Under the pieces are notes generated by a model. That model was not told the DNA's origin, made no database searches, and saw only the letters and a list, made by a program, of their open reading frames with translations. A stretch of DNA of 64,000 bases, taken from the IMG/VR virus record IMGVR_UViG_3300032272_000008, positions 8,928 to 72,927 of that record, one strand, 5' to 3'. Both the position numbers and the translations under genes were made by a program. Shown here in pieces: positions 1 to 64,000 of this stretch (the stretch's first letter is position 1; the number at the start of each line of letters is the position of its first letter). Source of the stretch: a virus. Lineage: Duplodnaviria > Caudoviricetes.

Positions 1-686
1 TCGTTAGGATTAGTGACCTCGAACACATCCTCTGCTCGGCCTTTGCCGATAGCATAGATGTCCTCGTCGAACTCGATAACGAATGGCGTTATCTCATCAA
101 GCCAGGAGGCGTTGATGTAGAGTATGATCGAGAAGACCGGTTTCCACTGCGTCTTCTCGCGGATAAGACCCACCTGCATGTGCGTCTGGTAGTTGTGTTT
201 TTGTTTCTCGTCATTGATGTTGGTGAAAGGGTCGATGCTCTTGACTTCAAGGTTGATACAGTCGCTCTTGATGTCAGGGATGCGGATGATATGCTTCCTG
301 TACTTGACGACGACAGCTGCTCCCCAAGGAAGCCCTCGGATGAGACCATCGGGAGTAGCAGAGGCACGTCCGTCAACAAGCGTTGTCTGGTTTTCTCCTT
401 GATAGAGAAGTTCAAGTCCTTCCGGCAAGTGATTGGACACTGCTGGTACGACGAAGTTATTCTCGATGACATTGCCGCGCTCGGTCGCTCCCCATCGCTG
501 AGTGAAGTCGGCATCTTGTTCAAAGCCAAAGTCCTTACCCCGTTTCTTGAACCACGCTTCACGCAGGCATCCATAGACTTCAGACGCACCGACCGACTCG
601 CCACGATCATACATCCATTCTTTTGGATTAGCTTCTATGTAATCGTCGAAAACCTTCTGCAAGTCAAGTACAAATTCTTCGGCCAT
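1..686 (-). CDS. Cas4/YqaJ-like PD-(D/E)XK exonuclease (runs off the window start)
   Basis: Not in the ORF track because it has no stop in the window. Manual translation from ATG 686: MAEEFVLDLQKVFDDY...VGASEVYGCLREAWF...SATPDG...LEVKSID...YQTHMQ, which carries the nuclease motifs PD, ExK and YxxQ-like. Confidence 0.85.
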   Translation of the reverse strand, partial: MAEEFVLDLQKVFDDYIEANPKEWMYDRGESVGASEVYGCLREAWFKKRGKDFGFEQDADFTQRWGATERGNVIENNFVVPAVSNHLPEGLELLYQGENQTTLVDGRASATPDGLIRGLPWGAAVVVKYRKHIIRIPDIKSDCINLEVKSIDPFTNINDEKQKHNYQTHMQVGLIREKTQWKPVFSIILYINASWLDEITPFVIEFDEDIYAIGKGRAEDVFEVTNPN

Positions 687-692
687 GATAGA

Positions 693-2096
693 TTAAGCTT
701 TCTGTTTTGCCAGTTGTGCGCGGATCTCTGTCATCGACCGGCGTTTCTTTGGTTGTTTGAAGTAGGATTTGCTCAAAACCACGAGTTCATCCTTTGCGCG
801 GGTCACGCCGGTATAGAACCACTCAGGGAAGCCGTCCATGCGACGCGGGTACTCGCCGACCACACACACCTTCGGCCATTCAGAGCCTTGGGATTTGTGT
901 ACGGTGAGAGCGTACGGATACATCACCTTGACGCCCTTGCGCTCAGATTCGATGCGGGAATAAGTATCTTCTCGCTGATTGTCCATAAGCATCACGTTCG
1001 GAGGGATGAGGTCGCTAAGGCACAGGACGCAGCTATACTCCAGACCATTCTCAAGCTCGATTGTAGCCTTCGTCAGGTACGGGTTGGTCCGCTTCATGTA
1101 TTCGTCAGTGGCTTGGATCTCAACGATTTTCAATGGCTGTCCTTTGAAGATGCCGTCGTCGGCTTTGTTCTGGTCGAACAAAAGTTCTTCACCGGGCATT
1201 GGCCGCAGCTGATCACCGTCAGGAAGTGACACGTAGTCAAAGCCTTTTGCAAGCCGTATGGCGAGGTTCAGGTGGTGCCGCGTGACGTTCTTCCACACAA
1301 GCACTTGATGATCCTTGGCGTATTCCAAGACGGTAGCGATGCCTTCATCGTCGCTGTACGTCAAGTCAGCAGAGGCTGCGAAGGTCTCGATGTCCACAGC
1401 GCCGTTGCCGCGTACGTTGTGCGCGACTTTGATAATCCCAGAGCCTTCAGCCTGTCGGTGGATTTCAGTCAGCTTGATGTCAGGATTGGCGAGATCGATT
1501 GCAGGACGATCCTGTACAGGTGGGAGCTGTCCGTAGTCGCCGAAGTAGATCTTCGGAACCTTGATGTTGTTGATGAACGGACGCATCATCGTGTCCTGTC
1601 CAATCATGGAAGCCTCGTCGCAGATCAGGCAATCGAAGAATTCATAGAAGTCTTCCGGGTCGATCGCTTGGAAAGACATCTTGCTCTTGTTGCCATACTT
1701 GTCTGCCAGGTCTTGGAGGTTTTCCCACTCAGCTAGGAGTTCAGCGCGCATGTGAGGACGTGCCATCATGTCAGCTTTGCAGACTTCCATGCGCGCGTTG
1801 ATCTCTTTCAGATGATCGACAGGATTGTCTGTCAAGACTGAATGAAGGGTGCGCGCCTTAAAGTAGTCCTGCTTACCACTGATCACGTGAGCTGCTTTTC
1901 CAGTTGGTGCGCAGACAGCAGGACGGAAGCCTTGTTCTTTCATGCGGCGGACCAGTTCGATCAAGGTCACGGTCTTGCCGGTGCCCGCGAGACCTGACAC
2001 TGTGAAATGGTTTTCTCCGTCGCCTTCTTCAAGGTACTCCAGAGCCATTCCTATCGCTAGGTCTTGTTCTGCGTTGAGTGTGATTGCGTCGGACAT
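693..2096 (-). CDS. RecD/Dda-like SF1B DNA helicase
   Basis: Walker A GLAGTGKT, DEASM, GDYGQLPPV, YALTVHKSQGSEW, YTGVTRAK. Confidence 0.93.
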   Translation of the reverse strand: MSDAITLNAEQDLAIGMALEYLEEGDGENHFTVSGLAGTGKTVTLIELVRRMKEQGFRPAVCAPTGKAAHVISGKQDYFKARTLHSVLTDNPVDHLKEINARMEVCKADMMARPHMRAELLAEWENLQDLADKYGNKSKMSFQAIDPEDFYEFFDCLICDEASMIGQDTMMRPFINNIKVPKIYFGDYGQLPPVQDRPAIDLANPDIKLTEIHRQAEGSGIIKVAHNVRGNGAVDIETFAASADLTYSDDEGIATVLEYAKDHQVLVWKNVTRHHLNLAIRLAKGFDYVSLPDGDQLRPMPGEELLFDQNKADDGIFKGQPLKIVEIQATDEYMKRTNPYLTKATIELENGLEYSCVLCLSDLIPPNVMLMDNQREDTYSRIESERKGVKVMYPYALTVHKSQGSEWPKVCVVGEYPRRMDGFPEWFYTGVTRAKDELVVLSKSYFKQPKKRRSMTEIRAQLAKQKA

Positions 2097-2191
2097 CGTG
2101 GAATTCCCTTTGTATAAACTTTGTATTCGGTGCGGTATGATGGGTTCTACCTGGAACCCATTGCATGGTCACGTACAAACGTGATCATTGG

Positions 2192-4228
2192 TTAATGGCA
2201 CTCAGCCCAGTTGTGGCCGATCTTGAATTCCGCACCGATTGGACAGCTCATTCCAAAACTCGATCCAGCGTCCGCAGCAGCTTCAATACAGAGCGCTGCA
2301 AACTCTTCGGCAACTTCCGAACGAGCCGCTGACTGAATTTCGTCGTGTACAAAGGCAAGCATTGCGAAGTCACCATGCCATCCATGATTGAGTCCTTCAG
2401 CCATTGCATAGTCTTCTGTGAAGACGAGCCAGCGTTTGGCAATAAGAGCACCGGCTCCTTGCAGTCGTGTGTTGAGAGCAGCATGTTCAGATCGGATAGG
2501 GACTTTGCGTCCGTCGAGACCATAGATGAATCCTTTCTGCGCCTGGGCTTGTGTTTCCTTGATCACGCTGTTGAGCGCGGGCAGACCGTCCATCAATTGC
2601 TGACGGAAGCGTCGGCCAGCTTCAGCCCACTGACTTGAGTCCAAGTCCGCTGCAATAGTCGCGCCAATCTTTGGATCACCCGCGCCATACAGCAGCCCGT
2701 ATAGCCCGCGCTTTATCGTACTGCGGCTGTCGATACCAGTTTTCGACATGTTGTACGCGTGGATGTCCTGGCCGCTCGCAATCACTTCGATCATTTCGCC
2801 ACCGTCGTATGGAGACATCGCGTCTGCCAGACAACGGAACTCGATACCTGATAAGTCTGCGCCAACTTGCACCCATGGTTCACCTTCAACGGTTTCAGGA
2901 ACATAAAACAGCGAGCGACATTCGTATCCGTACTTGCCTTTGAGGCCAAGTATTGGATGATCATCTTTGTCCAGTTGCACCGAGGGCACCTGTCCAAGGT
3001 TCGGGCCATGATGGGACGCGCGGCCAGTGACAGTGCCGCCGATGTTGATGTAGCAGTGGACCGCGCCGGTCTCTTTGTCGAATTTTTTGATCCAGGCTTC
3101 AGAACCGTTCGAGATATAGCCCAACAGTTTTTGCAGCTGGAAGATGTCCGCAAGTTCGTTGCAGATAGGATGGCGTTCACCCATGGCGCGCAGAACGGTG
3201 TCGTCAACGGACGGACGCCCTGTCTTGGTCCACTCAGTCGGGTGCCACGCAAAATCGTCTGTGAGGAAGTCTATGACCTGATCTCGCGACGTTGGCGAGA
3301 AGGGTTTCCACTTCATCTTGCAGTAGGCACCACCAGCTGTCCGGTCACCACGCTTGGTAGGATCTTTTGATTTGGCATCCTTCTTCGGGATGGTAATTTC
3401 CGCCCACCACTTGCGTGAGTAATCTTCTCCCCACTCTTCACGTGGCGGCTTGTAAGCCTTCTTCGCCTGGAGACCTTTTGGATCATTCCAGAGGGGACTT
3501 ATCACGTACTTTTTTTCCGCTGCGAACGCGCCGCATCTTTTTTCGACGACGGCTTGGACTTTCACCGCCATTTCGGATTGTAACTTTTGGGCGAGTACCT
3601 CGGCCTCCGCCAGCTTGAAAGGGAAGCCGGTATGCTCCATGTAGGTGACAACTTCTTGTGTCGCCTGTTCCATGTCGATCGTGTCGAGCGAGACGTTATG
3701 CTTCTCGATGAAATTCCAGAGCAGAATGTTGACGTCGATATCGTTCTCACAATAGTCGTCCATCTCCTGATTCCATTCGGACCAAGGGTCGAGACCTTTT
3801 GCCTGCATCTCTTTCGCATAGTCGCCCTTGCGCTTGCCAAGACGATAGCCCCACGAGTCGAGTGAATGCTTGCCGATCATCTTTGCAGGCAGTCGGCCTT
3901 GCTTATTCGCGGCGAAGTCCAGTGGCTTGAAATCGATCGGGAGCAAGCGCACCATGACAAGCGTGTCGCGGATCTCGATGTCTCCTGCATGGAAGTGCGG
4001 GTAGACGATGGCCACGGCCTTGATGTCGAAGCCGATGATGTTGTGGCCAATCCACATGTCAGCTGCTTCCAGCATAGCCACGCCGTCGGCGATGTCGTTG
4101 CCAGCCTTGTTGTTTCGGAAGGCAAACTTCTCAAGCGTGTCCACGTCAATGATGTGCAGGCAATGGATTCGATCCATCGTCGGCAGGAGACCGTTCGTCT
4201 CCACGTCCCATAATAATCTACGTCCCAT
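2192..4228 (-). CDS. polA: T7-like family A DNA polymerase with 3'-5' exonuclease domain
   Basis: ExoI WDVETNGL, motif A GADLSGIEFR, motif B KRGLYGLLYG, HAALNTRLQGAGA, motif C VHDEIQ. Confidence 0.97.
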   Translation of the reverse strand: MGRRLLWDVETNGLLPTMDRIHCLHIIDVDTLEKFAFRNNKAGNDIADGVAMLEAADMWIGHNIIGFDIKAVAIVYPHFHAGDIEIRDTLVMVRLLPIDFKPLDFAANKQGRLPAKMIGKHSLDSWGYRLGKRKGDYAKEMQAKGLDPWSEWNQEMDDYCENDIDVNILLWNFIEKHNVSLDTIDMEQATQEVVTYMEHTGFPFKLAEAEVLAQKLQSEMAVKVQAVVEKRCGAFAAEKKYVISPLWNDPKGLQAKKAYKPPREEWGEDYSRKWWAEITIPKKDAKSKDPTKRGDRTAGGAYCKMKWKPFSPTSRDQVIDFLTDDFAWHPTEWTKTGRPSVDDTVLRAMGERHPICNELADIFQLQKLLGYISNGSEAWIKKFDKETGAVHCYINIGGTVTGRASHHGPNLGQVPSVQLDKDDHPILGLKGKYGYECRSLFYVPETVEGEPWVQVGADLSGIEFRCLADAMSPYDGGEMIEVIASGQDIHAYNMSKTGIDSRSTIKRGLYGLLYGAGDPKIGATIAADLDSSQWAEAGRRFRQQLMDGLPALNSVIKETQAQAQKGFIYGLDGRKVPIRSEHAALNTRLQGAGALIAKRWLVFTEDYAMAEGLNHGWHGDFAMLAFVHDEIQSAARSEVAEEFAALCIEAAADAGSSFGMSCPIGAEFKIGHNWAECH

Positions 4229-4229
4229 G

Positions 4230-4475
4230 TCAGGTTCCTCGATACTTAGGATGCGTAATTGCAGCCTCTATCATTTCCATTGCAAGCAGGCGGTTCGTAT
4301 GTTGTGACCTTGTAGTGTTCACACACGCCTCTATGTCACCCGGAAGGTATGTGACCTTGATACCAGACGGACCACTGCCGACGTGCTGTCCGCCACGGTT
4401 GAAGCCGAAGGGCCAGGACTCAATCTTCAAGTGTTTTGGATCTATCAATGTCAGGTTCCTCATATTGGGCGTCAC
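4230..4475 (-). CDS. Minimal class I release factor (RF-1/GGQ) domain protein; true start may be TTG 4448
   Basis: IDPKHLKIESW...RGGQHVG...SGIKVTYLPGDI...RSQHTNRLLAMEMI aligns by eye to release-factor domain 3 (GGQHVN...SAVRITHLPTGI...RSQHKNK.KAL). Confidence 0.85.
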   Translation of the reverse strand: MTPNMRNLTLIDPKHLKIESWPFGFNRGGQHVGSGPSGIKVTYLPGDIEACVNTTRSQHTNRLLAMEMIEAAITHPKYRGT

Positions 4476-4581
4476 ACTTTGGGCAACAGTTGTTATCGTT
4501 CAACTCACCGTCACCCCGGCAGTGGTCGCATCCAAAGTCGTCGTCTTCAATTGATACACCCCAGGCTTCGATGTCAGGCAC
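4420..4581 (-). CDS. Small acidic Zn-ribbon protein (53 aa)
   Basis: AGGAG RBS then GTG: MPDIEAWGVSIEDDDFGCDHCRGDGELNDNNCCPKCDAQYEEPDIDRSKTLED; CxxC...CxxC. Fills the gap between two genes; below the ORF-track cutoff. Confidence 0.65.
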   Translation of the reverse strand: MPDIEAWGVSIEDDDFGCDHCRGDGELNDNNCCPKCDAQYEEPDIDRSKTLED

Positions 4582-4590
4582 TTCTGTCTC

Positions 4591-6207
4591 CTATCGTTGA
4601 GCGCACCACTTCTGGCCACGCATTGTTACAATCGTTCGCTTGCCGTTCGAGTATGTTACAATGTGAGAATGGTTCCAGCCGGTCAGTCCGCCTCGATTAT
4701 ATCCTTGATCGCGGGTACAGGAATGCCCCGCAAGATAGATGCCTTCATATATGCCTGCACCATGCTTGTCAGCGATGTTGGCTTTAGGACCCATCTTGGA
4801 AAATGATTTGATGTGCCCCTTTGCCCCGTTGGCACCTTTGTCACCGTGTAGCGCGTTCTCGATGTTGCCGCAAATAACAAATGATCCGGTGTTCGGAATG
4901 AACTGCACATTGTCGAGGTCATAGTCCTGCTTTCTGATGCCCCACTCAGCGGCGAGGAAGTTGTCTTCACGTTTCTTGATTGCTTTGTAGTAGGCAGTCT
5001 GTGCTTCAAGAAAGAACAATGCGTTGGCTGGATCGAAGCGGGTGTCGGCGGTCTTGAGCCACTTCTCGAATGCACGGTCATGATTACTGTCGATGACGAT
5101 GGACTCGCAGAACTCACGCTGAGTGCCTTCTAAGAAGCGTGCTGCATTGATGAACTCACCTTCGACGTTTGACTTGCCGTTGATGTGCATCTTGTACCAG
5201 TGATGCGGGTCCTTGACGTTGTGATGGTTGCGTCGGCGGAAGTCAATCACATCATGGAAGAATTGGTAAACCGGTTTCAACGTATCGAGCATATTATCTT
5301 CAACCATGACGATGCTGCTGAACTCAGAGTCGTATCCCCACGATCCGATCGCCGTATCGTAGTCCAATGTTTCCGCGTGGATGTCGCCCCAGGTAATCGC
5401 CTCAACAATTCCGCTACCCTCTGTAATGGCTCCGTCTGCCACATAGTTGTTCAGATCACAGAACGCACCATCTTTGTCAGCCGCGAGGTGGCGACAGAAG
5501 AAGTCACCTTCACTATCGATCTCAACGAGCACTGCGCCGATGACGTGATGGAATTCGGCTTTGATGCCAGCCTTCTGTTGAAGGTAGTTCGGCAACGTGA
5601 CGGCACCGGTTGTCATGATGATCTTTGGGTCGTCATGGAGCCGCGTGGGGACGCTTTCGAGAACCACCTTCGGGTGAGGAAGGATGGCCCACTTTTCACG
5701 CGTGTACGTCTGAAAACCAGATAGGGGATCGGTTGCAGTCGGTAGCGTGTTCATCTCACCGCAGAAGACCAACCGGCCATCGACATCGAACCGTTCATTG
5801 GAGATGTAGTCGGCGATGTCTGGGTGATAGATCGAGACGATGTTCTTGTCTTCGCGCGCCGTCGCCTGCATGTTGTAGGTGAAGCCGCTGATGTGGATGT
5901 TAGCATTCAAGTGGGCTGCGTATGCTTTAAGGTTCTCCATGAAGCCTTCGTGCACTGCGGTGTGGGCCTGGGCCGATGAGAAGATCCAGGTTTTGACAGC
6001 TGCGCCCCGCCGAGGCTTCTTTAGAGCCACCGGCTTGTTCTGGTTTTTCGTGGTGTAGGAGGCGGTAATTTTACGGTGTCGGCGTTGGAAAGTGACGCGG
6101 GCTATACCTAATCCCGTGGCGGCTTTGTTGAGACTGCCGTACGTCTTGACAGCTTCGAGGACTTCAGCGTCTGACATTTTCGCCAGAACAGGATGTGGAG
6201 CGGCCAT
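4591..6207 (-). CDS. N-terminal HTH plus calcineurin-like metallophosphoesterase, resembling the T5 A1 family
   Basis: Metal-binding motifs WGDIH, FFHD, DSNHD, HGD, GHS; HTH-like YGSLNKAATGLGIARVTF. The A1 similarity is from memory. Confidence 0.7.
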   Translation of the reverse strand: MAAPHPVLAKMSDAEVLEAVKTYGSLNKAATGLGIARVTFQRRHRKITASYTTKNQNKPVALKKPRRGAAVKTWIFSSAQAHTAVHEGFMENLKAYAAHLNANIHISGFTYNMQATAREDKNIVSIYHPDIADYISNERFDVDGRLVFCGEMNTLPTATDPLSGFQTYTREKWAILPHPKVVLESVPTRLHDDPKIIMTTGAVTLPNYLQQKAGIKAEFHHVIGAVLVEIDSEGDFFCRHLAADKDGAFCDLNNYVADGAITEGSGIVEAITWGDIHAETLDYDTAIGSWGYDSEFSSIVMVEDNMLDTLKPVYQFFHDVIDFRRRNHHNVKDPHHWYKMHINGKSNVEGEFINAARFLEGTQREFCESIVIDSNHDRAFEKWLKTADTRFDPANALFFLEAQTAYYKAIKKREDNFLAAEWGIRKQDYDLDNVQFIPNTGSFVICGNIENALHGDKGANGAKGHIKSFSKMGPKANIADKHGAGIYEGIYLAGHSCTRDQGYNRGGLTGWNHSHIVTYSNGKRTIVTMRGQKWCAQR

Positions 6208-6267
6208 GTATTTTGTCCTTCTTATTTCAATGCGTTGGGTATATCACGTCATAGGGCCACCTGCAAG

Positions 6268-7893
6268 CTACAGGTATTTCTGGCCCATCATACGGTCAAT
6301 GTTCTGCTGTCTCACGTCGAGTATTTCCACAAGTTCGGCCTCGATAGAATCCTCAATGACAAGGCGGTATACTGCGATTGGATTGAGCTTTGTAGGTAGC
6401 CACGGTCTCTCTTCGGCCTGATCGTATTCAGAGGGCACTGCTCTAGCAAACTCTGCAATGACAACGACGTCGGATGCGGACAGTTCGATGGCTTCGGACA
6501 TAGACTGGAGGTTTCCAACAATGATTCGACATGTTGGATCAGTCTGGAAACGTACTCGCTCTGCTTCGCGCTGAGAGGTTGACATGCCTCCGTATACTCG
6601 TGCGATAGTCTCAGGCGCAAATGCATCGTAGAACTTCTCAAGGGGTTCTCGGTGGTGATAGAAGACGATGACCTTGGGTTCAGTTTCAAGAATTTCGTTG
6701 ATGACATCGACGACCATATCGACTTTTCTGAGAGCCAATTCACGACGGGCAACTGGCCCTTTCCCTTCGACCATTCCGACATCATCAAGCGTAACGTCTC
6801 CGAGCTTATCTTCGCCACCGGCATTTAACATCTCTCTTAGTTTGTCCAAATTCTGTTGGAAAGCCGAGCGCTCTGTAGCGAGCAGGCGGGATAAACCAGT
6901 CTTTGGCAACAAAATAGTCTGACGTAGTGGAGGCAATTCTTCTAACACGTCGCCCTTCTCGCGGCGTATCATAAAGGTTTTCCTTAGATAGAATTGCAAG
7001 TCCTCTTCGTTTGAAGACCCGCTTGTATCGAGTCCAAACGCGCCCTTGAACGCGTTGCAATACTTGTAGATGTAGCTTTTCCAGTTGGACCCTAAACCGC
7101 TTTTGTCGAGCTTTTCGATCATAGGCCACAGCTGGATTGGTCGTGTAAAGATCGGGGTTCCAGTGAGACATATGAAGTGTTCCTTCGCTTTGATCTTCTG
7201 GTCGCGTTTCTTGCCCTTGACCGGCTTGCCAAAGGTTATCTTTGTGCGCTTGGATTTTGGATTGCCAAGCTTATGTGTCTCATCGCTGATCACGACATCC
7301 CAATCGATCGACGTGAGATAGTCGAAGTGCTTTTCGAGTAGCTCGAAATTGATGACCAGGAAGTCCGTCTCAGGATTGTTCGGTCCTTCGCAGTATCCCA
7401 CACTCATGTCATGAACAAGCCACTCCTTCGCTTCACGGACCCAGCCCACCTTCGCGTTTGCGGGAACAACCGCCAGAACGCGTCGTGGTCGGTCGGTTTC
7501 GGGGAGTAGATTGATGACGCCGAGAGTTTGGATGGTTTTGCCAAGGCGTGGGACATCAGCGTTGAGTGAGCCCCAGCGCGACGCCATGAAGGCGATTCCT
7601 GCTTTTTGATAGTCACGGTATTCCCTTCCTGGTGGTGCGGGCACTTGGATGTCCGAAGTTACCGCAAGGCTCTCAGCGACAGCTTCTCGCTTGATGTTGA
7701 TGAATTTAGAGACAACTATAGCTGTCCCGTCGTCGCAGAACTCCAAAAAAGGAACCACGCGTTCAATCTTACTTGTCCTCGCTTCGTCTCTGATCTTCAA
7801 ATGAAGCCAGCCTTTGCTTTTCAGTTCAAGCAACTTCTCGGGCGATCCGGTCGCAAAGAACCGGCCACCTTTATGTGTGATCTGGAGGGTCAT
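6268..7893 (-). CDS. SNF2-family (SF2) helicase
   Basis: DVPRLGKT, VISDETH, LTGTPI, MIRREK, YDQAEER motifs. Confidence 0.92.
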   Translation of the reverse strand: MTLQITHKGGRFFATGSPEKLLELKSKGWLHLKIRDEARTSKIERVVPFLEFCDDGTAIVVSKFINIKREAVAESLAVTSDIQVPAPPGREYRDYQKAGIAFMASRWGSLNADVPRLGKTIQTLGVINLLPETDRPRRVLAVVPANAKVGWVREAKEWLVHDMSVGYCEGPNNPETDFLVINFELLEKHFDYLTSIDWDVVISDETHKLGNPKSKRTKITFGKPVKGKKRDQKIKAKEHFICLTGTPIFTRPIQLWPMIEKLDKSGLGSNWKSYIYKYCNAFKGAFGLDTSGSSNEEDLQFYLRKTFMIRREKGDVLEELPPLRQTILLPKTGLSRLLATERSAFQQNLDKLREMLNAGGEDKLGDVTLDDVGMVEGKGPVARRELALRKVDMVVDVINEILETEPKVIVFYHHREPLEKFYDAFAPETIARVYGGMSTSQREAERVRFQTDPTCRIIVGNLQSMSEAIELSASDVVVIAEFARAVPSEYDQAEERPWLPTKLNPIAVYRLVIEDSIEAELVEILDVRQQNIDRMMGQKYL

Positions 7894-7942
7894 GTTACCT
7901 TGAATGCACCTAAAGGCACTTTATGTTACCTTGAGGTAACAT
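7892..7942. promoter_or_regulatory. Operator-like inverted repeat plus half-site upstream of the SNF2 gene
   Basis: ATGTTACCT-TG-AGGTAACAT (7923-7942); ATGTTACCTTGA repeated at 7892-7903. Confidence 0.5.
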
Positions 7943-7944
7943 TT

Positions 7945-8229
7945 TCAGTTGGCTGGGAGGATGTAATAGCGCCCTTGGATGCGCTCGACATTGTAGCGCT
8001 TGTAGAACACGCCCACTTTACAAGTCACACGAATGCGTCCCATCCCCGCTGATTCGAGTTTGTGGATGCTGTCACAGCGGTAGCCGTCAGCTACGATTTC
8101 TTTTCTGAGACTTGCGTAGGCTTTGGCAGGGTATGCGAATGCGATCCCCACGATGCAGACGACGCAAACGATGGCCAGAACGACAGCGTAGAAGGGAGGT
8201 TTCGGCCTGACATAATATTTCGATTCCAT
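7945..8229 (-). CDS. Small secreted/membrane protein
   Basis: Hydrophobic N-terminal helix ending AYPAKA, then a two-Cys small domain. Confidence 0.7.
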   Translation of the reverse strand: MESKYYVRPKPPFYAVVLAIVCVVCIVGIAFAYPAKAYASLRKEIVADGYRCDSIHKLESAGMGRIRVTCKVGVFYKRYNVERIQGRYYILPAN

Positions 8230-8250
8230 GGAGGTATTCCTTTCGATAGT

Positions 8251-8523
8251 CTATTCAGATGGACGGGAGATAGCAACCATGAGCTGCGCGTACATACGAG
8301 CCATGCTTGCAGTGAGGGGGTTGTGCGCAGAGTCCACGATCGTTTTCCACGTGGTTTCAGTTACCAGCTCTTTACCGGACTCGATGTGTCGCAGCGTTTG
8401 TTTCACGCCACCGACTTCAATGGTCTGCGTGAGAGCGAAATAGGGGTACAGCAAACGCCGACGCTGGGCAAACAATGCTGCGTTTTGGAGCTGATCGTGT
8501 AGGTCTGTTCGGCGGTCGTCCAT
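8251..8523 (-). CDS. Hypothetical protein
   Basis: Co-oriented ORF in a tightly packed operon. Confidence 0.55.
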   Translation of the reverse strand: MDDRRTDLHDQLQNAALFAQRRRLLYPYFALTQTIEVGGVKQTLRHIESGKELVTETTWKTIVDSAHNPLTASMARMYAQLMVAISRPSE

Positions 8524-8644
8524 GACTTAATACCTTTCTTTGGATTTGTGACACGGAATACCCCGCATCGAGCAACAGTCTTTCACCTTCACTGTATTTG
8601 ATCAAGCCTTGTTTGATGTTTCGGATGATCTGTTCTTCTGACAC
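8417..8644 (-). CDS. Hypothetical protein
   Basis: Start overlaps the upstream stop; long 3' overlap with the next ORF lowers confidence. Confidence 0.45.
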   Translation of the reverse strand: MSEEQIIRNIKQGLIKYSEGERLLLDAGYSVSQIQRKVLSHGRPPNRPTRSAPKRSIVCPASAFAVPLFRSHADH

Positions 8645-8880
8645 TACGGTTGGCTCACTGTCAGATGGTGGGGCACGACGGACTTGCCTGCAAAGGTCAG
8701 GATGATCACCTCACCACGCTTCAGTCTATCCAGTTCGAGTGGGTTCGGGCGATAGGCGAACTCGACGCCATCTCCACCAACATAGCCGGAAATTGTTTTG
8801 CACGGACCAAACTTGGCTTCGTCCCAGTTTCCTGGAGGACCAAATTCTACGTTGTCTTGTTCACGTCGGATGGGTTTCAT
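8644..8880 (-). CDS. Hypothetical phage protein
   Basis: AGGAG RBS before MKPIRREQDNVEFGPPGNWDE. Confidence 0.7.
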   Translation of the reverse strand: MKPIRREQDNVEFGPPGNWDEAKFGPCKTISGYVGGDGVEFAYRPNPLELDRLKRGEVIILTFAGKSVVPHHLTVSQP

Positions 8881-8987
8881 GGGAAACTCCTGTGTCTTGA
8901 GTAAAGGTCGGGAGAGGCAGGTATAGGCGACCAAACCCTCTGCACTCTCCCTTGCGCGAGGGAAAGGAATTAAACCTCGCGCTGTTC

Positions 8988-10505
8988 TTAGATGCCCCAG
9001 GTATCTATGTTGGGATCATCGTGATCGTAATCTGCCGCAGGGTTCTCACGCTTCTGGCGAAGCTGGATGCGGAATTCTTCGACGGCTCGCTCGTCTTCTT
9101 CATGACCAAGGCGTTGCAGTTCCTCTTGATACCGTTCTTCTGCGATGCGCTTGGCTTCTGCTTCGATGGCGCGCTGTTTGTATTCACGCGCTTCAGCTTG
9201 TCGAGCGTCTTCGATTGCAAGATTTTCAGCAATCTCCTTGGCCGCTAATGCGTCAGCTTCATCTCGGCGCTCCACCTCTTCTCGGACTTCAGCTGCAACG
9301 AATTCCGCTTCAATCCTATCTGCGGCTGCCTGCGCGTCTTCCGTGTCGGCGTCGTAGCAGGTACATTCGTCGATATACTCGCCGCAGTCGGAGCAGTCAT
9401 CTTCGTAATCTTGGTAATCTTCGTAATCTTTCTCGTCCAATTGCTCTGCGGAGTTGGCGGGAGTTTCAGTTGCCAATTCAGTTTCGAAGCCTCCGCCAAG
9501 GTCATAGAGAGGTTTCATTCCCTCCGTTGGCAGAGGACTTCTTGAGACAGGATCATCAAGAATCATCATTGGTTCTGGGACAGGACCGTAGTCGTCATTG
9601 AACTCGTCGTCCATGACGATCGTGTGTGTGGTCTCAGGTGCCTGGAAAGCAGAGATGCCCACAGTGCCGCCAGTGATCAATGGAGTGCCCTTGAAGAAGT
9701 CTTTGCACTCTTCCTGCGGAACTTCACCGATGACTTTGTATTCGCACGCACGGCCTTTCTGATAGTTGTAGTCGCGAGGAATGGCACACACATTCATTGG
9801 GTCGATTTCGACCACAACAACTTTGTTCTCTCCGCCACTGCCATAGTGGCTCAGGTATTCAAAGCCACAGAAATGAAGGCCGTTGCTGCACTCTCTGTCA
9901 CGGTCACTGTCAACCGCTGCCCGTTCCATCTTGACGACGAGACCAGGGGCGTTGCTGATCTTGGTGCCGCCAGGACCCTGGTGGATCGACGTGTAGTCAC
10001 CAGCCACTTTCTTGAACGCAATCAGGTTGCCTTCGGAAGTGATTGGAAGCTGTGCGCCTTCCATCCATTCGAACAGTTCTGCGCCGATGTCTGTCTTTGG
10101 GTTCAGCATGATCTTGTTCATGAACTTGGCAAGCGGAGCCACGTCGAGACCTTGGTGAAGGTGCTGCATGATGCGCTCTGCGACGAGGTTGTGGACAGGC
10201 TGGTCGGCATACAGGACACCTTTGTCTGTGACCTTGACGAGACCTTCGGTCAGGCGAGTGATGTACGCGGGGATGTCCAGCAAGTCACGCAGCTTGGAGA
10301 CAGCTTTCTCAATGCGTTGATCTCTGGTGCCATACAGTTGGCGAGCGACGAAGCCCAGCTCTGGTGCAGAGTGCATTTTGTCAATGTCCGTGAGGACTTT
10401 CCTCACTCGGAGGAAATTGATATGTGAAGAAGGAATTATCCGCATGCGGCCTTCGAAGAAGATGCTGATGGATTTGGGAGTGATCGATGCTGGAACTCGG
10501 GTCAT
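8988..10505 (-). CDS. rIIB: rIIB-like protein with long acidic C-terminal extension
   Basis: LPITSEGNLIAFKKV, CSNGLHFC, EIDPMNVCAIPRDYNYQKGRACEYKV; adjacent to rIIA. Confidence 0.9.
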   Translation of the reverse strand: MTRVPASITPKSISIFFEGRMRIIPSSHINFLRVRKVLTDIDKMHSAPELGFVARQLYGTRDQRIEKAVSKLRDLLDIPAYITRLTEGLVKVTDKGVLYADQPVHNLVAERIMQHLHQGLDVAPLAKFMNKIMLNPKTDIGAELFEWMEGAQLPITSEGNLIAFKKVAGDYTSIHQGPGGTKISNAPGLVVKMERAAVDSDRDRECSNGLHFCGFEYLSHYGSGGENKVVVVEIDPMNVCAIPRDYNYQKGRACEYKVIGEVPQEECKDFFKGTPLITGGTVGISAFQAPETTHTIVMDDEFNDDYGPVPEPMMILDDPVSRSPLPTEGMKPLYDLGGGFETELATETPANSAEQLDEKDYEDYQDYEDDCSDCGEYIDECTCYDADTEDAQAAADRIEAEFVAAEVREEVERRDEADALAAKEIAENLAIEDARQAEAREYKQRAIEAEAKRIAEERYQEELQRLGHEEDERAVEEFRIQLRQKRENPAADYDHDDPNIDTWGI

Positions 10506-10591
10506 GATGGTCCTTTCATTGGGTTGTTCTATTCTCTGACACTCTTGTACGAGCGTACCGGGCCGGTGTCTACTTTTAAATAGACGCTTGG

Positions 10592-12823
10592 TTAACTGGC
10601 CCGATCAACTGTCTCGATATACTCAGCCATATGAGACAGCTTATCTCCCTCGACCTTCTTCACGCCACCATAATACTTCTTCGTCAGATCCATGTACTGA
10701 AGCATCGGATAGCGGCTTACCACTTCTTCCCATGCTTTCTCTTTCGTTTCTTCGCTGATAATCTTTGCAAAGCACGCCCGTTCGGCTTCATTCATCAAAA
10801 CAGGAACGTTCAGCTGTTCTGCCAATCGTCTCAGATTATTGACATTGCCTTCACGAGCAAGTTTTCGCTCGATGATTTTCAACTTGATAGTCGCCTCACG
10901 AAGCGCACCACGATGTGTCGGAAGGACACCTTTCTGGATCAGTGCACCACATAGTTCATGTATGTGCGTTTCGCCAGTAAATTCTCCCTTCTCATTCAAC
11001 AGCATGATCAGTTCCGGTGTCATCCGTGACTCGACAACTTCCTGCAAGATAGGACGCAGTCTCTGCCATTTACCACCGGCTCGCTCAATTTTCTTACGAT
11101 GCGTCGCAGGGATCTGAACAATCTTCGTGTCCGCATCGATCTTTCCTACTGCAAGCAGGAAGGCGTGTGCCTGGGCAAAATCATAATCGGACCACATGTA
11201 GTTGAAGTCATTCATTCGGCCACGTGTCGTCTCAATGTAGAGCACGTTGTCATCGTCTGACGAGATGTCAGAAGAAATCCAGTTCATGCTGCTCGGCCCC
11301 GTTATGTGGGCTTCCTTGCATTTCACCGTGGCACGTGTGTACTGTGCCCGCGCTTCCTTCGGAGCTTCTGGCAGCTCAGACACGATGTGCAGCGCACCTT
11401 TATCAGGGCGACCAGCCATGATCATGAAACGTGCTGCTTGACTTGTGTTTGCGTCACACTTCACCCAGACGCAACGCTTGGTGCCGAAGTTGTTTCCGAC
11501 TACGTGGTTGTGACGGAAGTGGTGTGCGATGTTCAAGCCGCGACCACGTGTGTTTTTGCCGTCACCGACGATGTCCAAGTAGATGATGTCTTTGCCAGGA
11601 CGTAGAAAAGCAGTACCGTTATGCGCCCACTTGCCGTCCCAGGCATTCTTGTGCCGTGCCGTCAGACCATTAATCGACTGGCGATCAGTAACTTGCATCA
11701 CACGGCGACCCAACATCTCGCGTTCTTTTACCCTGAAGTGTATTTCGTCCGTCAATTTCCGGCCTTGGAACTTCAATGTGCTGCCCAAGATTCGCGAGAC
11801 GGTGTCGCTGATTGACTTGTCCGCCATGATCTCTTGGTATTTGGCCGTAGCCTCCCACCGTGTTTTACAACTGTTGAACTCCGCTACGAACTGTTCTGTG
11901 ACCTCTTTATATGCGGAGGCAGCGCGCTTAACAATGTTGGCCTGCGTCTCGGGGTCGTATGAGAGGCCTTCACGTGAGGCTGCGATGTCCACTTCACCGA
12001 TAGGGAAGTCGATGATTGTGTTCGCTTGCAGGATGATCTTTGTTGGCTCATCGCAATCTTTGATCGAGTTCGGATCAATTGGGTAGAGGACGCAGCCTTG
12101 GCGAGCGAACGCTTGTGCGCTTGCATAGCGGTCTGGGTTGACGTAGAAGCTCCAGCCATCACCCGTATAGAGTGTTTCGATGTTGCGCTTCTCTTCAAAA
12201 ATTTCTCGTTCACGATCGGGGACGTCGATGTTTGGTTGCACTGGGAAGCCACGAGCAACCTCGCCAGTTTTCTGGGCGAACTCTCTGACGTCCATTGTGT
12301 CAACCGGGAAGGAGACCTCGACGCCTTGCGGTTCCGTAGACGGTGAGCGATCCATGAGGTCGATACATGGGCAGCGCTCGCGGTCGAGGTAGGCGGAGTA
12401 GACGCGGACTTCGCCGTCCAACCAAACAGTGACCGTGAAAGCGTCCGTATACGCATAAGGACTTTTCGAACCAAGGCCCAACATGCCGACTGCATCATTT
12501 GTTTGTTCCTTTGTGCTTTCGAACACAGTCGAGTACAGCCCCATGACTGTCTCATGTGTCATGGAAATGCCGTAGTCCCGGACTGAGAAGTGTGGTTCGA
12601 ATAGGGATGGAAGGTGGACATCAAACGGGACATCGCTCTTGCCTGCTTCAGCGTGGCTGTCGAAAGCGTTCGACCAAAGCTCACGGATGGCGGCGCGCGG
12701 CTTGTCTGAGTACAGGCCGTCGATGAGGATTTTGAAGGCTTTGCCGCTGGCAGCAATTTTGAATTTAGTTGTTTCAGCGGTGCCGATGGTCTGAACGTCA
12801 CGTTCTTCGATATTCATACGCAT
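10592..12823 (-). CDS. rIIA: rIIA-like protein (GHKL ATPase N-terminus); start set at ATG 12823 after AGGA RBS
   Basis: LYSDKPRAAIRELWSNAFDSH, VRDYGISM, GMLGLGSKSPYAY. Confidence 0.9.
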   Translation of the reverse strand: MRMNIEERDVQTIGTAETTKFKIAASGKAFKILIDGLYSDKPRAAIRELWSNAFDSHAEAGKSDVPFDVHLPSLFEPHFSVRDYGISMTHETVMGLYSTVFESTKEQTNDAVGMLGLGSKSPYAYTDAFTVTVWLDGEVRVYSAYLDRERCPCIDLMDRSPSTEPQGVEVSFPVDTMDVREFAQKTGEVARGFPVQPNIDVPDREREIFEEKRNIETLYTGDGWSFYVNPDRYASAQAFARQGCVLYPIDPNSIKDCDEPTKIILQANTIIDFPIGEVDIAASREGLSYDPETQANIVKRAASAYKEVTEQFVAEFNSCKTRWEATAKYQEIMADKSISDTVSRILGSTLKFQGRKLTDEIHFRVKEREMLGRRVMQVTDRQSINGLTARHKNAWDGKWAHNGTAFLRPGKDIIYLDIVGDGKNTRGRGLNIAHHFRHNHVVGNNFGTKRCVWVKCDANTSQAARFMIMAGRPDKGALHIVSELPEAPKEARAQYTRATVKCKEAHITGPSSMNWISSDISSDDDNVLYIETTRGRMNDFNYMWSDYDFAQAHAFLLAVGKIDADTKIVQIPATHRKKIERAGGKWQRLRPILQEVVESRMTPELIMLLNEKGEFTGETHIHELCGALIQKGVLPTHRGALREATIKLKIIERKLAREGNVNNLRRLAEQLNVPVLMNEAERACFAKIISEETKEKAWEEVVSRYPMLQYMDLTKKYYGGVKKVEGDKLSHMAEYIETVDRAS

Positions 12824-12973
12824 TCTGTTGTTCCTTTTCGGTTGGTCATTCGCGTTTCGTTGAAATGAATATGTCAGAACCTTTCCCCTGACGCAATTCC
12901 TTGATATTGACATAGTTAATAGGACGTGACATTGTAGGCACAACCCTTCCAAAACCTTATAAGGTGTACTTTT
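12824..12973. promoter_or_regulatory. Divergent promoter region
   Basis: AT-rich gap between divergent genes, with TTGACA near 12907. Confidence 0.5.
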
Positions 12974-13951
12974 ATGACAACTCTCGCCCCACATCTCGTT
13001 GTAACGGAACTTGCCGACAGCACGGACTGCGACCGGGTTGTAGATCCTGGAAAATATTCTGTTGTCACGCCTGGAAATGGGCCTAGTGGTGACAATTTCA
13101 TCATAGAAGTGCTGAAGACAACCATTTCCGGCATTAGTGTTGTGATGCAGCGCGCCTTCGCACAGAGCACCAACGGCGTCTATGTACGCTTCTTGAATGC
13201 TGGTGCGTGGACCACCTGGACACAAGCGGGCGGCGCAGCCGCTGCTTCAAGTGTTTTCACCTTCGATCCCGACCTGCTAACCAGATCTATGGCTGCTCCG
13301 AGTTGGTCATCAGCCACAGCGGCTACTACACACCTGGGAGCTATTTTAGATAACTCCAACTTTACAGGTCTTGAAGACGACGCAATTCCTTATCGTGCGC
13401 AACCGAATATTAGACTGCAACCTACAGCAGGTAATTTCAACGGCGGCAACATCTACACCAGAGATATGGGATTGTTTCGAGCGCAGGGTTTCCGTACCCG
13501 TCAGCGATTTGCTGTAGGTGCGACCCTTCAACCGAATCATCGTATTTTTGTTGGACTATCTTCTGGCGGCATTGTTCTGAATAACCCGACAACAAATGAC
13601 AATTTGATCGGATTGTATTTGGACGCTAATGCTGATCCTGATTGGCAAATTCTATCCAACGCTACAGGCACATCCCAAACACCAGTAAACGGTGTAACAG
13701 GATTTACAGCGGTTGCAGGACAGTTCTTAGAGGTTTGTTTCTATTCTGAGGCTGGTGGCGCAGGGATTGAGTATAAGGTTACCAATCTTGCGGACTCAGC
13801 GGAATACTCTGGAGAAATAACTTCGGAACTACCGACTGCAACGCCAGCAAGCGGGGAGTCGCTCAGTTGCACCACTGAGACCAACAACGGCGACCACGCC
13901 TCAAACGTAGCAGAAGCTTTCTTCCACTATTCGATGGCGCAGGCACTTTAA
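12974..13951 (+). CDS. Tail-fibre-related protein with N-terminal knob-like domain
   Basis: GKY...NGP...IIEV...VMQRAF...VYVRFL...WTTWTQ matches the pyocin/tail-fibre knob pattern; beta-rich C-terminus. Confidence 0.55.
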   Translation: MTTLAPHLVVTELADSTDCDRVVDPGKYSVVTPGNGPSGDNFIIEVLKTTISGISVVMQRAFAQSTNGVYVRFLNAGAWTTWTQAGGAAAASSVFTFDPDLLTRSMAAPSWSSATAATTHLGAILDNSNFTGLEDDAIPYRAQPNIRLQPTAGNFNGGNIYTRDMGLFRAQGFRTRQRFAVGATLQPNHRIFVGLSSGGIVLNNPTTNDNLIGLYLDANADPDWQILSNATGTSQTPVNGVTGFTAVAGQFLEVCFYSEAGGAGIEYKVTNLADSAEYSGEITSELPTATPASGESLSCTTETNNGDHASNVAEAFFHYSMAQAL

Positions 13952-13966
13952 TCAAAACAGGATAAG

Positions 13967-14572
13967 GTGATGAAGCCTTCCAACATCATGCCGGAGGGGG
14001 CGAATATGGACCACCCTCCGCGTGAGGACGGGTGGTATATCTATCACAACCCGGTCAATGGTCCAAATGGATCATCGACTGGGTTCTTCTGTCTCTACAG
14101 CTATGCTGCAAAGATGAACGGCGCGCATCGCGCAGTGCAGTTCATGATTGATTTAGGGACTGGCTGTCTGTTTGTTCGGTCAGGGGCGACAGGGTCTTCT
14201 GCATGGACGATGTGGCGGGAAGTTAGCGACCAAACACACATGCAAGTTGTAGAGGACCAGATTGCGTCCATTAACGATTTCATCGACACACACCTTGCCA
14301 ACAACCCAACATCCGTCTATCGATGGCAGTATCAGCGTGCGGTGTGGCAGGTCATGCCGAGAAACGAGTACGAGCATGGTACGTGGCAAAAGCACATTGA
14401 TGATGCACAGATGACCGCTGGACGAAAGCGGCGTATGCGCTTCTATATCCTTGAATCCAACGTAATCCGACGATCGCACGGCCTGACCAAGCGTTTTGAA
14501 AACGAGGTCCTTGGTGCGACGCAAGACCAGAAAGACCACATATGGAAAGTCGCTCCAACGATACGCCTTTAA
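13967..14572 (+). CDS. Knob-like domain fused to a tail-fibre-chaperone-like C-terminus
   Basis: GWY...NGP...AVQF...LFVRSG...WTMWREV; C-terminal IRRSH...LGATQDQKDHIWKVA. Confidence 0.5.
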   Translation: MMKPSNIMPEGANMDHPPREDGWYIYHNPVNGPNGSSTGFFCLYSYAAKMNGAHRAVQFMIDLGTGCLFVRSGATGSSAWTMWREVSDQTHMQVVEDQIASINDFIDTHLANNPTSVYRWQYQRAVWQVMPRNEYEHGTWQKHIDDAQMTAGRKRRMRFYILESNVIRRSHGLTKRFENEVLGATQDQKDHIWKVAPTIRL

Positions 14573-15012
14573 GTGACCTGATCATCCCGTACCAGAACGC
14601 GCATAAGATGTTCGTCCACCTGGATGCTCCATTGGAGGGTTCAGATTCTCCGGTGTATGCGTCCTATGAGTACGCTATTGTTCGGCTTCCTGAACTGGCG
14701 CAGTTTAAGATGTACCACGACAGCTCTACGTTCATCACTGAAGGAATACAGACAGAGACGGGCGATCGACTGGTCGCTCTTTTGATGTGGGTCAATCTGC
14801 TCAACGATTTCTGGGAACGGTGCGGAATCTCAGGCACCTGTCCTCAGTACGTTGCCATGTATCACATCGTTGAAGCACAAAGCTTTCGACACCAGATCTT
14901 GCAAAAACTGGCGAGCACCAAACCTCATCGACGCGCAGGAAAGAAGTCTCAGAAAATCAAAAGTCCAAAGCTTACTTCGGTGGATGCTGGTCGGGCGTTT
15001 GGTTTCCACTAG
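14542..15012 (+). CDS. Hypothetical protein
   Basis: 156-aa ORF overlapping the upstream stop; basic tail. Confidence 0.6.
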   Translation: MESRSNDTPLSDLIIPYQNAHKMFVHLDAPLEGSDSPVYASYEYAIVRLPELAQFKMYHDSSTFITEGIQTETGDRLVALLMWVNLLNDFWERCGISGTCPQYVAMYHIVEAQSFRHQILQKLASTKPHRRAGKKSQKIKSPKLTSVDAGRAFGFH

Positions 15013-15184
15013 GCTTGCAATCGAGCAATGTTCTCTCTGCTACGTACACTGAGAAATATCCCACAGCTGCGACGCAGCCCCATTCCAAAAGCTCAGGAAG
15101 TGACATCGGACCCAACAGAAATGTTCCCACAAGGACGCCTGCAAGACTTGCAATTACCAATGCGATTATAAGGTGCTTCAGCAT
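14972..15184 (-). CDS. Small two-TM membrane protein
   Basis: Two hydrophobic segments; coupled to the holin stop codon. Confidence 0.65.
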   Translation of the reverse strand: MLKHLIIALVIASLAGVLVGTFLLGPMSLPELLEWGCVAAVGYFSVYVAERTLLDCKPSGNQTPDQHPPK

Positions 15185-15591
15185 TATTCTGCCTTGTCGT
15201 CGTGAGTATGGGTTTCTGTTTTACCGTCGTTATTCTTATGAGTGTGCGGTGCGGGGCCGGGGACACTGTTCTTGTAATGGTTGCGGGCGGCTTCAGCTAC
15301 CCAATCGAGAGCCTGTGTTCCGACATAACCACCAATGCCTGCGGCGATCAGTGCCCAATCCGGATTGAGCTTGAGCATGACCTGCGCGATCATGTAACCA
15401 GAGAACCCTGATACAAGTGCGTGTCCGATTAGTAGACCAAATTTAGGAGCCTGACCTGACTTGAGGTAGCTATCCAGGTAGCGCGCAATGCCACCCATAA
15501 TCGCCAGAATTACCCAAGCAAGTTCCGGCCACGATTCAAGAAATCTCATGGTGGGTGCTTTATCAAATGTTGCTGCCACAGCGTTCTGCAT
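15184..15591 (-). CDS. LydA-like phage holin
   Basis: WVILAIMGGIARYL...ALVSGFSGYM...AAGIGGYVGTQAL; about three TM segments and a charged tail. Confidence 0.8.
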   Translation of the reverse strand: MQNAVAATFDKAPTMRFLESWPELAWVILAIMGGIARYLDSYLKSGQAPKFGLLIGHALVSGFSGYMIAQVMLKLNPDWALIAAGIGGYVGTQALDWVAEAARNHYKNSVPGPAPHTHKNNDGKTETHTHDDKAE

Positions 15592-15757
15592 GTGTGAGTT
15601 TCCATATACATCAAATGAGCGGAATTGTATACCCGTCCACCGGTGCGTTAACCTTGATTCTTGTTTCCACTTCCATTTTATGGCGTACCTGTCAACCTAT
15701 AATAACTTGGCACAGAAGCAAAGGAAAAAGTTATGACAAAATCGCGCAGGAGGTCAC

Positions 15758-16045
15758 ATGATACCGACACTTGATTTCGGATCTCGAAAAAGCTATGGTC
15801 CAAACCGTCAACAAGTAGCCAAGAAAGGCCACGTGACGAAGATCATGCAACATCGCAAACAGCTTCTAACCACGACTCAACCGTACGTTCCCTCCGAATT
15901 TGATGATGAAGGAGAGCCCCGACCGCTTCGAATATGCACCGTTTGCGCCGGTTGTGTCCCTGATGACGACCCTGGTGTTGAGACTGAAAACGGATCAGAA
16001 TGTTCCGTCCACAGTGACCCGATGGGGTTCGCTTATGGCCGATAA
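15758..16045 (+). CDS. Hypothetical protein with Zn-ribbon-like Cys motif
   Basis: GGAGG RBS; CTVCAGC...CSVH. Confidence 0.6.
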   Translation: MIPTLDFGSRKSYGPNRQQVAKKGHVTKIMQHRKQLLTTTQPYVPSEFDDEGEPRPLRICTVCAGCVPDDDPGVETENGSECSVHSDPMGFAYGR

Positions 16046-16277
16046 CGTCAAGTGGAACTGGACCAAAATAACCAAAGCTACACTCCCGCCCGACGATCGT
16101 TACTTCATGACATGGTCGGAAGAAGACATACCCCCCGTGGCGGTGTGTCGCACCTACAAATTCGACGGGGGTGATCGCTATATCCTCTATGCCGATGAAC
16201 TTTTGTGCGATGTCGCACCAGAAGGTCCTGTTGGGGCAACCCATTGGGCAGAGTACCCGGAAGGACCTACAGATTGA
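16035..16277 (+). CDS. Hypothetical protein (DUF551-like pattern)
   Basis: W...LPP...ATHWAEYPEGP pattern; start overlaps the upstream stop. Confidence 0.55.
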   Translation: MADNVKWNWTKITKATLPPDDRYFMTWSEEDIPPVAVCRTYKFDGGDRYILYADELLCDVAPEGPVGATHWAEYPEGPTD

Positions 16278-16801
16278 CAACCATCCTCTTGACTGAAGAT
16301 ATGATCGGCTGGGATGACCAGCTGACATTCGGCGACCAGAAGCATGCTTGCTCGTTCGAGAAAGTTTTCGTTGATGCCAACGGTGTCTGGGCTTTTGCCG
16401 GGTCACCTTCAAATGCCTTGCGCGCTATTAAAGGCATCGTGGCGGGAGAATTCTTCACTGAAATTCCCGGCCTCATGGAGTCGGCGGTCGGCGGCGAGAA
16501 TCCGTTTGAGATCTTCCGTATGTGGGAAGGCTTGGACGGCGAGCGTCACATCCGGTACTGGTCGGAAGACAACATCTATGGCTTCACGCCTCCGTTACCG
16601 ATGGCGCTGGGCACAGGTTCCTCTTTTGTTCTCGGTGCGTACTATGGTGCGGAACGGAATGTGACCGTCGCGATGAAGTTGGCAGTCGAGCACGACGCAT
16701 ACTCTGGTGGTGAAGTTCATGTGGACAGCACACTGGCGATGTGGGACAAGCACTTGTTGGCGAAGAAACGCCGCAAGGAAGCTGCGTTGTCTACAGAATA
16801 A
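16274..16801 (+). CDS. HslV/proteasome-beta-like Ntn threonine peptidase
   Basis: TTG start overlapping the upstream TGA gives M-T-T-I (N-terminal Thr); DDQ, EKV, FAGS, LGTGS, DAYSGG. Confidence 0.8.
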   Translation: MTTILLTEDMIGWDDQLTFGDQKHACSFEKVFVDANGVWAFAGSPSNALRAIKGIVAGEFFTEIPGLMESAVGGENPFEIFRMWEGLDGERHIRYWSEDNIYGFTPPLPMALGTGSSFVLGAYYGAERNVTVAMKLAVEHDAYSGGEVHVDSTLAMWDKHLLAKKRRKEAALSTE

Positions 16802-16847
16802 TTCTCCTTATATATCATGACCTTAGCCTGAGAGGTGCGCTTGACTT

Positions 16848-17183
16848 ATGTCTGAAATCTTTTTCTCCACTGTTCCCTTCCCTGGTCTATCCAATGATGA
16901 AGTGATGCTGGAACCTACTTTTTCTGTAGGTGATCCGGTATGGACGTACGCGCGACGAGGTACGTCAACGCCTGAACCGATACTCGGCTTCGTGATGCAT
17001 TCATTCACGATGGAGGGTCACTATCCCCCTGTGAAATATGTCGTGCAACACAACGGTGTGCTGTGTCTTCGGGACAGCTACACGATGGCAAAGAAATTGG
17101 ATGACGTGAAAGTCAAGATGCTGGCCGAGGCCAGTGATCTTCGCGCACGTGAAGCATTGAAGGAATACACTTATGACGACTGA
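16848..17183 (+). CDS. Hypothetical protein
   Basis: GAGG RBS; overlaps the primase start. Confidence 0.65.
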   Translation: MSEIFFSTVPFPGLSNDEVMLEPTFSVGDPVWTYARRGTSTPEPILGFVMHSFTMEGHYPPVKYVVQHNGVLCLRDSYTMAKKLDDVKVKMLAEASDLRAREALKEYTYDD

Positions 17184-20100
17184 GTTTGAAGTATACGGCA
17201 AGGTTGCCGACGATTTGTGGGCGCACCCGGTTGCGATCGGGATAGGGAACGGTGTCAAAGACAACATCGCGAGGGCCGCGAACGGCAACGTGGCCATGCT
17301 GCGACCGATGCTCAAGTATCGGTTCGGCGAGAAAGACGGCAAGTACATCACGCAGGCGACATTCCTCGACGACAAACGTTCGAAGAAGCTCGCGCAGCGG
17401 TGCTCGATCATGATGTTCGACCTGGACGCGGGGCAACCTCTGGATGAGATCCTGGACGCGACAGAGAAGGTGAACCTGTTCTCTTTTGTCTGGGCGACGT
17501 ACTCGCATCGCAAGACGGTGACGGCCATCGGCGTTGACAAACTGGCTGCGTGGATACGCAAGGACCGGCCAGAGCTGGAAGATGCGCCGCTGCCTGAGAA
17601 GTGTCGTGCTTATTTGTTGGGGGCCAAGACCCGGTACGTCGAAGACATCCTGCCCGGTGATCCAGGTAACGTGGATGGCGCACATGATGGCAAATGGTAT
17701 GTCGATCCGACGACACAGCTGCACGCTGAAGAAGGCGAAGCATATTTTGTTTCGCATCAGCCGGTGGCGAAGTACCGCGTCATGTTTGTGTTGGACAAGC
17801 CGTTCGAGTTCATGGGCGTGCCAGGGAAATCACACACCGATCGTGAGCGGGATTGGGCGACGGCCTATAAGAAGGTCGGGGACGATCTGGGCTTCAATTA
17901 CGACGCGGCGTGCTCTGATCCATCACGGCTCATGTACCTTCCGGCTGCTCCCAATGGGACGGTGTTGGAAGAAGGTGGTCATGAAGTGTTCGCTGCCGGT
18001 GGTGGCTTGCTTTCGTTGGACGGTGTGGTTGAGACTGCTGACGCTGAAGAGGCCGAGGTTGATTCTGTGATGGGTGCCTTTACTGGGTACGCTGAAGAGT
18101 CCGGTGTGGCCGAGACCGGCGCGCGGTTCGAGCCTAAGACGCCTGGGCTGTTCCAATTCCTCAAAGAGGTTGGGCACGAGTTCGACATCATTGGCTGGCT
18201 GATCGATGTCATGCCGGAAGACGAGATCCGCAACGGCGGAATGGAAGATGACCTGATCGAGGTGACGTGTCCAAACGAGCTGCACCACACTGGCGGCAGA
18301 CGTGACGACGACTCGCCTATGTTCGCACGCTTCTCTGATGAGCACGGCTGGTGGCTGGGCTGTCGCACGGATGGCTGCACGCATGAGTTCGATGGCGACA
18401 AGGCCCGCGCACTGGATTGCTTTATCCAAGGCTGGAAGAATGCACCGCCGACTGGTGAGGCGTTGGATCTGGTGCCGACCGACTGCATGGTTGACCTGAT
18501 CAAGAAAGAATGGTGTCCCGAGGCCTGGGCGCGACGGAATCCTGAAGAGGTAAAAGAAGCGGCAGAAACAGACGTACCAAAACTGAAAGTGCCCTTGACG
18601 TCTGCTGAGTTGCAGGTGAAGGCGCTTGCGATGGTTGAAGAGATGCCAGAAGAGGCGGACATCGGCAAGCAGTCCGACATCCTGGTCTGGCCTGCAAAGA
18701 CCGATGACGAGGTGGTTCACGCCATGGTGATCGATGCGATTCTGGAGAAGACCGGCAAGCGCAACAAGACAGCGCTGGTCGGTATCTTGAAAGGGTATCG
18801 GAAGCATGAAGTGAAAGCAGAGAAGCGTCGCGCGATCGATGAGAAAGCGGCAAAAAGAGCGGCAACGGGCGACGTGAAAGTGGACAAAATCGTCTACAAC
18901 GACATGCCTTGGCGTGAGCAGTTGGCTGTGTCTCGGAAGCGTCTGATCTATTTCAATCAGGCTGACCCACGTCTGTTCCAATGGATCGGGGCGGCTGAAT
19001 TGTATCGTCTACGCTTGCCGAATGAAACGAACGATGTTGAAGAACGGAAATCTCATCACATGGATCGAATTGAGGTCCCGCAGATGAGCAACCTGTTGAC
19101 AGATGCCGGTCTCGACTACGTGCGCATCAGTGAGAAGACAGAGCAGCATGTCTCGCCGTTCAATGACGTGACACGATCCCTTGCGGCAGACACGACCTTC
19201 ACTCAACAGTTTCCGGTGCTCGATAACATCGTGCATGTTCCGGTGTTTGGGAAGGACGGTGTGCTCATCACAGAGAAGGGGTACTCCGAAGGTAGCCGCA
19301 CGTATCTGGTTCCCGACCTCGACTTCATTCCGCTGGACGTGGATGCGGTCGATCAGGCGAAGGCCGACGAGGCGCTGGCTTTCCTGTTCGAGAACGCCTT
19401 GCGTGACTTTCCGTTCTCCGACAGTTTCAGTGGTGACGACGGTGTACCGATCTATCTCAAAGAGATGGAAGAGTATGTCGATGTCGATGGTGTTGATTGC
19501 TCATTGCCGAAGCCGAATTTAGAAAGGGGTGCATCTTCTCGCACACATGCGGTGGCCATGCTGTTGCAAGCATTCGTGCGCCCGATCATTGGTGCGAATG
19601 CCACGCCGCTGTTCCACATTGATAAGCCGGGACCGGCGTCGGGCGCAGGCTTCTTGGCGAACGTTCTCGGGTATATCTTGACGGGACGGCCAGCACCTGC
19701 TGGTACGCTGCCAGGGAATGAAGATGAGGTCAACAAGACCCTTATGACGTATCTAATGCATGGTCGCCCGATTGTGTTTTTCGACAACATCGCGACCACC
19801 ATGAAAGTAGATAGTGCATCGTTGGCGTCGGCATTGACAGACTCATCGTACAATGGCCGCGCGTTGGGTGGCAACCAAATGGTCGACGCGGATGTCAGGA
19901 ACATTTGGTTGTCGGCAGGGAACAACACACAATTTTCAGGGGAGATGGTGCGCCGCATCGTGCCGATCAAACTCGACTCCCGCGAAGAGAATCCAGAGCA
20001 ACGCTCTGGCACGTTCAAGCACAACGACCTTCCTGCGCACATGGTAGCCGAGCGTGATCGTTATGTGTTCGCTTGTCATGTGCTGATCGCGTGGTGGGTG

Positions 20101-20601
20101 AAGTGTGGAATGAAGGACTGGAAGCACACGAAGAAGAAGAAGCTGACGTCCTTTGATAGGTTCTCTGCGGTGATCGGAGGCATACTCGACTGTTGTGGTC
20201 TGGGCGAGCACTTCCTGGCAAACATTGCTGGCTTCGTCGAAGACAAATCTACTGACCGTGATGATGAGCTGGGTCTGTTGGATGCACTTGCGGACACGTA
20301 CGTTCTTGGTGAGGGCTGGACGAACGACAACGTGTTCCAGAATGCAATCTGGGTGAAGCAAGATCCGTACGACACAGAGACGATGGGAATGGCTCCACAG
20401 ATGCGTGTGTCGCTGCGCGGAATGACAGACGATTCCAAGAAGCGAGACCTCAAAAAACAGATCCTAGCGCTGAAAGGCCAGACGCGAACAGTCACTTTAA
20501 TGGACGGAAGAGAGACGCAAGTGCAGATCGTGCAAACACATGAAGGCAAAAAGGGGCGCGGAAACATGGCGCAATTCTGTCTGCGAGAGGTGGTGAAATA
20601 A
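17173..20601 (+). CDS. Primase-polymerase (AEP-like) fused to Zn-binding and P-loop/helicase-like domains
   Basis: MFDLD, ATYSH, KYRVMFVL, DAACSDPSRLMYLP; CPNELHH...CRTDGC; C-terminal IVFFDN, RRIVPIKL. Confidence 0.8.
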   Translation: MTTEFEVYGKVADDLWAHPVAIGIGNGVKDNIARAANGNVAMLRPMLKYRFGEKDGKYITQATFLDDKRSKKLAQRCSIMMFDLDAGQPLDEILDATEKVNLFSFVWATYSHRKTVTAIGVDKLAAWIRKDRPELEDAPLPEKCRAYLLGAKTRYVEDILPGDPGNVDGAHDGKWYVDPTTQLHAEEGEAYFVSHQPVAKYRVMFVLDKPFEFMGVPGKSHTDRERDWATAYKKVGDDLGFNYDAACSDPSRLMYLPAAPNGTVLEEGGHEVFAAGGGLLSLDGVVETADAEEAEVDSVMGAFTGYAEESGVAETGARFEPKTPGLFQFLKEVGHEFDIIGWLIDVMPEDEIRNGGMEDDLIEVTCPNELHHTGGRRDDDSPMFARFSDEHGWWLGCRTDGCTHEFDGDKARALDCFIQGWKNAPPTGEALDLVPTDCMVDLIKKEWCPEAWARRNPEEVKEAAETDVPKLKVPLTSAELQVKALAMVEEMPEEADIGKQSDILVWPAKTDDEVVHAMVIDAILEKTGKRNKTALVGILKGYRKHEVKAEKRRAIDEKAAKRAATGDVKVDKIVYNDMPWREQLAVSRKRLIYFNQADPRLFQWIGAAELYRLRLPNETNDVEERKSHHMDRIEVPQMSNLLTDAGLDYVRISEKTEQHVSPFNDVTRSLAADTTFTQQFPVLDNIVHVPVFGKDGVLITEKGYSEGSRTYLVPDLDFIPLDVDAVDQAKADEALAFLFENALRDFPFSDSFSGDDGVPIYLKEMEEYVDVDGVDCSLPKPNLERGASSRTHAVAMLLQAFVRPIIGANATPLFHIDKPGPASGAGFLANVLGYILTGRPAPAGTLPGNEDEVNKTLMTYLMHGRPIVFFDNIATTMKVDSASLASALTDSSYNGRALGGNQMVDADVRNIWLSAGNNTQFSGEMVRRIVPIKLDSREENPEQRSGTFKHNDLPAHMVAERDRYVFACHVLIAWWVKCGMKDWKHTKKKKLTSFDRFSAVIGGILDCCGLGEHFLANIAGFVEDKSTDRDDELGLLDALADTYVLGEGWTNDNVFQNAIWVKQDPYDTETMGMAPQMRVSLRGMTDDSKKRDLKKQILALKGQTRTVTLMDGRETQVQIVQTHEGKKGRGNMAQFCLREVVK

Positions 20602-20699
20602 TAGGAGGTGTGCGTCCTAATCCTGAGTTGAGCCAATTGGGGGGAAATGTTCACGCATTTTTCCCTTTTTACGTATTTACGGGCGGAGCCGCGTTGAAC

Positions 20700-21020
20700 C
20701 GTCCACCATAGAATTGTTTATAGATTACAGTACATTAGGGGAGTAATAGAACTACAAATAGTAAAATAAATAAAATAAACTACTATTAGACTCTACAGGA
20801 GAGAGAGTAAAAAAATAAAAGTATTGTAGTAGTGAAATGTTTTTTTTTTTTCTTCTCTCTATAGTAGAGGGAGGAACACGTTTATTTTCATTTAATTTCT
20901 GTTAACCACACCGTCCTCTACTTGTTGCTCCGCAACGCGGTGTCAGCTATACGGTGTCTCAAGCAAAGAGACGGTGTCTCCTTCGCGGGACGGTGTCAGC
21001 AATTTATGAGACGGTGTAAT
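20700..21020. other. Putative replication origin: AT-rich tract plus phased ACGGTGT iterons
   Basis: Very AT-rich 20700-20900; ACGGTGT at 20951, 20971, 20990, 21011, variant at 20937 and an inverted copy at 20908; directly downstream of the primase. Confidence 0.6.
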
Positions 21021-21034
21021 CAAAAGGAAAACAG

Positions 21035-21190
21035 ATGGCGTTGCCCCAGACAAAAGAAGAACTTGAGCGGATGTGCAAGAAGATCGCGGCGGAAGGCAAA
21101 ACCTTCACCACGGAAGACGGCAAGCGTGTGAGGCTGGTTCGCACACCGGGCACCCCGGATAGCTACCAACTTGTTCCCGTCGACAACTAG
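21035..21190 (+). CDS. Small hypothetical protein (51 aa)
   Basis: AAGGA RBS; MALPQTKEELERMCKKIAAEGKTF... Confidence 0.6.
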   Translation: MALPQTKEELERMCKKIAAEGKTFTTEDGKRVRLVRTPGTPDSYQLVPVDN

Positions 21191-21212
21191 ATCAACCGAA
21201 AGGAAAATTCAA

Positions 21213-21848
21213 ATGACCATGACCTCCAAGCAGATTCATAGAGAACTCAGTGAACAGATCAATAACAGATATTTGTACGAGCACGTCAAGGAAGCGTTCG
21301 CGGACCTGACTGAGTACATGATGGCCGAGAAGGCCAACAAGTTCATTGAAAAGCTCGCGATCCAGATGCGGACACAAGGATGGATCTCCGCCAAGCAGTT
21401 GGTCGCTGCGGCCCGCACCTGGAAGGATCATCTCGAACACCTTGAAAAAGAGAAGACCACTCCCTTCCCTTTCCGCGTCAACGCCAGCCCAGTAGCTCTG
21501 ATGTTCACCCGCGCCGCACAAGGTGGCGTTGAGAACCGGTTATTCGAGGCCGCTCCATGGACAGTCATCCCTGGCAAAGTCAACGACGACCTGTTGGTGT
21601 TTCATTCAGGGCACGGACACGTTGGTGCAATTATAGGGGGCATCTTCCATGGTAACGAGAAGTTGCCTGCCGTCATGCAGCAGCCTCTGGTTGAATTCCT
21701 TCGACGCCCTTCAGAGCACGCAAAAATGCATGGGGTCAAGACCGGGCGGTGCTCGTGCTGCCGAAGGAAGCTGACGGACCCTATTTCTGTCGAGAACGGG
21801 ATCGGACCGGTTTGCGGGAGGCGCTGGTTCCCTTCCTCTTCCTCCTAG
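21213..21848 (+). CDS. Protein with C-terminal DUF6011-like Zn ribbon
   Basis: GRCSCCRRKLTDPISVENGIGPVC. Confidence 0.75.
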   Translation: MTMTSKQIHRELSEQINNRYLYEHVKEAFADLTEYMMAEKANKFIEKLAIQMRTQGWISAKQLVAAARTWKDHLEHLEKEKTTPFPFRVNASPVALMFTRAAQGGVENRLFEAAPWTVIPGKVNDDLLVFHSGHGHVGAIIGGIFHGNEKLPAVMQQPLVEFLRRPSEHAKMHGVKTGRCSCCRRKLTDPISVENGIGPVCGRRWFPSSSS

Positions 21849-22380
21849 ATCGAGCAGGAGAGGGTGCAGCAGGTTTAAAACGCATGTTACCGGCACCCTC
21901 ACCAGCAGTTCGGCTCAGAAGGCCCCACAGGGCGATTAAAGCGGCTTCATGCTTTCCCTCATTCGTCATCTCAGTGTGTGCGTCCGGGAAAAGCGCTTGA
22001 GCGACACGCCGCGTCTGCCATTTGTCGGAGGTGCAACCCATCTCCTGCTTCCAACGTGAAGGAGATATGAAATGAAGAGGCACATTACGGCGACGGATGA
22101 GCGCAGTGAGCGCACCCTTGTTCTGTCCGAAGGTGAAGGCCCCTACATGGCCGTCGCTCGCCATGCTGAAGACGTCTTCGAAATGTACTTCGCAGGGCAC
22201 TTCTCCGACCCGAAGCTCATCAAGTATGTTGTCAAACTCTACCGCATGCACGACGTTCTTTACCGTCGTCGCATGTTCCTCGACCAAAATGGGGAGGTTA
22301 TAGGCAGCCATAGTACCCAAGTCTAAATCAAGCGCGACCAGTGCACCCTTTGTTCCTGGATCGATACCGATGTGAAGCAT
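21781..22380 (-). CDS. RuvC-like Holliday junction resolvase
   Basis: HIGIDPG, VHFEDV, FTFGQNKG, PSRWKQ, HEAALIA. Confidence 0.85.
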   Translation of the reverse strand: MLHIGIDPGTKGALVALDLDLGTMAAYNLPILVEEHATTVKNVVHAVEFDNILDELRVGEVPCEVHFEDVFSMASDGHVGAFTFGQNKGALTALIRRRNVPLHFISPSRWKQEMGCTSDKWQTRRVAQALFPDAHTEMTNEGKHEAALIALWGLLSRTAGEGAGNMRFKPAAPSPARSRRKRKGTSASRKPVRSRSRQK

Positions 22381-22392
22381 TGTTAACCCTCC

Positions 22393-22421
22393 TTGACAAA
22401 ATGCATATAAAAGTATATAGG
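22393..22421 (+). promoter_or_regulatory. Sigma70-like promoter for the terminase operon
   Basis: TTGACA at 22393 followed by a TATATAGG -10-like element. Confidence 0.55.
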
Positions 22422-22454
22422 TCCTACCTGGATTTAACAATAGGGTAGCCTACC

Positions 22455-23159
22455 GTGGGAAAAGCACGCCTGAAGAAGCCTGAGAGAACTCCTGTCCGCA
22501 ATATGTCGTCGCCGGTCCCGATCACTGGCTCGATACCGCTGTCCAACGTCAGGTACGAAGCGTTCGTGCTCGCACGCAGTAAGGGGCTGTCCCAAAAAGC
22601 AGCAGCAAGTGTCGCCGGGTACTCAAAAGCCACCGCATCACAGACAGGCAGCCGTTTGGAAACAAAAGTTCCAGCAGTAAAAGAACGCTTGGCATTTCTC
22701 AAGGGCCAAGTTGACGTCATGGATATGACCCTGGAGCAAGCGCGCCAAGAGATGATCGAAATGGGGGGTCCTGATCTTGTCGACGGGATAACAGCGAAAT
22801 GGCTCTGTTTGGAATTCTTCAAGAACGCCGTCGAGGCACGAGCACATCGTCAGTACAAGGAGGCAAACCACGCTCTTGTGTACATCGCGAAGCTCAACAA
22901 GAAGATGCCTTCCGACATTCCCTTCCCACCAGGATCACCACATCCAATTGAGCACGCAGAAATATCAGTATCAAGGGCACTAACCCATGGCGAAGATAAC
23001 GCTACAGAGACGCGAGCAATTCAGGGGAGCTTTGAAGACCCTGCGGGAGTGGGAGACTCTCCTGAGTCTGAGCCTGAGACGACGGAAGCCTTTGAGTTTG
23101 TCTCACCAAACGACATTGGAGAGGATGACGAAGACGGGGGACGCGGCACGCCAGCTTGA
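22455..23159 (+). CDS. terS: Terminase small subunit
   Basis: HTH pattern FVLARSKGLSQKAAASVAGYSKATASQTGSRL; immediately upstream of TerL. Confidence 0.75.
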   Translation: MGKARLKKPERTPVRNMSSPVPITGSIPLSNVRYEAFVLARSKGLSQKAAASVAGYSKATASQTGSRLETKVPAVKERLAFLKGQVDVMDMTLEQARQEMIEMGGPDLVDGITAKWLCLEFFKNAVEARAHRQYKEANHALVYIAKLNKKMPSDIPFPPGSPHPIEHAEISVSRALTHGEDNATETRAIQGSFEDPAGVGDSPESEPETTEAFEFVSPNDIGEDDEDGGRGTPA

Positions 23160-24678
23160 TGCGCTTGAATATCGCATCGAGACGATGGAGCAGGACTACT
23201 ATGGCCAGCTTGCAGACAGTGCCCACGACAGCCTGAGTTGCTACACCGAATTCATGACGCCGGATGAACCGCCAGCGAGCCATCACGAATTCATGTGTGA
23301 CCACCTTGAAGCTGTGGAAAGACGGGACGTGCTTCGCTCCACGATGAGTTGTCCACCCGGGCACGCCAAGACGAAGTTCTTCTCGCGCATGTTTGCGTCG
23401 TGGTATCTCGGACGAAATCCCAAAGACAAATTTTTAGCAGGGGGGCACTCTCAGTCATTCGCAGAGAATGAGCTGGGCAAACCTGTACGCGAACTGATTC
23501 TTGAAGAGAAGTTCAACGTCGTATTCCCCAACGTCACACTCAATCCGAAGTGGAAGGCCGCAGGCAACTGGCGTCTCAACAACAACCGAGGCGGGTATGT
23601 CTGCAAAGGCGTAGGCCAGGGCATCGCTGGCTTCCGTGGCAACTGCGGCGTGATCGATGATCCATTCGGCTCACGTGAAGACGCGCAGTCTGCTCTCATG
23701 CGCTTGCGGGCAAAGAACTGGTTGTTCTCCGACTTCCGTCTCCGCCTGCTGCCAAACTCCCCGCTCATGATCGTCGCCACCAGATGGCACCAAGAAGATT
23801 TGATTGGGGTGGTAGAAGAACTGACAAAATTGGGGAAGGGCATACCTTGGGAGATCATCAACCTCAACGCGCTCATCGAGACCGAGCAGGAAATGATTGT
23901 CGATCCGCTTGGCCGCTCACTCATGGAGCCATTATGGCCCGACTTCTACACGATCGATGAGTTGATCGAGATCCGTGACACGTCTGCACAAACAGATTGG
24001 TGGGCATTGTACAAAGGCAAACCTCGCAACGCTGAAGGCAACGTGGTCAAGAGCAAATGGTTCCGTCGCTATGATGTCCTGCCGAGTAACTTGCCGGGAC
24101 CCGATGGAATTATACAAAGGGGTGTAAAGAAGGTCACAGTTTCCGTTGACTGTGCGAACAAAGCAACGACCCGATCGAACCCATCCGCCATCACGGTATG
24201 GGTGGAGGACATGCACAAGCGTCACTATCTTGCTGAAGTCATCGTTCGCAAGATGGAGTTCATCGATTTGGAAAAGGCCATCAATGACACCGCACGAAAG
24301 TGGGAGGCCACAACCATCATCGTCGAGGACGCGGGCAACGGCACAACGTACATCGAGAAGAACAGAGGCTACGCTCCTGCTCCAATCATCGCGATCCCGA
24401 CCGGCAACAAGTCTAAAGAGTGGAGATTCGACGCCGTCACGCCTGCAATTGAGGGGGGTGAAGTCTTCATTCCAAGACAGGGGAGGGCTGACTGGCTTGA
24501 GCATTATTTGGATGAGCTGCTGACATTCCCAGCGGCAGCCAACGATGACCAAGTGGATAGCACCTCTCAGTATTTGTCCTGGGCACGATCTAACAACGTG
24601 TACGGAACCAGGAAGCTGAAAGGCACCAACCAGAAGGGGCGAGGTGGCAAACGCAAAGGTGCTCGCCGAGTAAGGTAG
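23125..24678 (+). CDS. terL: Terminase large subunit (start ATG 23125 after GGAGAGG)
   Basis: PPGHAKT, GVIDDP, ATRWHQEDL, VSVDCA, IIVED, NDDQVDS. Confidence 0.95.
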   Translation: MTKTGDAARQLDALEYRIETMEQDYYGQLADSAHDSLSCYTEFMTPDEPPASHHEFMCDHLEAVERRDVLRSTMSCPPGHAKTKFFSRMFASWYLGRNPKDKFLAGGHSQSFAENELGKPVRELILEEKFNVVFPNVTLNPKWKAAGNWRLNNNRGGYVCKGVGQGIAGFRGNCGVIDDPFGSREDAQSALMRLRAKNWLFSDFRLRLLPNSPLMIVATRWHQEDLIGVVEELTKLGKGIPWEIINLNALIETEQEMIVDPLGRSLMEPLWPDFYTIDELIEIRDTSAQTDWWALYKGKPRNAEGNVVKSKWFRRYDVLPSNLPGPDGIIQRGVKKVTVSVDCANKATTRSNPSAITVWVEDMHKRHYLAEVIVRKMEFIDLEKAINDTARKWEATTIIVEDAGNGTTYIEKNRGYAPAPIIAIPTGNKSKEWRFDAVTPAIEGGEVFIPRQGRADWLEHYLDELLTFPAAANDDQVDSTSQYLSWARSNNVYGTRKLKGTNQKGRGGKRKGARRVR

Positions 24679-24745
24679 GGACCCTGGAAATTTAGATAAG
24701 GGGGACCCTGAAGATTTGAACAAGGCCCCCTTTTCTCCCAGAAAA

Positions 24746-25141
24746 TTACCCCTCGTCTAGGTATCTGTTGTAGCCGTCGAAGGGTGAAACGCCGAGTTCT
24801 TCTCGGAATTCTTTCTCAGCGTTCAAGACATTACGAGCAACATCTATGAACTTGGAAGGCCATTCAGTTACAAGCGGCATTGTCTCAAGCTCGTCATGCC
24901 ACACCAAATGGAACAGCTGATCTGCGCGCGGATCAACAGTGCTTATTTCTTCTGTGACGGCAAGGCCTTCTTCATCGTTGATACCGGCAAAGAGCATCAA
25001 ATATCCTGGGTCATCTGACCAGCGTCCCTGCTGAATGCGGATCTTCGCGCTCCACGGTAAAACTGCCATGTAGTAATCACCGTCGAGTTGGTTGATCAGA
25101 TATCTGAATGTGTGGCGCTTGGCCAAGAGAACAGCAGACAT
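24746..25141 (-). CDS. Hypothetical protein
   Basis: AAGGA RBS; lone ORF divergent from the early block. Confidence 0.7.
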   Translation of the reverse strand: MSAVLLAKRHTFRYLINQLDGDYYMAVLPWSAKIRIQQGRWSDDPGYLMLFAGINDEEGLAVTEEISTVDPRADQLFHLVWHDELETMPLVTEWPSKFIDVARNVLNAEKEFREELGVSPFDGYNRYLDEG

Positions 25142-25230
25142 ATAACTTCCTTTCAGTTGTTGAAGCTACTCTCTTACACGAGGCCTAAAGACCAATCAAC
25201 TTTTCCGGTTGAGCGCGGTTAATCAAAAAT

Positions 25231-25270
25231 TTTTATATCGAAAGGGCAAAAAAATTTTATATCGAAAGGG
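25231..25270. repeat. 16-bp direct repeat TTTTATATCGAAAGGG x2
   Basis: Copies at 25231-25246 and 25255-25270. Confidence 0.9.
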
Positions 25271-25304
25271 AAAAATAATTCGAGCGCCCTCGCACCAGAT
25301 CTGG

Positions 25305-25319
25305 TTAACAAGTGGTTAA
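25305..25319. promoter_or_regulatory. CtrA-type box TTAA-N7-TTAA
   Basis: TTAA CAAGTGG TTAA. Confidence 0.75.
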
Positions 25320-25386
25320 TTTCGTCCAATTTTGGCACACGCCATTAACCACTTTCCCAGGTTGCACATGCAAGATGGCAACATGG

Positions 25387-25402
25387 TTAAGAGGCCATTA
25401 AC
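25387..25402. promoter_or_regulatory. CtrA-type box TTAA-N7-TTAAC
   Basis: TTAA GAGGCCA TTAAC. Confidence 0.8.
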
Positions 25403-25656
25403 CTTATGCCACAGTTGCTGACGCAACCCGACAACATGGTTAAGCAGGCGTGAACGAATGCCAGTCCAAGTTGATCATGCAACTTAGATTCGCTGGTAAC
25501 TCATCGTGAACCATTTGAAAATACGTGCAACGGACTCATTTTTACGAACTACAAACAAGGTTAATCGTTAACCATTTGAGCACGAGGCGCTTGTGTCTCT
25601 CTTATCTCTTCTGTAAGTTGGGCAAATCGAAAGCGACCAACCCAAAGGAAAACGCA

Positions 25657-26517
25657 ATGCAATACCCCACATTAAAAGCCGATGCACTGGCCGCAAAGAA
25701 ACGCTTGAAAGCCAACGGGCACAAATTTGTCAGCCTGCTATCTAAGCCAACCGACAACCCAAAGCTGGCAAAATCTGCCAAACTTAACGTGCTTTCGTCA
25801 CCCCTACACTTGGCACCTGCTGAATTGTCCGGCTTTAATGTTTGCCCTATGTCAAGTGCCGGTTGTCGCGCGGCTTGCCTGCATACTGCCGGAAATCCCG
25901 CGTTTATGTCTGCCAAAGCATCAAGCCGAATTGACCGTACAAAAGCTTATTTCAATCATCGACCTGATTTCATGCTTGTTCTAGCATATGAGATTGCGAA
26001 ATTGGAAAAGACGGCACGCGCAACCGGAAAAATACCAGCTGTGCGTTTGAATGCAACGTCAGACATTCCGTGGGAGAATGTGCATGTGCAACTCGGACGC
26101 CATCGCTTCGCAAATTTGATGGAAATGTTTCCAGGTTGCACCTACTACGATTACACGAAGCGCTCGAACAGAAAGAAACTCCCCGTTAACTACAGTTTGA
26201 CGTTTTCACTTGCTGAAGATAATGACCGCAAGGCGATCGAAGCGCACAAAAACGGGATGAACATTGCAGCGGTATTTGACACCAAGCGCACAAAGGACTT
26301 GCCAGCGACCTATCAAATTGCTGGTACAACTATCGCTGTGATCGATGGGGATGAACACGACTATAGACCGGCAGACATCAAGGGCGTGATCGTAGGATTA
26401 AGGGCGAAGGGCGACGCACGAAAGGACACAAGCGGATTTGTTCGAAAGGTTGCGCCAGCAACTTTAATTGAGGCTGCTCAAGCAATGGGCAAACTAGAGA
26501 TTGTGACAGTTCGATGA
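25657..26517 (+). CDS. GP88-like phage protein (Cys-rich, radical-SAM-like fold suspected)
   Basis: LHLAPA...NVCPMSSAGCRAACLHTAGN, VRLNATSDI, YYDYTK; start after the CCAAAGGAAA leader. Confidence 0.75.
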   Translation: MQYPTLKADALAAKKRLKANGHKFVSLLSKPTDNPKLAKSAKLNVLSSPLHLAPAELSGFNVCPMSSAGCRAACLHTAGNPAFMSAKASSRIDRTKAYFNHRPDFMLVLAYEIAKLEKTARATGKIPAVRLNATSDIPWENVHVQLGRHRFANLMEMFPGCTYYDYTKRSNRKKLPVNYSLTFSLAEDNDRKAIEAHKNGMNIAAVFDTKRTKDLPATYQIAGTTIAVIDGDEHDYRPADIKGVIVGLRAKGDARKDTSGFVRKVAPATLIEAAQAMGKLEIVTVR

Positions 26518-26717
26518 GTACCTACAACTCTGCCAAAGGGCACGACTATCAGCCTGGGGATGTGGTAGAAGCAACCTATACAAGGCATGTTGAAAGCCTG
26601 CTAAAGATGGGCAAACTTTACACCGTCACGCATACCGATGGCGGGATGTTTAACCGCTTGATCGTTTTGGATGGCGTCAAAGGTGAATTTGAGCCTTATC
26701 GGTTCAGGAAAGGTTAA
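26514..26717 (+). CDS. Small hypothetical protein (SH3-like)
   Basis: ATGA overlap with the upstream gene. Confidence 0.65.
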   Translation: MSTYNSAKGHDYQPGDVVEATYTRHVESLLKMGKLYTVTHTDGGMFNRLIVLDGVKGEFEPYRFRKG

Positions 26718-26719
26718 CC

Positions 26720-26884
26720 ATGCGCGAAATCACTTACAAGCTGTTTTGCGCTACAGGTTGTTTGCGCAACTCAAACCATTCAACGCGCTGGAATGAACGC
26801 GACAAGCGTATGACGTACTGGACAAAAGCGCAGGGCGTTGTGTTGTATCAAAATGATACGCCCGCCGGACCAATCAAGGATTGA
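26720..26884 (+). CDS. Micro-protein (54 aa)
   Basis: GAAAGG RBS; MREITYKLFCATGCLRNSNHSTRW... Confidence 0.55.
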   Translation: MREITYKLFCATGCLRNSNHSTRWNERDKRMTYWTKAQGVVLYQNDTPAGPIKD

Positions 26885-26966
26885 TTAACCACGAAACAAC
26901 GCGGGGCTTTCAATCTGTCCCGCGTCCTGTATATTGGACAAATCAGAAGCGACCAAAGGAAACACC

Positions 26967-27140
26967 ATGCAACCCACCACTGGCCTGATTTACGTTGTAA
27001 TCGCATTCGGCATTGCCGTTGTGCTCATGACAACGCCCGCGCCAGCACTTGGAAACAAGCCGCAACTAGGCGACATGTGTTTCTATTATGACGAAGTAGC
27101 AGACGAAAAATATGTTGAGACCTGTGATTATTTTAACTAG
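26967..27140 (+). CDS. Small membrane/secreted protein
   Basis: CCAAAGGAAA leader; hydrophobic N-terminus. Confidence 0.65.
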   Translation: MQPTTGLIYVVIAFGIAVVLMTTPAPALGNKPQLGDMCFYYDEVADEKYVETCDYFN

Positions 27141-27148
27141 GCCTTAAC
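27133..27148. promoter_or_regulatory. CtrA-type box TTAA-N7-TTAAC
   Basis: TTAA CTAGGCC TTAAC at a gene boundary. Confidence 0.8.
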
Positions 27149-27201
27149 ACTTCTCAGCCAAAATACCCCTATCGACCAACCAACCCAAAGGAATCAAACA
27201 A

Positions 27202-27555
27202 ATGTCAATCGCAACCATCATCCGTGACACGATCCAAAACACAAACGGCAAATTCGTTTCTATCAGCTTTGTAAAGAAAGACGGCTCAATCCGCACGCTG
27301 ACACATCGCGAAAATATGCTGAATAAATACGTGAAACAGGATGCAGAAAGTCAAGCCAAAGCAGCGGCTCGACGCGCAAACAACCCGCACTTGATTACAG
27401 TCATCGACATGCACGCGCATGCAAAATTGCCAGAAGATCAAAAAGCCCGCGCGATTCGTTCAATCGACGTTAACCGTGTATTCGAAATTAAGGCGAACGG
27501 TCGCACAATTCCATTCGGGCGTGTTGTCTCTCACGTTGTGCCCTTGGGTCAATAG
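27202..27555 (+). CDS. Hypothetical protein with WYL/SH3-like FVKKDGxxR motif
   Basis: KFVSISFVKKDGSIRTLT...RSIDVNRV. Confidence 0.7.
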   Translation: MSIATIIRDTIQNTNGKFVSISFVKKDGSIRTLTHRENMLNKYVKQDAESQAKAAARRANNPHLITVIDMHAHAKLPEDQKARAIRSIDVNRVFEIKANGRTIPFGRVVSHVVPLGQ

Positions 27556-27686
27556 TGCCAGCATATCGCGGCAAGGTTCGGATATCCAAAGCTGAATACT
27601 TTGCCAAAGGAGCGTGGCGCAACTCGAATTTGTGCCGCGCTCAGTCCAACAACGGCGCATGGCGCTATTACCTGATAACGGATTGA
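27555..27686 (+). CDS. Micro-protein (43 aa)
   Basis: GTG overlapping the upstream TAG; MPAYRGKVRISKAEYFAKGAWRNSNLCRAQSNNGAWRYYLITD. Confidence 0.5.
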   Translation: MPAYRGKVRISKAEYFAKGAWRNSNLCRAQSNNGAWRYYLITD

Positions 27687-27692
27687 ACCAAA

Positions 27693-28001
27693 ATGACACA
27701 ACCTGACATCCATGTACTTGCAACTAATGAAGATCACACCATCCTGACACACGTTCGGCTATCGTCTGCCGAAATCGGTTCGCTTTTTTGGGAAATATTC
27801 GAAAGTGACGTGGAAAGCGAAATCTCTTATTGGGACGAAGAGGATTGCGTGTTCGATATGCAACTCGACACTGAGGCCTTGCGCTTTGGGGCTTATGATC
27901 CGGAACAAATCCAGGAAATTTTAGAAGGGCAGACAATGTGCTTATTCGATGGTTTTGAGTACAGTTACACCGTGCACCGCTTTATCGATGGCGAGGAATG
28001 A
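27693..28001 (+). CDS. Acidic hypothetical protein
   Basis: Very Asp/Glu-rich 102-aa ORF in the early block. Confidence 0.65.
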   Translation: MTQPDIHVLATNEDHTILTHVRLSSAEIGSLFWEIFESDVESEISYWDEEDCVFDMQLDTEALRFGAYDPEQIQEILEGQTMCLFDGFEYSYTVHRFIDGEE

Positions 28002-28138
28002 CCATGTGCAGATTTTGGCATAGGCTTTTAGTCCGGATTAACTATGCGCTTGTTAAAGGCTCGACAATCGAACGCGAGAGGCGTAATTTACAAATCAGAA
28101 CAGAGCGCAGCTGGTTTTGACCAAAGGAAAACAACCCC

Positions 28139-28459
28139 ATGACACCTAAACAATTCACCGCATACGTGATCGCCGGACTAGTTGGCGGCGTTGTGTTCTC
28201 ACACATGAGCACGCCTAGTGCGCCCACCGTAGCGCAACAAGATGCAATTTACTTCAAAGCGGATTATATCGGAAAATTCGCAGGGCAATCATGTTCTGAG
28301 CTGGTACATGCGGCGTACACTTATGAAAGCAGACTAAAAGAGACACTTAAAATGCCAAAGAACACGGCATTTGAGATCAAGGCACAAAGCAGAGGCTTGA
28401 ACCGTTTAGAAGCATATCGCGAGGCATGGACGCGGGTTTATAAGGAAAAAAACTGCTAG
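28139..28459 (+). CDS. Small secreted/membrane protein
   Basis: CCAAAGGAAA leader; N-terminal hydrophobic helix. Confidence 0.7.
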   Translation: MTPKQFTAYVIAGLVGGVVFSHMSTPSAPTVAQQDAIYFKADYIGKFAGQSCSELVHAAYTYESRLKETLKMPKNTAFEIKAQSRGLNRLEAYREAWTRVYKEKNC

Positions 28460-28462
28460 GCG

Positions 28463-28477
28463 TTAACTTGATTTTAA
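28463..28477. promoter_or_regulatory. CtrA-type box TTAA-N7-TTAA
   Basis: TTAA CTTGATT TTAA, intergenic. Confidence 0.75.
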
Positions 28478-28543
28478 GGCGCGTCCGGTAGATTAGTCTT
28501 ATCGGAAGGGCAATCAAGCCCGACACTCAAAAGGAAAACGACC

Positions 28544-28711
28544 ATGTACCACAATTCAGCAATCCGCCCAATCGCTTCAATCATCAAATCCTCAGAAGTA
28601 GATGCAACTTTGTGGATGGCCAAAGCTGACCGCGTTGCTCCTGCAACCCCGGCAAAGCCTGCAAAGCCTTCAGCCAAAAACGCTATTGGCCGCACGTTCG
28701 GCAAGCGCTAA
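28544..28711 (+). CDS. Small basic protein (55 aa)
   Basis: AAAGGAAA RBS; MYHNSAIRPIASIIKSS...PAKPAKPSAKNAIGRTFGKR. Confidence 0.6.
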   Translation: MYHNSAIRPIASIIKSSEVDATLWMAKADRVAPATPAKPAKPSAKNAIGRTFGKR

Positions 28712-28754
28712 TGTCACCAGTCATAAGCCTCAATCTACCAAAGGAAACACGACC

Positions 28755-28904
28755 ATGTACGGCAAAAAACCCCGCAATAAGAGTAAAAAAGCCGCCATTC
28801 GCACGGCACGCCAGAACAAGGCGAAAAACCGGGCTTTCGAATTTGCTCAAATGGCTGATTTTGTCCAATTTTCTAAGCCTGCCAAGAAAGGTGGCAAAGC
28901 ATGA
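28755..28904 (+). CDS. Very basic small protein (49 aa)
   Basis: CCAAAGGAAA leader; MYGKKPRNKSKKAAIRTARQNKAKNR... Confidence 0.65.
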   Translation: MYGKKPRNKSKKAAIRTARQNKAKNRAFEFAQMADFVQFSKPAKKGGKA

Positions 28905-29314
28905 CCGCGCAAAATGAATTTGTCGACGCTTTCATTCAAGCTGCATTGTGGTCGAGCACGTATGAACATGACGACTGCAACGACTGCATCGAAGGTATGT
29001 GCAACCCAAGCTGCGATGATGGCAACTACGAGCTTTCCAGCGATGCAGCTGCAACTCTGGCGCGCTTTGCGGTCCTATTTTTCCAACGCCATCAATTCAC
29101 CATTGCAAAGGCTGTAACCGGCAGTAATGAATTTTCAAATGCCGCCCAAGCTGGCCATGATTATTGGCTGACCGGGCAAGGGCACGGCGCGGGCTTTTGG
29201 GATGGCGATTGGAACAAAAAAGCGGCTGACATCTTGGACGCGGCAAGCAAAAATGCGCCATTTGAGCATATGCATTTCTATGTAGGTGCAACTCAGGAAT
29301 TGGAAATAGGATGA
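28901..29314 (+). CDS. Conserved phage early protein (DYWLTxxGHGAGFWD family)
   Basis: Motif GHDYWLTGQGHGAGFWDGDW; ATGA overlap. Confidence 0.7.
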   Translation: MTAQNEFVDAFIQAALWSSTYEHDDCNDCIEGMCNPSCDDGNYELSSDAAATLARFAVLFFQRHQFTIAKAVTGSNEFSNAAQAGHDYWLTGQGHGAGFWDGDWNKKAADILDAASKNAPFEHMHFYVGATQELEIG

Positions 29315-29658
29315 AAATCACAACGTGCATAAGCAACCTGGGCGACCGAGAAATCGTTAACTTCGATTGCAGAATTGCCGCTTATTCGGCGCTCTATGAT
29401 CGGATAATTGAACTTTGCCACGATACCGGCGCTTGGCCGAAGTGGTATGTGCAAGTCGGCCCTGACATGCTCAAGTCTGCTTTGCCTGCCCTTGCCGCCA
29501 AAGGCGTCTATATAGGCGTTGCAACGGTATCAGAAGAGGCCGCAGACATAGGCGGAATTGAGGGCGTATGGAAAGCTTTTGGCGAGCAACCGGAACTCAT
29601 AATTGACATTTGTCAAATTCTCAATATCTCGGCGCATGATTTACGCCGGATTGAATAG
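29311..29658 (+). CDS. Hypothetical protein
   Basis: ATGA overlap; last gene of the plus-strand early block. Confidence 0.65.
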   Translation: MKITTCISNLGDREIVNFDCRIAAYSALYDRIIELCHDTGAWPKWYVQVGPDMLKSALPALAAKGVYIGVATVSEEAADIGGIEGVWKAFGEQPELIIDICQILNISAHDLRRIE

Positions 29659-29659
29659 C

Positions 29660-30480
29660 GTACCAGAATGGCACAAAGCCCCTGTAAATAGGGGCCTTGT
29701 TGCGCCTACATCTAGGGCGTCCCTCTCTGGGTTGCATATACAACACCGCACTATGCACTATAATGCATAAGCCCCCTATATAAGGGGCGTACACAGAGCA
29801 CCCCCGCACACACTGGTGTATGTGCAACACCGTCCCGTGTTGTAACACCATCTAACACACCGTTCAACGTGTCCCATCTACCACACCGTGGCACACTGGC
29901 CACACCGGTGTACTGTGCATGTGCAATACGAATAATCTATTGTGTTCTCTCTCTGTTCTATGCGGTGTGTGCTGATCAACTCTGCTTGAGTTGTATATAC
30001 AACTCATGTGGACGTGGTGTACCACACATGCCACACCGTACCACTATGGCCACACTGCACACAGTGCTGTATGTACAACACGAATGAAATGATTTGTTCT
30101 CTCTTTGTTCTAATGAAACAAAAGAATTATTTCTTTTCTTCTTTATAGTTAATGCATTGCGAATAAAGTTGTAGTTACACCGTACAATTTAGGCCACACA
30201 ATAAACCATGCAAAATTGCGCGGGCAATAATCGTGCCATGTCTATGCGGTGTGTGTGGAACGGTGTAGATGCATCCTTCATTATCCTTAACGGAAATTCT
30301 CGGGGACCCAAAGGTGTACATACCCCTGCCGCGCCCCCACGGCCCTCCTGGTGGGACTGGCAAATTTTCTGTGTACGCACAAAAAGTGTTACCAGGGACC
30401 CAATCAGACAATGTAAGGAACACTTACATGCAACACCGTCCCATAAAAAATTTTTTATACACCGTACACTGATCATCATA
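29660..30480. repeat. Repeat- and palindrome-rich non-coding junction between converging gene blocks
   Basis: Many ACACCGT/ACGGTGT heptamers; TGCAACACCGTCCC x2; TCTATGCGGTGTGTG x2; palindromes at 29988-30005 and 30443-30458. Confidence 0.8.
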
Positions 30481-30486
30481 CATCAT

Positions 30487-30597
30487 TCATGACAACAGCA
30501 CCATATTGATCAACCACACGCACAGAAGCGCAAAAATTCCCATAGGCGTCCACCCGAAGGCCGCGCCCGCTGCAAAACCCAACAGAATGATGATCAT
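30487..30597 (-). CDS. Hydrophobic micro-peptide (36 aa)
   Basis: MIIILLGFAAGAAFGWTPMGIFALLCVWLINMVLLS. Confidence 0.45.
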   Translation of the reverse strand: MIIILLGFAAGAAFGWTPMGIFALLCVWLINMVLLS

Positions 30598-30602
30598 TTC
30601 AG

Positions 30603-30716
30603 TCACCAGCGACGTGTTAAAGCAAACATCGTCAGCCACAGCACAAACAGCGCCAAGACACCGCATCCAACACCGAACATCGCACCCAACACGGCAGCCC
30701 ACAACAGCACATCCAT
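30603..30716 (-). CDS. Hydrophobic micro-peptide (37 aa)
   Basis: AAGGA RBS; MDVLLWAAVLGAMFGVGCGVLALFVLWLTMFALTRRW. Confidence 0.55.
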   Translation of the reverse strand: MDVLLWAAVLGAMFGVGCGVLALFVLWLTMFALTRRW

Positions 30717-31124
30717 ATCCTTTTCCTTTCACTTCTTTTCCATGCGCATATATATGCGCACACCGTACCACAGCACAATTCATCCTCACGATCCAAAAGC
30801 GAGCAAGCTTAATAACGGATCATGCGCGCCACGATACGGTGTGCTATCCAGACCCTTCGTGGCGGAAGGAACTGGAATTAGAATCTACAATCTACAATTC
30901 TACGGTGTGGATCACGAGGATCGAATCACTACGTGTCCACTCCGTAGTCACGTCACCAAGGTGGTGACATGACAGACCCACCACCACAGCAGGTCATTTG
31001 TTCTTGTCTCCTGTATCCTGAAGTGAAGTCACACTACCATCACACCAGCGGACTTGGATATTCAATTGCCCATTCTCGGTTAATAGAACCACCAAGAACA
31101 GGCACGCCAGGAACCCCGCCGCGT

Positions 31125-31310
31125 TCATTTTCCCACCTGTCGCTTCGGCACCGACACCGTAATGGACACACTCTCAAACGTTCCCTCTCCACGTTCAGCA
31201 CGCTCGACCATCGCATCCACCATCGAATGCAGTCGCTCACGCAACGTATCAGCATCGTTGTACGTTCCGCCGCCAGAGGAGCCATTACTCCATACGTATC
31301 CCATATTCAT
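31125..31310 (-). CDS. Small hypothetical protein
   Basis: Fits the minus-strand operon packing. Confidence 0.45.
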   Translation of the reverse strand: MNMGYVWSNGSSGGGTYNDADTLRERLHSMVDAMVERAERGEGTFESVSITVSVPKRQVGK

Positions 31311-31325
31311 CGCGTCATACCCTTT

Positions 31326-31371
31326 CTCAGTTAGCCAAACATCCCATACTCAGTTAGCCAAACATCCCATA
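31326..31371. repeat. Perfect 23-bp tandem duplication
   Basis: CTCAGTTAGCCAAACATCCCATA x2. Confidence 0.95.
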
Positions 31372-31701
31372 AACCAGAACCACCATCACGGCCATGCCCA
31401 GACGGAGCAACATGTGCGCCCGTCCTATTCGATCATGCTCTTCCAGGTCCCAGGCGATCGGCGCGAACCATCGGTCCTTCTTCATCTGTTCATAGCTTGA
31501 GACAGATCGCTCCATACCGCAGTGACACCGCCCCGCGACCCGACGCTGTTCCCGATCGAGTCCATCATAGCTAAACAGAACAGCAGAGCACATAAAGGGC
31601 CGATCGCCCGAGCTATGAGGAATGCCAGGATAACGCGCACGTGCTGCATTGCAGGATAATCTTTCCATCACGCGCCCCAGCAACTCAAAGGGTCCAAACA
31701 A
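31354..31701 (-). CDS. Hypothetical protein with C-terminal TM segment (start uncertain)
   Basis: RCHCG motif; hydrophobic C-terminus. Confidence 0.5.
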   Translation of the reverse strand: MFGPFELLGRVMERLSCNAARARYPGIPHSSGDRPFMCSAVLFSYDGLDREQRRVAGRCHCGMERSVSSYEQMKKDRWFAPIAWDLEEHDRIGRAHMLLRLGMAVMVVLVYGMFG

Positions 31702-32039
31702 TCAACCTTGACGCGTGCCGCAACCAGTTGAATGTGCGCCGTCGGCACAGAGTTCATGTCGTGGCCGCACGCTGTCAGCGCTTCGCGGATCGCTGTTTCC
31801 AACGGCGTCAGATCTTCGGCAGGAATCAACTCGACCCGGATACCGTTCTTTTCACCCTCGCGGTGTTCACCGTACTTGCCCACACGTTGTATGCCGCAGC
31901 CTTTCACAACCAAGTTCATGAACCCTTGGTCGGGCATATCTGCGAACGTGACGAACATGGACCCACCTGTAATATCTAACACCGTAGCAATGCCGTTCCA
32001 AAACTGGGCATGACGGGTTTTTTCATCTTCAGTAGCCAT
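31668..32039 (-). CDS. Hypothetical protein
   Basis: AAGGAG RBS, coupled to the upstream stop. Confidence 0.7.
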   Translation of the reverse strand: MATEDEKTRHAQFWNGIATVLDITGGSMFVTFADMPDQGFMNLVVKGCGIQRVGKYGEHREGEKNGIRVELIPAEDLTPLETAIREALTACGHDMNSVPTAHIQLVAARVKVDCLDPLSCWGA

Positions 32040-32344
32040 CAGAGTTCTCCTTCCTTTTCACTACGCAACCGGATCTCACGAGCCACCGTACGACACGCCA
32101 GTCGCTCACCGATCGAAGACAGCGGCTGATCCATCGCGTATTGAAAGGACAGAAACGTCTCCTGTTCCTTTTCCGCAACCAGCGCACATTGCTCGCGCTC
32201 GTCGTGGATGGCTGCCGTAATCAAGGACAGCACATCACGCGCTGGCACCACCATTACGTCATCCACTGCTACGCGGCGCATAAACTCAACCGCCAGCGTC
32301 TCCGCGCGCTTCTTATCCATTGAAAGCACCCTGTGTCTGGGCAT
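32039..32344 (-). CDS. Hypothetical protein, ERExCA paralog 1
   Basis: IHDEREQCALVAE. Confidence 0.7.
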   Translation of the reverse strand: MPRHRVLSMDKKRAETLAVEFMRRVAVDDVMVVPARDVLSLITAAIHDEREQCALVAEKEQETFLSFQYAMDQPLSSIGERLACRTVAREIRLRSEKEGEL

Positions 32345-32660
32345 CTATAGACCGCTTGCGGATCAAACCCGCGATCGAAGCTGCCGCGAAGCATTCGCCG
32401 TCAGCCCGCATCGGATTGTTCCGCCGATGATCCATTTCATCGGATGTGGCGTGAACTGTGTCAGCAATCAGAGCGCATTGCTCACGTTCTGCATGCAGGG
32501 CCACGGCCACCAACTGCAAAACGGTCACAACGTCGATGAGGATAGGCTTGTCACCATTCTCCCCACCCGCCTGGATCAGCTCTTTAAGGATCTCCGACGC
32601 TTCATCGTGCGACATCCCCAGCGTTGTTTTTATGTCAGACATTTTCAAACTTCCTTTCAT
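32313..32660 (-). CDS. Hypothetical protein, ERExCA paralog 2
   Basis: LHAEREQCALIAD. Confidence 0.7.
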   Translation of the reverse strand: MKGSLKMSDIKTTLGMSHDEASEILKELIQAGGENGDKPILIDVVTVLQLVAVALHAEREQCALIADTVHATSDEMDHRRNNPMRADGECFAAASIAGLIRKRSIDAQTQGAFNG

Positions 32661-32666
32661 TTCATT

Positions 32667-32864
32667 TCAATCAGCGTCTGTAGGACCTTTTAGCGTGAGA
32701 ATAGTTGAGCCGCAACGCTCATCCACACTCTTGGTTAAGACGCGAGAACCAAGCCCCACGCCTTCGCGGATCACATCGCCAATCATGTAGTTTTTCTTGA
32801 CCACTGTGTCCTGAGACGGCAGATAGCCATCGAACCACTGCAATGTGTATTTGACTGACATCAA
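32667..32864 (-). CDS. Small hypothetical protein
   Basis: Tightly packed in the operon. Confidence 0.6.
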   Translation of the reverse strand: MMSVKYTLQWFDGYLPSQDTVVKKNYMIGDVIREGVGLGSRVLTKSVDERCGSTILTLKGPTDAD

Positions 32865-33160
32865 CCGCGCTCCCGCTTGACACGCAGGTCCTGCTCAGAG
32901 CCAGTACGCGACAGGATAGCCTCCCGCGCCCGGTACGAACTGTCAGAGCGTCCAACGATCTTCGCACACTCAAGGCGTTCCTGCATGATGACCATCGTCA
33001 CCAAATCGCGGATGGAGTCAGAGTCCTGTGCTGCGGCCAGCAAATCACAGATGTTCGACACCGTATCAGCTGTCAACGCATCTAGTAATTCGGGTACGTT
33101 GTGGCTATCCACAGCCTCCCTCAACTTATCCGTCCAGGCAAGATCAAGCGTAGTGCTCAT
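32861..33160 (-). CDS. Hypothetical protein, ERExCA-like paralog 3
   Basis: IMQERLECAKIVG. Confidence 0.65.
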   Translation of the reverse strand: MSTTLDLAWTDKLREAVDSHNVPELLDALTADTVSNICDLLAAAQDSDSIRDLVTMVIMQERLECAKIVGRSDSSYRAREAILSRTGSEQDLRVKRERG

Positions 33161-33456
33161 TATTCGTCCTTTCGCTTTTTCAATGCATCCAATTCGTCGC
33201 GCAGCTCATCTCGATCATTTTTGAGATGCATTGCGACCTCGATCAGTGCCAGAAGGGATTTCCCGGCAACTGTAGGCACAAAACGGATGTCAGCCTTCGA
33301 AGTTCGCGTATGAACCTCTCTGACATAGCCATAATCCTGCATTTTCCGCAAGCGCATGACCATTTTCGGGTCTCGCGTGTCAAAAAACTTCCGACCCTCT
33401 GCAAAAATACGTGCCAAAACCTTCTCAGGCAGGTTTGCGCGGGATATTTTCGCCAT
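33160..33456 (-). CDS. Hypothetical protein (winged-helix-like plus coiled coil)
   Basis: LRKMQDYGYV...FVPTVAGKSLL pattern. Confidence 0.6.
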   Translation of the reverse strand: MAKISRANLPEKVLARIFAEGRKFFDTRDPKMVMRLRKMQDYGYVREVHTRTSKADIRFVPTVAGKSLLALIEVAMHLKNDRDELRDELDALKKRKDE

Positions 33457-33896
33457 CAGATCTTCGCTCCGTGATTTCGAGCCTCTACAAGCAGCTCATC
33501 GATCGTGATTTCAAGCATTTCAGCCACATCATCGCCGGGGTAGCCCATATCCAAGGCCAAAAAGCAGATCGCGGTGTCGAGACCGTCAACATATTTCTTT
33601 CCACCCTGTGCCATCGTTGCTCGAACCTGATCCAGCTTGTCACAGAGCGCGGGATCAGCGAAAAAAGCGTACGCCGACAGAAGGTCGGGGCTTTTTGGGG
33701 GTATCGACGATGTGGGCAGGATCATCGGTGCTCCAACGCCCGGTAATAGTGCCTTCTTGATTTTTGGTGTTTCGTTTGCCATGCAAACGTTCTCCTTTCG
33801 TTCTTTTCTTGTGTTCTTGTCCACTGACGGGGAACCTGTTGGTCCCCCGCCTGAAGATGTGAGCGTCAGTTCTACGACCTTGGGGTGTAGTCCCAA
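33456..33896 (-). CDS. Hypothetical protein (start probably internal, MANETPK)
   Basis: AAGGAG precedes the internal ATG. Confidence 0.55.
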   Translation of the reverse strand: MGLHPKVVELTLTSSGGGPTGSPSVDKNTRKERKENVCMANETPKIKKALLPGVGAPMILPTSSIPPKSPDLLSAYAFFADPALCDKLDQVRATMAQGGKKYVDGLDTAICFLALDMGYPGDDVAEMLEITIDELLVEARNHGAKI

Positions 33897-34159
33897 TTGT
33901 AGCGCTCTCGCCAGAGTTCGTCTTGTTGATTATGGATGTCATCAGGGTCTTCCTTCACAAAGTATGCCATGTGGTTCCCCTTCTGATCCTGTTGAATCAT
34001 TTGGATGATCGAACCACCTTCTTGGTCGCGGGCATAGCCAGGATTGTGTTTCCCATCATCTGGATTCACCGTGAGGATGATCTCAGAGTTCAGAAGAAAC
34101 TTGTCGGAGTTAAGTGCCTCACGGAGCTGTGTGGCGTTATGGGTCAGTTTGAGTAACAT
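33872..34159 (-). CDS. Hypothetical protein
   Basis: Co-oriented ORF. Confidence 0.5.
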   Translation of the reverse strand: MLLKLTHNATQLREALNSDKFLLNSEIILTVNPDDGKHNPGYARDQEGGSIIQMIQQDQKGNHMAYFVKEDPDDIHNQQDELWRERYNWDYTPRS

Positions 34160-34570
34160 TTTCTGTGTCTTTCATTTGCATGTTGCGCTTCGGATGCAGT
34201 GTCGTAACCCGAATGATCAAATCAGGCAAGGACGGAGGTGATACATGGTAAACGGCTGCAATTTGTCCCCGGCCACTGACACAGAATAGCTGTGTGCGTC
34301 CTACACGCCTGTCGCGCAGCTTGAGCGAACCGTATGGCCCACCCACGCGTTTACAGTCGCTCTGCATGTCCAAGATGAGTGGCGGGTAGTATCTATATTC
34401 CGTCTTCATGGCGGTCTGCTGCGCTATTATAGAATACGCCAACTGTTGCTGGCCGTAATAAAGAGCACCCAGCGCAAGCAGCGCCAGAAAGGCCCCAGCG
34501 AACACCGCACAGTCCGAAGGTGTCTTCAAAAAACCCAGCCAGGACACAGGTCCTTGATCTTTATTATTCA
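34137..34570 (-). CDS. Membrane-anchored hypothetical protein
   Basis: GGAGG RBS before MNNKDQG; one TM segment. Confidence 0.6.
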
Positions 34571-34696
34571 TTGTGATATTACCCCTCCATTGATTGTTGC
34601 GCATTCCGTTCGACAATCTCACAACCGTTGTTCGCCCACAACAAGCAGATAAAAACAGGGTTAAGAACGTCCTGACAATTAGGAGCATTCATACCC

Positions 34697-36373
34697 GTGG
34701 TCGCTACAACTCGTTCCGTAAACATTTCTGACTTCAACATCGCCAACGGCGATCTTCCATCTTGGGCACATCCCGAGGTCCATTACTGGTATCCAGAGTG
34801 GCGTAAGATCCGCGACTGCGTTGCAGGTGAGCGTGCGATCAAAGACGCAGGCACTGACTATCTCGCGCAGCTCGAATCTATGGAAGGCTCAGATTACAAC
34901 TCGTACCTGGATCGGGCGACGTTCTACAACTTCACTGGCCGCACAGTTGAAGCCCTGACTGGTTCCTTGATGCGCCGCCGTCCGGTGATCGACGACCTGC
35001 CCACAAAACTCAACGAACGTCTAAAAGTTGTCTCCAGGGAAAAACACCCATTCCACATGTTCTCCACGATGATTGCTCGCGAGAACATCCAGATGGGACG
35101 CGTCGGCGTCCTGGTCGATCTCCCGCGTACTGAGACCACACAGCCTAAACCATACCTGTGCTCGTACACGTGCGAGAACATTCTGGATTGGGAAGAAGAC
35201 ATCGTCAACGACGAGCTGGTCCTGACAAAGGTCGTGCTCCGTGAACAGAAGCGTGTCCGCAACACCGGACAAGCCACCGGCAACTCTTCTACGATGGAGA
35301 CCACGTATGTTCCTCGCTATCGTGAACTGTCGTTAGAAGAAGGCGCACAAGGTACGCACGTCTACGTCCAGCGGATCTATGAGCGTGATGACACTGCCGT
35401 AGACTTCGAACTGGTCGAGGCAAATCTTGTTGATACGATTACCCCCATGCGGCAAGGCGTGCCGCTGGATTTCATTCCATTCTGCATTCTCGGTCCACGA
35501 GAAAGCCGGATGATGGTTGAGAAGCCTCCGATGATGGACATCGCGCGTCTCAATCTATCTCACTACCAATCATACGCGTGGTTGGAGCATGGGCGCTTCT
35601 TCACCGGGTTCCCGATCTACTACGTCGAAGCACCTTCAGGTGGCGACGGCAGCGAAGCAGAATTCGAGCTTGGTTCGAGCAACGTCTGGGTAACACCAGC
35701 CGGTGCGAAGCCAGGACTGTTGGAGATGAACGGCCAAGGGCTGAAGTTCCTCGCCGACGCGTTGGACCAAAAAGAATCTCAGGCAGCGAGCCTGGGTGGC
35801 CGAATGATTGGTATCCGTACGCAAGCTGTGGCTGAATCTGACAACGCGTTGAAGATGACTGAGCGCAACGAACAATCTGTTCTGTTGCAGGTCGCGATGG
35901 CGCTCGATGCCCAGATGTCGAAGGTCCTGCAATGGTGGGCGTTCCTGTCCGGCGTATCGTTGAAAGAAGCCGAAAAGATTGTCCTTGAATACAACAAGGA
36001 TTTTCTGTTCGACACTCCAGGCGCTCGCGAGTTCCGTGCAATTCACTCAATGTATCAAGATGGGGTTATCCCTGTCGATGTGATATACTCGTACTTCAAG
36101 AAGTCTTCTCTCATCCCGGATTGGATGTCACTGGAAGAATTCAAGAAGCAGCTGGATCGGGTTGAAAACTTCCCGAACAATCCAGACATCGCGGCGAAGC
36201 AGGAAGGCTTTCCTGACGCCAAGACGCAGATCGCAGTGGCCGAAGCGGAGAAAGATCGCAAAGCCACTGAGAAAGCCGCCGAAGCGACGGCAAAAGCAGC
36301 GAAGGAGGCCGCAGACAGACAACCTGTAGGAGTTCCACCGCAACAAGTACCGCCCAACGGCAATGGGCAATAG
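34697..36373 (+). CDS. Portal protein (DUF4055-like)
   Basis: WRKIRDCVAGERAIK...YLDRATFYNFTGRTV...GRVGVLVD...LNLSHYQSYA. Confidence 0.9.
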   Translation: MVATTRSVNISDFNIANGDLPSWAHPEVHYWYPEWRKIRDCVAGERAIKDAGTDYLAQLESMEGSDYNSYLDRATFYNFTGRTVEALTGSLMRRRPVIDDLPTKLNERLKVVSREKHPFHMFSTMIARENIQMGRVGVLVDLPRTETTQPKPYLCSYTCENILDWEEDIVNDELVLTKVVLREQKRVRNTGQATGNSSTMETTYVPRYRELSLEEGAQGTHVYVQRIYERDDTAVDFELVEANLVDTITPMRQGVPLDFIPFCILGPRESRMMVEKPPMMDIARLNLSHYQSYAWLEHGRFFTGFPIYYVEAPSGGDGSEAEFELGSSNVWVTPAGAKPGLLEMNGQGLKFLADALDQKESQAASLGGRMIGIRTQAVAESDNALKMTERNEQSVLLQVAMALDAQMSKVLQWWAFLSGVSLKEAEKIVLEYNKDFLFDTPGAREFRAIHSMYQDGVIPVDVIYSYFKKSSLIPDWMSLEEFKKQLDRVENFPNNPDIAAKQEGFPDAKTQIAVAEAEKDRKATEKAAEATAKAAKEAADRQPVGVPPQQVPPNGNGQ

Positions 36374-36382
36374 GAGAAGATC

Positions 36383-36631
36383 ATGAACAAGGATTTTGAA
36401 GATGGCAGCATACCAAGCGAACAGCCAGAGCGGAAAGTTCCGCGCAAGGCAAGAAAAACTGCGCCGAAAAAAGAAGCGCGTAGTGAAGACGAAAAAGTAG
36501 CAGATGCCATCGTTAACCTTGATCTCGAAACAGACTTGGTGAAAGCCCTGGCTTGGGCTAAACGAATGAGGCCATCCGATCGAGCGAAGATGCTTCGTCT
36601 TTCAGGTGAACACCAAGCCAAGCTCCTTTAA
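36383..36631 (+). CDS. Hypothetical protein
   Basis: AGGAG RBS. Confidence 0.65.
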   Translation: MNKDFEDGSIPSEQPERKVPRKARKTAPKKEARSEDEKVADAIVNLDLETDLVKALAWAKRMRPSDRAKMLRLSGEHQAKLL

Positions 36632-36702
36632 CCGGGAGCCGAATCACGCCGCGCTCCGTCTGACACGTAAGGAGTAGGCTCAAGCTACCGTGGGGTACAC
36701 AC

Positions 36703-37215
36703 ATGCAGAACGCTTTTACGCGCTTCGTCGCCCGCCGCCTGACGGGCTGGGGAGCCAACATCGTAGAGAAGCACCAACCTGATTTCGTTATCGGAGATCC
36801 CGACGATCCCTGTCTGATCCGTTGGTGCATTTTCCCGCGCAACCGGTTCCTCAACGTCTACCTTCATCTATTCCTTCGGTCGGACGACCGCGTACTCCAT
36901 GATCATCCCTGGTGGTCCTGGTCGCTCGCCTTGTCACAGGTAGCGTATGAAATCCACTACCCGATGGACGGTCCACGTGAAGATCACTTGCGGATCGTGA
37001 ATTTTGGTGACTTCATACACCGTCCCGCGAAATTCACACATAGAATGGTCCTTCGTGTGAGAGAAGATGTGCACCAACCATTCATGACGTTGTTCATCAC
37101 CGGCCCCCGCCTACGGGAATGGGGTTTCTGGTGCGACAAAGGGACGCGGTTTGTCCCATGGCAAGAGTTCACCAAGAACGGTGTTCCAGGAGAAAGAGGT
37201 AAAGGCTGTGATTGA
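36703..37215 (+). CDS. Cupin-fold protein
   Basis: YLHLFLRSD.RVLHDHPW...YE...HR...TLFITGP. Confidence 0.7.
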   Translation: MQNAFTRFVARRLTGWGANIVEKHQPDFVIGDPDDPCLIRWCIFPRNRFLNVYLHLFLRSDDRVLHDHPWWSWSLALSQVAYEIHYPMDGPREDHLRIVNFGDFIHRPAKFTHRMVLRVREDVHQPFMTLFITGPRLREWGFWCDKGTRFVPWQEFTKNGVPGERGKGCD

Positions 37216-37381
37216 TACCTCCAAAATCTCCCGCGTGGAAGTGATCGACCACCGAAGCGTATCCAAAACCTGCGGTCGGGTGTTCGTGGCGTGGAACGTA
37301 AGCGCTGACATGTCCGTACAGGATGATGGGCGCACTCTCAAAGTCTTCGTAAATTACAAGAAAAAGGAAAGCACAAGATGA
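37208..37381 (+). CDS. Small conserved phage protein
   Basis: SRVEVIDH...QDDGRTLKVFV pattern. Confidence 0.65.
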   Translation: MIDTSKISRVEVIDHRSVSKTCGRVFVAWNVSADMSVQDDGRTLKVFVNYKKKESTR

Positions 37382-37827
37382 AACAACTCGACATTTTCAT
37401 GGACCCGAATGTCCCACTCGACCACTTCCCCTCGTATCAAACGGAAGGCGCGGCAGGCTTCGACCTGTCCGCGTGGCTTCCGACTGGAAGCATCATCATC
37501 CCCGCGTACGAAAGCCGGATCGTCAACACTGGCATCTACATGATGATCCCTGAAGGACACGAAGTGCAGATCCGATCGCGCTCTGGCCTCGCAGGCAAAC
37601 ACGCGTTGTTCGTCTTGAACTCGCCGGGGACAATCGACTGCGACTACCGTGGTGAGATCCGTGTGATCCTCACAAACATGTACACGCAGAAGTACGTAGT
37701 CGCATCTGGTGACCGGATCGCACAAGGCGTTCTGAAGGAAGCACCGCAGGCAAACCTCGTACGGGTCAACTCGATCCGCCACGACACAGCAAGAGGGGAA
37801 CACGGCCTTGGCTCTACCGGAAAATAG
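37378..37827 (+). CDS. dut: Trimeric dUTPase
   Basis: AAGFDL, RSGLA, GTIDCDYRGE, GDRIAQ, RGEHGLGSTG. Confidence 0.97.
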   Translation: MKQLDIFMDPNVPLDHFPSYQTEGAAGFDLSAWLPTGSIIIPAYESRIVNTGIYMMIPEGHEVQIRSRSGLAGKHALFVLNSPGTIDCDYRGEIRVILTNMYTQKYVVASGDRIAQGVLKEAPQANLVRVNSIRHDTARGEHGLGSTGK

Positions 37828-37859
37828 CAAGCAAGCAGTCGGGACCGGAAAAAACTCGA

Positions 37860-38029
37860 TGAGGCTCAACCAAGCGACGATGCAGAAGATTGTGGAGCAT
37901 TGGATGGAGACACGTTTCCTGAACACTGCACATCAAGAAGTGCTCGTCACACAAGTGAAATCTACGGTCGAGGGCAACGCGCACGCGTTCGATATCGACT
38001 TCCATTGGCAGGAGCCAGTACCTAAATGA
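37860..38029 (+). CDS. Small hypothetical protein
   Basis: MRLNQATMQKIVEHW; start approximate. Confidence 0.5.
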
Positions 38030-38310
38030 AAGCACTCGAAACCTTAGTAGGCATCGGCGTGATGACGCTCGTCTACGTCTGCATCATGGCGATGGTCACG
38101 CTCGGCGTACTCGTTGTCTCGAACCTGATGCTCTATCTCGCGCCGAACATCATTGGCCCTGGCATGGAAGTGTTCGGATCAGTCGGCGAATTCTTCCCGT
38201 CCTTCGCGGTATTGATCACGCTCCTGGCAGCATGCGTCGCGGTGGGCACGTCGGCCATCCACTTCGTCGAAGACTTCTTCGTCGATCAAGCGGAGAAGTC
38301 CGATGGGTAG
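38026..38310 (+). CDS. Membrane protein (2 TM)
   Basis: Two long hydrophobic stretches; ATGA overlap. Confidence 0.7.
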   Translation: MKALETLVGIGVMTLVYVCIMAMVTLGVLVVSNLMLYLAPNIIGPGMEVFGSVGEFFPSFAVLITLLAACVAVGTSAIHFVEDFFVDQAEKSDG

Positions 38311-38536
38311 ACGTGTCACAGCAATCTTTGTCGCAGAATCGCGTCAAGGAAAACACACCGTCCTGGATACCGACGAAGAACTAATCGTCGTGTTTCCTTA
38401 CGGGACGGAGCGTGTTGGCATGCGTTTCGATCGATTGATCATAACCTTTCGCCACAACAGCGAGAGACAAGCCCATTGGATTCGCCGCAACAGAATGGGA
38501 TTGAAGCCTGACGGTCTGCTGATTGAAACCTTTTAA
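38303..38536 (+). CDS. Small hypothetical protein
   Basis: GGAG RBS. Confidence 0.55.
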   Translation: MGRRVTAIFVAESRQGKHTVLDTDEELIVVFPYGTERVGMRFDRLIITFRHNSERQAHWIRRNRMGLKPDGLLIETF

Positions 38537-38589
38537 CCATGAGTGACATAGCCACTTGATTTTCATTTTGGCTGTGTTACAAAGATCTC

Positions 38590-39030
38590 GAAGACGTTGA
38601 AGCGTCATTGAACAAGAACGGATACGCCGGGGCAGTACCGGCCATCTCCACCACAAGTCTACGGAGGAACAGAAGGCAGTAGCCGTACCAGATCGAAATA
38701 GCTCAAGAAGCTCTGTGCATATGTGATACGGCCACTGCGGCGAAAGCCAAGCATGCCCGACACCGTATAATCACCTCAACGTGTATTTCATGCTGACCGC
38801 GCGCTCTGCCGTAGACTTCTGATGGGGATGAAATAGGTTCGACCGTTTTGGGTAGTGGAGTGGAGTTTTCCGGGTGATCTCGTCATAGATCGGACTGCTT
38901 AGTTGCAAACGACAACGAGGCTCTCTTACTCGCCGCATAGCCGCGAGTGGCGCAATGGCAAGCGTAGCAACAGAAGCTCTCACTGAGAGCAGGCCAAGGG
39001 TCGCCCACCATAAATGTTTGGTGGGAATTT
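38590..39030 (+). ncRNA. ssrA: Circularly permuted two-piece tmRNA, tag (A)ANDNEALLLAA*; outer ends approximate
   Basis: T-arm GCCGG-GGCAGTA-CCGGC (38626-38642), 3' acceptor CATCTCC-A-CCA ending 38653, 5' acceptor GGGGATG at 38824 (G3.U70), D-loop AAATAGGTTCGAC, resume codon GCA 38905, TAG 38938-38940. Confidence 0.95.
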
Positions 39031-39114
39031 AGGCAACCGGGAGCAGTTGGGAATCTGCTTATCGTAAGAAACAAAATCCCCCTATCTACCCTGACCAACG
39101 AGAAAGGAAAAGAC

Positions 39115-39459
39115 ATGTCCAGCATACCAAACAACGGCACAGCGTACGCACCTCAATCCGACGCAGGCCTCGTCGAAGAAATGGAGTCCTATGACCGACT
39201 TCCTGCCCCGCTCCGACGCGCCTATGCTAATTCCAACCACGACTGGTCCACAATTGATGTGGAGATCGATTTCAAAGCTGACAAAGGTTGGAGCATGTAC
39301 GACCAGAGCTTCCAAGTACGAAAAGACGACGCCTATGAGAATGAACTTCACGAATGGGGACTGGATAAAGGTTTTCCCGACAAATGGCAGAAGCGTGCCA
39401 GCTGCGCCGTTATGGCCAAGCAGTTTCGTGAGAAAAAAGGATTGAGGACCTTCCGATGA
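39115..39459 (+). CDS. Hypothetical protein (DUF6525-like M..YDRLP..LR)
   Basis: EEMESYDRLPAPLRRAY; GAAAGG RBS. Confidence 0.6.
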   Translation: MSSIPNNGTAYAPQSDAGLVEEMESYDRLPAPLRRAYANSNHDWSTIDVEIDFKADKGWSMYDQSFQVRKDDAYENELHEWGLDKGFPDKWQKRASCAVMAKQFREKKGLRTFR

Positions 39460-39860
39460 GACATCTCGAAAAAGACTATGAGCTGTTCTTCAATACGCGA
39501 TGGCTCCACAGCAAGACAGGAAACCTGTACGACATCACAGGCGTCTGTATGATCGAAAGCACGTGGCGTCCTGGCTTCATCTACGTGTCGCTCAAGGATG
39601 GCATATCCATCGTGCGGGACACCGAAGAATTCCTCGACGGACGCTTCGTTGAAGTCGATAAGCCGCGCGTGACTTACAACATCAAGGAAAAACTGTGGGA
39701 ACTCCCTCGCGAAATTCCTTTGATCCCAACCGGCGATCGCGGTGTGGTTCATGAATTACGCCTCCAAGATTATCTCACCAAACAAAATGGAGAACAAGAA
39801 AATGGCGAAGAAGACCTGGGAAGATCTGATGATCAGCCTGTTCCGCCGACTGTTGCCTGA
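39456..39860 (+). CDS. DUF1653-like protein
   Basis: WLHSKTGNLYDI...IYVS...VRDTEEFLDGRF. Confidence 0.6.
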   Translation: MRHLEKDYELFFNTRWLHSKTGNLYDITGVCMIESTWRPGFIYVSLKDGISIVRDTEEFLDGRFVEVDKPRVTYNIKEKLWELPREIPLIPTGDRGVVHELRLQDYLTKQNGEQENGEEDLGRSDDQPVPPTVA

Positions 39861-39913
39861 CAAAATTAAGCCCGACGCTGAGTTGCGTCCATTCACGAAA
39901 AGGAAAACTGACA

Positions 39914-40081
39914 ATGAGCACAGCTGAACAATATCACGCAAGCCGCAAGGCTGCGAAAGCCCGAAAAGAAGCCGCCAAATACAAGGACGGCATGGGCAAA
40001 GAGCGCGCGGCCATGGCCCGCAAGATTTCCCTCAAGAAGAAGGCAGCTCTCCTTGAAAGTTCACCAACATCCTCAGAGTGA
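39914..40081 (+). CDS. Small basic protein
   Basis: AGGA RBS; MSTAEQYHASRKAAKARKEAAKYK... Confidence 0.5.
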   Translation: MSTAEQYHASRKAAKARKEAAKYKDGMGKERAAMARKISLKKKAALLESSPTSSE

Positions 40082-40418
40082 CGGTGGCAGGAACACCTGC
40101 TACACGGCGCGCTCATCTCAGGTGAAGACCACTTGGTACAGGGATGCACGCCTCGCACAGCGTGAAGGGTCCACACTCTGGCTGACCAACAGCAACGACT
40201 ACGGTCCTCACTGGACGGCTCAAGACGAGCCTCCTACGGAAACGCCTTGGGAAAGCCTGGGAGAGATCCAAGAAATCCTGAGAAAAGACAGAGGCCCCGA
40301 AGAAACGTGGCTCATTGACTGGCCCTGGTGGATCGAGTCCGATCCCGAGGACATCACAATCTTCGCCATCGAAAGTTCTTCTGACAGATGGTACACGGAA
40401 ATCAAAACTACTCTTTGA
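40053..40418 (+). CDS. Hypothetical protein (start uncertain)
   Basis: Co-oriented ORF. Confidence 0.5.
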   Translation: MKVHQHPQSDGGRNTCYTARSSQVKTTWYRDARLAQREGSTLWLTNSNDYGPHWTAQDEPPTETPWESLGEIQEILRKDRGPEETWLIDWPWWIESDPEDITIFAIESSSDRWYTEIKTTL

Positions 40419-40469
40419 CCTGCACATCGTTTGTGCTATCTTGCCTGAAGTATATTCTAGGAGACGAAA

Positions 40470-41012
40470 ATGTTTCAGTCAAATCCCACAGATGATGTCC
40501 AACGATTTTTCGATACCTATGGGGCTGTAAAAAGCCCCGTAGTCGGATCTTCCGTCATAATTGCGTCGGGATACGGCGCGAAGTACAAACGTAAAATCGT
40601 TATGCCGATTAGCGCACGGAATCACGCCAAAAGACTTATGCCAACGGCAACAACGCCAGAAGAAGAACGTGATCTCGTCCAAAAACTGCTTGGAATCTTC
40701 GAGCAAGAGTACAGCCGTGCGCTGGACATTGATGACACCCCTGGCATCTCTTGGGGAGCCGGTGGCAAGAAGGATGAGTTGGATTGTGTTGACGAGGCAT
40801 GGAATGCAACTGTCTACCTCCTGTGGCTCCAGAACAAAAATCTTCTACAGTTCCACAAAGTCATGGAACCTATGTGGAAGTTCTCATTCACAAGATGGAA
40901 TCACTACGCGGCTGTCCTTGAAGAAGCGGACAGGAATAAAACATTGTGGTGCATTGACGGGCAGTATGGTGACGTTCCTAAAATAGTCCGTTCAGATCGG
41001 TGGTACACGTAG
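40470..41012 (+). CDS. Putative transglutaminase-like cysteine peptidase
   Basis: Candidate triad LDCVDE...NHYAAVL...WCIDG; AGGAG RBS. Confidence 0.55.
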   Translation: MFQSNPTDDVQRFFDTYGAVKSPVVGSSVIIASGYGAKYKRKIVMPISARNHAKRLMPTATTPEEERDLVQKLLGIFEQEYSRALDIDDTPGISWGAGGKKDELDCVDEAWNATVYLLWLQNKNLLQFHKVMEPMWKFSFTRWNHYAAVLEEADRNKTLWCIDGQYGDVPKIVRSDRWYT

Positions 41013-41013
41013 C

Positions 41014-41841
41014 ATGTCAAAATACTACAACCCGCAAGCGGGCGGAGACCATCGAATCCTACATGCGGTGGATGTTGTTTCCCAACTTAACGGAACAACT
41101 CTGAACCTTATGTCCAACCGTTCTCTACGCAAGTTCGGTCAGAACCCTGACTCAGACACCGGAGAATACGAGACCGTGTGGACGCTTGGTGACAATGAAA
41201 CGTACCAAACCACCAATTCCATCGACACCATCTCAAGCTCCAATGCAGCCGACGATCAGGTCATCAGCCTCGCAGGCTTCACGATATCAGGGTCAGGCCT
41301 ACTCACGCGGGTGGAACAGACAGTGACGCTCGACGGACAGAATAAGGTGCTTCTTTCCACGCCACTCGCTCGTGTAGAGCGAGGGTTTAATATTTCTGCG
41401 ACTGACACACTTGGTGAAGTTTATGTCTATCGCGATACCACACTGACAGATGGCGTCCCTACTGATTTGACGATGGCACATCTACAGATCGAAGCACAAT
41501 TTCAGCAGTCACAGAAATGTGCGTTAACAACGGCACAAGGTGAATACCTCTTCGTGATGTCTGCTGGTGTAGCTACGCTTGCAGGACTCACCGCTTCTTC
41601 GGATTTCTCCCTTGAGACGCGGTTGATTGATCCTCCTGGCCTCGTCTTTCGCAACAAACTGTTGATCTCTTCTGCCAATCCTGGTGGAGCCTCCTTCATC
41701 GAATTGAATCCTGTGTTGATAGTAGCTCCGAACACCGACGTACGCATGCGCTCTAAAAGCAGCGTCAACAACCAAAGCGTTACGGCGTTCATTTCCGGGT
41801 ACTACATGAACATCAGCAACTACATTTCACCAGACGCATAA
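41014..41841 (+). CDS. Probable virion structural protein
   Basis: Beta-rich; KFGQNPD.D...ETVW pattern. Confidence 0.55.
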   Translation: MSKYYNPQAGGDHRILHAVDVVSQLNGTTLNLMSNRSLRKFGQNPDSDTGEYETVWTLGDNETYQTTNSIDTISSSNAADDQVISLAGFTISGSGLLTRVEQTVTLDGQNKVLLSTPLARVERGFNISATDTLGEVYVYRDTTLTDGVPTDLTMAHLQIEAQFQQSQKCALTTAQGEYLFVMSAGVATLAGLTASSDFSLETRLIDPPGLVFRNKLLISSANPGGASFIELNPVLIVAPNTDVRMRSKSSVNNQSVTAFISGYYMNISNYISPDA

Positions 41842-41851
41842 GGATCTTGTC

Positions 41852-43066
41852 ATGACACTCGATGTTGCACTCCCCGCCACACAGAGCGACGCTTTCGGGC
41901 GCTTACGCGTCTCTTCGACTGACACCGTCTTCGACAGCAAGATGGTATCAGACGATCTTACGTTGTTCTGGGATGACGCTGAAGTTACGGGGACTGGAAC
42001 AACATCCACGCATAACGTGAATCGCGCCGCTGTTGTTATGGGCGTCGCCCTCAACACCGCTGGCTTGCGCCGTCGTCAGACATTCCAACGGTTCAACTAT
42101 CAGCCTGGGAAGTCTCAGTTGATTATGATGACCGGCGTTCTCCTTTCAACTGGTGGCGGCGCTGGAATATCCGCCAGCATGGGACTGTTTGATGACGATG
42201 ACGGGATTTTTGCGTCGTCTGTTGATGGTGCGGTGCAGCTTACAATCAGGTCAAACGTCACAGGCACGCCAGTCGATACTACCGTAGCGCAGGCCGATTG
42301 GAACGGAGACAAGCTTGACGGCAGCGGTGTGTCTGGTGTTACTCTCGACGGAACCAAAGCTCAAATCCTATTCATCGACTTCGAATGGCTAGGCGTAGGA
42401 ACGGTAAGGGTGGGATTTATCGTCGATGGCGTGTACATCGTTGCGCACAGGTTCCAGCACGCCAACATCATCAACTCAGTCTACATGTCAACGCCAAACC
42501 TTCCTCTCCGATATGAGTTGGAGAACGATGGGACAGGACCGGCGTCTGAGTTGGAGCACATTTGCTGCACGGTGATCTCTGAAGGCGGACAGGCATCTCG
42601 CGCCCAACTTCTTGCTGCCACGACAGGCGGCATCGGGATCACTCCCAGCAACCTCGCTGTGGCTGCGGCCATCGGCATAAGGCTGAAGACCAGCAACCTT
42701 GGAAAAACCGTCGATATCAACAACATTTCTGTTGTGAACGAAGGGAACACTCCTGGGTTTGAGTGGCGACTGTATTGGAATCCGACAGTGGCCGGAACGT
42801 TCACATACGCGGATGTTACGAACTCCGCTGTACAGGTGGCTATAGGAAACGCCGCAGGAACTAACACGCTAACGGGCGGCACGCTTGTTGCAGCAGGTGT
42901 GAGCACAGGGTCTAAGAACGCAGGCGTTGCTGAAACGGACATCACCAGTGCGTTGCGCCTCGGCGCGGCCATCGATGGGACACGAGACGAAATAGTTCTC
43001 GCCGTTGTGCCTTACGGCGCACAGGGGGAACTTGACGCAGCTCTTAATTGGAGTGAACGGACGTAA
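41852..43066 (+). CDS. Probable virion structural protein (DAFGRLRVS family)
   Basis: DAFGRLRVS...FDSK...RRQT..RFNYQPGKSQ...WLGVG.VRVGF...MSTPNLPLRYE. Confidence 0.65.
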   Translation: MTLDVALPATQSDAFGRLRVSSTDTVFDSKMVSDDLTLFWDDAEVTGTGTTSTHNVNRAAVVMGVALNTAGLRRRQTFQRFNYQPGKSQLIMMTGVLLSTGGGAGISASMGLFDDDDGIFASSVDGAVQLTIRSNVTGTPVDTTVAQADWNGDKLDGSGVSGVTLDGTKAQILFIDFEWLGVGTVRVGFIVDGVYIVAHRFQHANIINSVYMSTPNLPLRYELENDGTGPASELEHICCTVISEGGQASRAQLLAATTGGIGITPSNLAVAAAIGIRLKTSNLGKTVDINNISVVNEGNTPGFEWRLYWNPTVAGTFTYADVTNSAVQVAIGNAAGTNTLTGGTLVAAGVSTGSKNAGVAETDITSALRLGAAIDGTRDEIVLAVVPYGAQGELDAALNWSERT

Positions 43067-43100
43067 TTCAATCAACAAAGTGAAATAGGAACAAAATGAC

Positions 43101-43892
43101 ATGCCTGACAAAAAGATCGACGTCCTCGACCACGGCCTCGTCCGACTCGTGGATTCAATGGGCAGTGACCTGTCCGTATCGCGGGCTGCGCGTGTTTCAT
43201 ATGACGCAGCGTGGCGCGCAGGGGAAGATGAAGGTTCTGATTCCAGACTTATCAACTATCTCTGGAAGCATGATCACACCTCGCCCTTCGAAGCCGTCAC
43301 GTTCACGTTCGAAGTCAAAGCCCCTATCTTTGTCTTCCGCCAGTGGCACCGACACCGTACCTGGGCCTACAACGAACTGAGCGCACGATACCGGGAACTG
43401 CCGGAAGTGTTCTACGTTCCAAAGCCAGGGTCGATCGGAACCCAATCTGCCGACAACAAGCAGATGCGGGACATCGCGGGTGTGACCGACGACGAGCATG
43501 AACGCATGATGGCCATGGTCATCCGCGACAGCTGTGAAGGTGCTTTCGACACGTACCGGCACCTGATGGAACAAGGCGTCCCGCGCGAGCTTGCACGCGG
43601 CGTCCTACCGTTCAACACGTACTCGCACATGTTCGCGACGGTGAACCTGATGAACCTGTTCAGATTCGTCGGCCTTCGCTCACACGCTCACGCACAGCCG
43701 GAAATCCAAGTCTACGCCAATGCTATGCTCGAATTGGCAAAAGACGTTGCACCGGCTTCTGTGGCCGCTTTCCAGGCCAAGCGCTTGGAAACACACTTAC
43801 GCGACGCGGCCTGGGCCTACATCAAGAACACGCCCAAGTCGCAGTTCTCTCAGGTCGAGATGCGCAAACAGCTGGAAGGCGTCAAGCTGTAA
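43101..43892 (+). CDS. thyX: Flavin-dependent thymidylate synthase
   Basis: HTSPFE, RQWHRHR, NELSARY, ELARGVLP, HAQPEI. Confidence 0.97.
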   Translation: MPDKKIDVLDHGLVRLVDSMGSDLSVSRAARVSYDAAWRAGEDEGSDSRLINYLWKHDHTSPFEAVTFTFEVKAPIFVFRQWHRHRTWAYNELSARYRELPEVFYVPKPGSIGTQSADNKQMRDIAGVTDDEHERMMAMVIRDSCEGAFDTYRHLMEQGVPRELARGVLPFNTYSHMFATVNLMNLFRFVGLRSHAHAQPEIQVYANAMLELAKDVAPASVAAFQAKRLETHLRDAAWAYIKNTPKSQFSQVEMRKQLEGVKL

Positions 43893-43931
43893 ACAGACCG
43901 AGAACAAACCTCGTTCATTTCAAGATCCTAC

Positions 43932-43958
43932 AAAAGCCCTGTTCACGCGGGGCTTTTT
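43932..43958 (+). terminator. Rho-independent terminator
   Basis: AAAAGCCC...GGGGCTTTTT. Confidence 0.75.
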
Positions 43959-44020
43959 CTTTGCTATGTTCCACTCATGAGCTGCCAGGGTGGCGGCTCT
44001 TTTTTAGGAGACTACAATAC

Positions 44021-44755
44021 ATGAGCAGATTCATCAGCTTAACTATTGACGGAGTTGACTACTCCATTGACGCGTCCAAGATTGCGTATATATCTGATGT
44101 CGGAGGCAGCAACGTCGGCTTAACTTTCAACACAGATAGATTCTATCGTCCTCTCAGTGAAGGAGGTTCTATTTCATCTCGTTGGACAGCTCAAGACGGT
44201 GCAAACATCGGACCTCTTCTACAATTTGTAGGAAGGGCTGATTCCTTCATTGCCACACATGGAGCGGCGTTTGCGGCGGCAGGATATCCATTCTTCAGAA
44301 TAACTGACAGAATGGTTACGTCACCAACTTCACAGGTCGTGAAATATTGCAACGCTGGTAATGTTGTTGCCGCATGGCTTGGAAGCCCTGGTGTGGTCAC
44401 TTGTACTGTCAATGATGCGCCCCTCAATGATCTTGGAGGCGTCCAAGACGTAAGCTACGTTCTCCAAGGTGGTGAGACATTGGCAGATTTCGTCATAAGT
44501 ATTTCCCCTGATGTCTCAGGTGGTGGTGCCTCTGCCGGTGTTCAAGTCATCAACTCTGGCGATGGCATGGTTGCTGTCAACAATGCGACTGGTCCGGTGG
44601 ACATTGAAAACAGCGGTGCAGGCGACACGACGGTCAACACGACCGGCGATGCAGCTCTCCTGAATACTGGTGGTGGCGTGGTCACGGTCAACAACGGTGA
44701 CAACGCGGCTGTCGAGAACTCAGGCACAGGCGACGTGACTGTCAACAACGCTTAA
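44021..44755 (+). CDS. Hypothetical protein with C-terminal Asn/Gly-rich repeats
   Basis: AGGAG RBS; repeats of xN(S/T)GxGxVxVNN. Confidence 0.7.
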   Translation: MSRFISLTIDGVDYSIDASKIAYISDVGGSNVGLTFNTDRFYRPLSEGGSISSRWTAQDGANIGPLLQFVGRADSFIATHGAAFAAAGYPFFRITDRMVTSPTSQVVKYCNAGNVVAAWLGSPGVVTCTVNDAPLNDLGGVQDVSYVLQGGETLADFVISISPDVSGGGASAGVQVINSGDGMVAVNNATGPVDIENSGAGDTTVNTTGDAALLNTGGGVVTVNNGDNAAVENSGTGDVTVNNA

Positions 44756-44788
44756 ACCTTGCAAGCGTACGACATCAAAACCTAACAG

Positions 44789-44820
44789 AAGGCCGGTGCT
44801 TCACAGCGTCGGCCTTTTCT
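44789..44820 (+). terminator. Rho-independent terminator
   Basis: AAGGCCG...CGGCCTTTT. Confidence 0.75.
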
Positions 44821-44910
44821 ATTTTGACGAGTTGTATTGACAACATTAAATTTACGTGTTAACTGACATGCTGAAGCCGCGAGGGTCGTGGTTATAAAAA
44901 CGGAGTTAGC

Positions 44911-45696
44911 ATGCCTGACATTTTCTTTGCGACGAAAGAAGAAGCCCCAGAGGGACTTCGAGAAACATTGGTAGCGGACGGAGAGCGGTTCAAGATCAAT
45001 GTGGTTCCCAACGCTAAACTGGTGGAATTTCGTGACAACAACACGAACCTGCTGAAAGAGCGTGACGTACTAAAGTCTACGGTCGATAAGCTTGCACCAG
45101 TCATCGGAGATGATCCTGACGCATTCTTGACGGAAGTGACTGAGCTTCGATCTACAGCGCAACTTGTTGCAGATGGTAAGCTCAAAGGGAATGAGACTAT
45201 CCAGAAGGAAGTCGATACCCGCGTAGCCGCGATGGAGAAGAACTACCAAGATCAGCTGAAAGAAGCTGGTCAGAAGGTTCAGAACCTGACGGAATACAGT
45301 CAGACAATGACTGCAAAATATCAGAACAGTGTACGCGATCGCGAGATCACCAACGCAGTTCTGGCAACCGAGTCTGGAGCAAACCCGACCGCACTGCCCG
45401 ACATCCTGTCGCGTGCCCAAGGAATTTTCCAGGTTCAAGAAGATGGTTCTCTCGTCGCCAAAGATGGCGAGACTGTAATTTATGGCGCGGATGGAACAGC
45501 TTCCATCACGCCAAATGAATGGCTTAACAAGTTGCTGGAAACAGCGCCTTATCTTGGTAAGTCGAGTGCCGGTGGCGGGGCTGCTGGTGAACGTGGTGAT
45601 GCGAAGTTTGGTGGTCTGTCTGAAAAGGCATTCAGCGAATTGACTCCGCAAAAGCGCATGGCATTGCATCGTGAGCAGCTAAAGAAGCGGGCTTAA
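44911..45696 (+). CDS. Capsid scaffolding protein
   Basis: Coiled coil, EFRDNN motif, C-terminal SAGGGA; directly upstream of the capsid gene. Confidence 0.8.
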   Translation: MPDIFFATKEEAPEGLRETLVADGERFKINVVPNAKLVEFRDNNTNLLKERDVLKSTVDKLAPVIGDDPDAFLTEVTELRSTAQLVADGKLKGNETIQKEVDTRVAAMEKNYQDQLKEAGQKVQNLTEYSQTMTAKYQNSVRDREITNAVLATESGANPTALPDILSRAQGIFQVQEDGSLVAKDGETVIYGADGTASITPNEWLNKLLETAPYLGKSSAGGGAAGERGDAKFGGLSEKAFSELTPQKRMALHREQLKKRA

Positions 45697-45761
45697 AAAA
45701 CCCAACTCTCTGCGAGTGATGCAGTAGTTTAAACAACCCCGCTCGTAGGAGGGCACTGCAC

Positions 45762-46706
45762 ATGGCCATTACCCTGGTCGAAGCTTCCAAACTGAATCCT
45801 GGTGACGTCGTTCGAAACGCTGTCATCGAAATGTTCGCTCGTTCGAGCGACATCCTTCGCGTTATGCCGTTCGAAGATATCCCAGGTGGTTCGTACCACT
45901 ACAATCAGGAAGGCTCGCTTCCAGGCGTTGCATTCCGTGGTGTCAACGAAGGCTATACGGAATCTGCTGGCGTCATCAATCCACAAGTCGAAGTTCTGCG
46001 CATTGCAGGCGGCGATCTGGACGTTGATAAAGCGATCCTGAAAATGCACGGCGACGGCGTCCGTAGCTCTCACGAGTCTATGAAGGTCAAAGCTCTGAGC
46101 CTCTTCTTGGCTAAGAAGATGATCAAAGGCGACTCCACCGCTGACGTCAAAGAATTCGACGGCCTGCAAAACCGGATCACCGGCTCGCAGCTCATCGAAG
46201 GCGAAGCCAATCAGACGGCAACGGATAGCGGTGGCCCGCTTTCATTGGGTTCACTTGATGCAGGCATCGACGCAGTCGATGATCCAACGCATTTGATCAT
46301 GTCAAAGGCTATGCGACGTCTCTTGACGGCAGCTGCGCGTACGACAACTGTTGGTGGATTTATCAGCTACGACGTTGATGAGTTCGGCAAGAAAGTCACC
46401 ATGTACAACGATCTGCCTATCTTGATCGCTGACCATGACGAAACGGGCGCACGTATCCTGGAGTTCAATGAAGCTTCGGGCCACGGCACACCGGGTAGTG
46501 TTTCTACAAGCATCTACACCGTCTCGTTTGGTGAGAACATGCTGACTGGTCTTCAGAATGGCATCATGGATGTCGAAGACCTCGGTGAAATCGATTCGAA
46601 GCCAGTCCTTCGGACTCGCGTCGATTGGTTGGTCGGTCTTGCAGCTCTGCATGGTCGTTCGGCTTCCCGCCTTCGTGGCATCACGAACGAAGCAGTCGCC
46701 GTATAA
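45762..46706 (+). CDS. Major capsid protein (HK97 fold)
   Basis: AVIEMF..SSDIL..MPF...YHYNQEG.LP.VAFR.VNE...GGDLDVD...EFDGLQNR. Confidence 0.9.
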   Translation: MAITLVEASKLNPGDVVRNAVIEMFARSSDILRVMPFEDIPGGSYHYNQEGSLPGVAFRGVNEGYTESAGVINPQVEVLRIAGGDLDVDKAILKMHGDGVRSSHESMKVKALSLFLAKKMIKGDSTADVKEFDGLQNRITGSQLIEGEANQTATDSGGPLSLGSLDAGIDAVDDPTHLIMSKAMRRLLTAAARTTTVGGFISYDVDEFGKKVTMYNDLPILIADHDETGARILEFNEASGHGTPGSVSTSIYTVSFGENMLTGLQNGIMDVEDLGEIDSKPVLRTRVDWLVGLAALHGRSASRLRGITNEAVAV

Positions 46707-46798
46707 GGAAATTAGGTTGTGGCCTAGTCTTGGAGACAAGACGTTAGGACACAGCCTAACCTTTCTCAACACAAACCCTTTGATAGGAGAAAAATCTC

Positions 46799-47278
46799 AT
46801 GGGTGTTAATGCAAGTGCCGTAAAATACGGCTTCGATACTGATGCTTCGGTTGAACTCCGGGACATCACTGACGGTGCGGAAACGCACGCAACTGGTGCA
46901 ACGGTCACTGAAGCAGCTATCTCGCTCAACGAGCTTGATGCAGCCTATTGGCATGACAATGAAATCCCATATGGGGTTCTCGCTATCGCTGTGAACGTGT
47001 CAGCCGCATCAGACACCATCGGCGACGAAGTGTACGCGCTCGAACTGATCGTTGATGACGTCGTCACTGTCGATGACACGCCTACGGTTGTTGCCACTAT
47101 GGCAGTTCCTCGCGGCGTTACTGGCATCTACTATATGTATGTAGACGCCCGTACAATCGAACTCGTCGATCAGGAAACATCTGGTACTGATAAGTGGATG
47201 GCCATTCGGACAACTTTCTCTGGTGCTACCAATCCGTCGATCACATACGGTGCATGGATCGCGAAATCCCTCCGCTAA
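46799..47278 (+). CDS. Probable capsid decoration protein
   Basis: Beta-rich protein directly after the capsid gene. Confidence 0.55.
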   Translation: MGVNASAVKYGFDTDASVELRDITDGAETHATGATVTEAAISLNELDAAYWHDNEIPYGVLAIAVNVSAASDTIGDEVYALELIVDDVVTVDDTPTVVATMAVPRGVTGIYYMYVDARTIELVDQETSGTDKWMAIRTTFSGATNPSITYGAWIAKSLR

Positions 47279-47297
47279 GTCAGCGGACACGAAAATG

Positions 47298-47323
47298 AGA
47301 GCAGGGGAAACCCTGCTCTTTTT
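47298..47323 (+). terminator. Rho-independent terminator
   Basis: AGAGCAGGG-GAAA-CCCTGCTCT-TTTT. Confidence 0.85.
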
Positions 47324-47343
47324 CCCTCACATAACATTCAAGG

Positions 47344-47826
47344 ATGCCTGACATGTCGGTTACCCCTCCTGGCCTAAAATCGTGGCCTGCCTCTACTATC
47401 GGAAAAGCTACTTCACCTGAAATCGCCGGTGGTCACAGATCAAAAGGCCCCGGTTGGGTCAAGATGCGAATTCGCGGTGGTGATGTCATCGACGTTCACA
47501 CAGATTCTATCCGAGACGTCATACGTCATCATGGCGGTGTGGTGGTCAACTCCAAAGGTAAGGATGCTTCAGCCGCTGTTGAAACACCTGAAGTCAGTGA
47601 AACTAATGGCAGCTCGCCAGTAGAGTTTGTTGAAACAGCTGAGGTCAAAGAGCCGAACGAGCTGGACGACCTTCGTGCTGAATACACGAAACGATCTGGC
47701 AAGGACTGGAATAAGCAGTGGGGCAAACGCGTCCTTGAGAACAAGATCAAAGACCTCGACCCGCAGCCGTCAGATAATCCCGGCGATATTGTCGAAACAG
47801 TTTCTCCTGTCGAAGGTGACGAATAG
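47344..47826 (+). CDS. Hypothetical protein
   Basis: C-terminal LRAEY...G...WG...LENKI pattern. Confidence 0.65.
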   Translation: MPDMSVTPPGLKSWPASTIGKATSPEIAGGHRSKGPGWVKMRIRGGDVIDVHTDSIRDVIRHHGGVVVNSKGKDASAAVETPEVSETNGSSPVEFVETAEVKEPNELDDLRAEYTKRSGKDWNKQWGKRVLENKIKDLDPQPSDNPGDIVETVSPVEGDE

Positions 47827-47850
47827 TCTCGCGACGACATAGACGAAGAG

Positions 47851-47876
47851 AGCCTCCGCCAAGTGCGGGGGCTTTT
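47851..47876 (+). terminator. Rho-independent terminator
   Basis: AGCCTCCGC-CAAGT-GCGGGGGCT-TTT. Confidence 0.75.
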
Positions 47877-47940
47877 CTGTAATTGACCTCTCCGCGCGGG
47901 GCGCGTACTATGAATTCAGACCCACTAGGAGAACCGGATC

Positions 47941-48462
47941 ATGGCCTTCACCTTCGTCGTCGAAGACGGCACAAATCTCGCCACTGCTACCAGCTACGTT
48001 TCTGTAGCTGCGGCGGACGACTACTTTGAAATCGACCGACCATTCACTGCGACGTGGACGGCGTTGTCCACTACCGAAAAAGAATATCGGTTGGCCTGGG
48101 CCACCCGCGTCCTTGATCAGAAGGTCAAGTGGAACGGCACCAAGGACACCGAAACGCAGGCACTCGAATGGCCGCGCGACAGTGTGTACGATCGCAACGG
48201 CGTTGCCATCGACGATGATGAGATTCCAGAACAACTGGCCGAGGCCACCTTCGAACTCGCGAAGTATCTCAACGCCGAAGATCCTATCTCAGGCGCAGGC
48301 GTGGACTTCATCTCAGAAATTGTTCTCGATGTTCTTGAGATCAAATACCAGGAAGGCACGAGCCAATCGTCTTTCCCGAACGTGCTCAACTCGCTGCTGC
48401 GCGGCCTCGGCCACTACCCGGTCCCAGGCACCTTCAGCTTCAATCGAATCAGCAAGGCGTAA
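47941..48462 (+). CDS. Head-tail adaptor (DnaT-like family)
   Basis: FVVEDGT...SYVSVAAADDYF...QALEWPR...IPEQLAEATFELA. Confidence 0.85.
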   Translation: MAFTFVVEDGTNLATATSYVSVAAADDYFEIDRPFTATWTALSTTEKEYRLAWATRVLDQKVKWNGTKDTETQALEWPRDSVYDRNGVAIDDDEIPEQLAEATFELAKYLNAEDPISGAGVDFISEIVLDVLEIKYQEGTSQSSFPNVLNSLLRGLGHYPVPGTFSFNRISKA

Positions 48463-48465
48463 GTT

Positions 48466-48828
48466 ATGGGACTGACAGCAACACTTCGCTCTGCAATGGT
48501 CTCAGCCATTGCAGCGGCTGGCGACACCGCCACGGAGATCACGTATAACAGCGTGGTCCTCGGAACGTATGATGCTGCCACTGACACCATTCCTGAAACG
48601 CTGACCTCGACCACGTTCACGACCTTTGTCTATGCATTGACCGACGCTGAAGTGGATTGGTTCCAAGGCGACATTTCGATGCAAAAAGTCATCATCAATC
48701 CTGACGACATTGGCGTGACTCCGAAGGCCGAAGACCACATCACGATCGGTGGCGCTCGCTGGGACGTGGCAAGATGGAAAGCCTTCCCTGGCAACGTCGG
48801 CTACATCGTTTTCGTGAGGAAAACGTAA
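48466..48828 (+). CDS. Head closure protein
   Basis: Position; GTYDAATD...PKAEDHITIGG. Confidence 0.7.
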   Translation: MGLTATLRSAMVSAIAAAGDTATEITYNSVVLGTYDAATDTIPETLTSTTFTTFVYALTDAEVDWFQGDISMQKVIINPDDIGVTPKAEDHITIGGARWDVARWKAFPGNVGYIVFVRKT

Positions 48829-49331
48829 TGTCTGTGAAATTTGCTGGTGTGTCTGCTGAGATGAAACGCATCAAAGCAGAGATCAAAGACCACACCAAAA
48901 TCATCAAGCAGAAAGCAAGCATAGGCATTCAAGCTGGTGCTAGAGCTGCAATGGCTGCGACACCTGTGTTCTCGGGTGCGGCTGTCCGTAACTACCATCT
49001 TGGCGTGGGGACTGTACCGACGCGACAAGTGACGCCGGTTGGCGGACACATTCCTTGGCCAGCGCGTGACGGCATACCTGAAGACGCAAAGAACGAACGC
49101 CGACGCGGTGCGAACGAAGCTGCGGCGCTTGGCGCAATCTCTGGAAAACTTGCTGGTTTCGTTGCCATGAAGAAACTGCCCAAGATGCTTGTGTTGAAAA
49201 ATACATCGGACATCGCAGGACTCATCGATAGTGGCAGCGCGCCGACGGCGTCCCGGTCACGTTATTCAGGCGGCGTGGGTATCCTCATGCAGCAAACAGT
49301 ACGATCGGCTTCAGGAGGGACGCTCAAATGA
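48828..49331 (+). CDS. Neck/tail completion protein (HK97 gp10-like)
   Basis: TPVFSGAAVRNY motif; position. Confidence 0.7.
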   Translation: MSVKFAGVSAEMKRIKAEIKDHTKIIKQKASIGIQAGARAAMAATPVFSGAAVRNYHLGVGTVPTRQVTPVGGHIPWPARDGIPEDAKNERRRGANEAAALGAISGKLAGFVAMKKLPKMLVLKNTSDIAGLIDSGSAPTASRSRYSGGVGILMQQTVRSASGGTLK

Positions 49332-49756
49332 CGGGCATGGTAGATGTAGAAGACACACTGCGACAGCTGTTTGCCAGCTCGTTTGCGGCTGCACAGCCTA
49401 CAGTCGGCGTGTACTACGAGAACCAGCCGCGCGACAACAACGATCGTGAGCATTGGATTCAGTTCAATATCATGATGGGAGAACTTCGACGCGCGGACAT
49501 CGGCAGCAATAAAAACTTTCGCCAGATGGGTGCGGTCGTTGTCCAGGTCATGGCACCTGAGAACACCGGCACGCGCACGTCCAAAGGCATTGCTGACTCT
49601 GTGGTCGCCGTATTAACCGATCAGACACTTTCCATACCCGGTGGTGGACAAGTCGTGCTATATGGGGTAAACGTATCGAACCGAGGGGTTATCAATGGGT
49701 GGCATTCGTATGCTGTCCAGTGTGAATTCCGCGCCGACTATCAAATCATAAGATAA
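49328..49756 (+). CDS. Tail terminator protein
   Basis: VYYENQP...WIQF...GAVVVQVMAP..TGT; position before the tail tube. Confidence 0.75.
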   Translation: MTGMVDVEDTLRQLFASSFAAAQPTVGVYYENQPRDNNDREHWIQFNIMMGELRRADIGSNKNFRQMGAVVVQVMAPENTGTRTSKGIADSVVAVLTDQTLSIPGGGQVVLYGVNVSNRGVINGWHSYAVQCEFRADYQIIR

Positions 49757-49767
49757 GGAGTTTCAAC

Positions 49768-50175
49768 ATGTGGAAAGATTTTGTAGATACCTTGGACGCC
49801 ATTGCGCCTCGCGCGATGATCATCGCACTTGCCATCGGCGCACTGCTCGCGCTCGGGACTTTACCGGCTAAATCAAACGATGTGGTTGCTAGGGAAATTC
49901 CTACCACAATGCTCTGCATGTCTATCGCGCAATTTTTTCCTAAGCTGGGTTCATATGACGTGGACGTCGTTGCTGACGGAAAAGTTGATGATAGAAACCA
50001 AATGCAAATTGCGATCGAACGCAAAACAGGAATTTTTCATCTCTACATTATCAATCAAGACAACGATATAGCTTGTCTTTTGGGGCTTGGAGATAGCTTG
50101 ACTATCCTGAAAGACAAGATTCGTATCCCGCTTCCACCTAAAAAAGCGAAGAAATTGGGTCCTAATGACCTCTAA
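49768..50175 (+). CDS. Secreted/membrane hypothetical protein inserted in the tail operon
   Basis: Signal-like N-terminus, two Cys, lower GC. Confidence 0.65.
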   Translation: MWKDFVDTLDAIAPRAMIIALAIGALLALGTLPAKSNDVVAREIPTTMLCMSIAQFFPKLGSYDVDVVADGKVDDRNQMQIAIERKTGIFHLYIINQDNDIACLLGLGDSLTILKDKIRIPLPPKKAKKLGPNDL

Positions 50176-50280
50176 GATTGACGTAGGCTTCGGTCTGTGT
50201 TAACGACAGTGTAGAAAACAAATGCTGCCGGGGGCAGTTGATAGGCAGTCCAGCCTGATCTCTCAACAGGAGCCCTCGTA

Positions 50281-52101
50281 ATGACGTTGAATGCAGCCGA
50301 ATCCAATCGCGTTGCCGTGTACTTTATTCCAGAAGTCACTTGGGGTGTTACCCCAACTTCTGGTGAAGTCCGGCTCGCGCGTATCACATCCTCTTCCATC
50401 GTGGCCTCGAAAGAAACCGAGACCTCTCAAGAAATTCGCGCTGACCGCATGGTCCCAAGCGTCATCGAAGTGTCTGCTGCGACGAGCGGCGACATCGAAG
50501 GCGAAATGAGCGCAGGCACGTACGACACCTTCTTCCAACAGTTCTTGCTTGGCGCATGGACAAAGGCGATGAAGCACTGGCGTATCAAAGGTACGTCCGT
50601 CACAATCACAGGCGTATCGGAAATCACGATTGCGGGTGTGGATTGGACTGACTACTTCACGTCTGGGCAGATCATCAAGCTCGAAGGTTTTGTCGAACCA
50701 GAAAACAATGGATACTTCACACTGAGCACAGGCACGCCGCCTGCATTCGGTACAGACACCGTATTGACTGTTGACGAAACATCCCTCGTCACTGTCGCTA
50801 CAGGTCTCTCAAGTCACGTCGTAATGGATGCAGCAGACGTCATCGACGTAAGCTCTGCGATTGTGTTCGGATCGTCCAATGACGTTTCCGTAGTCACTTC
50901 GACAGCAGACATGGTGGTCGGACAAAAAGTCTACATGGAAGGCATGGACAAAGAGACTGGCACGATCACTACAGTCATCACGACTGATCCTGTTGATGGT
51001 GAAATCATTACGGTCAGCGACGGGACATCGACAATCGTGTATGAGCTTCACTCTGTTGAAGCTTCAGTCACGGCAGGCAACATATACGTCAACAACAACG
51101 CTGACGAAGCTACACTCGCAGGTCTCATCGAAGCGGCGATCAACGCACAGTTTGCAGCTGGAAACAGTAAGGTATCCGCTACCGTAGCTGGCCTTGTTGT
51201 GACGCTCCAGAATAACGCAACATCTGGCGGTTCGATCACCACTGACGTGCTGTCTACAGCTGTTGCAGTTGTTGACTTCACTGGTGGTGTTGCTGGTAAC
51301 GCTGGGTTCTTTACTGTCGCTTCGATTGACAGCGCAACAGCTTTTACCGTTGAAGAAACACTCACTGCGGCAAGTGCTGGTCCGACTGTCGTCATCAAAG
51401 GTTCGCACTTGCGTAACCCTGGTACGGTCGCTGACATTACCAAGCAGTCGATGTCTATGCTGACCTCGTTCACCGACGTGACCAAGAAATTGATCCACGA
51501 CGGTCTGCGTGTTTCAACATTCTCTTTGACCGTCGAAGCCGGTTCGCTTCTCTCTGCAACCTTTGGCTTCATGGGTTCTGAAACAGCTACGACGACAACG
51601 AATTCTGCGAAAGATCTCAGTGGCACAGGCTTTACGGTTCTGGATACGACGCCAACCGAAGTCATGAACGCGACGGACAACGTCGGCACTGTTTTGCATA
51701 ACGGTGCTGCCCTGTCCACGAGCGTTATGTCGATTGAGCTTAGTGGTGACAACGCGCTGCGTGAGCAGAAAGCTGTTGGCAACAAGTTTGCTGCGGGCAT
51801 TGGTTATGGGCGGTTCTCGATGGAAGGCGCGCTCACAGCGTACTTCCAAGACTTCACGCTCTACGATGCATTCATCAACCACACGACAGCATCGATCGAG
51901 TTCCCGATCACAGACGCGGATAACTATCACATGATTTTCCGCATCCCTTCTGTGAAGTTCACATCTGATCCGATCGCTCCCGGTGGTATCGATGAAGACA
52001 TCATGGAGGAAATCGAGTTCACCGCACAGCGTGACGCTACGTTGAACACGATGATGATGATCGATCGGTTCTCTTCTATCCTGCCGTTCGCGGCAGCATA
52101 A
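50281..52101 (+). CDS. Major tail tube protein with large inserted domain
   Basis: YFIPEVTWGVTP...SQEIRADR N-terminus and VGNKFAAGIGYGRF..EG...YFQD C-terminus. Confidence 0.88.
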   Translation: MTLNAAESNRVAVYFIPEVTWGVTPTSGEVRLARITSSSIVASKETETSQEIRADRMVPSVIEVSAATSGDIEGEMSAGTYDTFFQQFLLGAWTKAMKHWRIKGTSVTITGVSEITIAGVDWTDYFTSGQIIKLEGFVEPENNGYFTLSTGTPPAFGTDTVLTVDETSLVTVATGLSSHVVMDAADVIDVSSAIVFGSSNDVSVVTSTADMVVGQKVYMEGMDKETGTITTVITTDPVDGEIITVSDGTSTIVYELHSVEASVTAGNIYVNNNADEATLAGLIEAAINAQFAAGNSKVSATVAGLVVTLQNNATSGGSITTDVLSTAVAVVDFTGGVAGNAGFFTVASIDSATAFTVEETLTAASAGPTVVIKGSHLRNPGTVADITKQSMSMLTSFTDVTKKLIHDGLRVSTFSLTVEAGSLLSATFGFMGSETATTTTNSAKDLSGTGFTVLDTTPTEVMNATDNVGTVLHNGAALSTSVMSIELSGDNALREQKAVGNKFAAGIGYGRFSMEGALTAYFQDFTLYDAFINHTTASIEFPITDADNYHMIFRIPSVKFTSDPIAPGGIDEDIMEEIEFTAQRDATLNTMMMIDRFSSILPFAAA

Positions 52102-52219
52102 CGAATCTGGCATCTCCGTTAACCCCCACGGTAGCGCCAGTAAGGTCCAGTCGCGAAGTCAGGCGCGCGACTGGGCCACCTTTTTCTTCAACGCCTGACA
52201 CAACATGGAAGCCTGACAC

Positions 52220-52705
52220 ATGACGAAAAAAGCTACTGACGAATTCAAATCCCCCTTGGCCGATGACGAAGACGGCGAAGGTATGGCACCTCTGTCCATT
52301 TTTGATATCTGCGAAACAGATACGCAAGCCGAAGAAAATGGCAAGTGGTTCAAGGACATCTTCAAAGACGAATCCAACATCGATCTAAAGCTGCGCCGAC
52401 TGACTTCAAAAGAGTCTGTCAAGGTTCGCCGACGCTTGGACAAACAGTTCAAGGGCAAGCAGCAGCGCGATGGTACGTATGATGATGACACCGCAACGGC
52501 GATCATGGTCAAACAGATGGCGCACGCCGTCATTGTCGATTGGACAAACATACGCGATCGGGACAGAACGGAAATTCCATTCTCGCCGGAAGCCGCTGAA
52601 AAGCTGATGACGTTGTTGCCGACATTCCGTGATGTCGTTCTGGTCTATGCAAACGACATGGACAATTTCCGCATCACCGCATCGGATGAAGTTGAAAAAA
52701 ACTAA
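52220..52705 (+). CDS. Tail assembly chaperone (gpG-like)
   Basis: Position; DWTNI...IPFSPEAAEKL; ends EKN* on a slippery site. Confidence 0.85.
   Translation: MTKKATDEFKSPLADDEDGEGMAPLSIFDICETDTQAEENGKWFKDIFKDESNIDLKLRRLTSKESVKVRRRLDKQFKGKQQRDGTYDDDTATAIMVKQMAHAVIVDWTNIRDRDRTEIPFSPEAAEKLMTLLPTFRDVVLVYANDMDNFRITASDEVEKN
52696..52702 (+). other. -1 programmed ribosomal frameshift heptamer A AAA AAC
   Basis: A -1 shift enters the frame of ORF 52711-53085. Confidence 0.8.
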
Positions 52706-52710
52706 CAGAG

Positions 52711-53085
52711 GTGCTTGAATGGCAGCTGAAGAACAGCAAAAAGTTCAAGCACCTGGAAGCCTTCATCAAGCAAAAAGAAGCAGGCCTGCGTGTTCCTTTC
52801 TTGGACAACGTGCCTGAAATCCACCCGCACAACCGTTGGATCATGCGTGGGTACGAATTGCTGTCCTCTCAGCGGCTGAAAGACCAACAACGGCCACAAC
52901 CTATCCAGATCTCCGAGATTGCCGCCTACGTGGCCTTCGTGGGGACTATGGACGAAGCGGACAGAGAAGACTTTATGCGTATCGTCTGTAAGCTGGACGG
53001 CATCACGATGGACTTCGTTCAGAGTCAAATCAATGCTGAAAACCGCAAACAGCGCACGAAATCTGGAAAAAAGGGCGGCAGATAA
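52711..53085 (+). CDS. Tail assembly chaperone C-terminal extension (gpT-like)
   Basis: W..GYELLSSQR...PQPIQISEIAAY pattern; -1 frame of the upstream gene. Confidence 0.8.
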   Translation: MLEWQLKNSKKFKHLEAFIKQKEAGLRVPFLDNVPEIHPHNRWIMRGYELLSSQRLKDQQRPQPIQISEIAAYVAFVGTMDEADREDFMRIVCKLDGITMDFVQSQINAENRKQRTKSGKKGGR

Positions 53086-53156
53086 GGCATCTTGTCTTGC
53101 TGCCCTTTCCGTGATACGTTGGCCCACTTGTACCTACAACCATCTCGGGAAAAGCT

Positions 53157-56072
53157 GTGGCACTCGAACTCCAAATTGGCACTGCAAAGGCCCAGGCGAA
53201 CCTCGCGGCGATTGAAAAATCCGTGAAGAGTCTGGAAGCACGCATGAAAGGCTTCAAAGGCGGTAACGTCAATGCAGCCATTGCGGGCATCAAGCCGATC
53301 CCTGGCACCGTCGCGGCCTCAGTAGGCAAGGTAGGTGCGGCCACCGACAAAGCGTCAGCTTCTGCTAAAAGAGCCACAGGTTCCTTCAAAGGCCTCAAGG
53401 GCGCTCTCGGCGGAGTTCGTAGCACTGCGGGCTTGCTGGCTGCCTCATTGAGCGCAGTAGGCATCACCAGCTTCGTTAAAGAAGCGTGGCAAATGAACAA
53501 CGTGACGGACAGAGCCAAGGCCGTCTTCACAGATCTATCAGGTAGCGCCAAAGGCGCGGGCTCGCGTCTGGAATTCGTGAAGAAAACAGCCGCCGCTACA
53601 GCCACACCGATCAAGACGGCGATCAACAGTTACACCACGCTCTCGCAGAGTGCCGTTAAAATGGGCATCTCACAGGAAGATGTGGACAAAACATTCACTG
53701 ACGTGGCCATCGCGTTCCGCTCGATCGGCTCAACTTCTGATCAAGCCAAGCGCGGCATGACCGCTGTCACGCAAGTCTTCTCCAAAGGCAAAGCGGGCGC
53801 GGAAGAGTTGCGTCAACAAATGGGTGAAATCGTTCCGATCATCCCAGCCATCGCACGTGCGTTGGACCGGACGCCTGCGCAGATTGAGAAAGCAATGTCA
53901 TCCGGCACGCTGTCCGTTGAAGACTTCCGCAAAGGTATCGGCTTGCTGGCCAAAGAAGCTGGTCCGGTTCTCGAAATTATGATGGGCAAAGCCGCAGCGA
54001 AAGCCACGCTATTGTCCAACGCAGTTACGATCCTTGCGGGTAAGTTCGGTAACGCACTATTTACCGCGCTGATCCCGGTTATGGAAACACTTACTGGCGT
54101 CTTTCAAGGCATGGCAGGTGAGGTAGGTAAAACTGCGACAACCGCTCAACAAGTTGGCCAAGCGCTTGCTGCGGTCGGAGGATATATTGCTTCTGCTATG
54201 CCTCTCATCATTGCCCTTGCTGCGGCCTTTGCTGCTTACGGTGCAACGCTCGCTGTCGCTGGGATAATCAATTGGGGCATCGCCGTTGTGAGCACAGTCA
54301 CACAAGCCGTGGGCGTCATGGGTGGACTTGTCGCTTCAGGCGTTCGAGTAGCTGCTGCCATGGTAGGAATCGGCACAGCATCAACCGGAGCCGCCGCAGG
54401 CACAACTCTCTTGGCTACAGCAACCCGCATACTCGGTGCTGCGTTTGCTTTCGCCAAAGCAGCTTTCCTTCCATTGCTCGCAGCGGTTGCAGCGGCAGGG
54501 GCAATCTATGCTGCCTACATGGTCGTGACCGGGCAGAGTGCAGAACTCTCCAAGCAGTTGGGCGAAGCTATCATCTGGATTGGTGAGCAGCTGGGCTTTA
54601 CACGCGCAGAAGTTGTTGGAGGCATACAAGCTCTCGGTAAATGGGTCAGTGCCGTCTCAAAAAGCAACGCGATTACGCGTACTGCCGGTGCAGTGTATGA
54701 CTACGTCAAGCAGAAACTCGCAGAAGCGCGTGAGATTATTCTTTCAACTGGCGTGGCAATGGGTGAAAAGCTCACGTCTGCATTCAAAATAGCAGCTTCC
54801 GTTGTCCGTGGCGTGTCAGACACCATCGTAGGCGCAGTGTCAGGCATAATTTCAGTTGTAAATAGGGCGATCAGCGCGTTGCGAAGTCTTGCGGGCATGC
54901 AAACCGGTGGTGGTGGTGGAAGCGGTAGCGGTCCAGGCGCAGCACAAGGTGGTATCATCGGAGCCAACGGGGGCTTCAGTGGTCCTCAAGTCAGTCTCGC
55001 AGGTCACAACTTCAAAGGCGCACCACGCTTCGCGAACGGCGGCACAACCGGATCAACCGGCGTCGGTGGCATCCCTGCGATACTTCACCCGAATGAAGCG
55101 GTCATCCCTCTACAGAACGGCAGCGTCCCTGTATCACTTTCTGGCGGAGACGCTGTGGCATCTGGTGGGACAACCGTGAACAACAACGTCACGACCGCAG
55201 CCGGTGGCGGATCTGGCAGCGGTGCTCGCGACATGGGTCGTGCGCTTCGGACAACTAACCAACTGATGAGCCGCATGGTTGATCGGATGCAGACGCTTAT
55301 CAACTTGTCATCGGACCAGTTCCGCATGATCAATCTGCGCCTCACCAACATCGAAGACGTCGTCCGTCAAATCAACACGTCAACGCAGTTTATCGCTGCA
55401 ATTGACTGGGACGCATTGACGGCTCCACCAGTGTCGGTATCTTCTGGAAGTTTCGGAAGCAGTTCGTTTTCTTCATCCTCTGGATCTTCTGGTTCGGGTT
55501 CTGATGCGAACATGCAGAATCAGTTCATCGCGGGAGCCATCAACAAGTCTGGTATTGGTTCAGCTCCACCTATTCAGTACCGCATGACCCTTCCAATTGG
55601 TCCAGCTGGTGGTGGTGCGGGTGCAGTTGGTCTCAAAGTGAATCCGAACTATGCCAAAGAAAAAGCCCAGTACGATCAAGATTTTGCTGAATATCAAGAC
55701 TGGGTTGCGCGGACTGGTGCAGGTACACGCGGGTTCGCGGGTGGTACGCCAAACACATCACGTGAAGGACTTACTCCGGCTGATGGCGGCGGGATGCTCG
55801 CGCGTGTCCACAATAACGAAGCAATCATTCCGCTTCCCGATGGACGAAGTGTACCTGTTGTCATGAAGAACGTTGCCGACATGGGAGGCAGCAGCGGAAA
55901 TAGTACGACACAAGTTGTTGTGCACATGACAGTCAACGCGAAAGATGCTACAAGCTTCAAGCGCAATGAAAACCAGATGATCCAAGACATGACGGTGAAG
56001 ATGGAACGCGCTGCGAAGACGATTGGTGTACCGCAGTCGCCTGACTTGACTGCGAAGAAAGCAAGGGGGTAA
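53157..56072 (+). CDS. Tape measure protein
   Basis: Ala/Gly-rich; tape-measure domain (QVFSKGKAGAEELRQQMGE); hydrophobic middle; two FAxGG...HxNEAxIPL motifs. Confidence 0.93.
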   Translation: MALELQIGTAKAQANLAAIEKSVKSLEARMKGFKGGNVNAAIAGIKPIPGTVAASVGKVGAATDKASASAKRATGSFKGLKGALGGVRSTAGLLAASLSAVGITSFVKEAWQMNNVTDRAKAVFTDLSGSAKGAGSRLEFVKKTAAATATPIKTAINSYTTLSQSAVKMGISQEDVDKTFTDVAIAFRSIGSTSDQAKRGMTAVTQVFSKGKAGAEELRQQMGEIVPIIPAIARALDRTPAQIEKAMSSGTLSVEDFRKGIGLLAKEAGPVLEIMMGKAAAKATLLSNAVTILAGKFGNALFTALIPVMETLTGVFQGMAGEVGKTATTAQQVGQALAAVGGYIASAMPLIIALAAAFAAYGATLAVAGIINWGIAVVSTVTQAVGVMGGLVASGVRVAAAMVGIGTASTGAAAGTTLLATATRILGAAFAFAKAAFLPLLAAVAAAGAIYAAYMVVTGQSAELSKQLGEAIIWIGEQLGFTRAEVVGGIQALGKWVSAVSKSNAITRTAGAVYDYVKQKLAEAREIILSTGVAMGEKLTSAFKIAASVVRGVSDTIVGAVSGIISVVNRAISALRSLAGMQTGGGGGSGSGPGAAQGGIIGANGGFSGPQVSLAGHNFKGAPRFANGGTTGSTGVGGIPAILHPNEAVIPLQNGSVPVSLSGGDAVASGGTTVNNNVTTAAGGGSGSGARDMGRALRTTNQLMSRMVDRMQTLINLSSDQFRMINLRLTNIEDVVRQINTSTQFIAAIDWDALTAPPVSVSSGSFGSSSFSSSSGSSGSGSDANMQNQFIAGAINKSGIGSAPPIQYRMTLPIGPAGGGAGAVGLKVNPNYAKEKAQYDQDFAEYQDWVARTGAGTRGFAGGTPNTSREGLTPADGGGMLARVHNNEAIIPLPDGRSVPVVMKNVADMGGSSGNSTTQVVVHMTVNAKDATSFKRNENQMIQDMTVKMERAAKTIGVPQSPDLTAKKARG

Positions 56073-56075
56073 CAG

Positions 56076-59000
56076 ATGGCGTCTGGTTTCGCATCTGACA
56101 TTGGCTACATTCCAGGAGGATATCCAACCTCCTACGGATACACGAACTGTTCACCGGCTCCGCCTGTGCAGAAGTCTACGCCTGCCCAAATTACACCAGC
56201 CCAGCAAGCTGAAGCCAAGCCTTACGATCCGCTCACAGTCGGCGGAACGTCGGAGCTTTCTTTTGGCGGCTCAACTTATGGTGGGCCAATCCCGCTCGTG
56301 TTCGGCGCAGACAAGATCCAAGGCAACGTCATCTGGTCGAGCACCATCCGAACAGATTCGGTCGTGATCAATGACACGCTGACGTTCTACCGCTCGCTCG
56401 ACTTCTGTCTGGCACTAGCTGAAGGACCGATCAACGAAGTCTTGCGGATCTGGCTGGGCGACAGGCTTATCTATGACGTCACAATGGACGTGGACGGCAG
56501 CAACATACCTGTTGCATCAAACGGATACGTCAACAGCCAGACTATCGACGTGACTGATCCTGACAGTCCGCTGAACGGCCTGGAAGCAATTGCAGAACGC
56601 ACATCTATCAGCATCTTCAAAGGTGGTGAGGACCAGATTCCGTATGGCATCATGGCGGCATCTGAAGGCTTCATCAATACACCGGCCTACCGAGGCACCG
56701 CCTACATCATGTTCGAGAACTTCATCGTAAGTTCTTCGACAGTTCCGGTTATCCAAGTCGAGATTGCGGCAAACTCTTCGACGACATTGCCACGCACAAC
56801 CACGACATCTGGCGGAACCGTTCTCACGACAGGTGATGATCGTTTCCTTGCTGTTGATGTCTTTGGCCGCAACATCTACTACAACGGTTCCGGCGCGGCT
56901 AGTGCACGAGGTTCGTTGTCGGTCGATTCAGGTACGCTTGATTTCCAGACTGAGTTCGAAATCCAACTAGCTACATGGACGCCACGCGGTGTTACCTGGA
57001 ATGAAGGTGCGACACTACTGACGCCGAACGGCTACATCATCACACACGCGAACGTAGGCAACCCTGGTCATGTCGCGATACACAGCGTCTTCACTGGCGC
57101 GACAGTTGGCTACATCGGTTCAAACGGTGGCTTCGATATCAACGAAAACGGCTGGCCAGGGGTTATTGATGATGGATGCACTTGGCGCATGCCTGATGAA
57201 TTCGGCATCCCTAGTGATTTCTGGGCATATACTGGACATTGGAGTAACGACATCGGGATCGCTTCCGTTTCTGATGATGGCTTCCCGCGCATGGGACCGT
57301 TCGCTGCAACCATGCCAAAGCGCATAAACTTCATCACGCATGTGGAGTTTACAGAACCAATGTACCAGCGGCATCAACTGTTTGCCGACGGCGCAGAAGC
57401 ACGCGGGCATTTCCTTTTTTATGCGTCGAGTGGCACCACGGAAGTGGACTCGATCACTATAGGGCGCATCAAACTATCCCATAACAATCTTGGAACGTGG
57501 GACACTCTCGTGCCTCTTGACATGGGTTCAATTCCTACAGAAGAATTGAGCGGAGCTAATCGAGAACACACCGTATTCGACATAATGGTTGACCATGGTG
57601 ACAAGACCCTTTTGATTATGATCCGTGCCGCTCCTTTTGACTGGATGGTGAAATACAATCCACGCACGAATCAGATCGTCTGGAAAACGCAAATCGAAGC
57701 GTACTCTTCTGGCAACTATGGGATGGCAGAGAGAGCGCGTCTTACTGGCAAGCGCTACGCGTACATTACACCGGATGACGCCGTACACTCTATCGATCTT
57801 GCATCAGGAGCTGTGGAAACGGTTGTGAATGATATCGTTCCTGACCAAGGGTTGGGAACTAACTCAGGTGGTGGTCACCAGTTCTACGATGACATCGAAG
57901 ACTCGATCGTCTACTTCGGTCCAACAGACGCAGACCTTAATAAGGTTTGGGTTGGCCGAAACGGTCAAGTATCTTCGTCGCTTCAAACAGTGGTGAAGAC
58001 TTTGCTCGATCGTGTCGGTGTGAACCGGGCGGACATCAACATCGCTGCGTTCAGCAACTTGACTATCCGTGGGTACACCGCAGGATCGGTCTCGTCGATT
58101 AGTAGCAGCTTCAGCGAATTGCGCAAAGCATTCACGTACGAAGTCATCGAGTCTAACGGCAAATTTCAATACGTCTCACGTGGCGGTGCGTCAGCTGACA
58201 CGATTGAGAACGAGTATCTCGCTGACAGCGACGGGACCGGTGCATTCCTGCATGTCTCTCACGAAAGTGACATCGCTTCACTGCGTAAGATCAACTTGTC
58301 GTACCGTGATTTCAATCGCGAGTATTCCACGAACGTTCAATCTGTGTTCCATCCGAAGACAACCTCTCTCGGGTTTGACTCTGATGCTGCAATCGATGTG
58401 ACTGTTCCGATCGTTCTCAATTCAACTGAGAGCAAGTACATCGCAGACAAGCTTCTGTATGCGAAGCGCGTTGGTGAAGAGATCTTCACATTCACCGCAC
58501 CATTCCGTTATGCCGCGCTCGATCCAGGTGATGTCGTCACCGTCGAAGTCAACGCTGATGGCACGGACACCGTACTCTTGCGCCTGATCAACGTACGTGT
58601 TGGAGCAGACTATCGTATCGCATTCGAGGCGGTGTTGGAAGACATCGACATCTACAATGACGACCCTGCGCTGACGGGTTCCACTGGCCGGTTCAACGAC
58701 AAGGTCTTCTTGCCGCCTGGACCATTCTTGCGTCCTGTCATTTTGCAGATCAGTGCGACACACCCTGATGACTACACTGAACTTGAGCCGCATCTGGCTC
58801 CTGTCTACTACACGTTCTTGAACGTCAATGGAGACACGACGTCACCTGCAAGCTATCCTGTCACGTTGTCGAACTTCGCTGATCCACCTGTTGCGGCCCC
58901 GTCTCCATTCGCTTATCCGACGTGGGGACAGTTGTTGGAAACACCACCTTACTACTCGGCAACGTCTACACCACAAGCTGACGGCGTTTTCACGGTCAAG

Positions 59001-59765
59001 ATCGGGAATGAATCTGCTACGCATCCTTTGGCAAGCGTGTCGGCGCTCTCTGATTTGTACGATGACACCGACGGTGCGAAAAACTTGGCCATTCTCGGAG
59101 GTGAGATGTTCCAGTTTGCCACTGCGACTGATCTGGGAGACAACGTCTGGGAACTGTCTGGCCTAGTCAGAGGACGCTATGGTTCTGAAAACAGAGCGAA
59201 CTCACACTTGATCGGAGAAACCTTTGTCCTGCTGCGTGACAACGCAGGTGCGTACGACAACTTCTCGATCGGGAAAAAGGATTTCTACATCGCGAACAAC
59301 AGCGGCGCGCAGTCCTTCCAGATCTCTATAGACACCGGAAATCCTGGTCAACTTGATGCCGTCCTTCCTGTCATCTTGTGGCCTGTAGTTCCATACAATG
59401 TCGGTGCACTTGCCGTCACATACAGCGCGGGAGACTATACCGTCACGTGGGAAAATCGTAGTCGCTTTGACAACGATCTCAATGACGACGAAGCAGAATC
59501 TGAGACTATCGTACAGGACCAGATGGTTGAGCAGTATTACTGCATTGTTGCTGACACTGACAGAATCAATACGGACAATACGACAACCTTCCTTCGAAAA
59601 ACGCTCGTTGGGGATACACGAACATTCACGTATACTGCCGCAGAGCAGACAGAAGACGGGTTTGACTCCGCTACTGATACCCTATATGTCTGGGCGTATC
59701 AGATTGGGGATGAAACTGGCGAATCTGCTCGTGATCCGATCTCTATCAATATAGGGCCGCAATAA
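56076..59765 (+). CDS. Tail tip/host-specificity protein (GTA g15-like)
   Basis: IPLVFGADKIQGNVIWS, PAYRGTAYIMFENF, LDPGDVVTV, LGGEMFQF...W.LSGLVRGRYG. Confidence 0.88.
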   Translation: MASGFASDIGYIPGGYPTSYGYTNCSPAPPVQKSTPAQITPAQQAEAKPYDPLTVGGTSELSFGGSTYGGPIPLVFGADKIQGNVIWSSTIRTDSVVINDTLTFYRSLDFCLALAEGPINEVLRIWLGDRLIYDVTMDVDGSNIPVASNGYVNSQTIDVTDPDSPLNGLEAIAERTSISIFKGGEDQIPYGIMAASEGFINTPAYRGTAYIMFENFIVSSSTVPVIQVEIAANSSTTLPRTTTTSGGTVLTTGDDRFLAVDVFGRNIYYNGSGAASARGSLSVDSGTLDFQTEFEIQLATWTPRGVTWNEGATLLTPNGYIITHANVGNPGHVAIHSVFTGATVGYIGSNGGFDINENGWPGVIDDGCTWRMPDEFGIPSDFWAYTGHWSNDIGIASVSDDGFPRMGPFAATMPKRINFITHVEFTEPMYQRHQLFADGAEARGHFLFYASSGTTEVDSITIGRIKLSHNNLGTWDTLVPLDMGSIPTEELSGANREHTVFDIMVDHGDKTLLIMIRAAPFDWMVKYNPRTNQIVWKTQIEAYSSGNYGMAERARLTGKRYAYITPDDAVHSIDLASGAVETVVNDIVPDQGLGTNSGGGHQFYDDIEDSIVYFGPTDADLNKVWVGRNGQVSSSLQTVVKTLLDRVGVNRADINIAAFSNLTIRGYTAGSVSSISSSFSELRKAFTYEVIESNGKFQYVSRGGASADTIENEYLADSDGTGAFLHVSHESDIASLRKINLSYRDFNREYSTNVQSVFHPKTTSLGFDSDAAIDVTVPIVLNSTESKYIADKLLYAKRVGEEIFTFTAPFRYAALDPGDVVTVEVNADGTDTVLLRLINVRVGADYRIAFEAVLEDIDIYNDDPALTGSTGRFNDKVFLPPGPFLRPVILQISATHPDDYTELEPHLAPVYYTFLNVNGDTTSPASYPVTLSNFADPPVAAPSPFAYPTWGQLLETPPYYSATSTPQADGVFTVKIGNESATHPLASVSALSDLYDDTDGAKNLAILGGEMFQFATATDLGDNVWELSGLVRGRYGSENRANSHLIGETFVLLRDNAGAYDNFSIGKKDFYIANNSGAQSFQISIDTGNPGQLDAVLPVILWPVVPYNVGALAVTYSAGDYTVTWENRSRFDNDLNDDEAESETIVQDQMVEQYYCIVADTDRINTDNTTTFLRKTLVGDTRTFTYTAAEQTEDGFDSATDTLYVWAYQIGDETGESARDPISINIGPQ

Positions 59766-60526
59766 TGGTAACTCCAAATCTCGACATCACAGAAGTCCTT
59801 GAGAATCAGACAAACAAATATCTGACGATCAATGCTGCAATCGCGCGTCTTGAAGGCGCAGGACAAGGCGTCCACGTCGATTCAGCGGCTGGAACCGCCA
59901 TCGTTCTGACGGCTGTGGAGTTCTACGAAAACGTCCTGCATCGCGTCTCAGGTGGATCAGCCGATTTCACGTTGACGACTTTGGGAGAGACGCCGACTGG
60001 CGCGGTCGCCACTGAGCGCTTCTTCATCGTGCAGAACTCTGATACCACATACGACTGTACTGTGCAGTCAGACGGTGCTGGAACAGATGTTGTTGTACCG
60101 CAGGGCGAGATTGTATTCTTGTACCAGACTGGCGACGACATCATCGACGTGTCGCCCACTGTTACAATTCCAGCAGCACCCACCATTCCCTATGACATGG
60201 CGTTCTATTTCAGTGGGACAGTTGATGCGGTCGATCAAGTCATTGCGCACATCGAAGTGGCGCGTACGATCACGATCCCTGATGATTTTTCCGGATCGCA
60301 AGCGTATATCGGGACGAATCCTGCTGCCACCTTCGTGTTTGATATCGCAAAGAACGGTACGGCAGTGGGTACATTATCCATCTCAACGGGTGGTGTTCCG
60401 ACCTTCGCTACAACAGGTACGACTGTTACAATGGTAGCAGGAGATCGTTTGACTATTTCAGGCCCTGACCCTGTTGAAGCAACTGGTGCGGATATCGGAA
60501 TCACCCTCGCCGCAACGGTGGATTAA
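59765..60526 (+). CDS. Tail fibre/adaptor with DUF2793-like N-terminus
   Basis: TPNLDITEVLENQTNKYLTINAAIARLE. Confidence 0.75.
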   Translation: MVTPNLDITEVLENQTNKYLTINAAIARLEGAGQGVHVDSAAGTAIVLTAVEFYENVLHRVSGGSADFTLTTLGETPTGAVATERFFIVQNSDTTYDCTVQSDGAGTDVVVPQGEIVFLYQTGDDIIDVSPTVTIPAAPTIPYDMAFYFSGTVDAVDQVIAHIEVARTITIPDDFSGSQAYIGTNPAATFVFDIAKNGTAVGTLSISTGGVPTFATTGTTVTMVAGDRLTISGPDPVEATGADIGITLAATVD

Positions 60527-60530
60527 TCCT

Positions 60531-62879
60531 ATGCCTTTGATAAACGTACTTGCTATGAGTCAAGTCGGCGGTGTTGGCGGACCTGCGGCTTTTGACCCTG
60601 TCGATCTGTTCTCCAGCGGAGAATCTGGTGTATACTTTGACGCCACCGACAAGACTTCTATTTTCAGCGCAGTTTTGGACAACAGCGGAAACTTCGATCC
60701 TGCTGTTGGCGGATCTGCGGGTGGAATTCTTGACAAATCCCAGATGGGTGCAGGTCAGACCGCTGCGGACTACATCTCAAACCAATCCAATCTTTTGTCT
60801 GATGGGGGCTTCGACGCGCCTGGATCATGGACGACCACTGCGGGCGTATCAGTCACAGGCAGCGCAGCTGTGTTCGATGGAACAACTGCAAGCGCAACGA
60901 TCGAACAATCCGCTGTAACGTCTGCGAATAGTTGGTACTACGTAAAGGTAACGGTAGCGAACTATGTTGCAGGTGAGTTGCGTGTTGACGTCGGTTTAGC
61001 AAGTGATTTGACTGCCTTCGGCTGCGACAGTGACGGGGTACATGAATTTCTTACTTACGCGAATGTCGCGTCAGGTGATGGTGATTGTAATCTCGAATCG
61101 TCGGTCACACCGTTCGAAGGAGATGTGACCGGATTTGAAATTAAAATTCTCGAAGGAAGCCACGCTTTCGGTGAAGGGGCGTCCAATGCCATCACTGTCG
61201 AGCAGGACACCAACGGGAAAACCTATCTTGCGTTTGACAGCAATTCAGATTTCACACAGCGCACGGATGGCATCACATGGGCGGATGACATGGTGGCCAC
61301 GTGGGCGTTTGCTCCTATAGGATCGACGTTCACGCAGTATTCTTCATCACTGTCATACACCGCATCAACCAACTGGTCTTTTGGTAACCCTGGTGGGTCA
61401 ACGTATACACCGCGCATGCATACAAGCGGTGTAACCACAGCGTGGACGCACACTACTATTCAGACAGCCCTAAGCTTGTGGGAAGTTGTTTTCGATGATG
61501 TTGCGAACACTTTTGATGTGCATCTGGATGGCATAGAAGTGGCGACAAGCCAGACGCTCGGAGGCGGTTCTGGACTTGATGCTACAGGTGAATTGAAGTT
61601 GGGCGTATCTCAATCTGGTGGTGCGAATGAACTTCCTTGCGCGTGGTACGGTGCAGTCATATACGAAGGGACTGCGCCCGATACAGACTTGCGCGCGTGG
61701 GCGGATACTGCATGGGGAACGAGTGTTTCCTTTGAGCTTGGTGGCACAACCTTATTCCCTCTGACAGAGACAGGACATGTGTACGATATACAAGATCTTA
61801 CAAGTTTGTTCACTGGACTTGATCAAGGTGCTGGAAGCTTCTCACCATCCACGACCACAGACGTTGCTAAGATTGCAGACAAAGCGGGCATCACAGGAAC
61901 CTACGCTGACTACTTGACAGGTCTCACTGATGCACTGACGGATGGTGACATCACGTCGGACAGCTGGACTACGTCTTCAGGCATCGCCTACAATTCAGGA
62001 GCGTATGACTTCGACGGAACCAACGTGTCTGCATTACTCTCCCAGGCGAGCGTATTGACGGATGAGGCTTACTATGTCGTGACTGTTACGGTGTCTGCCT
62101 ACACGTCGGGATCAGCGCGTATTCAGCTCGGCGGTGACGCAAACGCAAACTCCGATTATGACATTGATTCCGCCACTACATTCACGTTCTTCTACAAAGC
62201 ACAGGATGGTGGGAGCAACACGTTCGCTATCGAGTCAAATTCAGGTGACACATTCATCGGAAGCATCGGTTCCGTTTCCGTCAAGGAAGTGTCTGGCGTC
62301 TACATGGGATCGACGACTGTTGGTACGTCGCCGACATTGTTGCAGCATGCAAACGATGGCTATTATCTTGAATTTGATGGCGGTGATTGGATGCGTCAAC
62401 CCGATGACGTTCCACTCGGTGACGACATGATTGTTTCGTGCGCAGTAAACGCCGACGATGATGCTCAATGGACCGCTATCTGGTCTCTTGACACGACAAC
62501 GGATATCCTTCTTGGCAATCAAGCCAGTGGCGGAACGTCTTTTGTCCCTGGTCTCCGCAACGCAACGGATACTGAATACACTGACGCAGGTGGTGATGAC
62601 AACGGGATCAATGTCTGGGATGTCTACATTGACGAAACAAGCAATGAGTTCAGCATCGAAAAGAACGGCACAGAAGTTCTGGCCGCAACAACGCCTACGA
62701 CAACTGTAGCACTTCACGCTACAGCAAACAGGCTTCGAATCGGGACTGATCCGTCTGAGACAAATCACTTGAGCATGGACTTTTATGGTCTGGTAATGTA
62801 CGAAGGAACTGAGATCAACGTCTTGGCTCGGCGCGAGTTGGCTGACGCGGCCAAGACCCAAATGGATGAGTACAATTAA
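60531..62879 (+). CDS. Receptor-binding/lectin-like tail protein with internal duplication
   Basis: Two similar ~385-aa halves with ConA/LamG-like and CBM-like patterns. Confidence 0.7.
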   Translation: MPLINVLAMSQVGGVGGPAAFDPVDLFSSGESGVYFDATDKTSIFSAVLDNSGNFDPAVGGSAGGILDKSQMGAGQTAADYISNQSNLLSDGGFDAPGSWTTTAGVSVTGSAAVFDGTTASATIEQSAVTSANSWYYVKVTVANYVAGELRVDVGLASDLTAFGCDSDGVHEFLTYANVASGDGDCNLESSVTPFEGDVTGFEIKILEGSHAFGEGASNAITVEQDTNGKTYLAFDSNSDFTQRTDGITWADDMVATWAFAPIGSTFTQYSSSLSYTASTNWSFGNPGGSTYTPRMHTSGVTTAWTHTTIQTALSLWEVVFDDVANTFDVHLDGIEVATSQTLGGGSGLDATGELKLGVSQSGGANELPCAWYGAVIYEGTAPDTDLRAWADTAWGTSVSFELGGTTLFPLTETGHVYDIQDLTSLFTGLDQGAGSFSPSTTTDVAKIADKAGITGTYADYLTGLTDALTDGDITSDSWTTSSGIAYNSGAYDFDGTNVSALLSQASVLTDEAYYVVTVTVSAYTSGSARIQLGGDANANSDYDIDSATTFTFFYKAQDGGSNTFAIESNSGDTFIGSIGSVSVKEVSGVYMGSTTVGTSPTLLQHANDGYYLEFDGGDWMRQPDDVPLGDDMIVSCAVNADDDAQWTAIWSLDTTTDILLGNQASGGTSFVPGLRNATDTEYTDAGGDDNGINVWDVYIDETSNEFSIEKNGTEVLAATTPTTTVALHATANRLRIGTDPSETNHLSMDFYGLVMYEGTEINVLARRELADAAKTQMDEYN

Positions 62880-63503
62880 ATGAGCATTGCAACATTCATC
62901 GAGACGCCACGGTTCCCGGAAGACGTCTCCTACGGGTCTGGTGGCGGTCCTGAGTTCAAGACCCACGTGTTCGAGGGCCATAGCGGCGTAGAGCAACGAC
63001 AAGCCGCGTGGACCGTCTCACGAGCGCGCTACGACGTGTCTTATGGCATCCGTGATACCAGTGATATGGATACCGTGCGCGCGTTCTTCTACAACTGCGC
63101 GGGTAAGGCTTCAGGGTTCCGGTTCAAAGACTGGGCCGATTATACGCTGACGGCAGAGAACATCGGCACTGGTGACAGTATTTTGACTGCTTTCCAGATC
63201 ACGAAGACCTATACGACTGGTTCAGAGACGTACGTGCGCAATATCACCAAGCCAATCTCAGGAATCGAAGTCTACGTGAATGCCGTGTTGCAGACAGAAG
63301 GCGGCGGCAACGACTATACGATCGACACGACGACTGGCATCATCACGTTCAATGCAGCACCCGGCGCATTCGCCATCACTGTCACTGGTGAGTTCGACGT
63401 TCCTGTCCGCTTTGATACAGACGTTTTGATGGCGAAGCATGAAGGATTCGACACGGAAGCTTGGAATTCTATTCCGCTCGTCGAGCTGCTTCTCACAACT
63501 TAA
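62880..63503 (+). CDS. Distal tail protein (DUF2460, GTA g12-like)
   Basis: RFPEDVSYGSGGGPEFKT...SGVEQR...GFRFKDWADY...GEFDVPVRFDTD. Confidence 0.92.
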   Translation: MSIATFIETPRFPEDVSYGSGGGPEFKTHVFEGHSGVEQRQAAWTVSRARYDVSYGIRDTSDMDTVRAFFYNCAGKASGFRFKDWADYTLTAENIGTGDSILTAFQITKTYTTGSETYVRNITKPISGIEVYVNAVLQTEGGGNDYTIDTTTGIITFNAAPGAFAITVTGEFDVPVRFDTDVLMAKHEGFDTEAWNSIPLVELLLTT

Positions 63504-63638
63504 TCTTGATATCACGAAATGTGATGTCAAGAGCAATGTTTCCTTGACCACCGATTGCCCCTCGCGCTAGAACAGAAGGTTCATGCCGCGAGCCTTCGCG
63601 TGCTTTAAAACAATCACATATAAAAATAGGATGCCCCG

Positions 63639-64000
63639 ATGGCACACGCACTCGACCCTTACGCAGAGACGATTTTCAAACGCACATACGCCCGATGGGT
63701 TGAGTCAGAAAAGAGACGGGAATATTGGCCCGAAGCGATCAACCGATATCTAAGCTTCTTCAAAGATTACAATCAGGACAACTACGGATATACCGTACCC
63801 GGTGAATTCATCGAAATAGCTCGCGAAGCCATCGAAGGTCTCGATGTTATGCCATCAATGCGTGCGTTGATGACAGCTGGTCCCGCGCTCAAGCAAGTGG
63901 CCATGGCCAACTACAACTGTACAGCGCACGGCATTGACAGTGTCAAGGCGTTCACCGACCTTATGTACATCATGATGTGCGGTTCCGGCTCCGGGTTCTC
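63639..64000 (+). CDS. nrdJ: Class II (B12-dependent) ribonucleotide reductase, 5' part
   Basis: Not in the ORF track because it has no stop in the window. IFKRTYARW...VMPSMRALMTAGPAL...NYNC...YIMMCGSG.GF. Confidence 0.88.
   Translation, partial: MAHALDPYAETIFKRTYARWVESEKRREYWPEAINRYLSFFKDYNQDNYGYTVPGEFIEIAREAIEGLDVMPSMRALMTAGPALKQVAMANYNCTAHGIDSVKAFTDLMYIMMCGSGSGF

Follow-up and report, generated by a model that had tools for sequence, protein, structure and literature searches.

A permuted tmRNA, a bare GGQ-domain protein and an HslV-like peptidase as probably separately inherited accessory genes of a large alphaproteobacterial siphovirus

The window analysed here, a stretch of 64,000 nucleotides, belongs to a 72.9-kb IMG/VR contig (IMGVR_UViG_3300032272_000008) and carries three features picked out by the first-pass annotation, each of which was confirmed: a short protein made up of a bare release-factor GGQ domain (mini-RF), an N-terminal-Thr (Ntn) peptidase and a tmRNA gene. 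The contig also encodes rIIA/rIIB, Dda helicase, terminase, portal, major head protein and tape-measure protein, and its portal and PolA were nearest to those of DSS3P8, MD18, RcXuper, Cp1R7A-A1, Erythrobacter, Lacusarx and phiCbK-type phages. Judged by its sequence, the phage is a large siphovirus of Alphaproteobacteria belonging to the DSS3P8/Lacusarx/phiCbK supergroup, and the contig is a fragment of its genome. Completeness was put at 37% for the contig and at 39% for its nearest IMG/VR relative (G004), and absence calls on such fragments are weak. PolA was also tried as an IMG/VR query for relatives and was of no use, the matches having at most 39% identity and all coming from T7-like contigs of ~43 kb. 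A search of the 72.9-kb contig for tRNA genes found none. Among sequencing runs, one DNA run, a sediment metagenome that may be the source sample, and no RNA run was listed as containing the sequence.

The mini-RF gene lies on the minus strand in the replication module, between the phrog_1745 gene and PolA, with its stop codon 1 nt ahead of the PolA start codon. An open reading frame of 81 aa (4230-4475) scored 34.7 bits against Pfam RF-1 (PF00472; cut-off 35) and also matched phrog_20323; close homologues (P0001-P0003) have a precomputed PF00472 match, and the protein contains GGQHV and SQHTN motifs. Translation most likely begins at a TTG at 4448, which would give a protein of 72 aa (4230-4448), because the closest homologues are 70-72 aa long and a ~90%-identical relative has ATG at that codon. 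Thus, where a GGQ domain of ~72-81 aa had been described at 4.2-4.5 kb, the domain and, most likely, the shorter length stand, and not the 81-aa form. The 5' end of the longer reading frame is overlapped by a 53-aa CxxC...CxxC reading frame (4420-4581, minus strand), which falls in a 127-nt insertion missing from the ~90%-identical Tara contig. A conserved partner gene beside the mini-RF was considered and rejected, since the upstream neighbours differ at every other locus examined and the CxxC reading frame is inserted in this contig alone.

Comparison with the Tara Oceans relative (~90% identical DNA) gave a dN/dS of 0.07 at a dS of 0.81, and the mini-RF is under strong purifying selection. 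Residues G19, G20 and Q21 were invariant or nearly so across 50 family members, as was, nearly, the SQ(H) motif. The AF2 model (pLDDT 89.5) matched domain 3 of RF1 and RF2 in Foldseek (TMq 0.66-0.73). Of the release factors, only residues ~217-278 of RF1 or ~234-295 of RF2 have a counterpart in the protein; the codon-recognition domains 2 and 4 of class I release factors (RF1/RF2/PrfH) are absent. In this the protein resembles the stand-alone phage RF-1-domain proteins of phrog_20323, which likewise consist of a lone GGQ domain of ~70 aa that bears GGQ and SQH motifs and has the release-factor domain-3 fold. It also resembles ArfB (YaeJ) and ICT1 in having a codon-independent GGQ catalytic domain and no decoding domains 2 and 4, but differs from them in lacking both the linker and the basic helix at the C terminus by which those proteins probe the mRNA channel: the helix of the mini-RF ends at residue 64 and is followed by only 8 residues. 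The ArfB tail is needed for ribosome binding (reviewed in PMC8012679). In sequence, the mini-RF is nearer to domain 3 of RF1/RF2 than to ArfB.

The family is sizeable, with 205 cluster representatives at E<=1e-3, mostly of 65-95 aa, spread over phages of 38 to 390 kb. Most carriers are phages of ~40 kb, several of them with integrases, and a 74%-identical homologue sits beside the integrase, in a moron-like position, of a temperate phage of ~36 kb. The family appears, from these sequences, to travel as a lone gene among phages that are not related to one another. RF-1-domain coding sequences have been described in the tRNA arrays of mycobacteria and mycobacteriophages (PMC5966550); unlike these, the mini-RF of the window is outside any tRNA array. 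Matches to phrog_20323 at E~0.01 in phiCbK and XM05 were inspected and found to be spurious frames with no GGQ, and there was a weak match in Kikimora (E 0.029).

The peptidase gene (16274-16801, plus strand) encodes 175 aa from a TTG start, and its product falls in the proteasome-beta/HslV/BPH superfamily. The listed reading frame (16205-16801) is over-extended; the TTG at 16274 shares bases with the stop codon upstream of it (TTGA) and follows a Shine-Dalgarno-like GGAAGGA, the product begins M-TTILL, and its length equals that of a 92%-identical homologue (P0005). An HslV-like Thr peptidase had been proposed at 16.3-16.8 kb, and this was confirmed by a match to phrog_1040 ('peptidase HslV family', 3e-12), by a family profile and by the predicted fold. 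A Pfam search with the protein gave no match, including to Proteasome, and phmmer with the protein alone against PDB sequences gave no relevant match; a family profile was needed, and this matched the beta-proteobacterial proteasome homologue BPH (5ovu) at 6.6e-12 and HslV (1m4y) at 1.7e-10. The AF2 model (pLDDT 89) matched 20S beta, BPH and HslV with a Foldseek probability of 1.0, at an identity to solved structures of only ~16-22%. In an alignment of 18 sequences (17 phage homologues and the window protein), M1, D14, K30, G113 and G115 were invariant and T2 was conserved in at least 90%. The phage protein shares with HslV and BPH (PDB 5ovu, 5ovs) the Ntn fold, a Thr directly after the Met and counterparts of the catalytic residues Asp, Lys and Gly-Ser-Gly, but has G-T-G where Gly-Ser-Gly is expected and, at residues 153-174 of the model, a Lys/Arg-rich C-terminal helix. 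No HslU/ClpX-type ATPase (AAA_2 domain) and no ClpP was found on the incomplete 72.9-kb contig; BPH likewise has no adjacent ATPase. Members of the family are also found in phages of E. coli and Pseudomonas that have no tmRNA. By its sequence relationships, the peptidase looks like a vertically inherited, old gene of the lineage.

The third feature had been described as a complete permuted tmRNA at 38.6-39.0 kb, and both the ARAGORN call (38560-39031, plus strand; two-piece, circularly permuted) and two Rfam models bear this out. The scores were 75.1 bits for RF04321 tmRNA_permuted (cut-off 47) and 71.2 bits for RF01849 alpha_tmRNA (cut-off 50), so that the curated gathering threshold of both models was passed; the alpha_tmRNA match starts at 38535, before the ARAGORN start. 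The acceptor piece (38590-38653), placed by covariance-model alignment and direct reading of the sequence, stands upstream of the coding piece in the permuted order. It contains, by direct reading, the T-arm (38626-38642), the 3' acceptor strand CAUCUCC (38643-38649) and the discriminator A with an encoded CCA (ACCA, 38650-38653). An intervening segment of ~170 nt (38654-38823), which neither Rfam model contains, separates the two pieces and is expected to be removed on maturation, a processing step that we infer. The coding piece (38824-39031; ARAGORN, Rfam and direct reading) includes the tag frame and the 3' helices and opens with the 5' acceptor strand GGGGAUG (38824-38830), which completes an acceptor stem of 7 bp carrying a G3:U70 pair (U70 at 38647). 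The tag frame (38905-38940) runs from the resume codon GCA at 38905 to the stop codon UAG at 38938-38940 and encodes ANDNEALLLAA; the resume codon specifies Ala, and the C terminus of the tag is of the hydrophobic-Ala-Ala type. The gene is part of an accessory island flanked by the portal and scaffold genes and, at 472 nt, compares with ~336-346 nt for the genes of the hosts (ARAGORN, 74 host loci), the phage gene having the longer intervening segment. It had been noted that no smpB was visible, and this held for the whole 72.9-kb contig, on which the SmpB search was negative, as it was in the 15 complete cultured relatives (0/15); host SmpB would thus be required for the phage tmRNA.

The tag is identical in 10 of its 11 residues to the chromosomal tag of Sphingomonadales, ANDNEALALAA. 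The pattern ANDNEA-L/F-x-L-AA matched almost only Sphingomonadales chromosomes, 70 of 74 of which encode ANDNEALALAA, and a sphingomonad is the probable host. When a tmRNA tree was built, the window sequence clustered with Sphingomonadales hosts, apart from the other phage tmRNAs (SH-like support 0.96). This would tentatively suggest that it was acquired separately from a sphingomonad host, or converged on one, the caution being due to a tree of ~336 columns at ~50% identity with a long branch. A recent capture from the host was rejected, because blastn against 80 sphingomonad and 13 phage loci aligned only core segments of 27-40 nt. When the tmRNA region was compared with 50,697 phage records by blastn, no match was returned; the tmRNAs of the relatives are too diverged for BLAST and were detected only by the Rfam models. 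The tmRNA is a long-standing trait of the phage supergroup, and the Lacusarx authors have already reported a phage tmRNA gene (PMC5648845); tmRNAs are also known from mycobacteriophages of the Bxz1 group and from Bacillus phage G (PMC4131195). The window tmRNA is like those of phiCbK-like, Lacusarx, DSS3P8-like and Erythrobacter phages in being a complete, phage-borne, two-piece RNA of the alphaproteobacterial type, in having a tag that ends in AA and in the lack of a phage smpB. It differs from them in its short, host-like tag, those of the related phages being phage-specific, 14-21 residues long and markedly unlike one another, in not standing beside a tRNA array, and in its longer intervening segment.

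We consider it likely that the contig carries three accessory genes of translation and proteolysis with separate evolutionary histories, acting broadly as follows, the activities and physiological roles being those we infer. Host AlaRS would recognise the G3:U70 pair of the tmRNA and charge it with alanine, and host SmpB and EF-Tu would deliver the RNA to ribosomes stalled at mRNA 3' ends, where ANDNEALLLAA would be added to the stalled products; as the tag is a near copy of that of the host, these would be sent to the host proteases that recognise ssrA tags. Its most likely role would be to sustain trans-translation as host nucleic acids are broken down and host transcription is stopped by the phage. 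The mini-RF would most likely hydrolyse peptidyl-tRNA in the peptidyl-transferase centre of complexes with an open A site and, since it has no known ribosome-anchoring element, would probably depend on a high concentration, on a split 50S substrate or on a partner.

The three genes had been put forward as a candidate ribosome-rescue toolkit. On such a model, the tmRNA and the mini-RF would rescue ribosomes halted by host defences of the RNase or anticodon-nuclease kind, or by destruction of mRNA, and the peptidase would clear the tagged products. Several observations are in keeping with such a toolkit. The ~90% relative, which comes from one Tara sample, has intact and conserved copies of the three genes, and all three recur in an unrelated 232-kb phage (G048), where the peptidase is ~5 kb from the mini-RF. 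The tmRNA and mini-RF are 4-8 kb apart in three of the four other records that have both (large phages), the tmRNA and the peptidase are ~0.5 kb apart in the Erythrobacter phages EliS-L02 and XM05, and genes for RF-1-domain proteins, Pth and tmRNA occur together in the tRNA arrays of mycobacteria and mycobacteriophages (PMC5966550). However, the genes of the window are separated by 12 kb and 22 kb, as already remarked when they were described as not adjacent, and lie in different modules and on different strands. Among the 15 complete cultured relatives, 13 had a match to alpha_tmRNA and 13 the phrog_1040 peptidase, but none had an RF-1 domain. The peptidase was present in the nearest IMG/VR relative, in whose 39%-complete record the tmRNA and mini-RF were not found, and its syntenic slot between PolA and phrog_1745 was occupied by an unrelated reading frame in place of the mini-RF. 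Co-occurrence of ssrA and the mini-RF across related phages had been proposed beforehand as a check. Of 50 other IMG/VR records with a mini-RF, collected with an 11-sequence alignment, 4 had a tmRNA, 3 had the peptidase and 1 had both; thus 46 carriers lacked a tmRNA and 47 the peptidase, including 24 of the 25 records that were at least 90% complete. A link between the -AA tag and the peptidase is also weak, as the contig has no AAA+ unfoldase to supply tagged proteins and the peptidase family occurs in phages with no tmRNA. The toolkit reading fails because the genes show an independent, patchy distribution across phages, an outcome named beforehand as refuting it, and we regard it as unlikely. 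The tmRNA frequency in the mini-RF records (4/50) is probably above the phage background, and there may be a weak functional coupling among the genes, these counts being pooled over genome sizes. What is left standing is the looser statement that large phages tend to accumulate genes that support translation.

A second alternative to separate accessory genes is that the phage tmRNA works against the host, by competing for SmpB and stalled ribosomes and so altering or blunting host tagging. The phage has no smpB, so that its RNA would draw on that of the host; the Lacusarx authors proposed 'counteracting host tmRNA-related tagging' (PMC5648845), phage tmRNAs consisting of the TLD only are thought to titrate SmpB, as proposed for phage DS6A (PMC4131195), and the marked divergence among the tags of related phages would also be in line with such a role. 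Against this, the window tmRNA has a full tag frame with its resume Ala codon, stop codon and C-terminal LAA, 10 of 11 residues being those of the host consensus. A complete frame with a host-like tag predicts ordinary tagging and degradation and not a decoy, which makes an anti-host function improbable. It is very unlikely that the mini-RF is a GGQ-domain mimic that disturbs either termination in the host or the work of the GGQ methyltransferase PrmC, or a mobile gene of no benefit here, as its missing anchor, the loss of ribosome binding by ArfB without its last 10 residues (PMC8012679), the variable slot between PolA and phrog_1745 and the moron-like site beside an integrase might suggest, since the near-invariant Gly-Gly-Gln and SQ(H) of 50 members and the low dN/dS fit retained hydrolysis better than passive mimicry, even though a PrmC decoy would need the GGQ too.

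Thus, the three genes are real, separately inherited and of known kinds, and are not one rescue kit; with the toolkit unsupported no new system is opened, and both the phage tmRNAs of the supergroup and the stand-alone phage RF-1-domain proteins have already been published or catalogued. As a sizeable family with so conserved a motif, the GGQ domain that lacks any anchoring element is a cheap target for biochemistry. One speculative proposal, to which we give little weight, is that the tail-less GGQ proteins of 65-95 aa are phage-specific peptidyl-tRNA release factors, independent both of a stop codon and of an mRNA-channel sensor. Their substrates might be 50S-peptidyl-tRNA left after splitting, or ribosomes whose A site is vacant through the action of tRNA-cleaving defences; if this were true, the phage would pair a tail-less GGQ factor with a host-mimicking tmRNA and so maintain translation under tRNA-cleaving attack. 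The tmRNA tag, being a near-exact Sphingomonadales tag, allows the host of an uncultured marine or sediment phage to be predicted, and its likeness to the host tag, set against the divergent tags of the relatives, offers a natural comparison on the question of whether a phage tag must match the proteolysis adaptors of the host.

The first-pass annotation had described a permuted tmRNA, a short release-factor GGQ domain and an HslV-like Thr peptidase, with no smpB visible, and closer analysis upheld each of these statements. The tmRNA gene (38560-39031, plus strand) was called as permuted both by ARAGORN and by two Rfam models, and its T-arm, acceptor pieces and tag frame could be read directly from the sequence. 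The T-arm lies at 38626-38642 and the 3′ acceptor strand CAUCUCC runs on into ACCA, which ends at 38653; an intervening segment of about 170 nt (38654-38823) separates it from the 5′ acceptor strand GGGGAUG (38824-38830), and the tag frame, ANDNEALLLAA, runs from the GCA at 38905 to the UAG at 38938-38940. Pairing of the two strands makes the third acceptor pair G:U, the alanine identity element of tRNA-Ala and tmRNA. With this intervening segment the gene measures 472 nt, whereas sphingomonad host genes have about 340 nt and those of related phages 344-440 nt. No SmpB gene was found across the contig.

The mini-RF gene occupies 4230-4448 (minus strand). Taken as the longer 81-aa ORF (4230-4475), it scored 34.7 bits against the Pfam RF-1 model, just below the cut-off of 35, and also matched phrog_20323, 'RF-1 domain peptide chain release factor'. 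Its length could be settled at 72 aa because, in a Tara Oceans relative, the homologous gene has its ATG precisely at the window's TTG (4448), 10 nt past the phrog_1745 gene; the nearest database homologues are of 70-72 aa. Between these two copies dS was 0.81 and dN/dS 0.07. With E<=1e-3 as the limit, an exhaustive HMMER search returned 205 cluster representatives, mostly 65-95 aa long, and in an alignment of 50 of these G20 was invariant and G19, Q21, S48 and Q49 were at least 90% conserved. The AlphaFold model (pLDDT 89.5) superposed on domain 3 of RF2 and RF1 (TMq about 0.7). Since the alignment to RF1 covered only residues 217-278 and the modelled fold is that of RF domain 3, the mini-RF is a bare catalytic domain. 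It lacks the decoding domains of RF1 and RF2 and, unlike ArfB, has neither the linker nor the basic tail that ArfB requires for ribosome binding (PMC8012679). The predicted activity is hydrolysis of peptidyl-tRNA through the GGQ loop. Relative to the Tara contig, the window carries a 127-nt insertion (4449-4590, minus strand) which changes the mini-RF start from ATG to TTG. It also creates a 53-aa ORF (4420-4581) bearing two CxxC pairs, which is located after the phrog_1745 gene and overlaps the 5′ end of the mini-RF that follows.

For the peptidase, the mechanically called ORF begins too early; the start is a TTG at 16274, which overlaps the upstream stop as TTGA and is preceded by a GGAAGGA box. 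The gene so defined (16274-16801, plus strand) encodes 175 aa beginning M-T-T-I-L-L, the same length as a homologue with 92% identity. It matched phrog_1040, and a Pfam search matched no family. When the protein was aligned with 17 phage homologues, M1, D14, K30, G113 and G115 were invariant and T2 was at least 90% conserved; we take these positions to correspond to Thr1, Asp17, Lys33 and the Gly-Ser-Gly motif in HslV and in the beta subunits of the proteasome. The family profile matched BPH (5ovu, 6.6e-12), HslV (1m4y, 1.7e-10) and also beta5 subunits, and the model (pLDDT 89) matched 20S beta subunits, BPH and HslV at Foldseek probability 1.0. The product is an active-looking Ntn protease. 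No HslU/ClpX-type ATPase or ClpP was found on the contig, and nothing supports a tie between the peptidase and ssrA-tagged proteins. A holin-like gene (15184-15591, minus strand) lies nearby.

Phage tmRNAs have been published for Lacusarx (PMC5648845) and for the mycobacteriophage Bxz1 group, phage G and DS6A (PMC4131195), RF-1-domain CDSs have been noted together with Pth and tmRNA in mycobacterial and mycobacteriophage tRNA arrays (PMC5966550), and PHROGs lists both protein families. The three genes are thus further examples of known gene kinds.

The source contig is a linear IMG/VR viral sequence of 72,927 bp, 37% complete according to CheckV, and the window corresponds to its bases 8928-72927. 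Its genes include those for a Dda-like helicase, a T7-type PolA, the phrog_1745 protein, an SNF2 helicase, rIIB and rIIA, and a primase-like protein of large size, along with the large subunit of terminase, the portal, the scaffold, the major head and tape-measure proteins and tail proteins. Its cultured kin, which were 36-46% identical in portal (best-ranked cultured matches) and about 40-42% in PolA, are on these sequence comparisons large siphoviruses of Alphaproteobacteria. These relatives are DSS3P8, MD18, RcXuper, RpAliso, Mesorhizobium Cp1R7A-A1, Erythrobacter XM05 and vB_EliS-L02, Sphingobium Lacusarx, Citromicrobium RXM, Microcystis Mwe-JY26 and the phiCbK-like Caulobacter and Brevundimonas phages. 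G004, a 74.5-kb IMG/VR fragment, is syntenic with the entire window (proteins 30-69% identical), and one relative with ~90% DNA identity came from a Tara Oceans sample. The rIIB/rIIA pair (8988-13225, minus strand) is here carried by a siphovirus of Alphaproteobacteria.

That the tmRNA, mini-RF and peptidase form a joint ribosome-rescue set, as had been proposed, was not supported when their co-occurrence was tested: their distribution was independent and patchy in the relatives, in G004 and among 50 mini-RF carriers, an outcome that the first-pass annotation had itself listed as counting against its proposal when it suggested this test. At E<=0.01 the alpha_tmRNA model was matched in 13 of the 15 complete cultured relatives (10 above the Rfam cut-off), with Mwe-JY26 and RXM the exceptions, and the peptidase was likewise present in 13/15, missing from Mwe-JY26 and Lacusarx; SmpB and the RF-1 domain were each found in none of the 15. 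G004 has the peptidase, no tmRNA was found in it with the portal-to-scaffold region covered, and its PolA/phrog_1745 slot holds an unrelated ORF, not a mini-RF. A mini-RF homologue with 74% identity adjoins the integrase of a ~36-kb temperate phage, and the three closest IMG/VR carriers are without tmRNA, peptidase and PolA. In the set of 50 IMG/VR carriers of the mini-RF family (mostly about 40-60 kb, counts pooled over all genome sizes), tmRNA above the Rfam cut-off occurred in four (G024, G034, G039, G048), the peptidase in three (G030, G047, G048) and both in one (G048); for carriers at least 90% complete the tmRNA count was 1/25. Members of the peptidase family are also found in phages of E. 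coli and Pseudomonas that are about 150 kb in size and have no tmRNA, and Pseudomonas Otagovirus phages encode longer GGQ proteins, likewise without tmRNA. Marginal phrog_20323 matches in the cultured relatives were rejected as spurious frames (those of phiCbK and XM05 were inspected).

Some functional coupling among the three genes would be in keeping with the spacing of tmRNA and mini-RF, 4-8 kb in three of the four co-occurring records, with the trio in the unrelated 232-kb G048 (no portal homology), and with the tmRNA-peptidase gap of about 0.5 kb in Erythrobacter phages EliS-L02 and XM05. The phages concerned are all large ones, of the kind that accumulates genes for translation. In G048 (232,051 bp; L258) the HslV-like gene occupies 173.2-173.8 kb, the mini-RF lies near 178.6 kb and a one-piece standard tmRNA spans 209.6-210.0 kb. 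In vB_EliS-L02 (record 75719-77047; L042/L060) and XM05 (record 149004-150260; L041/L062) tmRNA and peptidase are same-strand neighbours where an array of 12 tRNAs ends, and in all other relatives they are 18-110 kb apart. The mini-RF-bearing megaphage G052 (388,485 bp; L262) gave seven sub-threshold RF00023 matches at 84-85 kb and 96-97 kb, the four strongest of 74-87 nt, which could be tRNA-like-domain-only mini-tmRNAs or odd tRNAs.

The tmRNA would be charged by host AlaRS and delivered by host SmpB and EF-Tu, its host-like degron tag would direct products to the host's ssrA-tag proteases, and the benefit may be rescue capacity sustained during takeover. Its complete, host-like tag frame makes a decoy role less likely. 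The tags of the relatives are long and peculiar to each phage (Lacusarx, ANDNDVVTAEVRLAA; DSS3P8, ANINNAPMEMAIAA). A degenerate nucleotide pattern encoding ANDNEA-[L/F]-x-L-AA-stop matched at least 120 chromosomal loci, almost exclusively from Sphingomonadales among the matches listed, and 70 of the 74 tmRNA genes that ARAGORN extracted from loci among these encoded ANDNEALALAA, one residue apart from the phage tag. Recent capture from a host was rejected, as DNA alignment of the window tmRNA with host genes was limited to core segments. In a FastTree phylogeny (336 trimmed columns) it was sister to sphingomonad chromosomal tmRNAs (SH-like support 0.96) and did not group with other phage tmRNAs; it sat on a long branch and was about 50% identical to everything. 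We therefore consider, with moderate confidence from these comparisons, that the host is probably a sphingomonad and that the tmRNA is an old separate acquisition or has a tag that converged on the host's.

An accessory island (36703-44755, plus strand) separates the portal gene from the scaffold gene. Besides the tmRNA it contains genes for a cysteine-dioxygenase-like protein (phrog_4786), dUTPase, thymidylate synthase and a 'virion structural protein' of phrog_1645, and also several unknown ORFs. The G004 equivalent is 3.6 kb shorter, mostly unrelated and without tmRNA. No tRNA genes were found in the 72.9 kb (window 1-64000 plus L204, contig 1-8927), and a tRNA array, if this phage has one, must be in the unsampled part of its genome. 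In the relatives the tmRNA is set beside tRNA genes or arrays; Lacusarx has 24 tRNA genes and G004 five.

What the first reader, a model, noticed from the sequence alone, without database searches (positions are those of the whole stretch)
4230..4475. Stand-alone release-factor catalytic (GGQ) domain coupled to DNA polymerase
Seen: only RF domain 3, with an intact GGQ and RSQH-N helix, lacking the codon-reading domains of RF1/RF2 and the basic C-terminal tail of ArfB. Its stop lies 1 nt from the polA start. Established: ArfB needs its tail to sense an empty mRNA channel. Inference: it is either a codon-independent peptidyl-tRNA hydrolase needing a partner, a decoy for the PrmC methylase or RF-binding factors, or a translation inhibitor. 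Short RF-like phage genes may already be annotated elsewhere, but the mechanism is not evident.
Basis: partly seen in the sequence, partly recalled or inferred. Interest (0 to 1): 0.75.

Follow-up and report, generated by a model that had tools for sequence, protein, structure and literature searches.

The report
Phage stand-alone release-factor GGQ mini-protein
A large phage of alphaproteobacteria carries a 72-residue gene that is only the peptide-releasing (GGQ) domain of a bacterial release factor; it belongs to a widespread, already annotated but never tested phage family, and how such a bare domain could work on a ribosome is still unknown.

Summary
The minus-strand ORF at 4230-4475 encodes release-factor domain 3 with GGQ and RSQHTNR intact. 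It has no codon-reading domains and no ArfB-like tail. Its TGA lies 1 nt before the polA ATG. The real start is most likely TTG at 4448 (72 aa), not GTG at 4475.

The gene is under strong purifying selection (dN/dS 0.07). Its model (pLDDT 91) matches RF1 216-285 and RF2 233-302 at Z 8.0-8.6.

It is not unique. It matches PHROG 20323, and cultured phages carry annotated copies. A search of 1.84 billion proteins gave 2461 hits; 107 of the best 150 are 100 aa or shorter. This scan has noted such mini-RFs on other DNA in at least 51 genomes.

The link to polA is local. It is shared only with a 90%-identical marine relative. Other relatives sit in structural, early or prophage-end regions, and no partner gene is conserved. 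The 53-aa zinc-ribbon ORF upstream is an orphan 132-nt insertion.

My best reading, at about 45%, is a minimal codon- and mRNA-independent peptidyl-tRNA hydrolase acting on stalled ribosomal complexes. This is untested, and ArfB's bare GGQ domain is inactive, which argues against it. Verdict: new member of a known, uncharacterised kind.

The parts
4230..4448 (-). mini-RF coding sequence: 72 aa, TTG start, TGA stop at 4230-4232. It is release-factor domain 3 only: strand 7-12, GGQ loop 13-28, strands 29-34 and 39-43, helix 49-64.
4386..4394 (-). GGQ codons (GGC GGA CAG), residues 19-21 of the 72-aa protein
   Evidence: In the family, G20 is kept in 104 of 105, G19 in 94 and Q21 in 91, with Met in 10.
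4290..4310 (-). RSQHTNR, the start of the helix equivalent to the first half of RF helix alpha-7
   Evidence: In the family, R47 is kept in 91 of 105, S48 in 97, Q49 in 95, N52 in 90 and R/K53 in 96.
4448..4461 (-). GAGGAACCTGACAT, copy A: Shine-Dalgarno GAGGAA, a 7-nt spacer and the first base of the mini-RF TTG start
   Evidence: This exact 14-mer occurs only twice in 64 kb.
4227..4240 (-). GAGGAACCTGACAT, copy B: the last codons of mini-RF (R70 G71 T72 and the stop) double as the polA Shine-Dalgarno; it ends in the first two bases of the polA ATG
   Evidence: L008 keeps the same arrangement with GGAGCCTGACA at both places.
2192..4228 (-). Family A DNA polymerase (678 aa), the next gene downstream, starting 1 nt after the mini-RF stop
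   Evidence: PF00476 at 1.4e-39 and phrog_17 at 5.6e-114. It is 40-42% identical to the PolA of phiCbK-like Caulobacter and Brevundimonas phages.
4420..4581 (-). Orphan 53-aa CxxCxGxG zinc-ribbon ORF with its own AGGAG Shine-Dalgarno and a GTG start. It overlaps the mini-RF start by 29 nt in another frame. It lies in a 132-nt insertion (4456-4587) that L008 lacks. It is context, not a conserved partner.
4591..6207 (-). Upstream gene: T5 A1-like 'DNA transfer protein' (538 aa). In L008 it directly precedes mini-RF.
   Evidence: phrog_1745 at 9.3e-170

Best explanation
The gene encodes a minimal, self-standing copy of the catalytic domain 3 of a bacterial class I release factor. The phage makes it together with its replication genes.

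Proposed mechanism (inferred, not shown). The domain enters the A-site side of the peptidyl-transferase centre of the large subunit, as domain 3 of RF1 or RF2 does. It presents the Gly-Gly-Gln loop to the ester bond of P-site peptidyl-tRNA, so the nascent chain is hydrolysed. It has no part that reads a stop codon or probes the mRNA channel, so release would not depend on codon or mRNA. Any selectivity would have to come from how long the A site stays empty, that is from stalled 70S ribosomes, or from open access on split 50S-peptidyl-tRNA complexes. The benefit to the phage would be to free ribosomes trapped during infection, for example after mRNA decay, tRNA depletion or attack on the translation apparatus.

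The gene behaves as an autonomous cargo gene. It sits in a variable slot upstream of polA, flanked by a duplicated ribosome-binding-site 14-mer. Its closeness to polA reflects operon packing, not a shared function.
For: Shown:
- It is RF domain 3 by sequence and by fold. It is closer to RF2 and RF1 (84 and 78 bits) than to PrfH (64), C12orf65 (40) or ArfB (31).
- Across 105 family members the most conserved residues are those that work at the peptidyl-transferase centre in release factors: G20 in 104 of 105, G19 in 94, Q21 in 91, V23 in 88, G24 in 92, and R47/S48/Q49/N52/R-K53 in 90-97.
- Where Q is replaced it is mostly by Met while both Gly are kept. This fits catalysis through the Gln backbone amide, as described for RF2 (PMC6742477).
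- Purifying selection is strong: omega 0.07-0.19 in four comparisons.
- The family forms one side of a branch against 80 cellular RF1/RF2 domain-3 segments (SH-like support 95).
- It was not found as a roughly 70-aa ORF in 201 alphaproteobacterial genomes. That points to a phage-specific use.
- No neighbouring gene is conserved across six different contexts, so the protein probably acts without a phage-encoded partner.

Context only: this phage also encodes a permuted tmRNA.
Against: - The GGQ domain of E. coli YaeJ/ArfB without its C-terminal extension neither bound ribosomes nor hydrolysed peptidyl-tRNA (PMC3950681).
- In RF1 and RF2 the switch loop and H69 direct domain 3 into the peptidyl-transferase centre (PMC6742477). 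The mini-RF has no equivalent.
- The family is not basic (median pI 6.8, net charge about 0; this protein +2), so there is no obvious extra grip on rRNA.
- About 18% of members lack an intact GGQ, and earlier notes of this scan describe conserved phage relatives with GGQ replaced. The fold therefore also has a use that does not need the canonical motif.
- This protein and L008 differ from the family at three nearly invariant positions: H34 to Y, T/S37 to G, G38 to D.
- No experiment on any member was found.
- A tmRNA does not generally accompany the gene: none of 4 other mini-RF phages hit RF00023.
Confidence: 0.45

Rival explanations
1. It binds the peptidyl-transferase-centre A site and modulates translation without needing catalysis. 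It would occupy the place of RF1/RF2 domain 3 or of the aminoacyl end of A-site tRNA. That could tune termination or read-through, or pause host translation.
For: - Roughly one member in five lacks the canonical GGQ yet remains a conserved ORF.
- Earlier scan notes report conserved phage relatives with GGQ replaced by other loops.
- The helix-start motif RSQxxN(R/K) is at least as conserved as Q21.
Against: - In this protein and its closest relatives GGQ is intact, and both glycines are nearly invariant in the family. A pure blocker would not need that.
- A bare domain with weak affinity would compete poorly with full-length factors.
Confidence: 0.2
2. It is a host shut-off factor or toxin. 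A free GGQ domain would release nascent chains prematurely from any elongating ribosome whose A site is briefly empty, damping host protein synthesis. In prophages it could act as an abortive or exclusion function.
For: - It has no selectivity module.
- The 74%-identical homolog P0002 sits at the cargo end of a temperate phage. It lies next to the tRNA-type attachment remnant and integrase and directly follows a small HTH gene, a layout that recalls toxin-antitoxin or moron genes.
Against: - Phage translation would be hit equally.
- Here the gene is embedded in the replication operon, and in L097 in a late structural operon, so it is expressed while the phage needs translation.
- No immunity gene is conserved next to it.
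Confidence: 0.12
3. It is a decoy for proteins that recognise RF domain 3. The main candidate is the GGQ glutamine methyltransferase PrmC. Sequestering it would lower methylation or availability of host RF1 and RF2.
For: The model aligns to the RF1 chain of the RF1-PrmC complex 2B3T over RF1 216-284 (Z 7.6), so the part of RF1 that carries the methylated Gln is present.
Against: - An enzyme turns its substrate over and is not easily sequestered.
- The benefit to the phage is unclear.
- Strong conservation of the RSQxxN(R/K) helix start, which is a ribosome-facing element in my own knowledge of RF structures, is not explained.
- Nothing was tested here.
Confidence: 0.05
4. It is a hydrolase that depends on a partner to bring it to the ribosome. 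The partner would be either the adjacent 53-aa zinc-ribbon protein or a host factor, by analogy with mtRF-R and MTRES1 on split mitochondrial large subunits.
For: - The zinc-ribbon ORF overlaps the mini-RF start.
- A few family members carry Cys-rich N- or C-terminal extensions (P0075, P0145, P0039).
- Z is 7.1 to mtRF-R in 7A5H.
Against: - The zinc-ribbon ORF is an orphan: only itself among 5.8 billion proteins.
- It is absent from the 90%-identical relative L008.
- No conserved neighbour exists in other contexts.
- A host partner cannot be tested with these tools.
Confidence: 0.1

Closest known systems
[quoted passage not shown]
   Same: It has the same fold and the same motifs: GGQHV, a TH-type strand and the RSQHxN(K/R) helix start. 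It is about 32-34% identical to E. coli RF1 217-278 with no gaps. Z is 8.0-8.6 over RF1 216-285 and RF2 233-302.
   Different: It lacks domain 1, the codon-reading domains 2 and 4, the switch loop and the distal half of helix alpha-7. It therefore cannot read a stop codon or be steered by the decoding centre. The sequence after GGQ reads HVG, not HVN. This protein has Y, G and D at three positions that are H, T/S and G in nearly all relatives.
Phage stand-alone RF-1 domain proteins (PHROG 20323, e.g. Agrobacterium phage OLIVR5 gp157; longer form PHROG 35727, e.g. Pseudomonas phage PHB09 gp177)
   Same: These are also domain-3-only proteins of about 65-75 aa in tailed phages. The match is E 2.8e-7 over profile positions 2-62 of 73. 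They are annotated as 'RF-1 domain peptide chain release factor'. This is the family the gene belongs to.
   Different: Identity to cultured-phage members is only about 30-35%. The genomic context differs. PHB09-type members carry about 90 extra C-terminal residues. I found no functional study of any member.
ArfB (YaeJ) and mitochondrial ICT1
   Same: They are codon-independent GGQ proteins without decoding domains. They are the textbook example of a small release factor that works without a stop codon.
   Different: ArfB has a linker and a basic C-terminal helix that binds the empty mRNA channel and is required for binding and activity (PMC3950681). It also has an extra helix inside the GGQ domain. 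The mini-RF has neither. The family profile scores only 31 bits against ArfB, as two broken segments, and Z is 6.0.
PrfH (with RtcB2) and mitochondrial mtRF-R (C12orf65, with MTRES1)
   Same: Both are GGQ-domain rescue factors for special ribosomal states: damaged 70S ribosomes and split large subunits with peptidyl-tRNA. Z is 8.1 (PrfH) and 7.1-7.2 (mtRF-R); profile scores are 64 and 40 bits.
   Different: Both are 2-3 times longer, with extra domains or extensions, and mtRF-R has a dedicated partner. The mini-RF has no extension and no conserved partner gene.

Membership tests
Pfam RF-1 (PF00472), the bacterial release-factor peptidyl-hydrolase domain | Significant match to the family HMM | tested here: met
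   E 1.9e-8 and 34.7 bits, 0.3 bit under the curated cut-off of 35. The three closest homologs carry a precomputed PF00472 hit. The family profile hits RF2 at 3.6e-23.
Pfam RF-1 (PF00472), the bacterial release-factor peptidyl-hydrolase domain | Gly-Gly-Gln motif in the loop between the first and second strand | tested here: met
   GGQ at residues 19-21, window 4386-4394. It is intact in 86 of 105 relatives.
Pfam RF-1 (PF00472), the bacterial release-factor peptidyl-hydrolase domain | Three-stranded sheet plus helix fold of RF domain 3 | tested here: met
   AlphaFold model at pLDDT 91. Z 8.0-8.6, rmsd 2.0-3.5 A over 58-68 residues against RF1 and RF2 domain 3.
Class I release factors RF1 / RF2 | [quoted passage not shown] | tested here: not met
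   The protein has 72 aa and all of it aligns to RF1 216-285. The prfA and prfB models score 37-38 bits against cut-offs of 370-423.
ArfB / YaeJ / ICT1 | Linker plus basic C-terminal helix that occupies the empty mRNA channel | tested here: not met
   The protein ends 8 residues after the domain-3 helix. Net charge is +2, and the family median is about 0.
ArfB / YaeJ / ICT1 | ArfB-type GGQ domain with an inserted helix | tested here: not met
   The family profile matches ArfB only in two broken segments at 31 bits, against 78-84 bits for RF1 and RF2. Z is 6.0 against 8.0-8.6.
PrfH | A protein of about 200 aa with an N-terminal domain that recognises damaged ribosomes, encoded next to RtcB | tested here: not met
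   The length is 72 aa. TIGR03072 scores 29 bits against a cut-off of 166.65. The neighbouring genes are an A1-like protein, a zinc-ribbon ORF and PolA. RtcB elsewhere in the record was not searched.
Phage stand-alone RF-1 domain proteins (PHROG 20323) | Match to the PHROG profile over most of its length, and a protein of about 65-75 aa that is domain 3 only | tested here: met
   E 2.8e-7 over profile positions 2-62 of 73. The protein has 72 aa. 107 of the 150 best representatives are 100 aa or shorter.
Phage stand-alone RF-1 domain proteins (PHROG 20323) | Peptidyl-tRNA hydrolase or release activity, as the family name implies | not testable with these tools
   I found no experimental report for any member.

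The most novel reading that the evidence does not exclude
The mini-RF is a new type of ribosome-rescue factor. It would release nascent chains from ribosomes stalled with an empty A site on intact mRNA, or from split 50S-peptidyl-tRNA complexes. tmRNA, ArfA and ArfB all need an empty mRNA channel and cannot resolve such stalls directly. Phages would use it to keep ribosomes available when host defences or the infection itself deplete or cut tRNAs and mRNAs. In this phage it would work beside the phage's own tmRNA.
Probability: 0.2. Interest if true: 0.8.

Novelty: new member of a known kind. Interest (0 to 1): 0.45.

Why it matters
Every characterised GGQ factor (RF1, RF2, ArfB, ICT1, PrfH, mtRF-R) joins the catalytic domain to a module that tells it which ribosome to act on. 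ArfB's bare domain is inactive. Yet a 70-residue bare GGQ domain has been kept under strong selection in many unrelated phages. Either a bare domain can work on some ribosomal state, or phages use it in a way not yet described.

Cultured phages carry members of the family (for example Agrobacterium phage OLIVR5 and the Pseudomonas Otagovirus phages), so this can be tested at the bench. This particular gene adds a clean example. It has an intact motif, a measured selection signal, a defined start, a phage tmRNA in the same genome, and evidence that the gene moves as a small cassette.

Tried and rejected
1. Programmed +1 frameshift fusions. The polA frame is +1 relative to mini-RF across ACC-TGA-C-ATG. 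This recalls the UGA-C site with an upstream Shine-Dalgarno in prfB. The mini-RF frame is likewise +1 relative to the zinc-ribbon ORF. I rejected both: each gene has its own Shine-Dalgarno and start, ACC is not a slippery codon for +1 re-pairing (my own reasoning), and L008 lacks the zinc-ribbon ORF altogether.
2. The zinc-ribbon ORF as a conserved partner. It is an orphan and is absent from L008. No complex prediction was run, because I do not claim binding.
3. A general 'tmRNA plus mini-RF' toolkit. None of 4 other mini-RF phage records hit RF00023. phiCbK, a tmRNA-carrying phage group by my own recollection, gave only sub-threshold hits and has no RF-1 domain. The alpha-type tmRNA model was not run on OLIVR5.
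4. SmpB was not found in the 72.9-kb record, which is a fragment.
5. Megablast of 2000-8000 against cultured phages gave no match.
6. The search for related loci with the 105-sequence alignment failed because no block was conserved enough. With the 4-sequence alignment it gave 2 viral loci. In bacterial genomes it returned only ordinary RF1 and RF2 genes.
7. The promoter and terminator scan of 1-14000 gave counts no higher than shuffles.
8. Sequencing runs: only one DNA run, probably the source sediment metagenome, holds the stretch. No RNA holder is listed.
9. Third RF-like matches in 5 of 201 alphaproteobacterial genomes lie in open frames of 116-302 aa, not about 70 aa. I did not characterise them further. 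The tally includes one unpublished genome (G043), and nothing rests on it.

Full report
**What is there**

On the minus strand, 4230-4475 is an open frame of 81 codons. It matches the Pfam RF-1 domain at E 1.9e-8 and 34.7 bits, just under the curated 35. It also matches the prfA and prfB models over their domain-3 part and PHROG 20323, 'RF-1 domain peptide chain release factor'.

GGQ is encoded at 4386-4394 and RSQHTNR at 4290-4310. A profile of the four closest sequences aligns without gaps to E. coli RF1 217-278.

With a 105-sequence alignment AlphaFold gives a confident model (pLDDT 91, pTM 0.76). It has strand 7-12, a GGQ loop at 13-28, strands 29-34 and 39-43, and a helix at 49-64. The model aligns to RF1 216-285 and RF2 233-302 at Z 8.0-8.6. 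PrfH scores 8.1, mtRF-R 7.1 and the YaeJ GGQ domain 6.0.

**Gene boundaries**

The three closest homologs are 70-72 aa and begin at the position of Leu10 of the long ORF. L008 is a TARA Oceans contig about 90% identical in DNA. It has ATG at exactly that position, only 10 nt after the stop of the upstream gene.

In the window a GAGGAA lies 7 nt before this TTG (4448). I therefore take the coding sequence as 4230-4448, giving 72 aa. The stop, TGA at 4230-4232, is followed by one base and then the polA ATG at 4226-4228.

**Is it a functional gene?**

Against L008 there are 25 synonymous and 8 non-synonymous differences (dS 0.81, dN 0.056, ratio 0.07). Ratios against two more distant homologs are 0.09 and 0.19. 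The gene is under strong purifying selection.

**The genome**

The window is part of a 72.9-kb IMG/VR virus record that CheckV rates 37% complete.

The gene lies in a minus-strand replication block. In order, this block holds rIIA, rIIB, an SNF2 helicase, a T5-A1-like 'DNA transfer protein', a 53-aa zinc-ribbon ORF, the mini-RF, a family A DNA polymerase, a Dda-like helicase and a RecE-like exonuclease. Further along are an HslV-like peptidase, terminase, portal and major head protein.

There is also a permuted alphaproteobacterial tmRNA at 38560-39031 with the tag ANDNEALLLAA. No SmpB was found in the record. PolA is closest, at 40-42% identity, to the phiCbK-like giant phages of Caulobacter and Brevundimonas. 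The host is therefore probably an alphaproteobacterium.

**The link with polA is local**

L008 has A1-like, then mini-RF, then PolA, with the same 1-nt junction. Other relatives sit elsewhere:
- The 74%-identical P0002 lies at the cargo end of a temperate phage. It follows a small HTH gene and lies next to a tRNA-like attachment remnant and an integrase.
- P0003 precedes a small ORF and a methyltransferase.
- P0009 is packed between virion structural genes.
- L010 has it among small early-type ORFs.
- OLIVR5 gp157 lies beside nucleotide-metabolism genes, and PHB09 gp177 in an early cluster.
- phiCbK has a hypothetical gene and a cytosine methyltransferase between the A1-like gene and PolA, and no RF-1 domain anywhere.

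The space upstream of polA is therefore a variable cargo slot. In the window the exact 14-mer GAGGAACCTGACAT occurs only twice in 64 kb. One copy is at the mini-RF start and the other at its end, where it serves as the polA ribosome-binding site. A third CCTGACAT sits at the start of the zinc-ribbon ORF. L008 has its own matched pair. This looks like the footprint of small cassettes inserted at a duplicated ribosome-binding site.

The zinc-ribbon ORF lies in a 132-nt insertion (4456-4587) that L008 lacks. It has no homolog among 5.8 billion proteins.

**The family**

A profile search of 1.84 billion representative proteins gave 2461 hits at E <= 0.001 and 66 at E <= 1e-10. Of the best 150, 107 are 100 aa or shorter.

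In a 105-member alignment the best conserved positions are G20 (104), G19 (94), Q21 (91, otherwise mostly Met), V23, G24, H34 (101), P36, R47, S48, Q49, N52 and R/K53. GGQ is intact in 86 of 105. The family is not basic: median pI is 6.8.

The family profile is closer to RF2 and RF1 (84 and 78 bits) than to PrfH (64), C12orf65 (40), ArfB (31) or ICT1 (16). On a quick tree the 105 mini-proteins form one side of a branch against 80 cellular RF1/RF2 domain-3 segments (SH-like support 95). That tree rests on only 71 columns and a biased sample, so it is indicative only.

In 201 alphaproteobacterial genomes nearly all have exactly two matches, RF1 and RF2. The five third matches lie in frames of 116-302 aa, not about 70 aa. 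BFVD holds many phage look-alikes from Pseudomonas, Acinetobacter, Aeromonas, Mycobacterium and Cellulophaga phages.

Earlier notes of this scan list such phage mini-RFs, with and without GGQ, in at least 51 other genomes. I did not find any paper that tests one.

**How it may work**

Shown: the fold, the motifs, the constraint, the lack of any accessory module and the lack of a conserved partner gene.

Established elsewhere: in RF2 the GGQ loop sits next to A76 of P-site tRNA, is held by A2602, and the Gln backbone amide catalyses hydrolysis. The switch loop and H69 steer domain 3 into the centre (PMC6742477). ArfB without its C-terminal extension neither binds ribosomes nor hydrolyses (PMC3950681).

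Inferred: the residues kept best in the family are the catalytic loop and the helix start, which faces the ribosome in release factors. The glycines are kept better than the glutamine. The most economical reading is therefore a catalytic factor that docks in the peptidyl-transferase centre as domain 3 does.

Without a decoding or mRNA-channel module it would be blind to codon and mRNA. Its targets would be defined by access alone: long-lived empty A sites or split 50S-peptidyl-tRNA complexes. I give this reading about 45%. The ArfB result is the main argument against it.

The rivals are:
- a non-catalytic A-site binder (20%);
- a premature-release shut-off factor (12%);
- a partner-dependent hydrolase (10%);
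- a PrmC or RF-binding decoy (5%).

The remainder is something else.

**Peculiarity of this copy**

This protein and L008 have Tyr, Gly and Asp where nearly all relatives have His (101 of 105), Thr/Ser (98) and Gly (87), in the second strand and the following turn. I have no explanation for this.

**Verdict**

It is a new member of a known, annotated but functionally untested phage family. The polymerase coupling and the zinc-ribbon neighbour are local accidents of a cargo slot. The finding is of moderate interest. The open question is how a bare GGQ domain can act, and it can be tested in cultured phages.

Noticed in passing
window 4420-4587: A 132-nt insertion (4456-4587) relative to the 90%-identical marine contig L008 creates an orphan 53-aa CxxCxGxG zinc-ribbon ORF with its own AGGAG Shine-Dalgarno and a GTG start. 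Its last 10 codons or so are read from the 5' end of the mini-RF gene in another frame, a 29-nt overlap. It has no homolog among 5.8 billion proteins.
   Followed up: yes
window 4227-4240, 4448-4461, 4571-4578: The exact 14-mer GAGGAACCTGACAT occurs only twice in 64 kb and brackets the mini-RF gene. Its core CCTGACAT recurs at the zinc-ribbon ORF start (11 copies in the window against 2.5 expected). L008 has its own matched pair, GGAGCCTGACA. This may be a footprint of cassette insertion at a duplicated ribosome-binding site, or a shared translational operator.
   Followed up: partly
window 38560-39031 (+): A phage-encoded permuted (two-piece, alphaproteobacterial type) tmRNA with the tag ANDNEALLLAA (ARAGORN; Rfam RF04321 at 75 bits, RF01849 at 71 bits). 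No SmpB was found in the 72.9-kb record.
   Followed up: partly
window 16205-16801 (+): An HslV-family peptidase homolog (phrog_1040, E 3.3e-12) with no obvious HslU next to it. Together with the tmRNA it may bear on degradation of tagged proteins.
   Followed up: no
window 4339-4349 (residues 34, 37, 38 of the mini-RF): This protein and L008 have Tyr34, Gly37 and Asp38 where the family has His (101 of 105), Thr/Ser (98) and Gly (87). This is a lineage-specific change in the 'TH-P-T-G' strand and turn that release factors also conserve.
   Followed up: no
L002 7801-8400: The 74%-identical homolog sits at the end of a temperate phage. It directly follows a 62-aa HTH gene and is followed by a tRNA 3'-end-like attachment remnant and an integrase. 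This is a moron-like or toxin-antitoxin-like position.
   Followed up: partly
proteins P0075, P0145, P0039: A few family members are fused to Cys-rich, zinc-ribbon-like extensions at the N- or C-terminus. P0075 also lacks GGQ.
   Followed up: no
contig of L010 (handle G001), 59932-60150 and 67639-67893: One viral contig carries two separate RF-1-domain mini-ORFs.
   Followed up: no
L099 (phiCbK 96933-98835): In phiCbK the slot between the A1-like 'DNA transfer protein' and PolA holds a hypothetical gene and a cytosine methyltransferase, not a mini-RF. The slot is variable across this phage group.
   Followed up: yes

Follow-up and report, generated by a model that had tools for sequence, protein, structure and literature searches.

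A long stem-closed intervening segment in the permuted tmRNA gene of a Caudoviricetes phage

We report here a permuted (two-piece) tmRNA gene of the alpha type, with a 170-nt intervening segment (IVS) between its acceptor and coding pieces, in the 64,000-nt stretch of marine phage DNA that was analysed (the window; positions 8,928 to 72,927 of the 72.9-kb IMG/VR virus record IMGVR_UViG_3300032272_000008). The gene and its parts, all on the plus strand and numbered from the first letter of the window, are as follows.

38560-39031, plus strand: permuted (two-piece) alpha-type tmRNA gene, tag ANDNEALLLAA followed by a stop (ARAGORN, Rfam)
38590-38653, plus strand: acceptor piece (Rfam alignment and sequence)
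38626-38642, plus strand: T-arm of the acceptor piece (Rfam alignment)
38643-38649, plus strand: acceptor 3' strand CATCTCC (sequence)
38650-38653, plus strand: ACCA end of the acceptor piece (sequence)
38654-38823, plus strand: IVS, 170 nt, G + C content 52%, lying between CCA and G1
38819-38823, plus strand: CTGAT leader directly 5' of G1, putative RNase P site (a TGAT ending is common in phage IVSs of at least 31 nt)
38824-39031, plus strand: coding piece, beginning GGGGATGAAATAGGTTCGACC (GGGGATGAAATAGG at 38824; sequence, ARAGORN, Rfam)
38905-38940, plus strand: tag open reading frame (ORF) in the coding piece
39005-39027, plus strand: terminal hairpin of the coding piece

Results

The two Rfam covariance models for tmRNA_permuted and alpha_tmRNA both score above threshold at this gene and match over their full length: RF04321 at 38590-38940 with 75.1 bits (gathering threshold 47), and RF01849 at 38535-38984 with 71.2 bits (gathering threshold 50). 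The sequence has the hallmarks of a permuted tmRNA, with a CCA-ended acceptor piece 5' of a coding piece that starts with GGGG, and a tag ORF that ends in AA and a stop; GGGGATG (38824-38830) pairs with the CATCTCC strand and forms the G3:U70 pair. A first-pass annotation of this DNA had recognized the segment as the IVS of a permuted tmRNA, an identity that the ARAGORN call and the two Rfam scores bear out, and had placed it at 38654-38823, exactly the 170 nt between the ACCA end and GGGGATG.

The record encodes DNA polymerase I, a helicase, rIIA, rIIB, the large terminase, and portal, tape-measure and tail proteins. The portal shares 41-46% identity with its counterparts in large siphophages that infect Alphaproteobacteria (the roseophage DSS3P8 group, Mesorhizobium phage Cp1R7A-A1, Sphingobium phage Lacusarx and phiCbK-like Caulobacter phages) and in a Microcystis phage. 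The 72.9-kb record has a tmRNA yet no tRNA gene, whereas tmRNA-bearing relatives have tRNA arrays. Its first 205 nt, which lie outside the window, are repeated at its very end, which is also the end of the window, with 204 of 205 positions identical (L132:1-205 and L131:1487-1691). The record, a 37%-complete fragment by the CheckV estimate, may therefore cover the whole genome (about 72.7 kb), either terminally repeated or assembled as a circle.

The minimum free energy (MFE) fold of the IVS consists of a closing stem and three hairpins, and contains all the stems that the first-pass annotation had listed; the extension of the closing stem by CAGA/TCTG that it had described is indeed seen, as one of two competing extensions.

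38655-38664, plus strand: closing stem, 5' arm AAGTCTACGG, beginning 1 nt past CCA (ten perfect pairs)
38809-38818, plus strand: closing stem, 3' arm CCGTAGACTT (MFE fold)
38663-38669, plus strand: GGAGGAA, resembling a Shine-Dalgarno (SD) sequence, directly inside the closing stem; no start codon follows (sequence)
38676-38738, plus strand: hairpin H1, GCAGTAGCCGTA with TACGGCCACTGC, A-C mismatches within and a small apical hairpin (pair probabilities 0.94-1.0)
38739-38748, plus strand: hairpin H2, GGC-GAAA-GCC (pair probability 0.77)
38750-38794, plus strand: hairpin H3, AGCATG/CATGCT around ACAC/GTGT (pair probabilities 0.9-0.97)

The pairs of the closing stem have probabilities of 0.97-1.0 (0.72 for the outermost pair), and the stem is predicted to extend the acceptor stem when the full precursor is folded. 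The arms of H1 pair 38676-38687 with 38727-38738, and the outer arms of H3 pair 38750-55 with 38789-94. The whole IVS has an MFE of -55 kcal/mol, which in comparison with dinucleotide shuffles corresponds to z -2.5 (3 of 200 shuffles) and z -2.9 (3 of 500). Excised from the segment, H1 and H3 gave z -2.7 and z -2.2, values for sub-regions that were picked after the fact. The 144-nt interior without the closing stem reached only z -0.8 (107 of 500 shuffles were at least as stable), so that the fold signal of the IVS rests largely on its closing stem. The reverse complement folds better (-68.5 kcal/mol, z -4.2), partly because the A-C mismatches of H1 are replaced by G-U pairs in the minus-strand RNA, which gives a 15-bp helix; the signal is therefore not specific to the RNA strand, and the fold has no strand-specific mark of selection acting on the RNA. 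The loop of H3 bears a perfect TATAAT (38766-38771) without a -35 partner, and also AUCACCUC (38770-38777), which we take to be identical to 8 nt of the 3' tail of 16S rRNA; GGAGGAA and AUCACCUC can pair with each other over only about 4 bp.

Searches of Rfam at E up to 10 matched tmRNA alone over 38600-38880 and, with the isolated IVS as query, which avoids clan competition with tmRNA, returned a single minus-strand artefact (E=7) of a miRNA-hairpin model. The view of the first-pass annotation that the segment belongs to no known family is upheld at this cut-off; the ribozyme among the roles that it had proposed is not, as no ribozyme family in Rfam matches the IVS. ARAGORN found no tRNA in the IVS. 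Its longest ORF has 15 aa, short of the 25 aa that, together with an SD and a start codon, we took to define a mini-protein gene. A promoter and terminator scan found neither element within the IVS and no promoter-like site on the minus strand, and the segment holds no duplicated tmRNA parts and has no similarity to the remainder of the gene.

A blastn search of 50,697 phage genomes returned no homologue of the whole tmRNA gene and, at E up to 10, only chance matches to the IVS, of which the 72.9-kb record itself has no second copy. Pattern scans of IMG/VR gave 105 matches with an IVS of 150-180 nt, none resembling that of the window, and a scan with GGGGRYGAAATAGGTTCGACCG led to nothing but one unrelated group, in which the IVS has 8 nt; two scans of a metagenome collection gave zero matches to the tmRNA or IVS of the window, and an index of look-alike sequences likewise yielded none. 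When 169 unique IVSs were grouped into 68 sequence clusters, the segment remained a singleton among the 168 others. Its neighbourhood is similarly isolated: the upstream 77-aa ORF has no relative, and the downstream 114-aa ORF has one (75% identical) on a TARA ocean contig that stops 122 nt upstream of the gene, so the overlap is uninformative; the nearest portal relative in IMG/VR (L107, 52% identity) has no tmRNA in 74 kb. The flanking genes being orphans too, the lineage is simply an unsampled one, and the absence of IVS homologues is not evidence of neutrality.

The frequency of IVSs of this length was determined with the pattern CTCCACCA, N150-180, GGGGRYGAAATAGGWTCGAC. It occurs at 7 places in 185,579 prokaryote species (one genome each), two of them Rickettsia IVSs (L118 and L121; 163 and 171 nt) that bear long inverted repeats at their ends and may resemble Rickettsia palindromic elements, and one a phage-type contig binned into a metagenome-assembled genome. 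The same pattern occurs at 105 places in IMG/VR, where IVSs of 31-60 nt gave 114 matches and those of 1-30 nt and of 90-120 nt (the latter scanned with NN replacing RY) at least 120 each. Among 146 evenly sampled Alphaproteobacteria, the median span of the RF04321 match, estimated by eye, was about 217 nt (IVS about 35 nt); only 5 spans reached 290 nt and only 1 reached 340 nt, compared with 351 nt for the gene in the window. The sample includes one unpublished genome (G049) with an ordinary span of 223 nt, on which no conclusion rests. In 20 host tmRNA genes that were read directly, the IVS measured 6-133 nt. The first-pass annotation had named, as one of the findings that would tell against it, that equally long structured spacers are routine in host genes; the frequencies of about 1 in 146 Alphaproteobacteria and 7 matches in 185,579 species are the opposite, and spacers as long as this one are routine in phage tmRNA genes but not in hosts. 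In the published exceptions (PMC11915505), a tRNA-Ala lies in one IVS and a repetitive element in another.

The closing stem proved to be a general property of phage IVSs of at least 31 nt. For the purpose of this analysis we set up an informal class, the stem-closed IVS frame, in which a closing helix of at least 7 bp starts 0-1 nt past CCA and ends 4-5 nt before G1. The IVS of the window belongs to it, with 10 bp and offsets of 1 and 5 nt, just as in L032 and L044. Among the unique viral IVSs of 150-180 nt, 66 in number, the closing stem has a median of 11 bp and at least 7 bp in 97% of cases (counted with 0-3 nt allowed from CCA and 0-8 nt from G1); for IVSs of 31-60 nt its median length is 10 bp. 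The base of the stem has the consensus N-A-A-R...Y-U-U-N-UGAU in 219 unique viral IVSs of at least 31 nt, which the window fits with CAAG...CUUCUGAU and AAG/CUU at the stem base. Among the matches listed, UGAU directly precedes G1 in 84% of viral IVSs of at least 31 nt versus 12% of short ones.

The closing helix covaries in the roseophage group DSS3P8/V10/RcXuper/MAL1/MD18, whose IVS interiors are unalignable, and also in a second phage family (model R1, below). In Ruegeria phage RpAliso the IVS is a 30-nt hairpin, while its relatives have 98-111 nt. The covariation in the roseophages and the short RpAliso hairpin suggest that the closing stem is selected, and that the interior of phage IVSs, a variable loop insert, is probably dispensable. 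The interpretation of the segment as a structured passenger RNA, advanced in the first-pass annotation, is partly supported: the IVS is real and far longer than that of most hosts, but its closing stem is what phage IVSs of at least 31 nt usually have, and its interior is no stabler than shuffles.

Other phage tmRNA spacers carry cargo of several kinds. An ORF of at least 25 aa is present in 62 of the 66 unique viral IVSs of 150-180 nt (L002-L106, e.g. L010:2669-2785). As read by eye, these ORFs have an SD of their own, directly past the closing stem's 5' arm or overlapping it in part, and for many of them the TGA within the UGAU tail is the stop codon. The largest family consists of hydrophobic peptides of 38-44 aa (MKNPLV..SKWMFKAYI.WSICADI.LL.GI.YL.FF; MKNPLVREVSKWMFKAYILWSICADITLLAGIIYLVFF), and its stop is this TGA. 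Synonymous and non-synonymous codon differences within the family number 2078/1450 in frame, against 402/2940 and 297/3070 out of frame, a pattern that points strongly to coding. The peptide has no PHROG match, and its only Pfam match is sub-threshold (DUF2542; E 0.014, 16.3 bits, cut-off 25). A complete tRNA-Arg(UCU) is nested in another phage IVS (L437:4705-4781, inside the tmRNA at 4595-5014).

In the 90-120 nt class, only 16% of the matches listed have an ORF of at least 20 aa. This size range includes a family of IVS RNAs of 103-109 nt (model R1), in which the closing helix and three hairpins form a 4-way junction. Its seven distinct members (L399:1642-1747, L419:5779-5885, L445:4805-4909, L476:6106-6214, L494:3638-3740, L498:10151-10256 and L420:4331-4436) have compensatory changes at 19 of 30 pairs and share the invariant single-stranded or junction motifs UUGAACUAGAAGUGG and ACUAAGUU. 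The family is absent from Rfam. Its covariation indicates that selected, stem-closed, non-coding IVS cargo exists, which keeps the idea of a passenger RNA alive in general; the IVS of the window itself does not match the model (best score 2.6 bits, E=4). R1 does match the acceptor piece of the window tmRNA weakly, with 10 bits at 38584-38642, a hint that the family may derive from a T-arm or be of tRNA-like origin.

Structured RNA also lies outside the IVS in a related phage: DSS3_MAL1 (MN602268.1) has a GOLLD RNA (L112:925-1388, 160.5 bits) about 60 nt upstream of its tmRNA gene, with a tRNA-Arg nested in it. The tmRNA region of Phaeobacter phage MD18 (MT270409.1, 21713-22253; L365) is 98.8% identical to that of DSS3_MAL1 and about 124 nt longer; the extra sequence lies outside the IVS, which has 98 nt in both. 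Part of the MD18 tmRNA gene is overlapped by an annotated hypothetical CDS of the opposite strand.

Discussion

Our judgement leans, if only slightly, towards an expanded intervening hairpin, whose frame would take part in precursor folding and processing and whose orphan, non-coding interior would be discarded during maturation. This reading starts from the identity of the gene, the bounds of the IVS, its predicted stems, the generality of the closing helix and its covariation in other phages, and the lack of an ORF, a tRNA, an Rfam family or, in the collections searched, a homologue. To these we add, by inference, the dispensability of the interior and the following steps. The functional part would be the frame, i.e., the 10-bp closing helix running from 1 nt past CCA to 5 nt (CUGAU) before G1. 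Stacked beneath the acceptor stem, this helix would join both halves of the tmRNA in one precursor and expose both cleavage sites. RNase P would cleave 5' of G38824, and the end at A38653 would be made by an endonuclease and 3' trimming. The interior of about 144 nt (38665-38808) would be a lineage-specific, non-coding, hairpin-rich loop insert, lost with the loop on maturation. Three features speak against such a discard: H1 is predicted to be a strong, nearly perfect hairpin of 12-15 bp, as might be expected of a selected RNA; the layout as a 4-way junction recalls the covarying R1 family; and one could argue that a 170-nt insert retained in a compact phage genome suggests some use.

A rather unlikely alternative is the passenger small RNA of the first-pass annotation: tRNA-processing enzymes would free a putative functional interior, clamped by the stem at both ends, that would accumulate and act in trans, for example as a decoy, sponge or antisense RNA. 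Precedents for cargo are the compensatory changes in R1, a selected non-coding IVS, and the tRNA-Arg inside the L437 IVS; long IVSs are commoner in viral contigs than in cellular genomes, and the predicted excised fragment would have overhangs of merely 1 nt and 5 nt beside a GC-rich 10-bp helix. The interior itself, however, folds no better than shuffles (z -0.8) and less well than its antisense strand, falls outside the R1 model at 2.6 bits, and has no homologue in the phage genomes, IMG/VR or the metagenome collection. That 38665-38808 specifies a new, lineage-restricted sRNA, with the phage piggy-backing on tmRNA maturation and a putative RNA of about 165 nt acting in trans, we consider unlikely; a possible route of such action would be the exposed SD-like GGAGGAA together with AUCACCUC in the loop. 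GGAGGAA could instead be the relic SD of a decayed mini-protein cassette that has lost its start codon and frame. Its position is equivalent to that of the SDs in ORF-bearing IVSs, ORFs of at least 25 aa being the rule at this length (62 of 66) and the coding signal of their largest family being strong, and the frame following it (AAG at 38672) is broken only once by a stop codon before it closes at the TGA within CTGAT. A single stop in 55 codons combined with a 1-in-3 coincidence of frame is nevertheless within chance, no similarity to other IVS peptides was noticed at the protein level, and the G + C content and hairpin density of the segment are unlike those of the AT-rich coding cassettes; we regard decay of a cassette as quite improbable.

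The better fold of the reverse complement (-68.5 versus -55 kcal/mol, z -4.2), with H1 forming a 15-bp helix through G-U pairs on the minus strand, would also suit an element acting at the DNA level or in antisense, i.e., a palindrome-rich insertion, such as a small element of mobile or recombination type, or else an RNA of the minus strand, at a tolerant site, and the long terminal inverted repeats of the Rickettsia IVSs L118 and L121 (163 and 171 nt) are a possible parallel. Two mismatches are too few to carry weight; the minus strand has no promoter-like site, and neither the 72.9-kb record nor any of the phage genomes searched contains a further copy. This explanation is a very improbable one.

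Taken alone, the locus amounts to an orphan tmRNA spacer of unusual length, whose function is at most putative. Together with the other phage genes, it belongs to a pattern in which the spacer of the two-piece tmRNA is a stem-framed slot for very diverse cargo (mini-protein genes, a tRNA and conserved structured RNAs), unlike cellular tmRNA spacers, which are nearly always short. We did not find this phage cargo-slot pattern in the literature searched. As an example of it, the IVS of the window is of the weakest kind, given its lack of homologues and of statistical support for its interior. Should the non-coding cargoes be set free as stable RNAs, tmRNA maturation would provide phages with a route to sRNAs that needs no promoters, terminators or splicing of its own, and if the sRNA reading is true, phage tmRNA spacers would serve generally as a place from which both RNAs and mini-proteins are expressed without splicing.

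In comparison with known systems, the IVS of the window occupies the same place as those of permuted alphaproteobacterial tmRNAs (RF01849, RF04321; PMC11915505), between the encoded CCA and G1, and like them is absent from the mature RNA; it differs in its length (170 nt against a median of about 35 nt) and contains neither the tRNA-Ala nor the repetitive element of the exceptions. The OM43 phage Melnitz and the pelagimyophages (PMC9004378) likewise bear a permuted alpha-type ssrA with a long stem-closed IVS, although they are T4-like myophages, whereas the phage of the window is siphovirus-like and related to DSS3P8, Lacusarx and phiCbK-type phages. The IVS of Methylophilales phage Melnitz (MZ577097.1, L390:481-622) has 142 nt, a closing stem AAACACTT/AAGTGTTT and a TGAT tail, and contains a GGAGAAG SD followed by an ATG-initiated frame, while that of the window has no ORF. 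The GenBank record of Melnitz annotates only 'tmRNA SsrA' across the spacer and leaves the IVS reading frame unannotated.

DSS3_MAL1, MD18, DSS3P8, vB_RpoS-V10, RcXuper, Cp1R7A-A1 and Lacusarx, with portals 41-44% identical, are members of the same broad phage group. The IVSs of these roseophages and rhizobiophages are likewise GC-rich, ORF-free and multi-hairpin, with a closing helix of 8-14 bp and a TTGAT end, but they are shorter (74-111 nt; 30 nt in RpAliso) and have no sequence in common with that of the window. The R1 family shares with it the closing helix with three hairpins, the location in a phage tmRNA IVS and the position outside Rfam; the window fails the R1 model and lacks its invariant motifs. 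The stable RNAs of phage T4, species 1 and 2, are small structured RNAs of unknown role that are co-transcribed with tRNAs and freed by tRNA-processing enzymes; they sit between tRNA genes and not inside a tmRNA.
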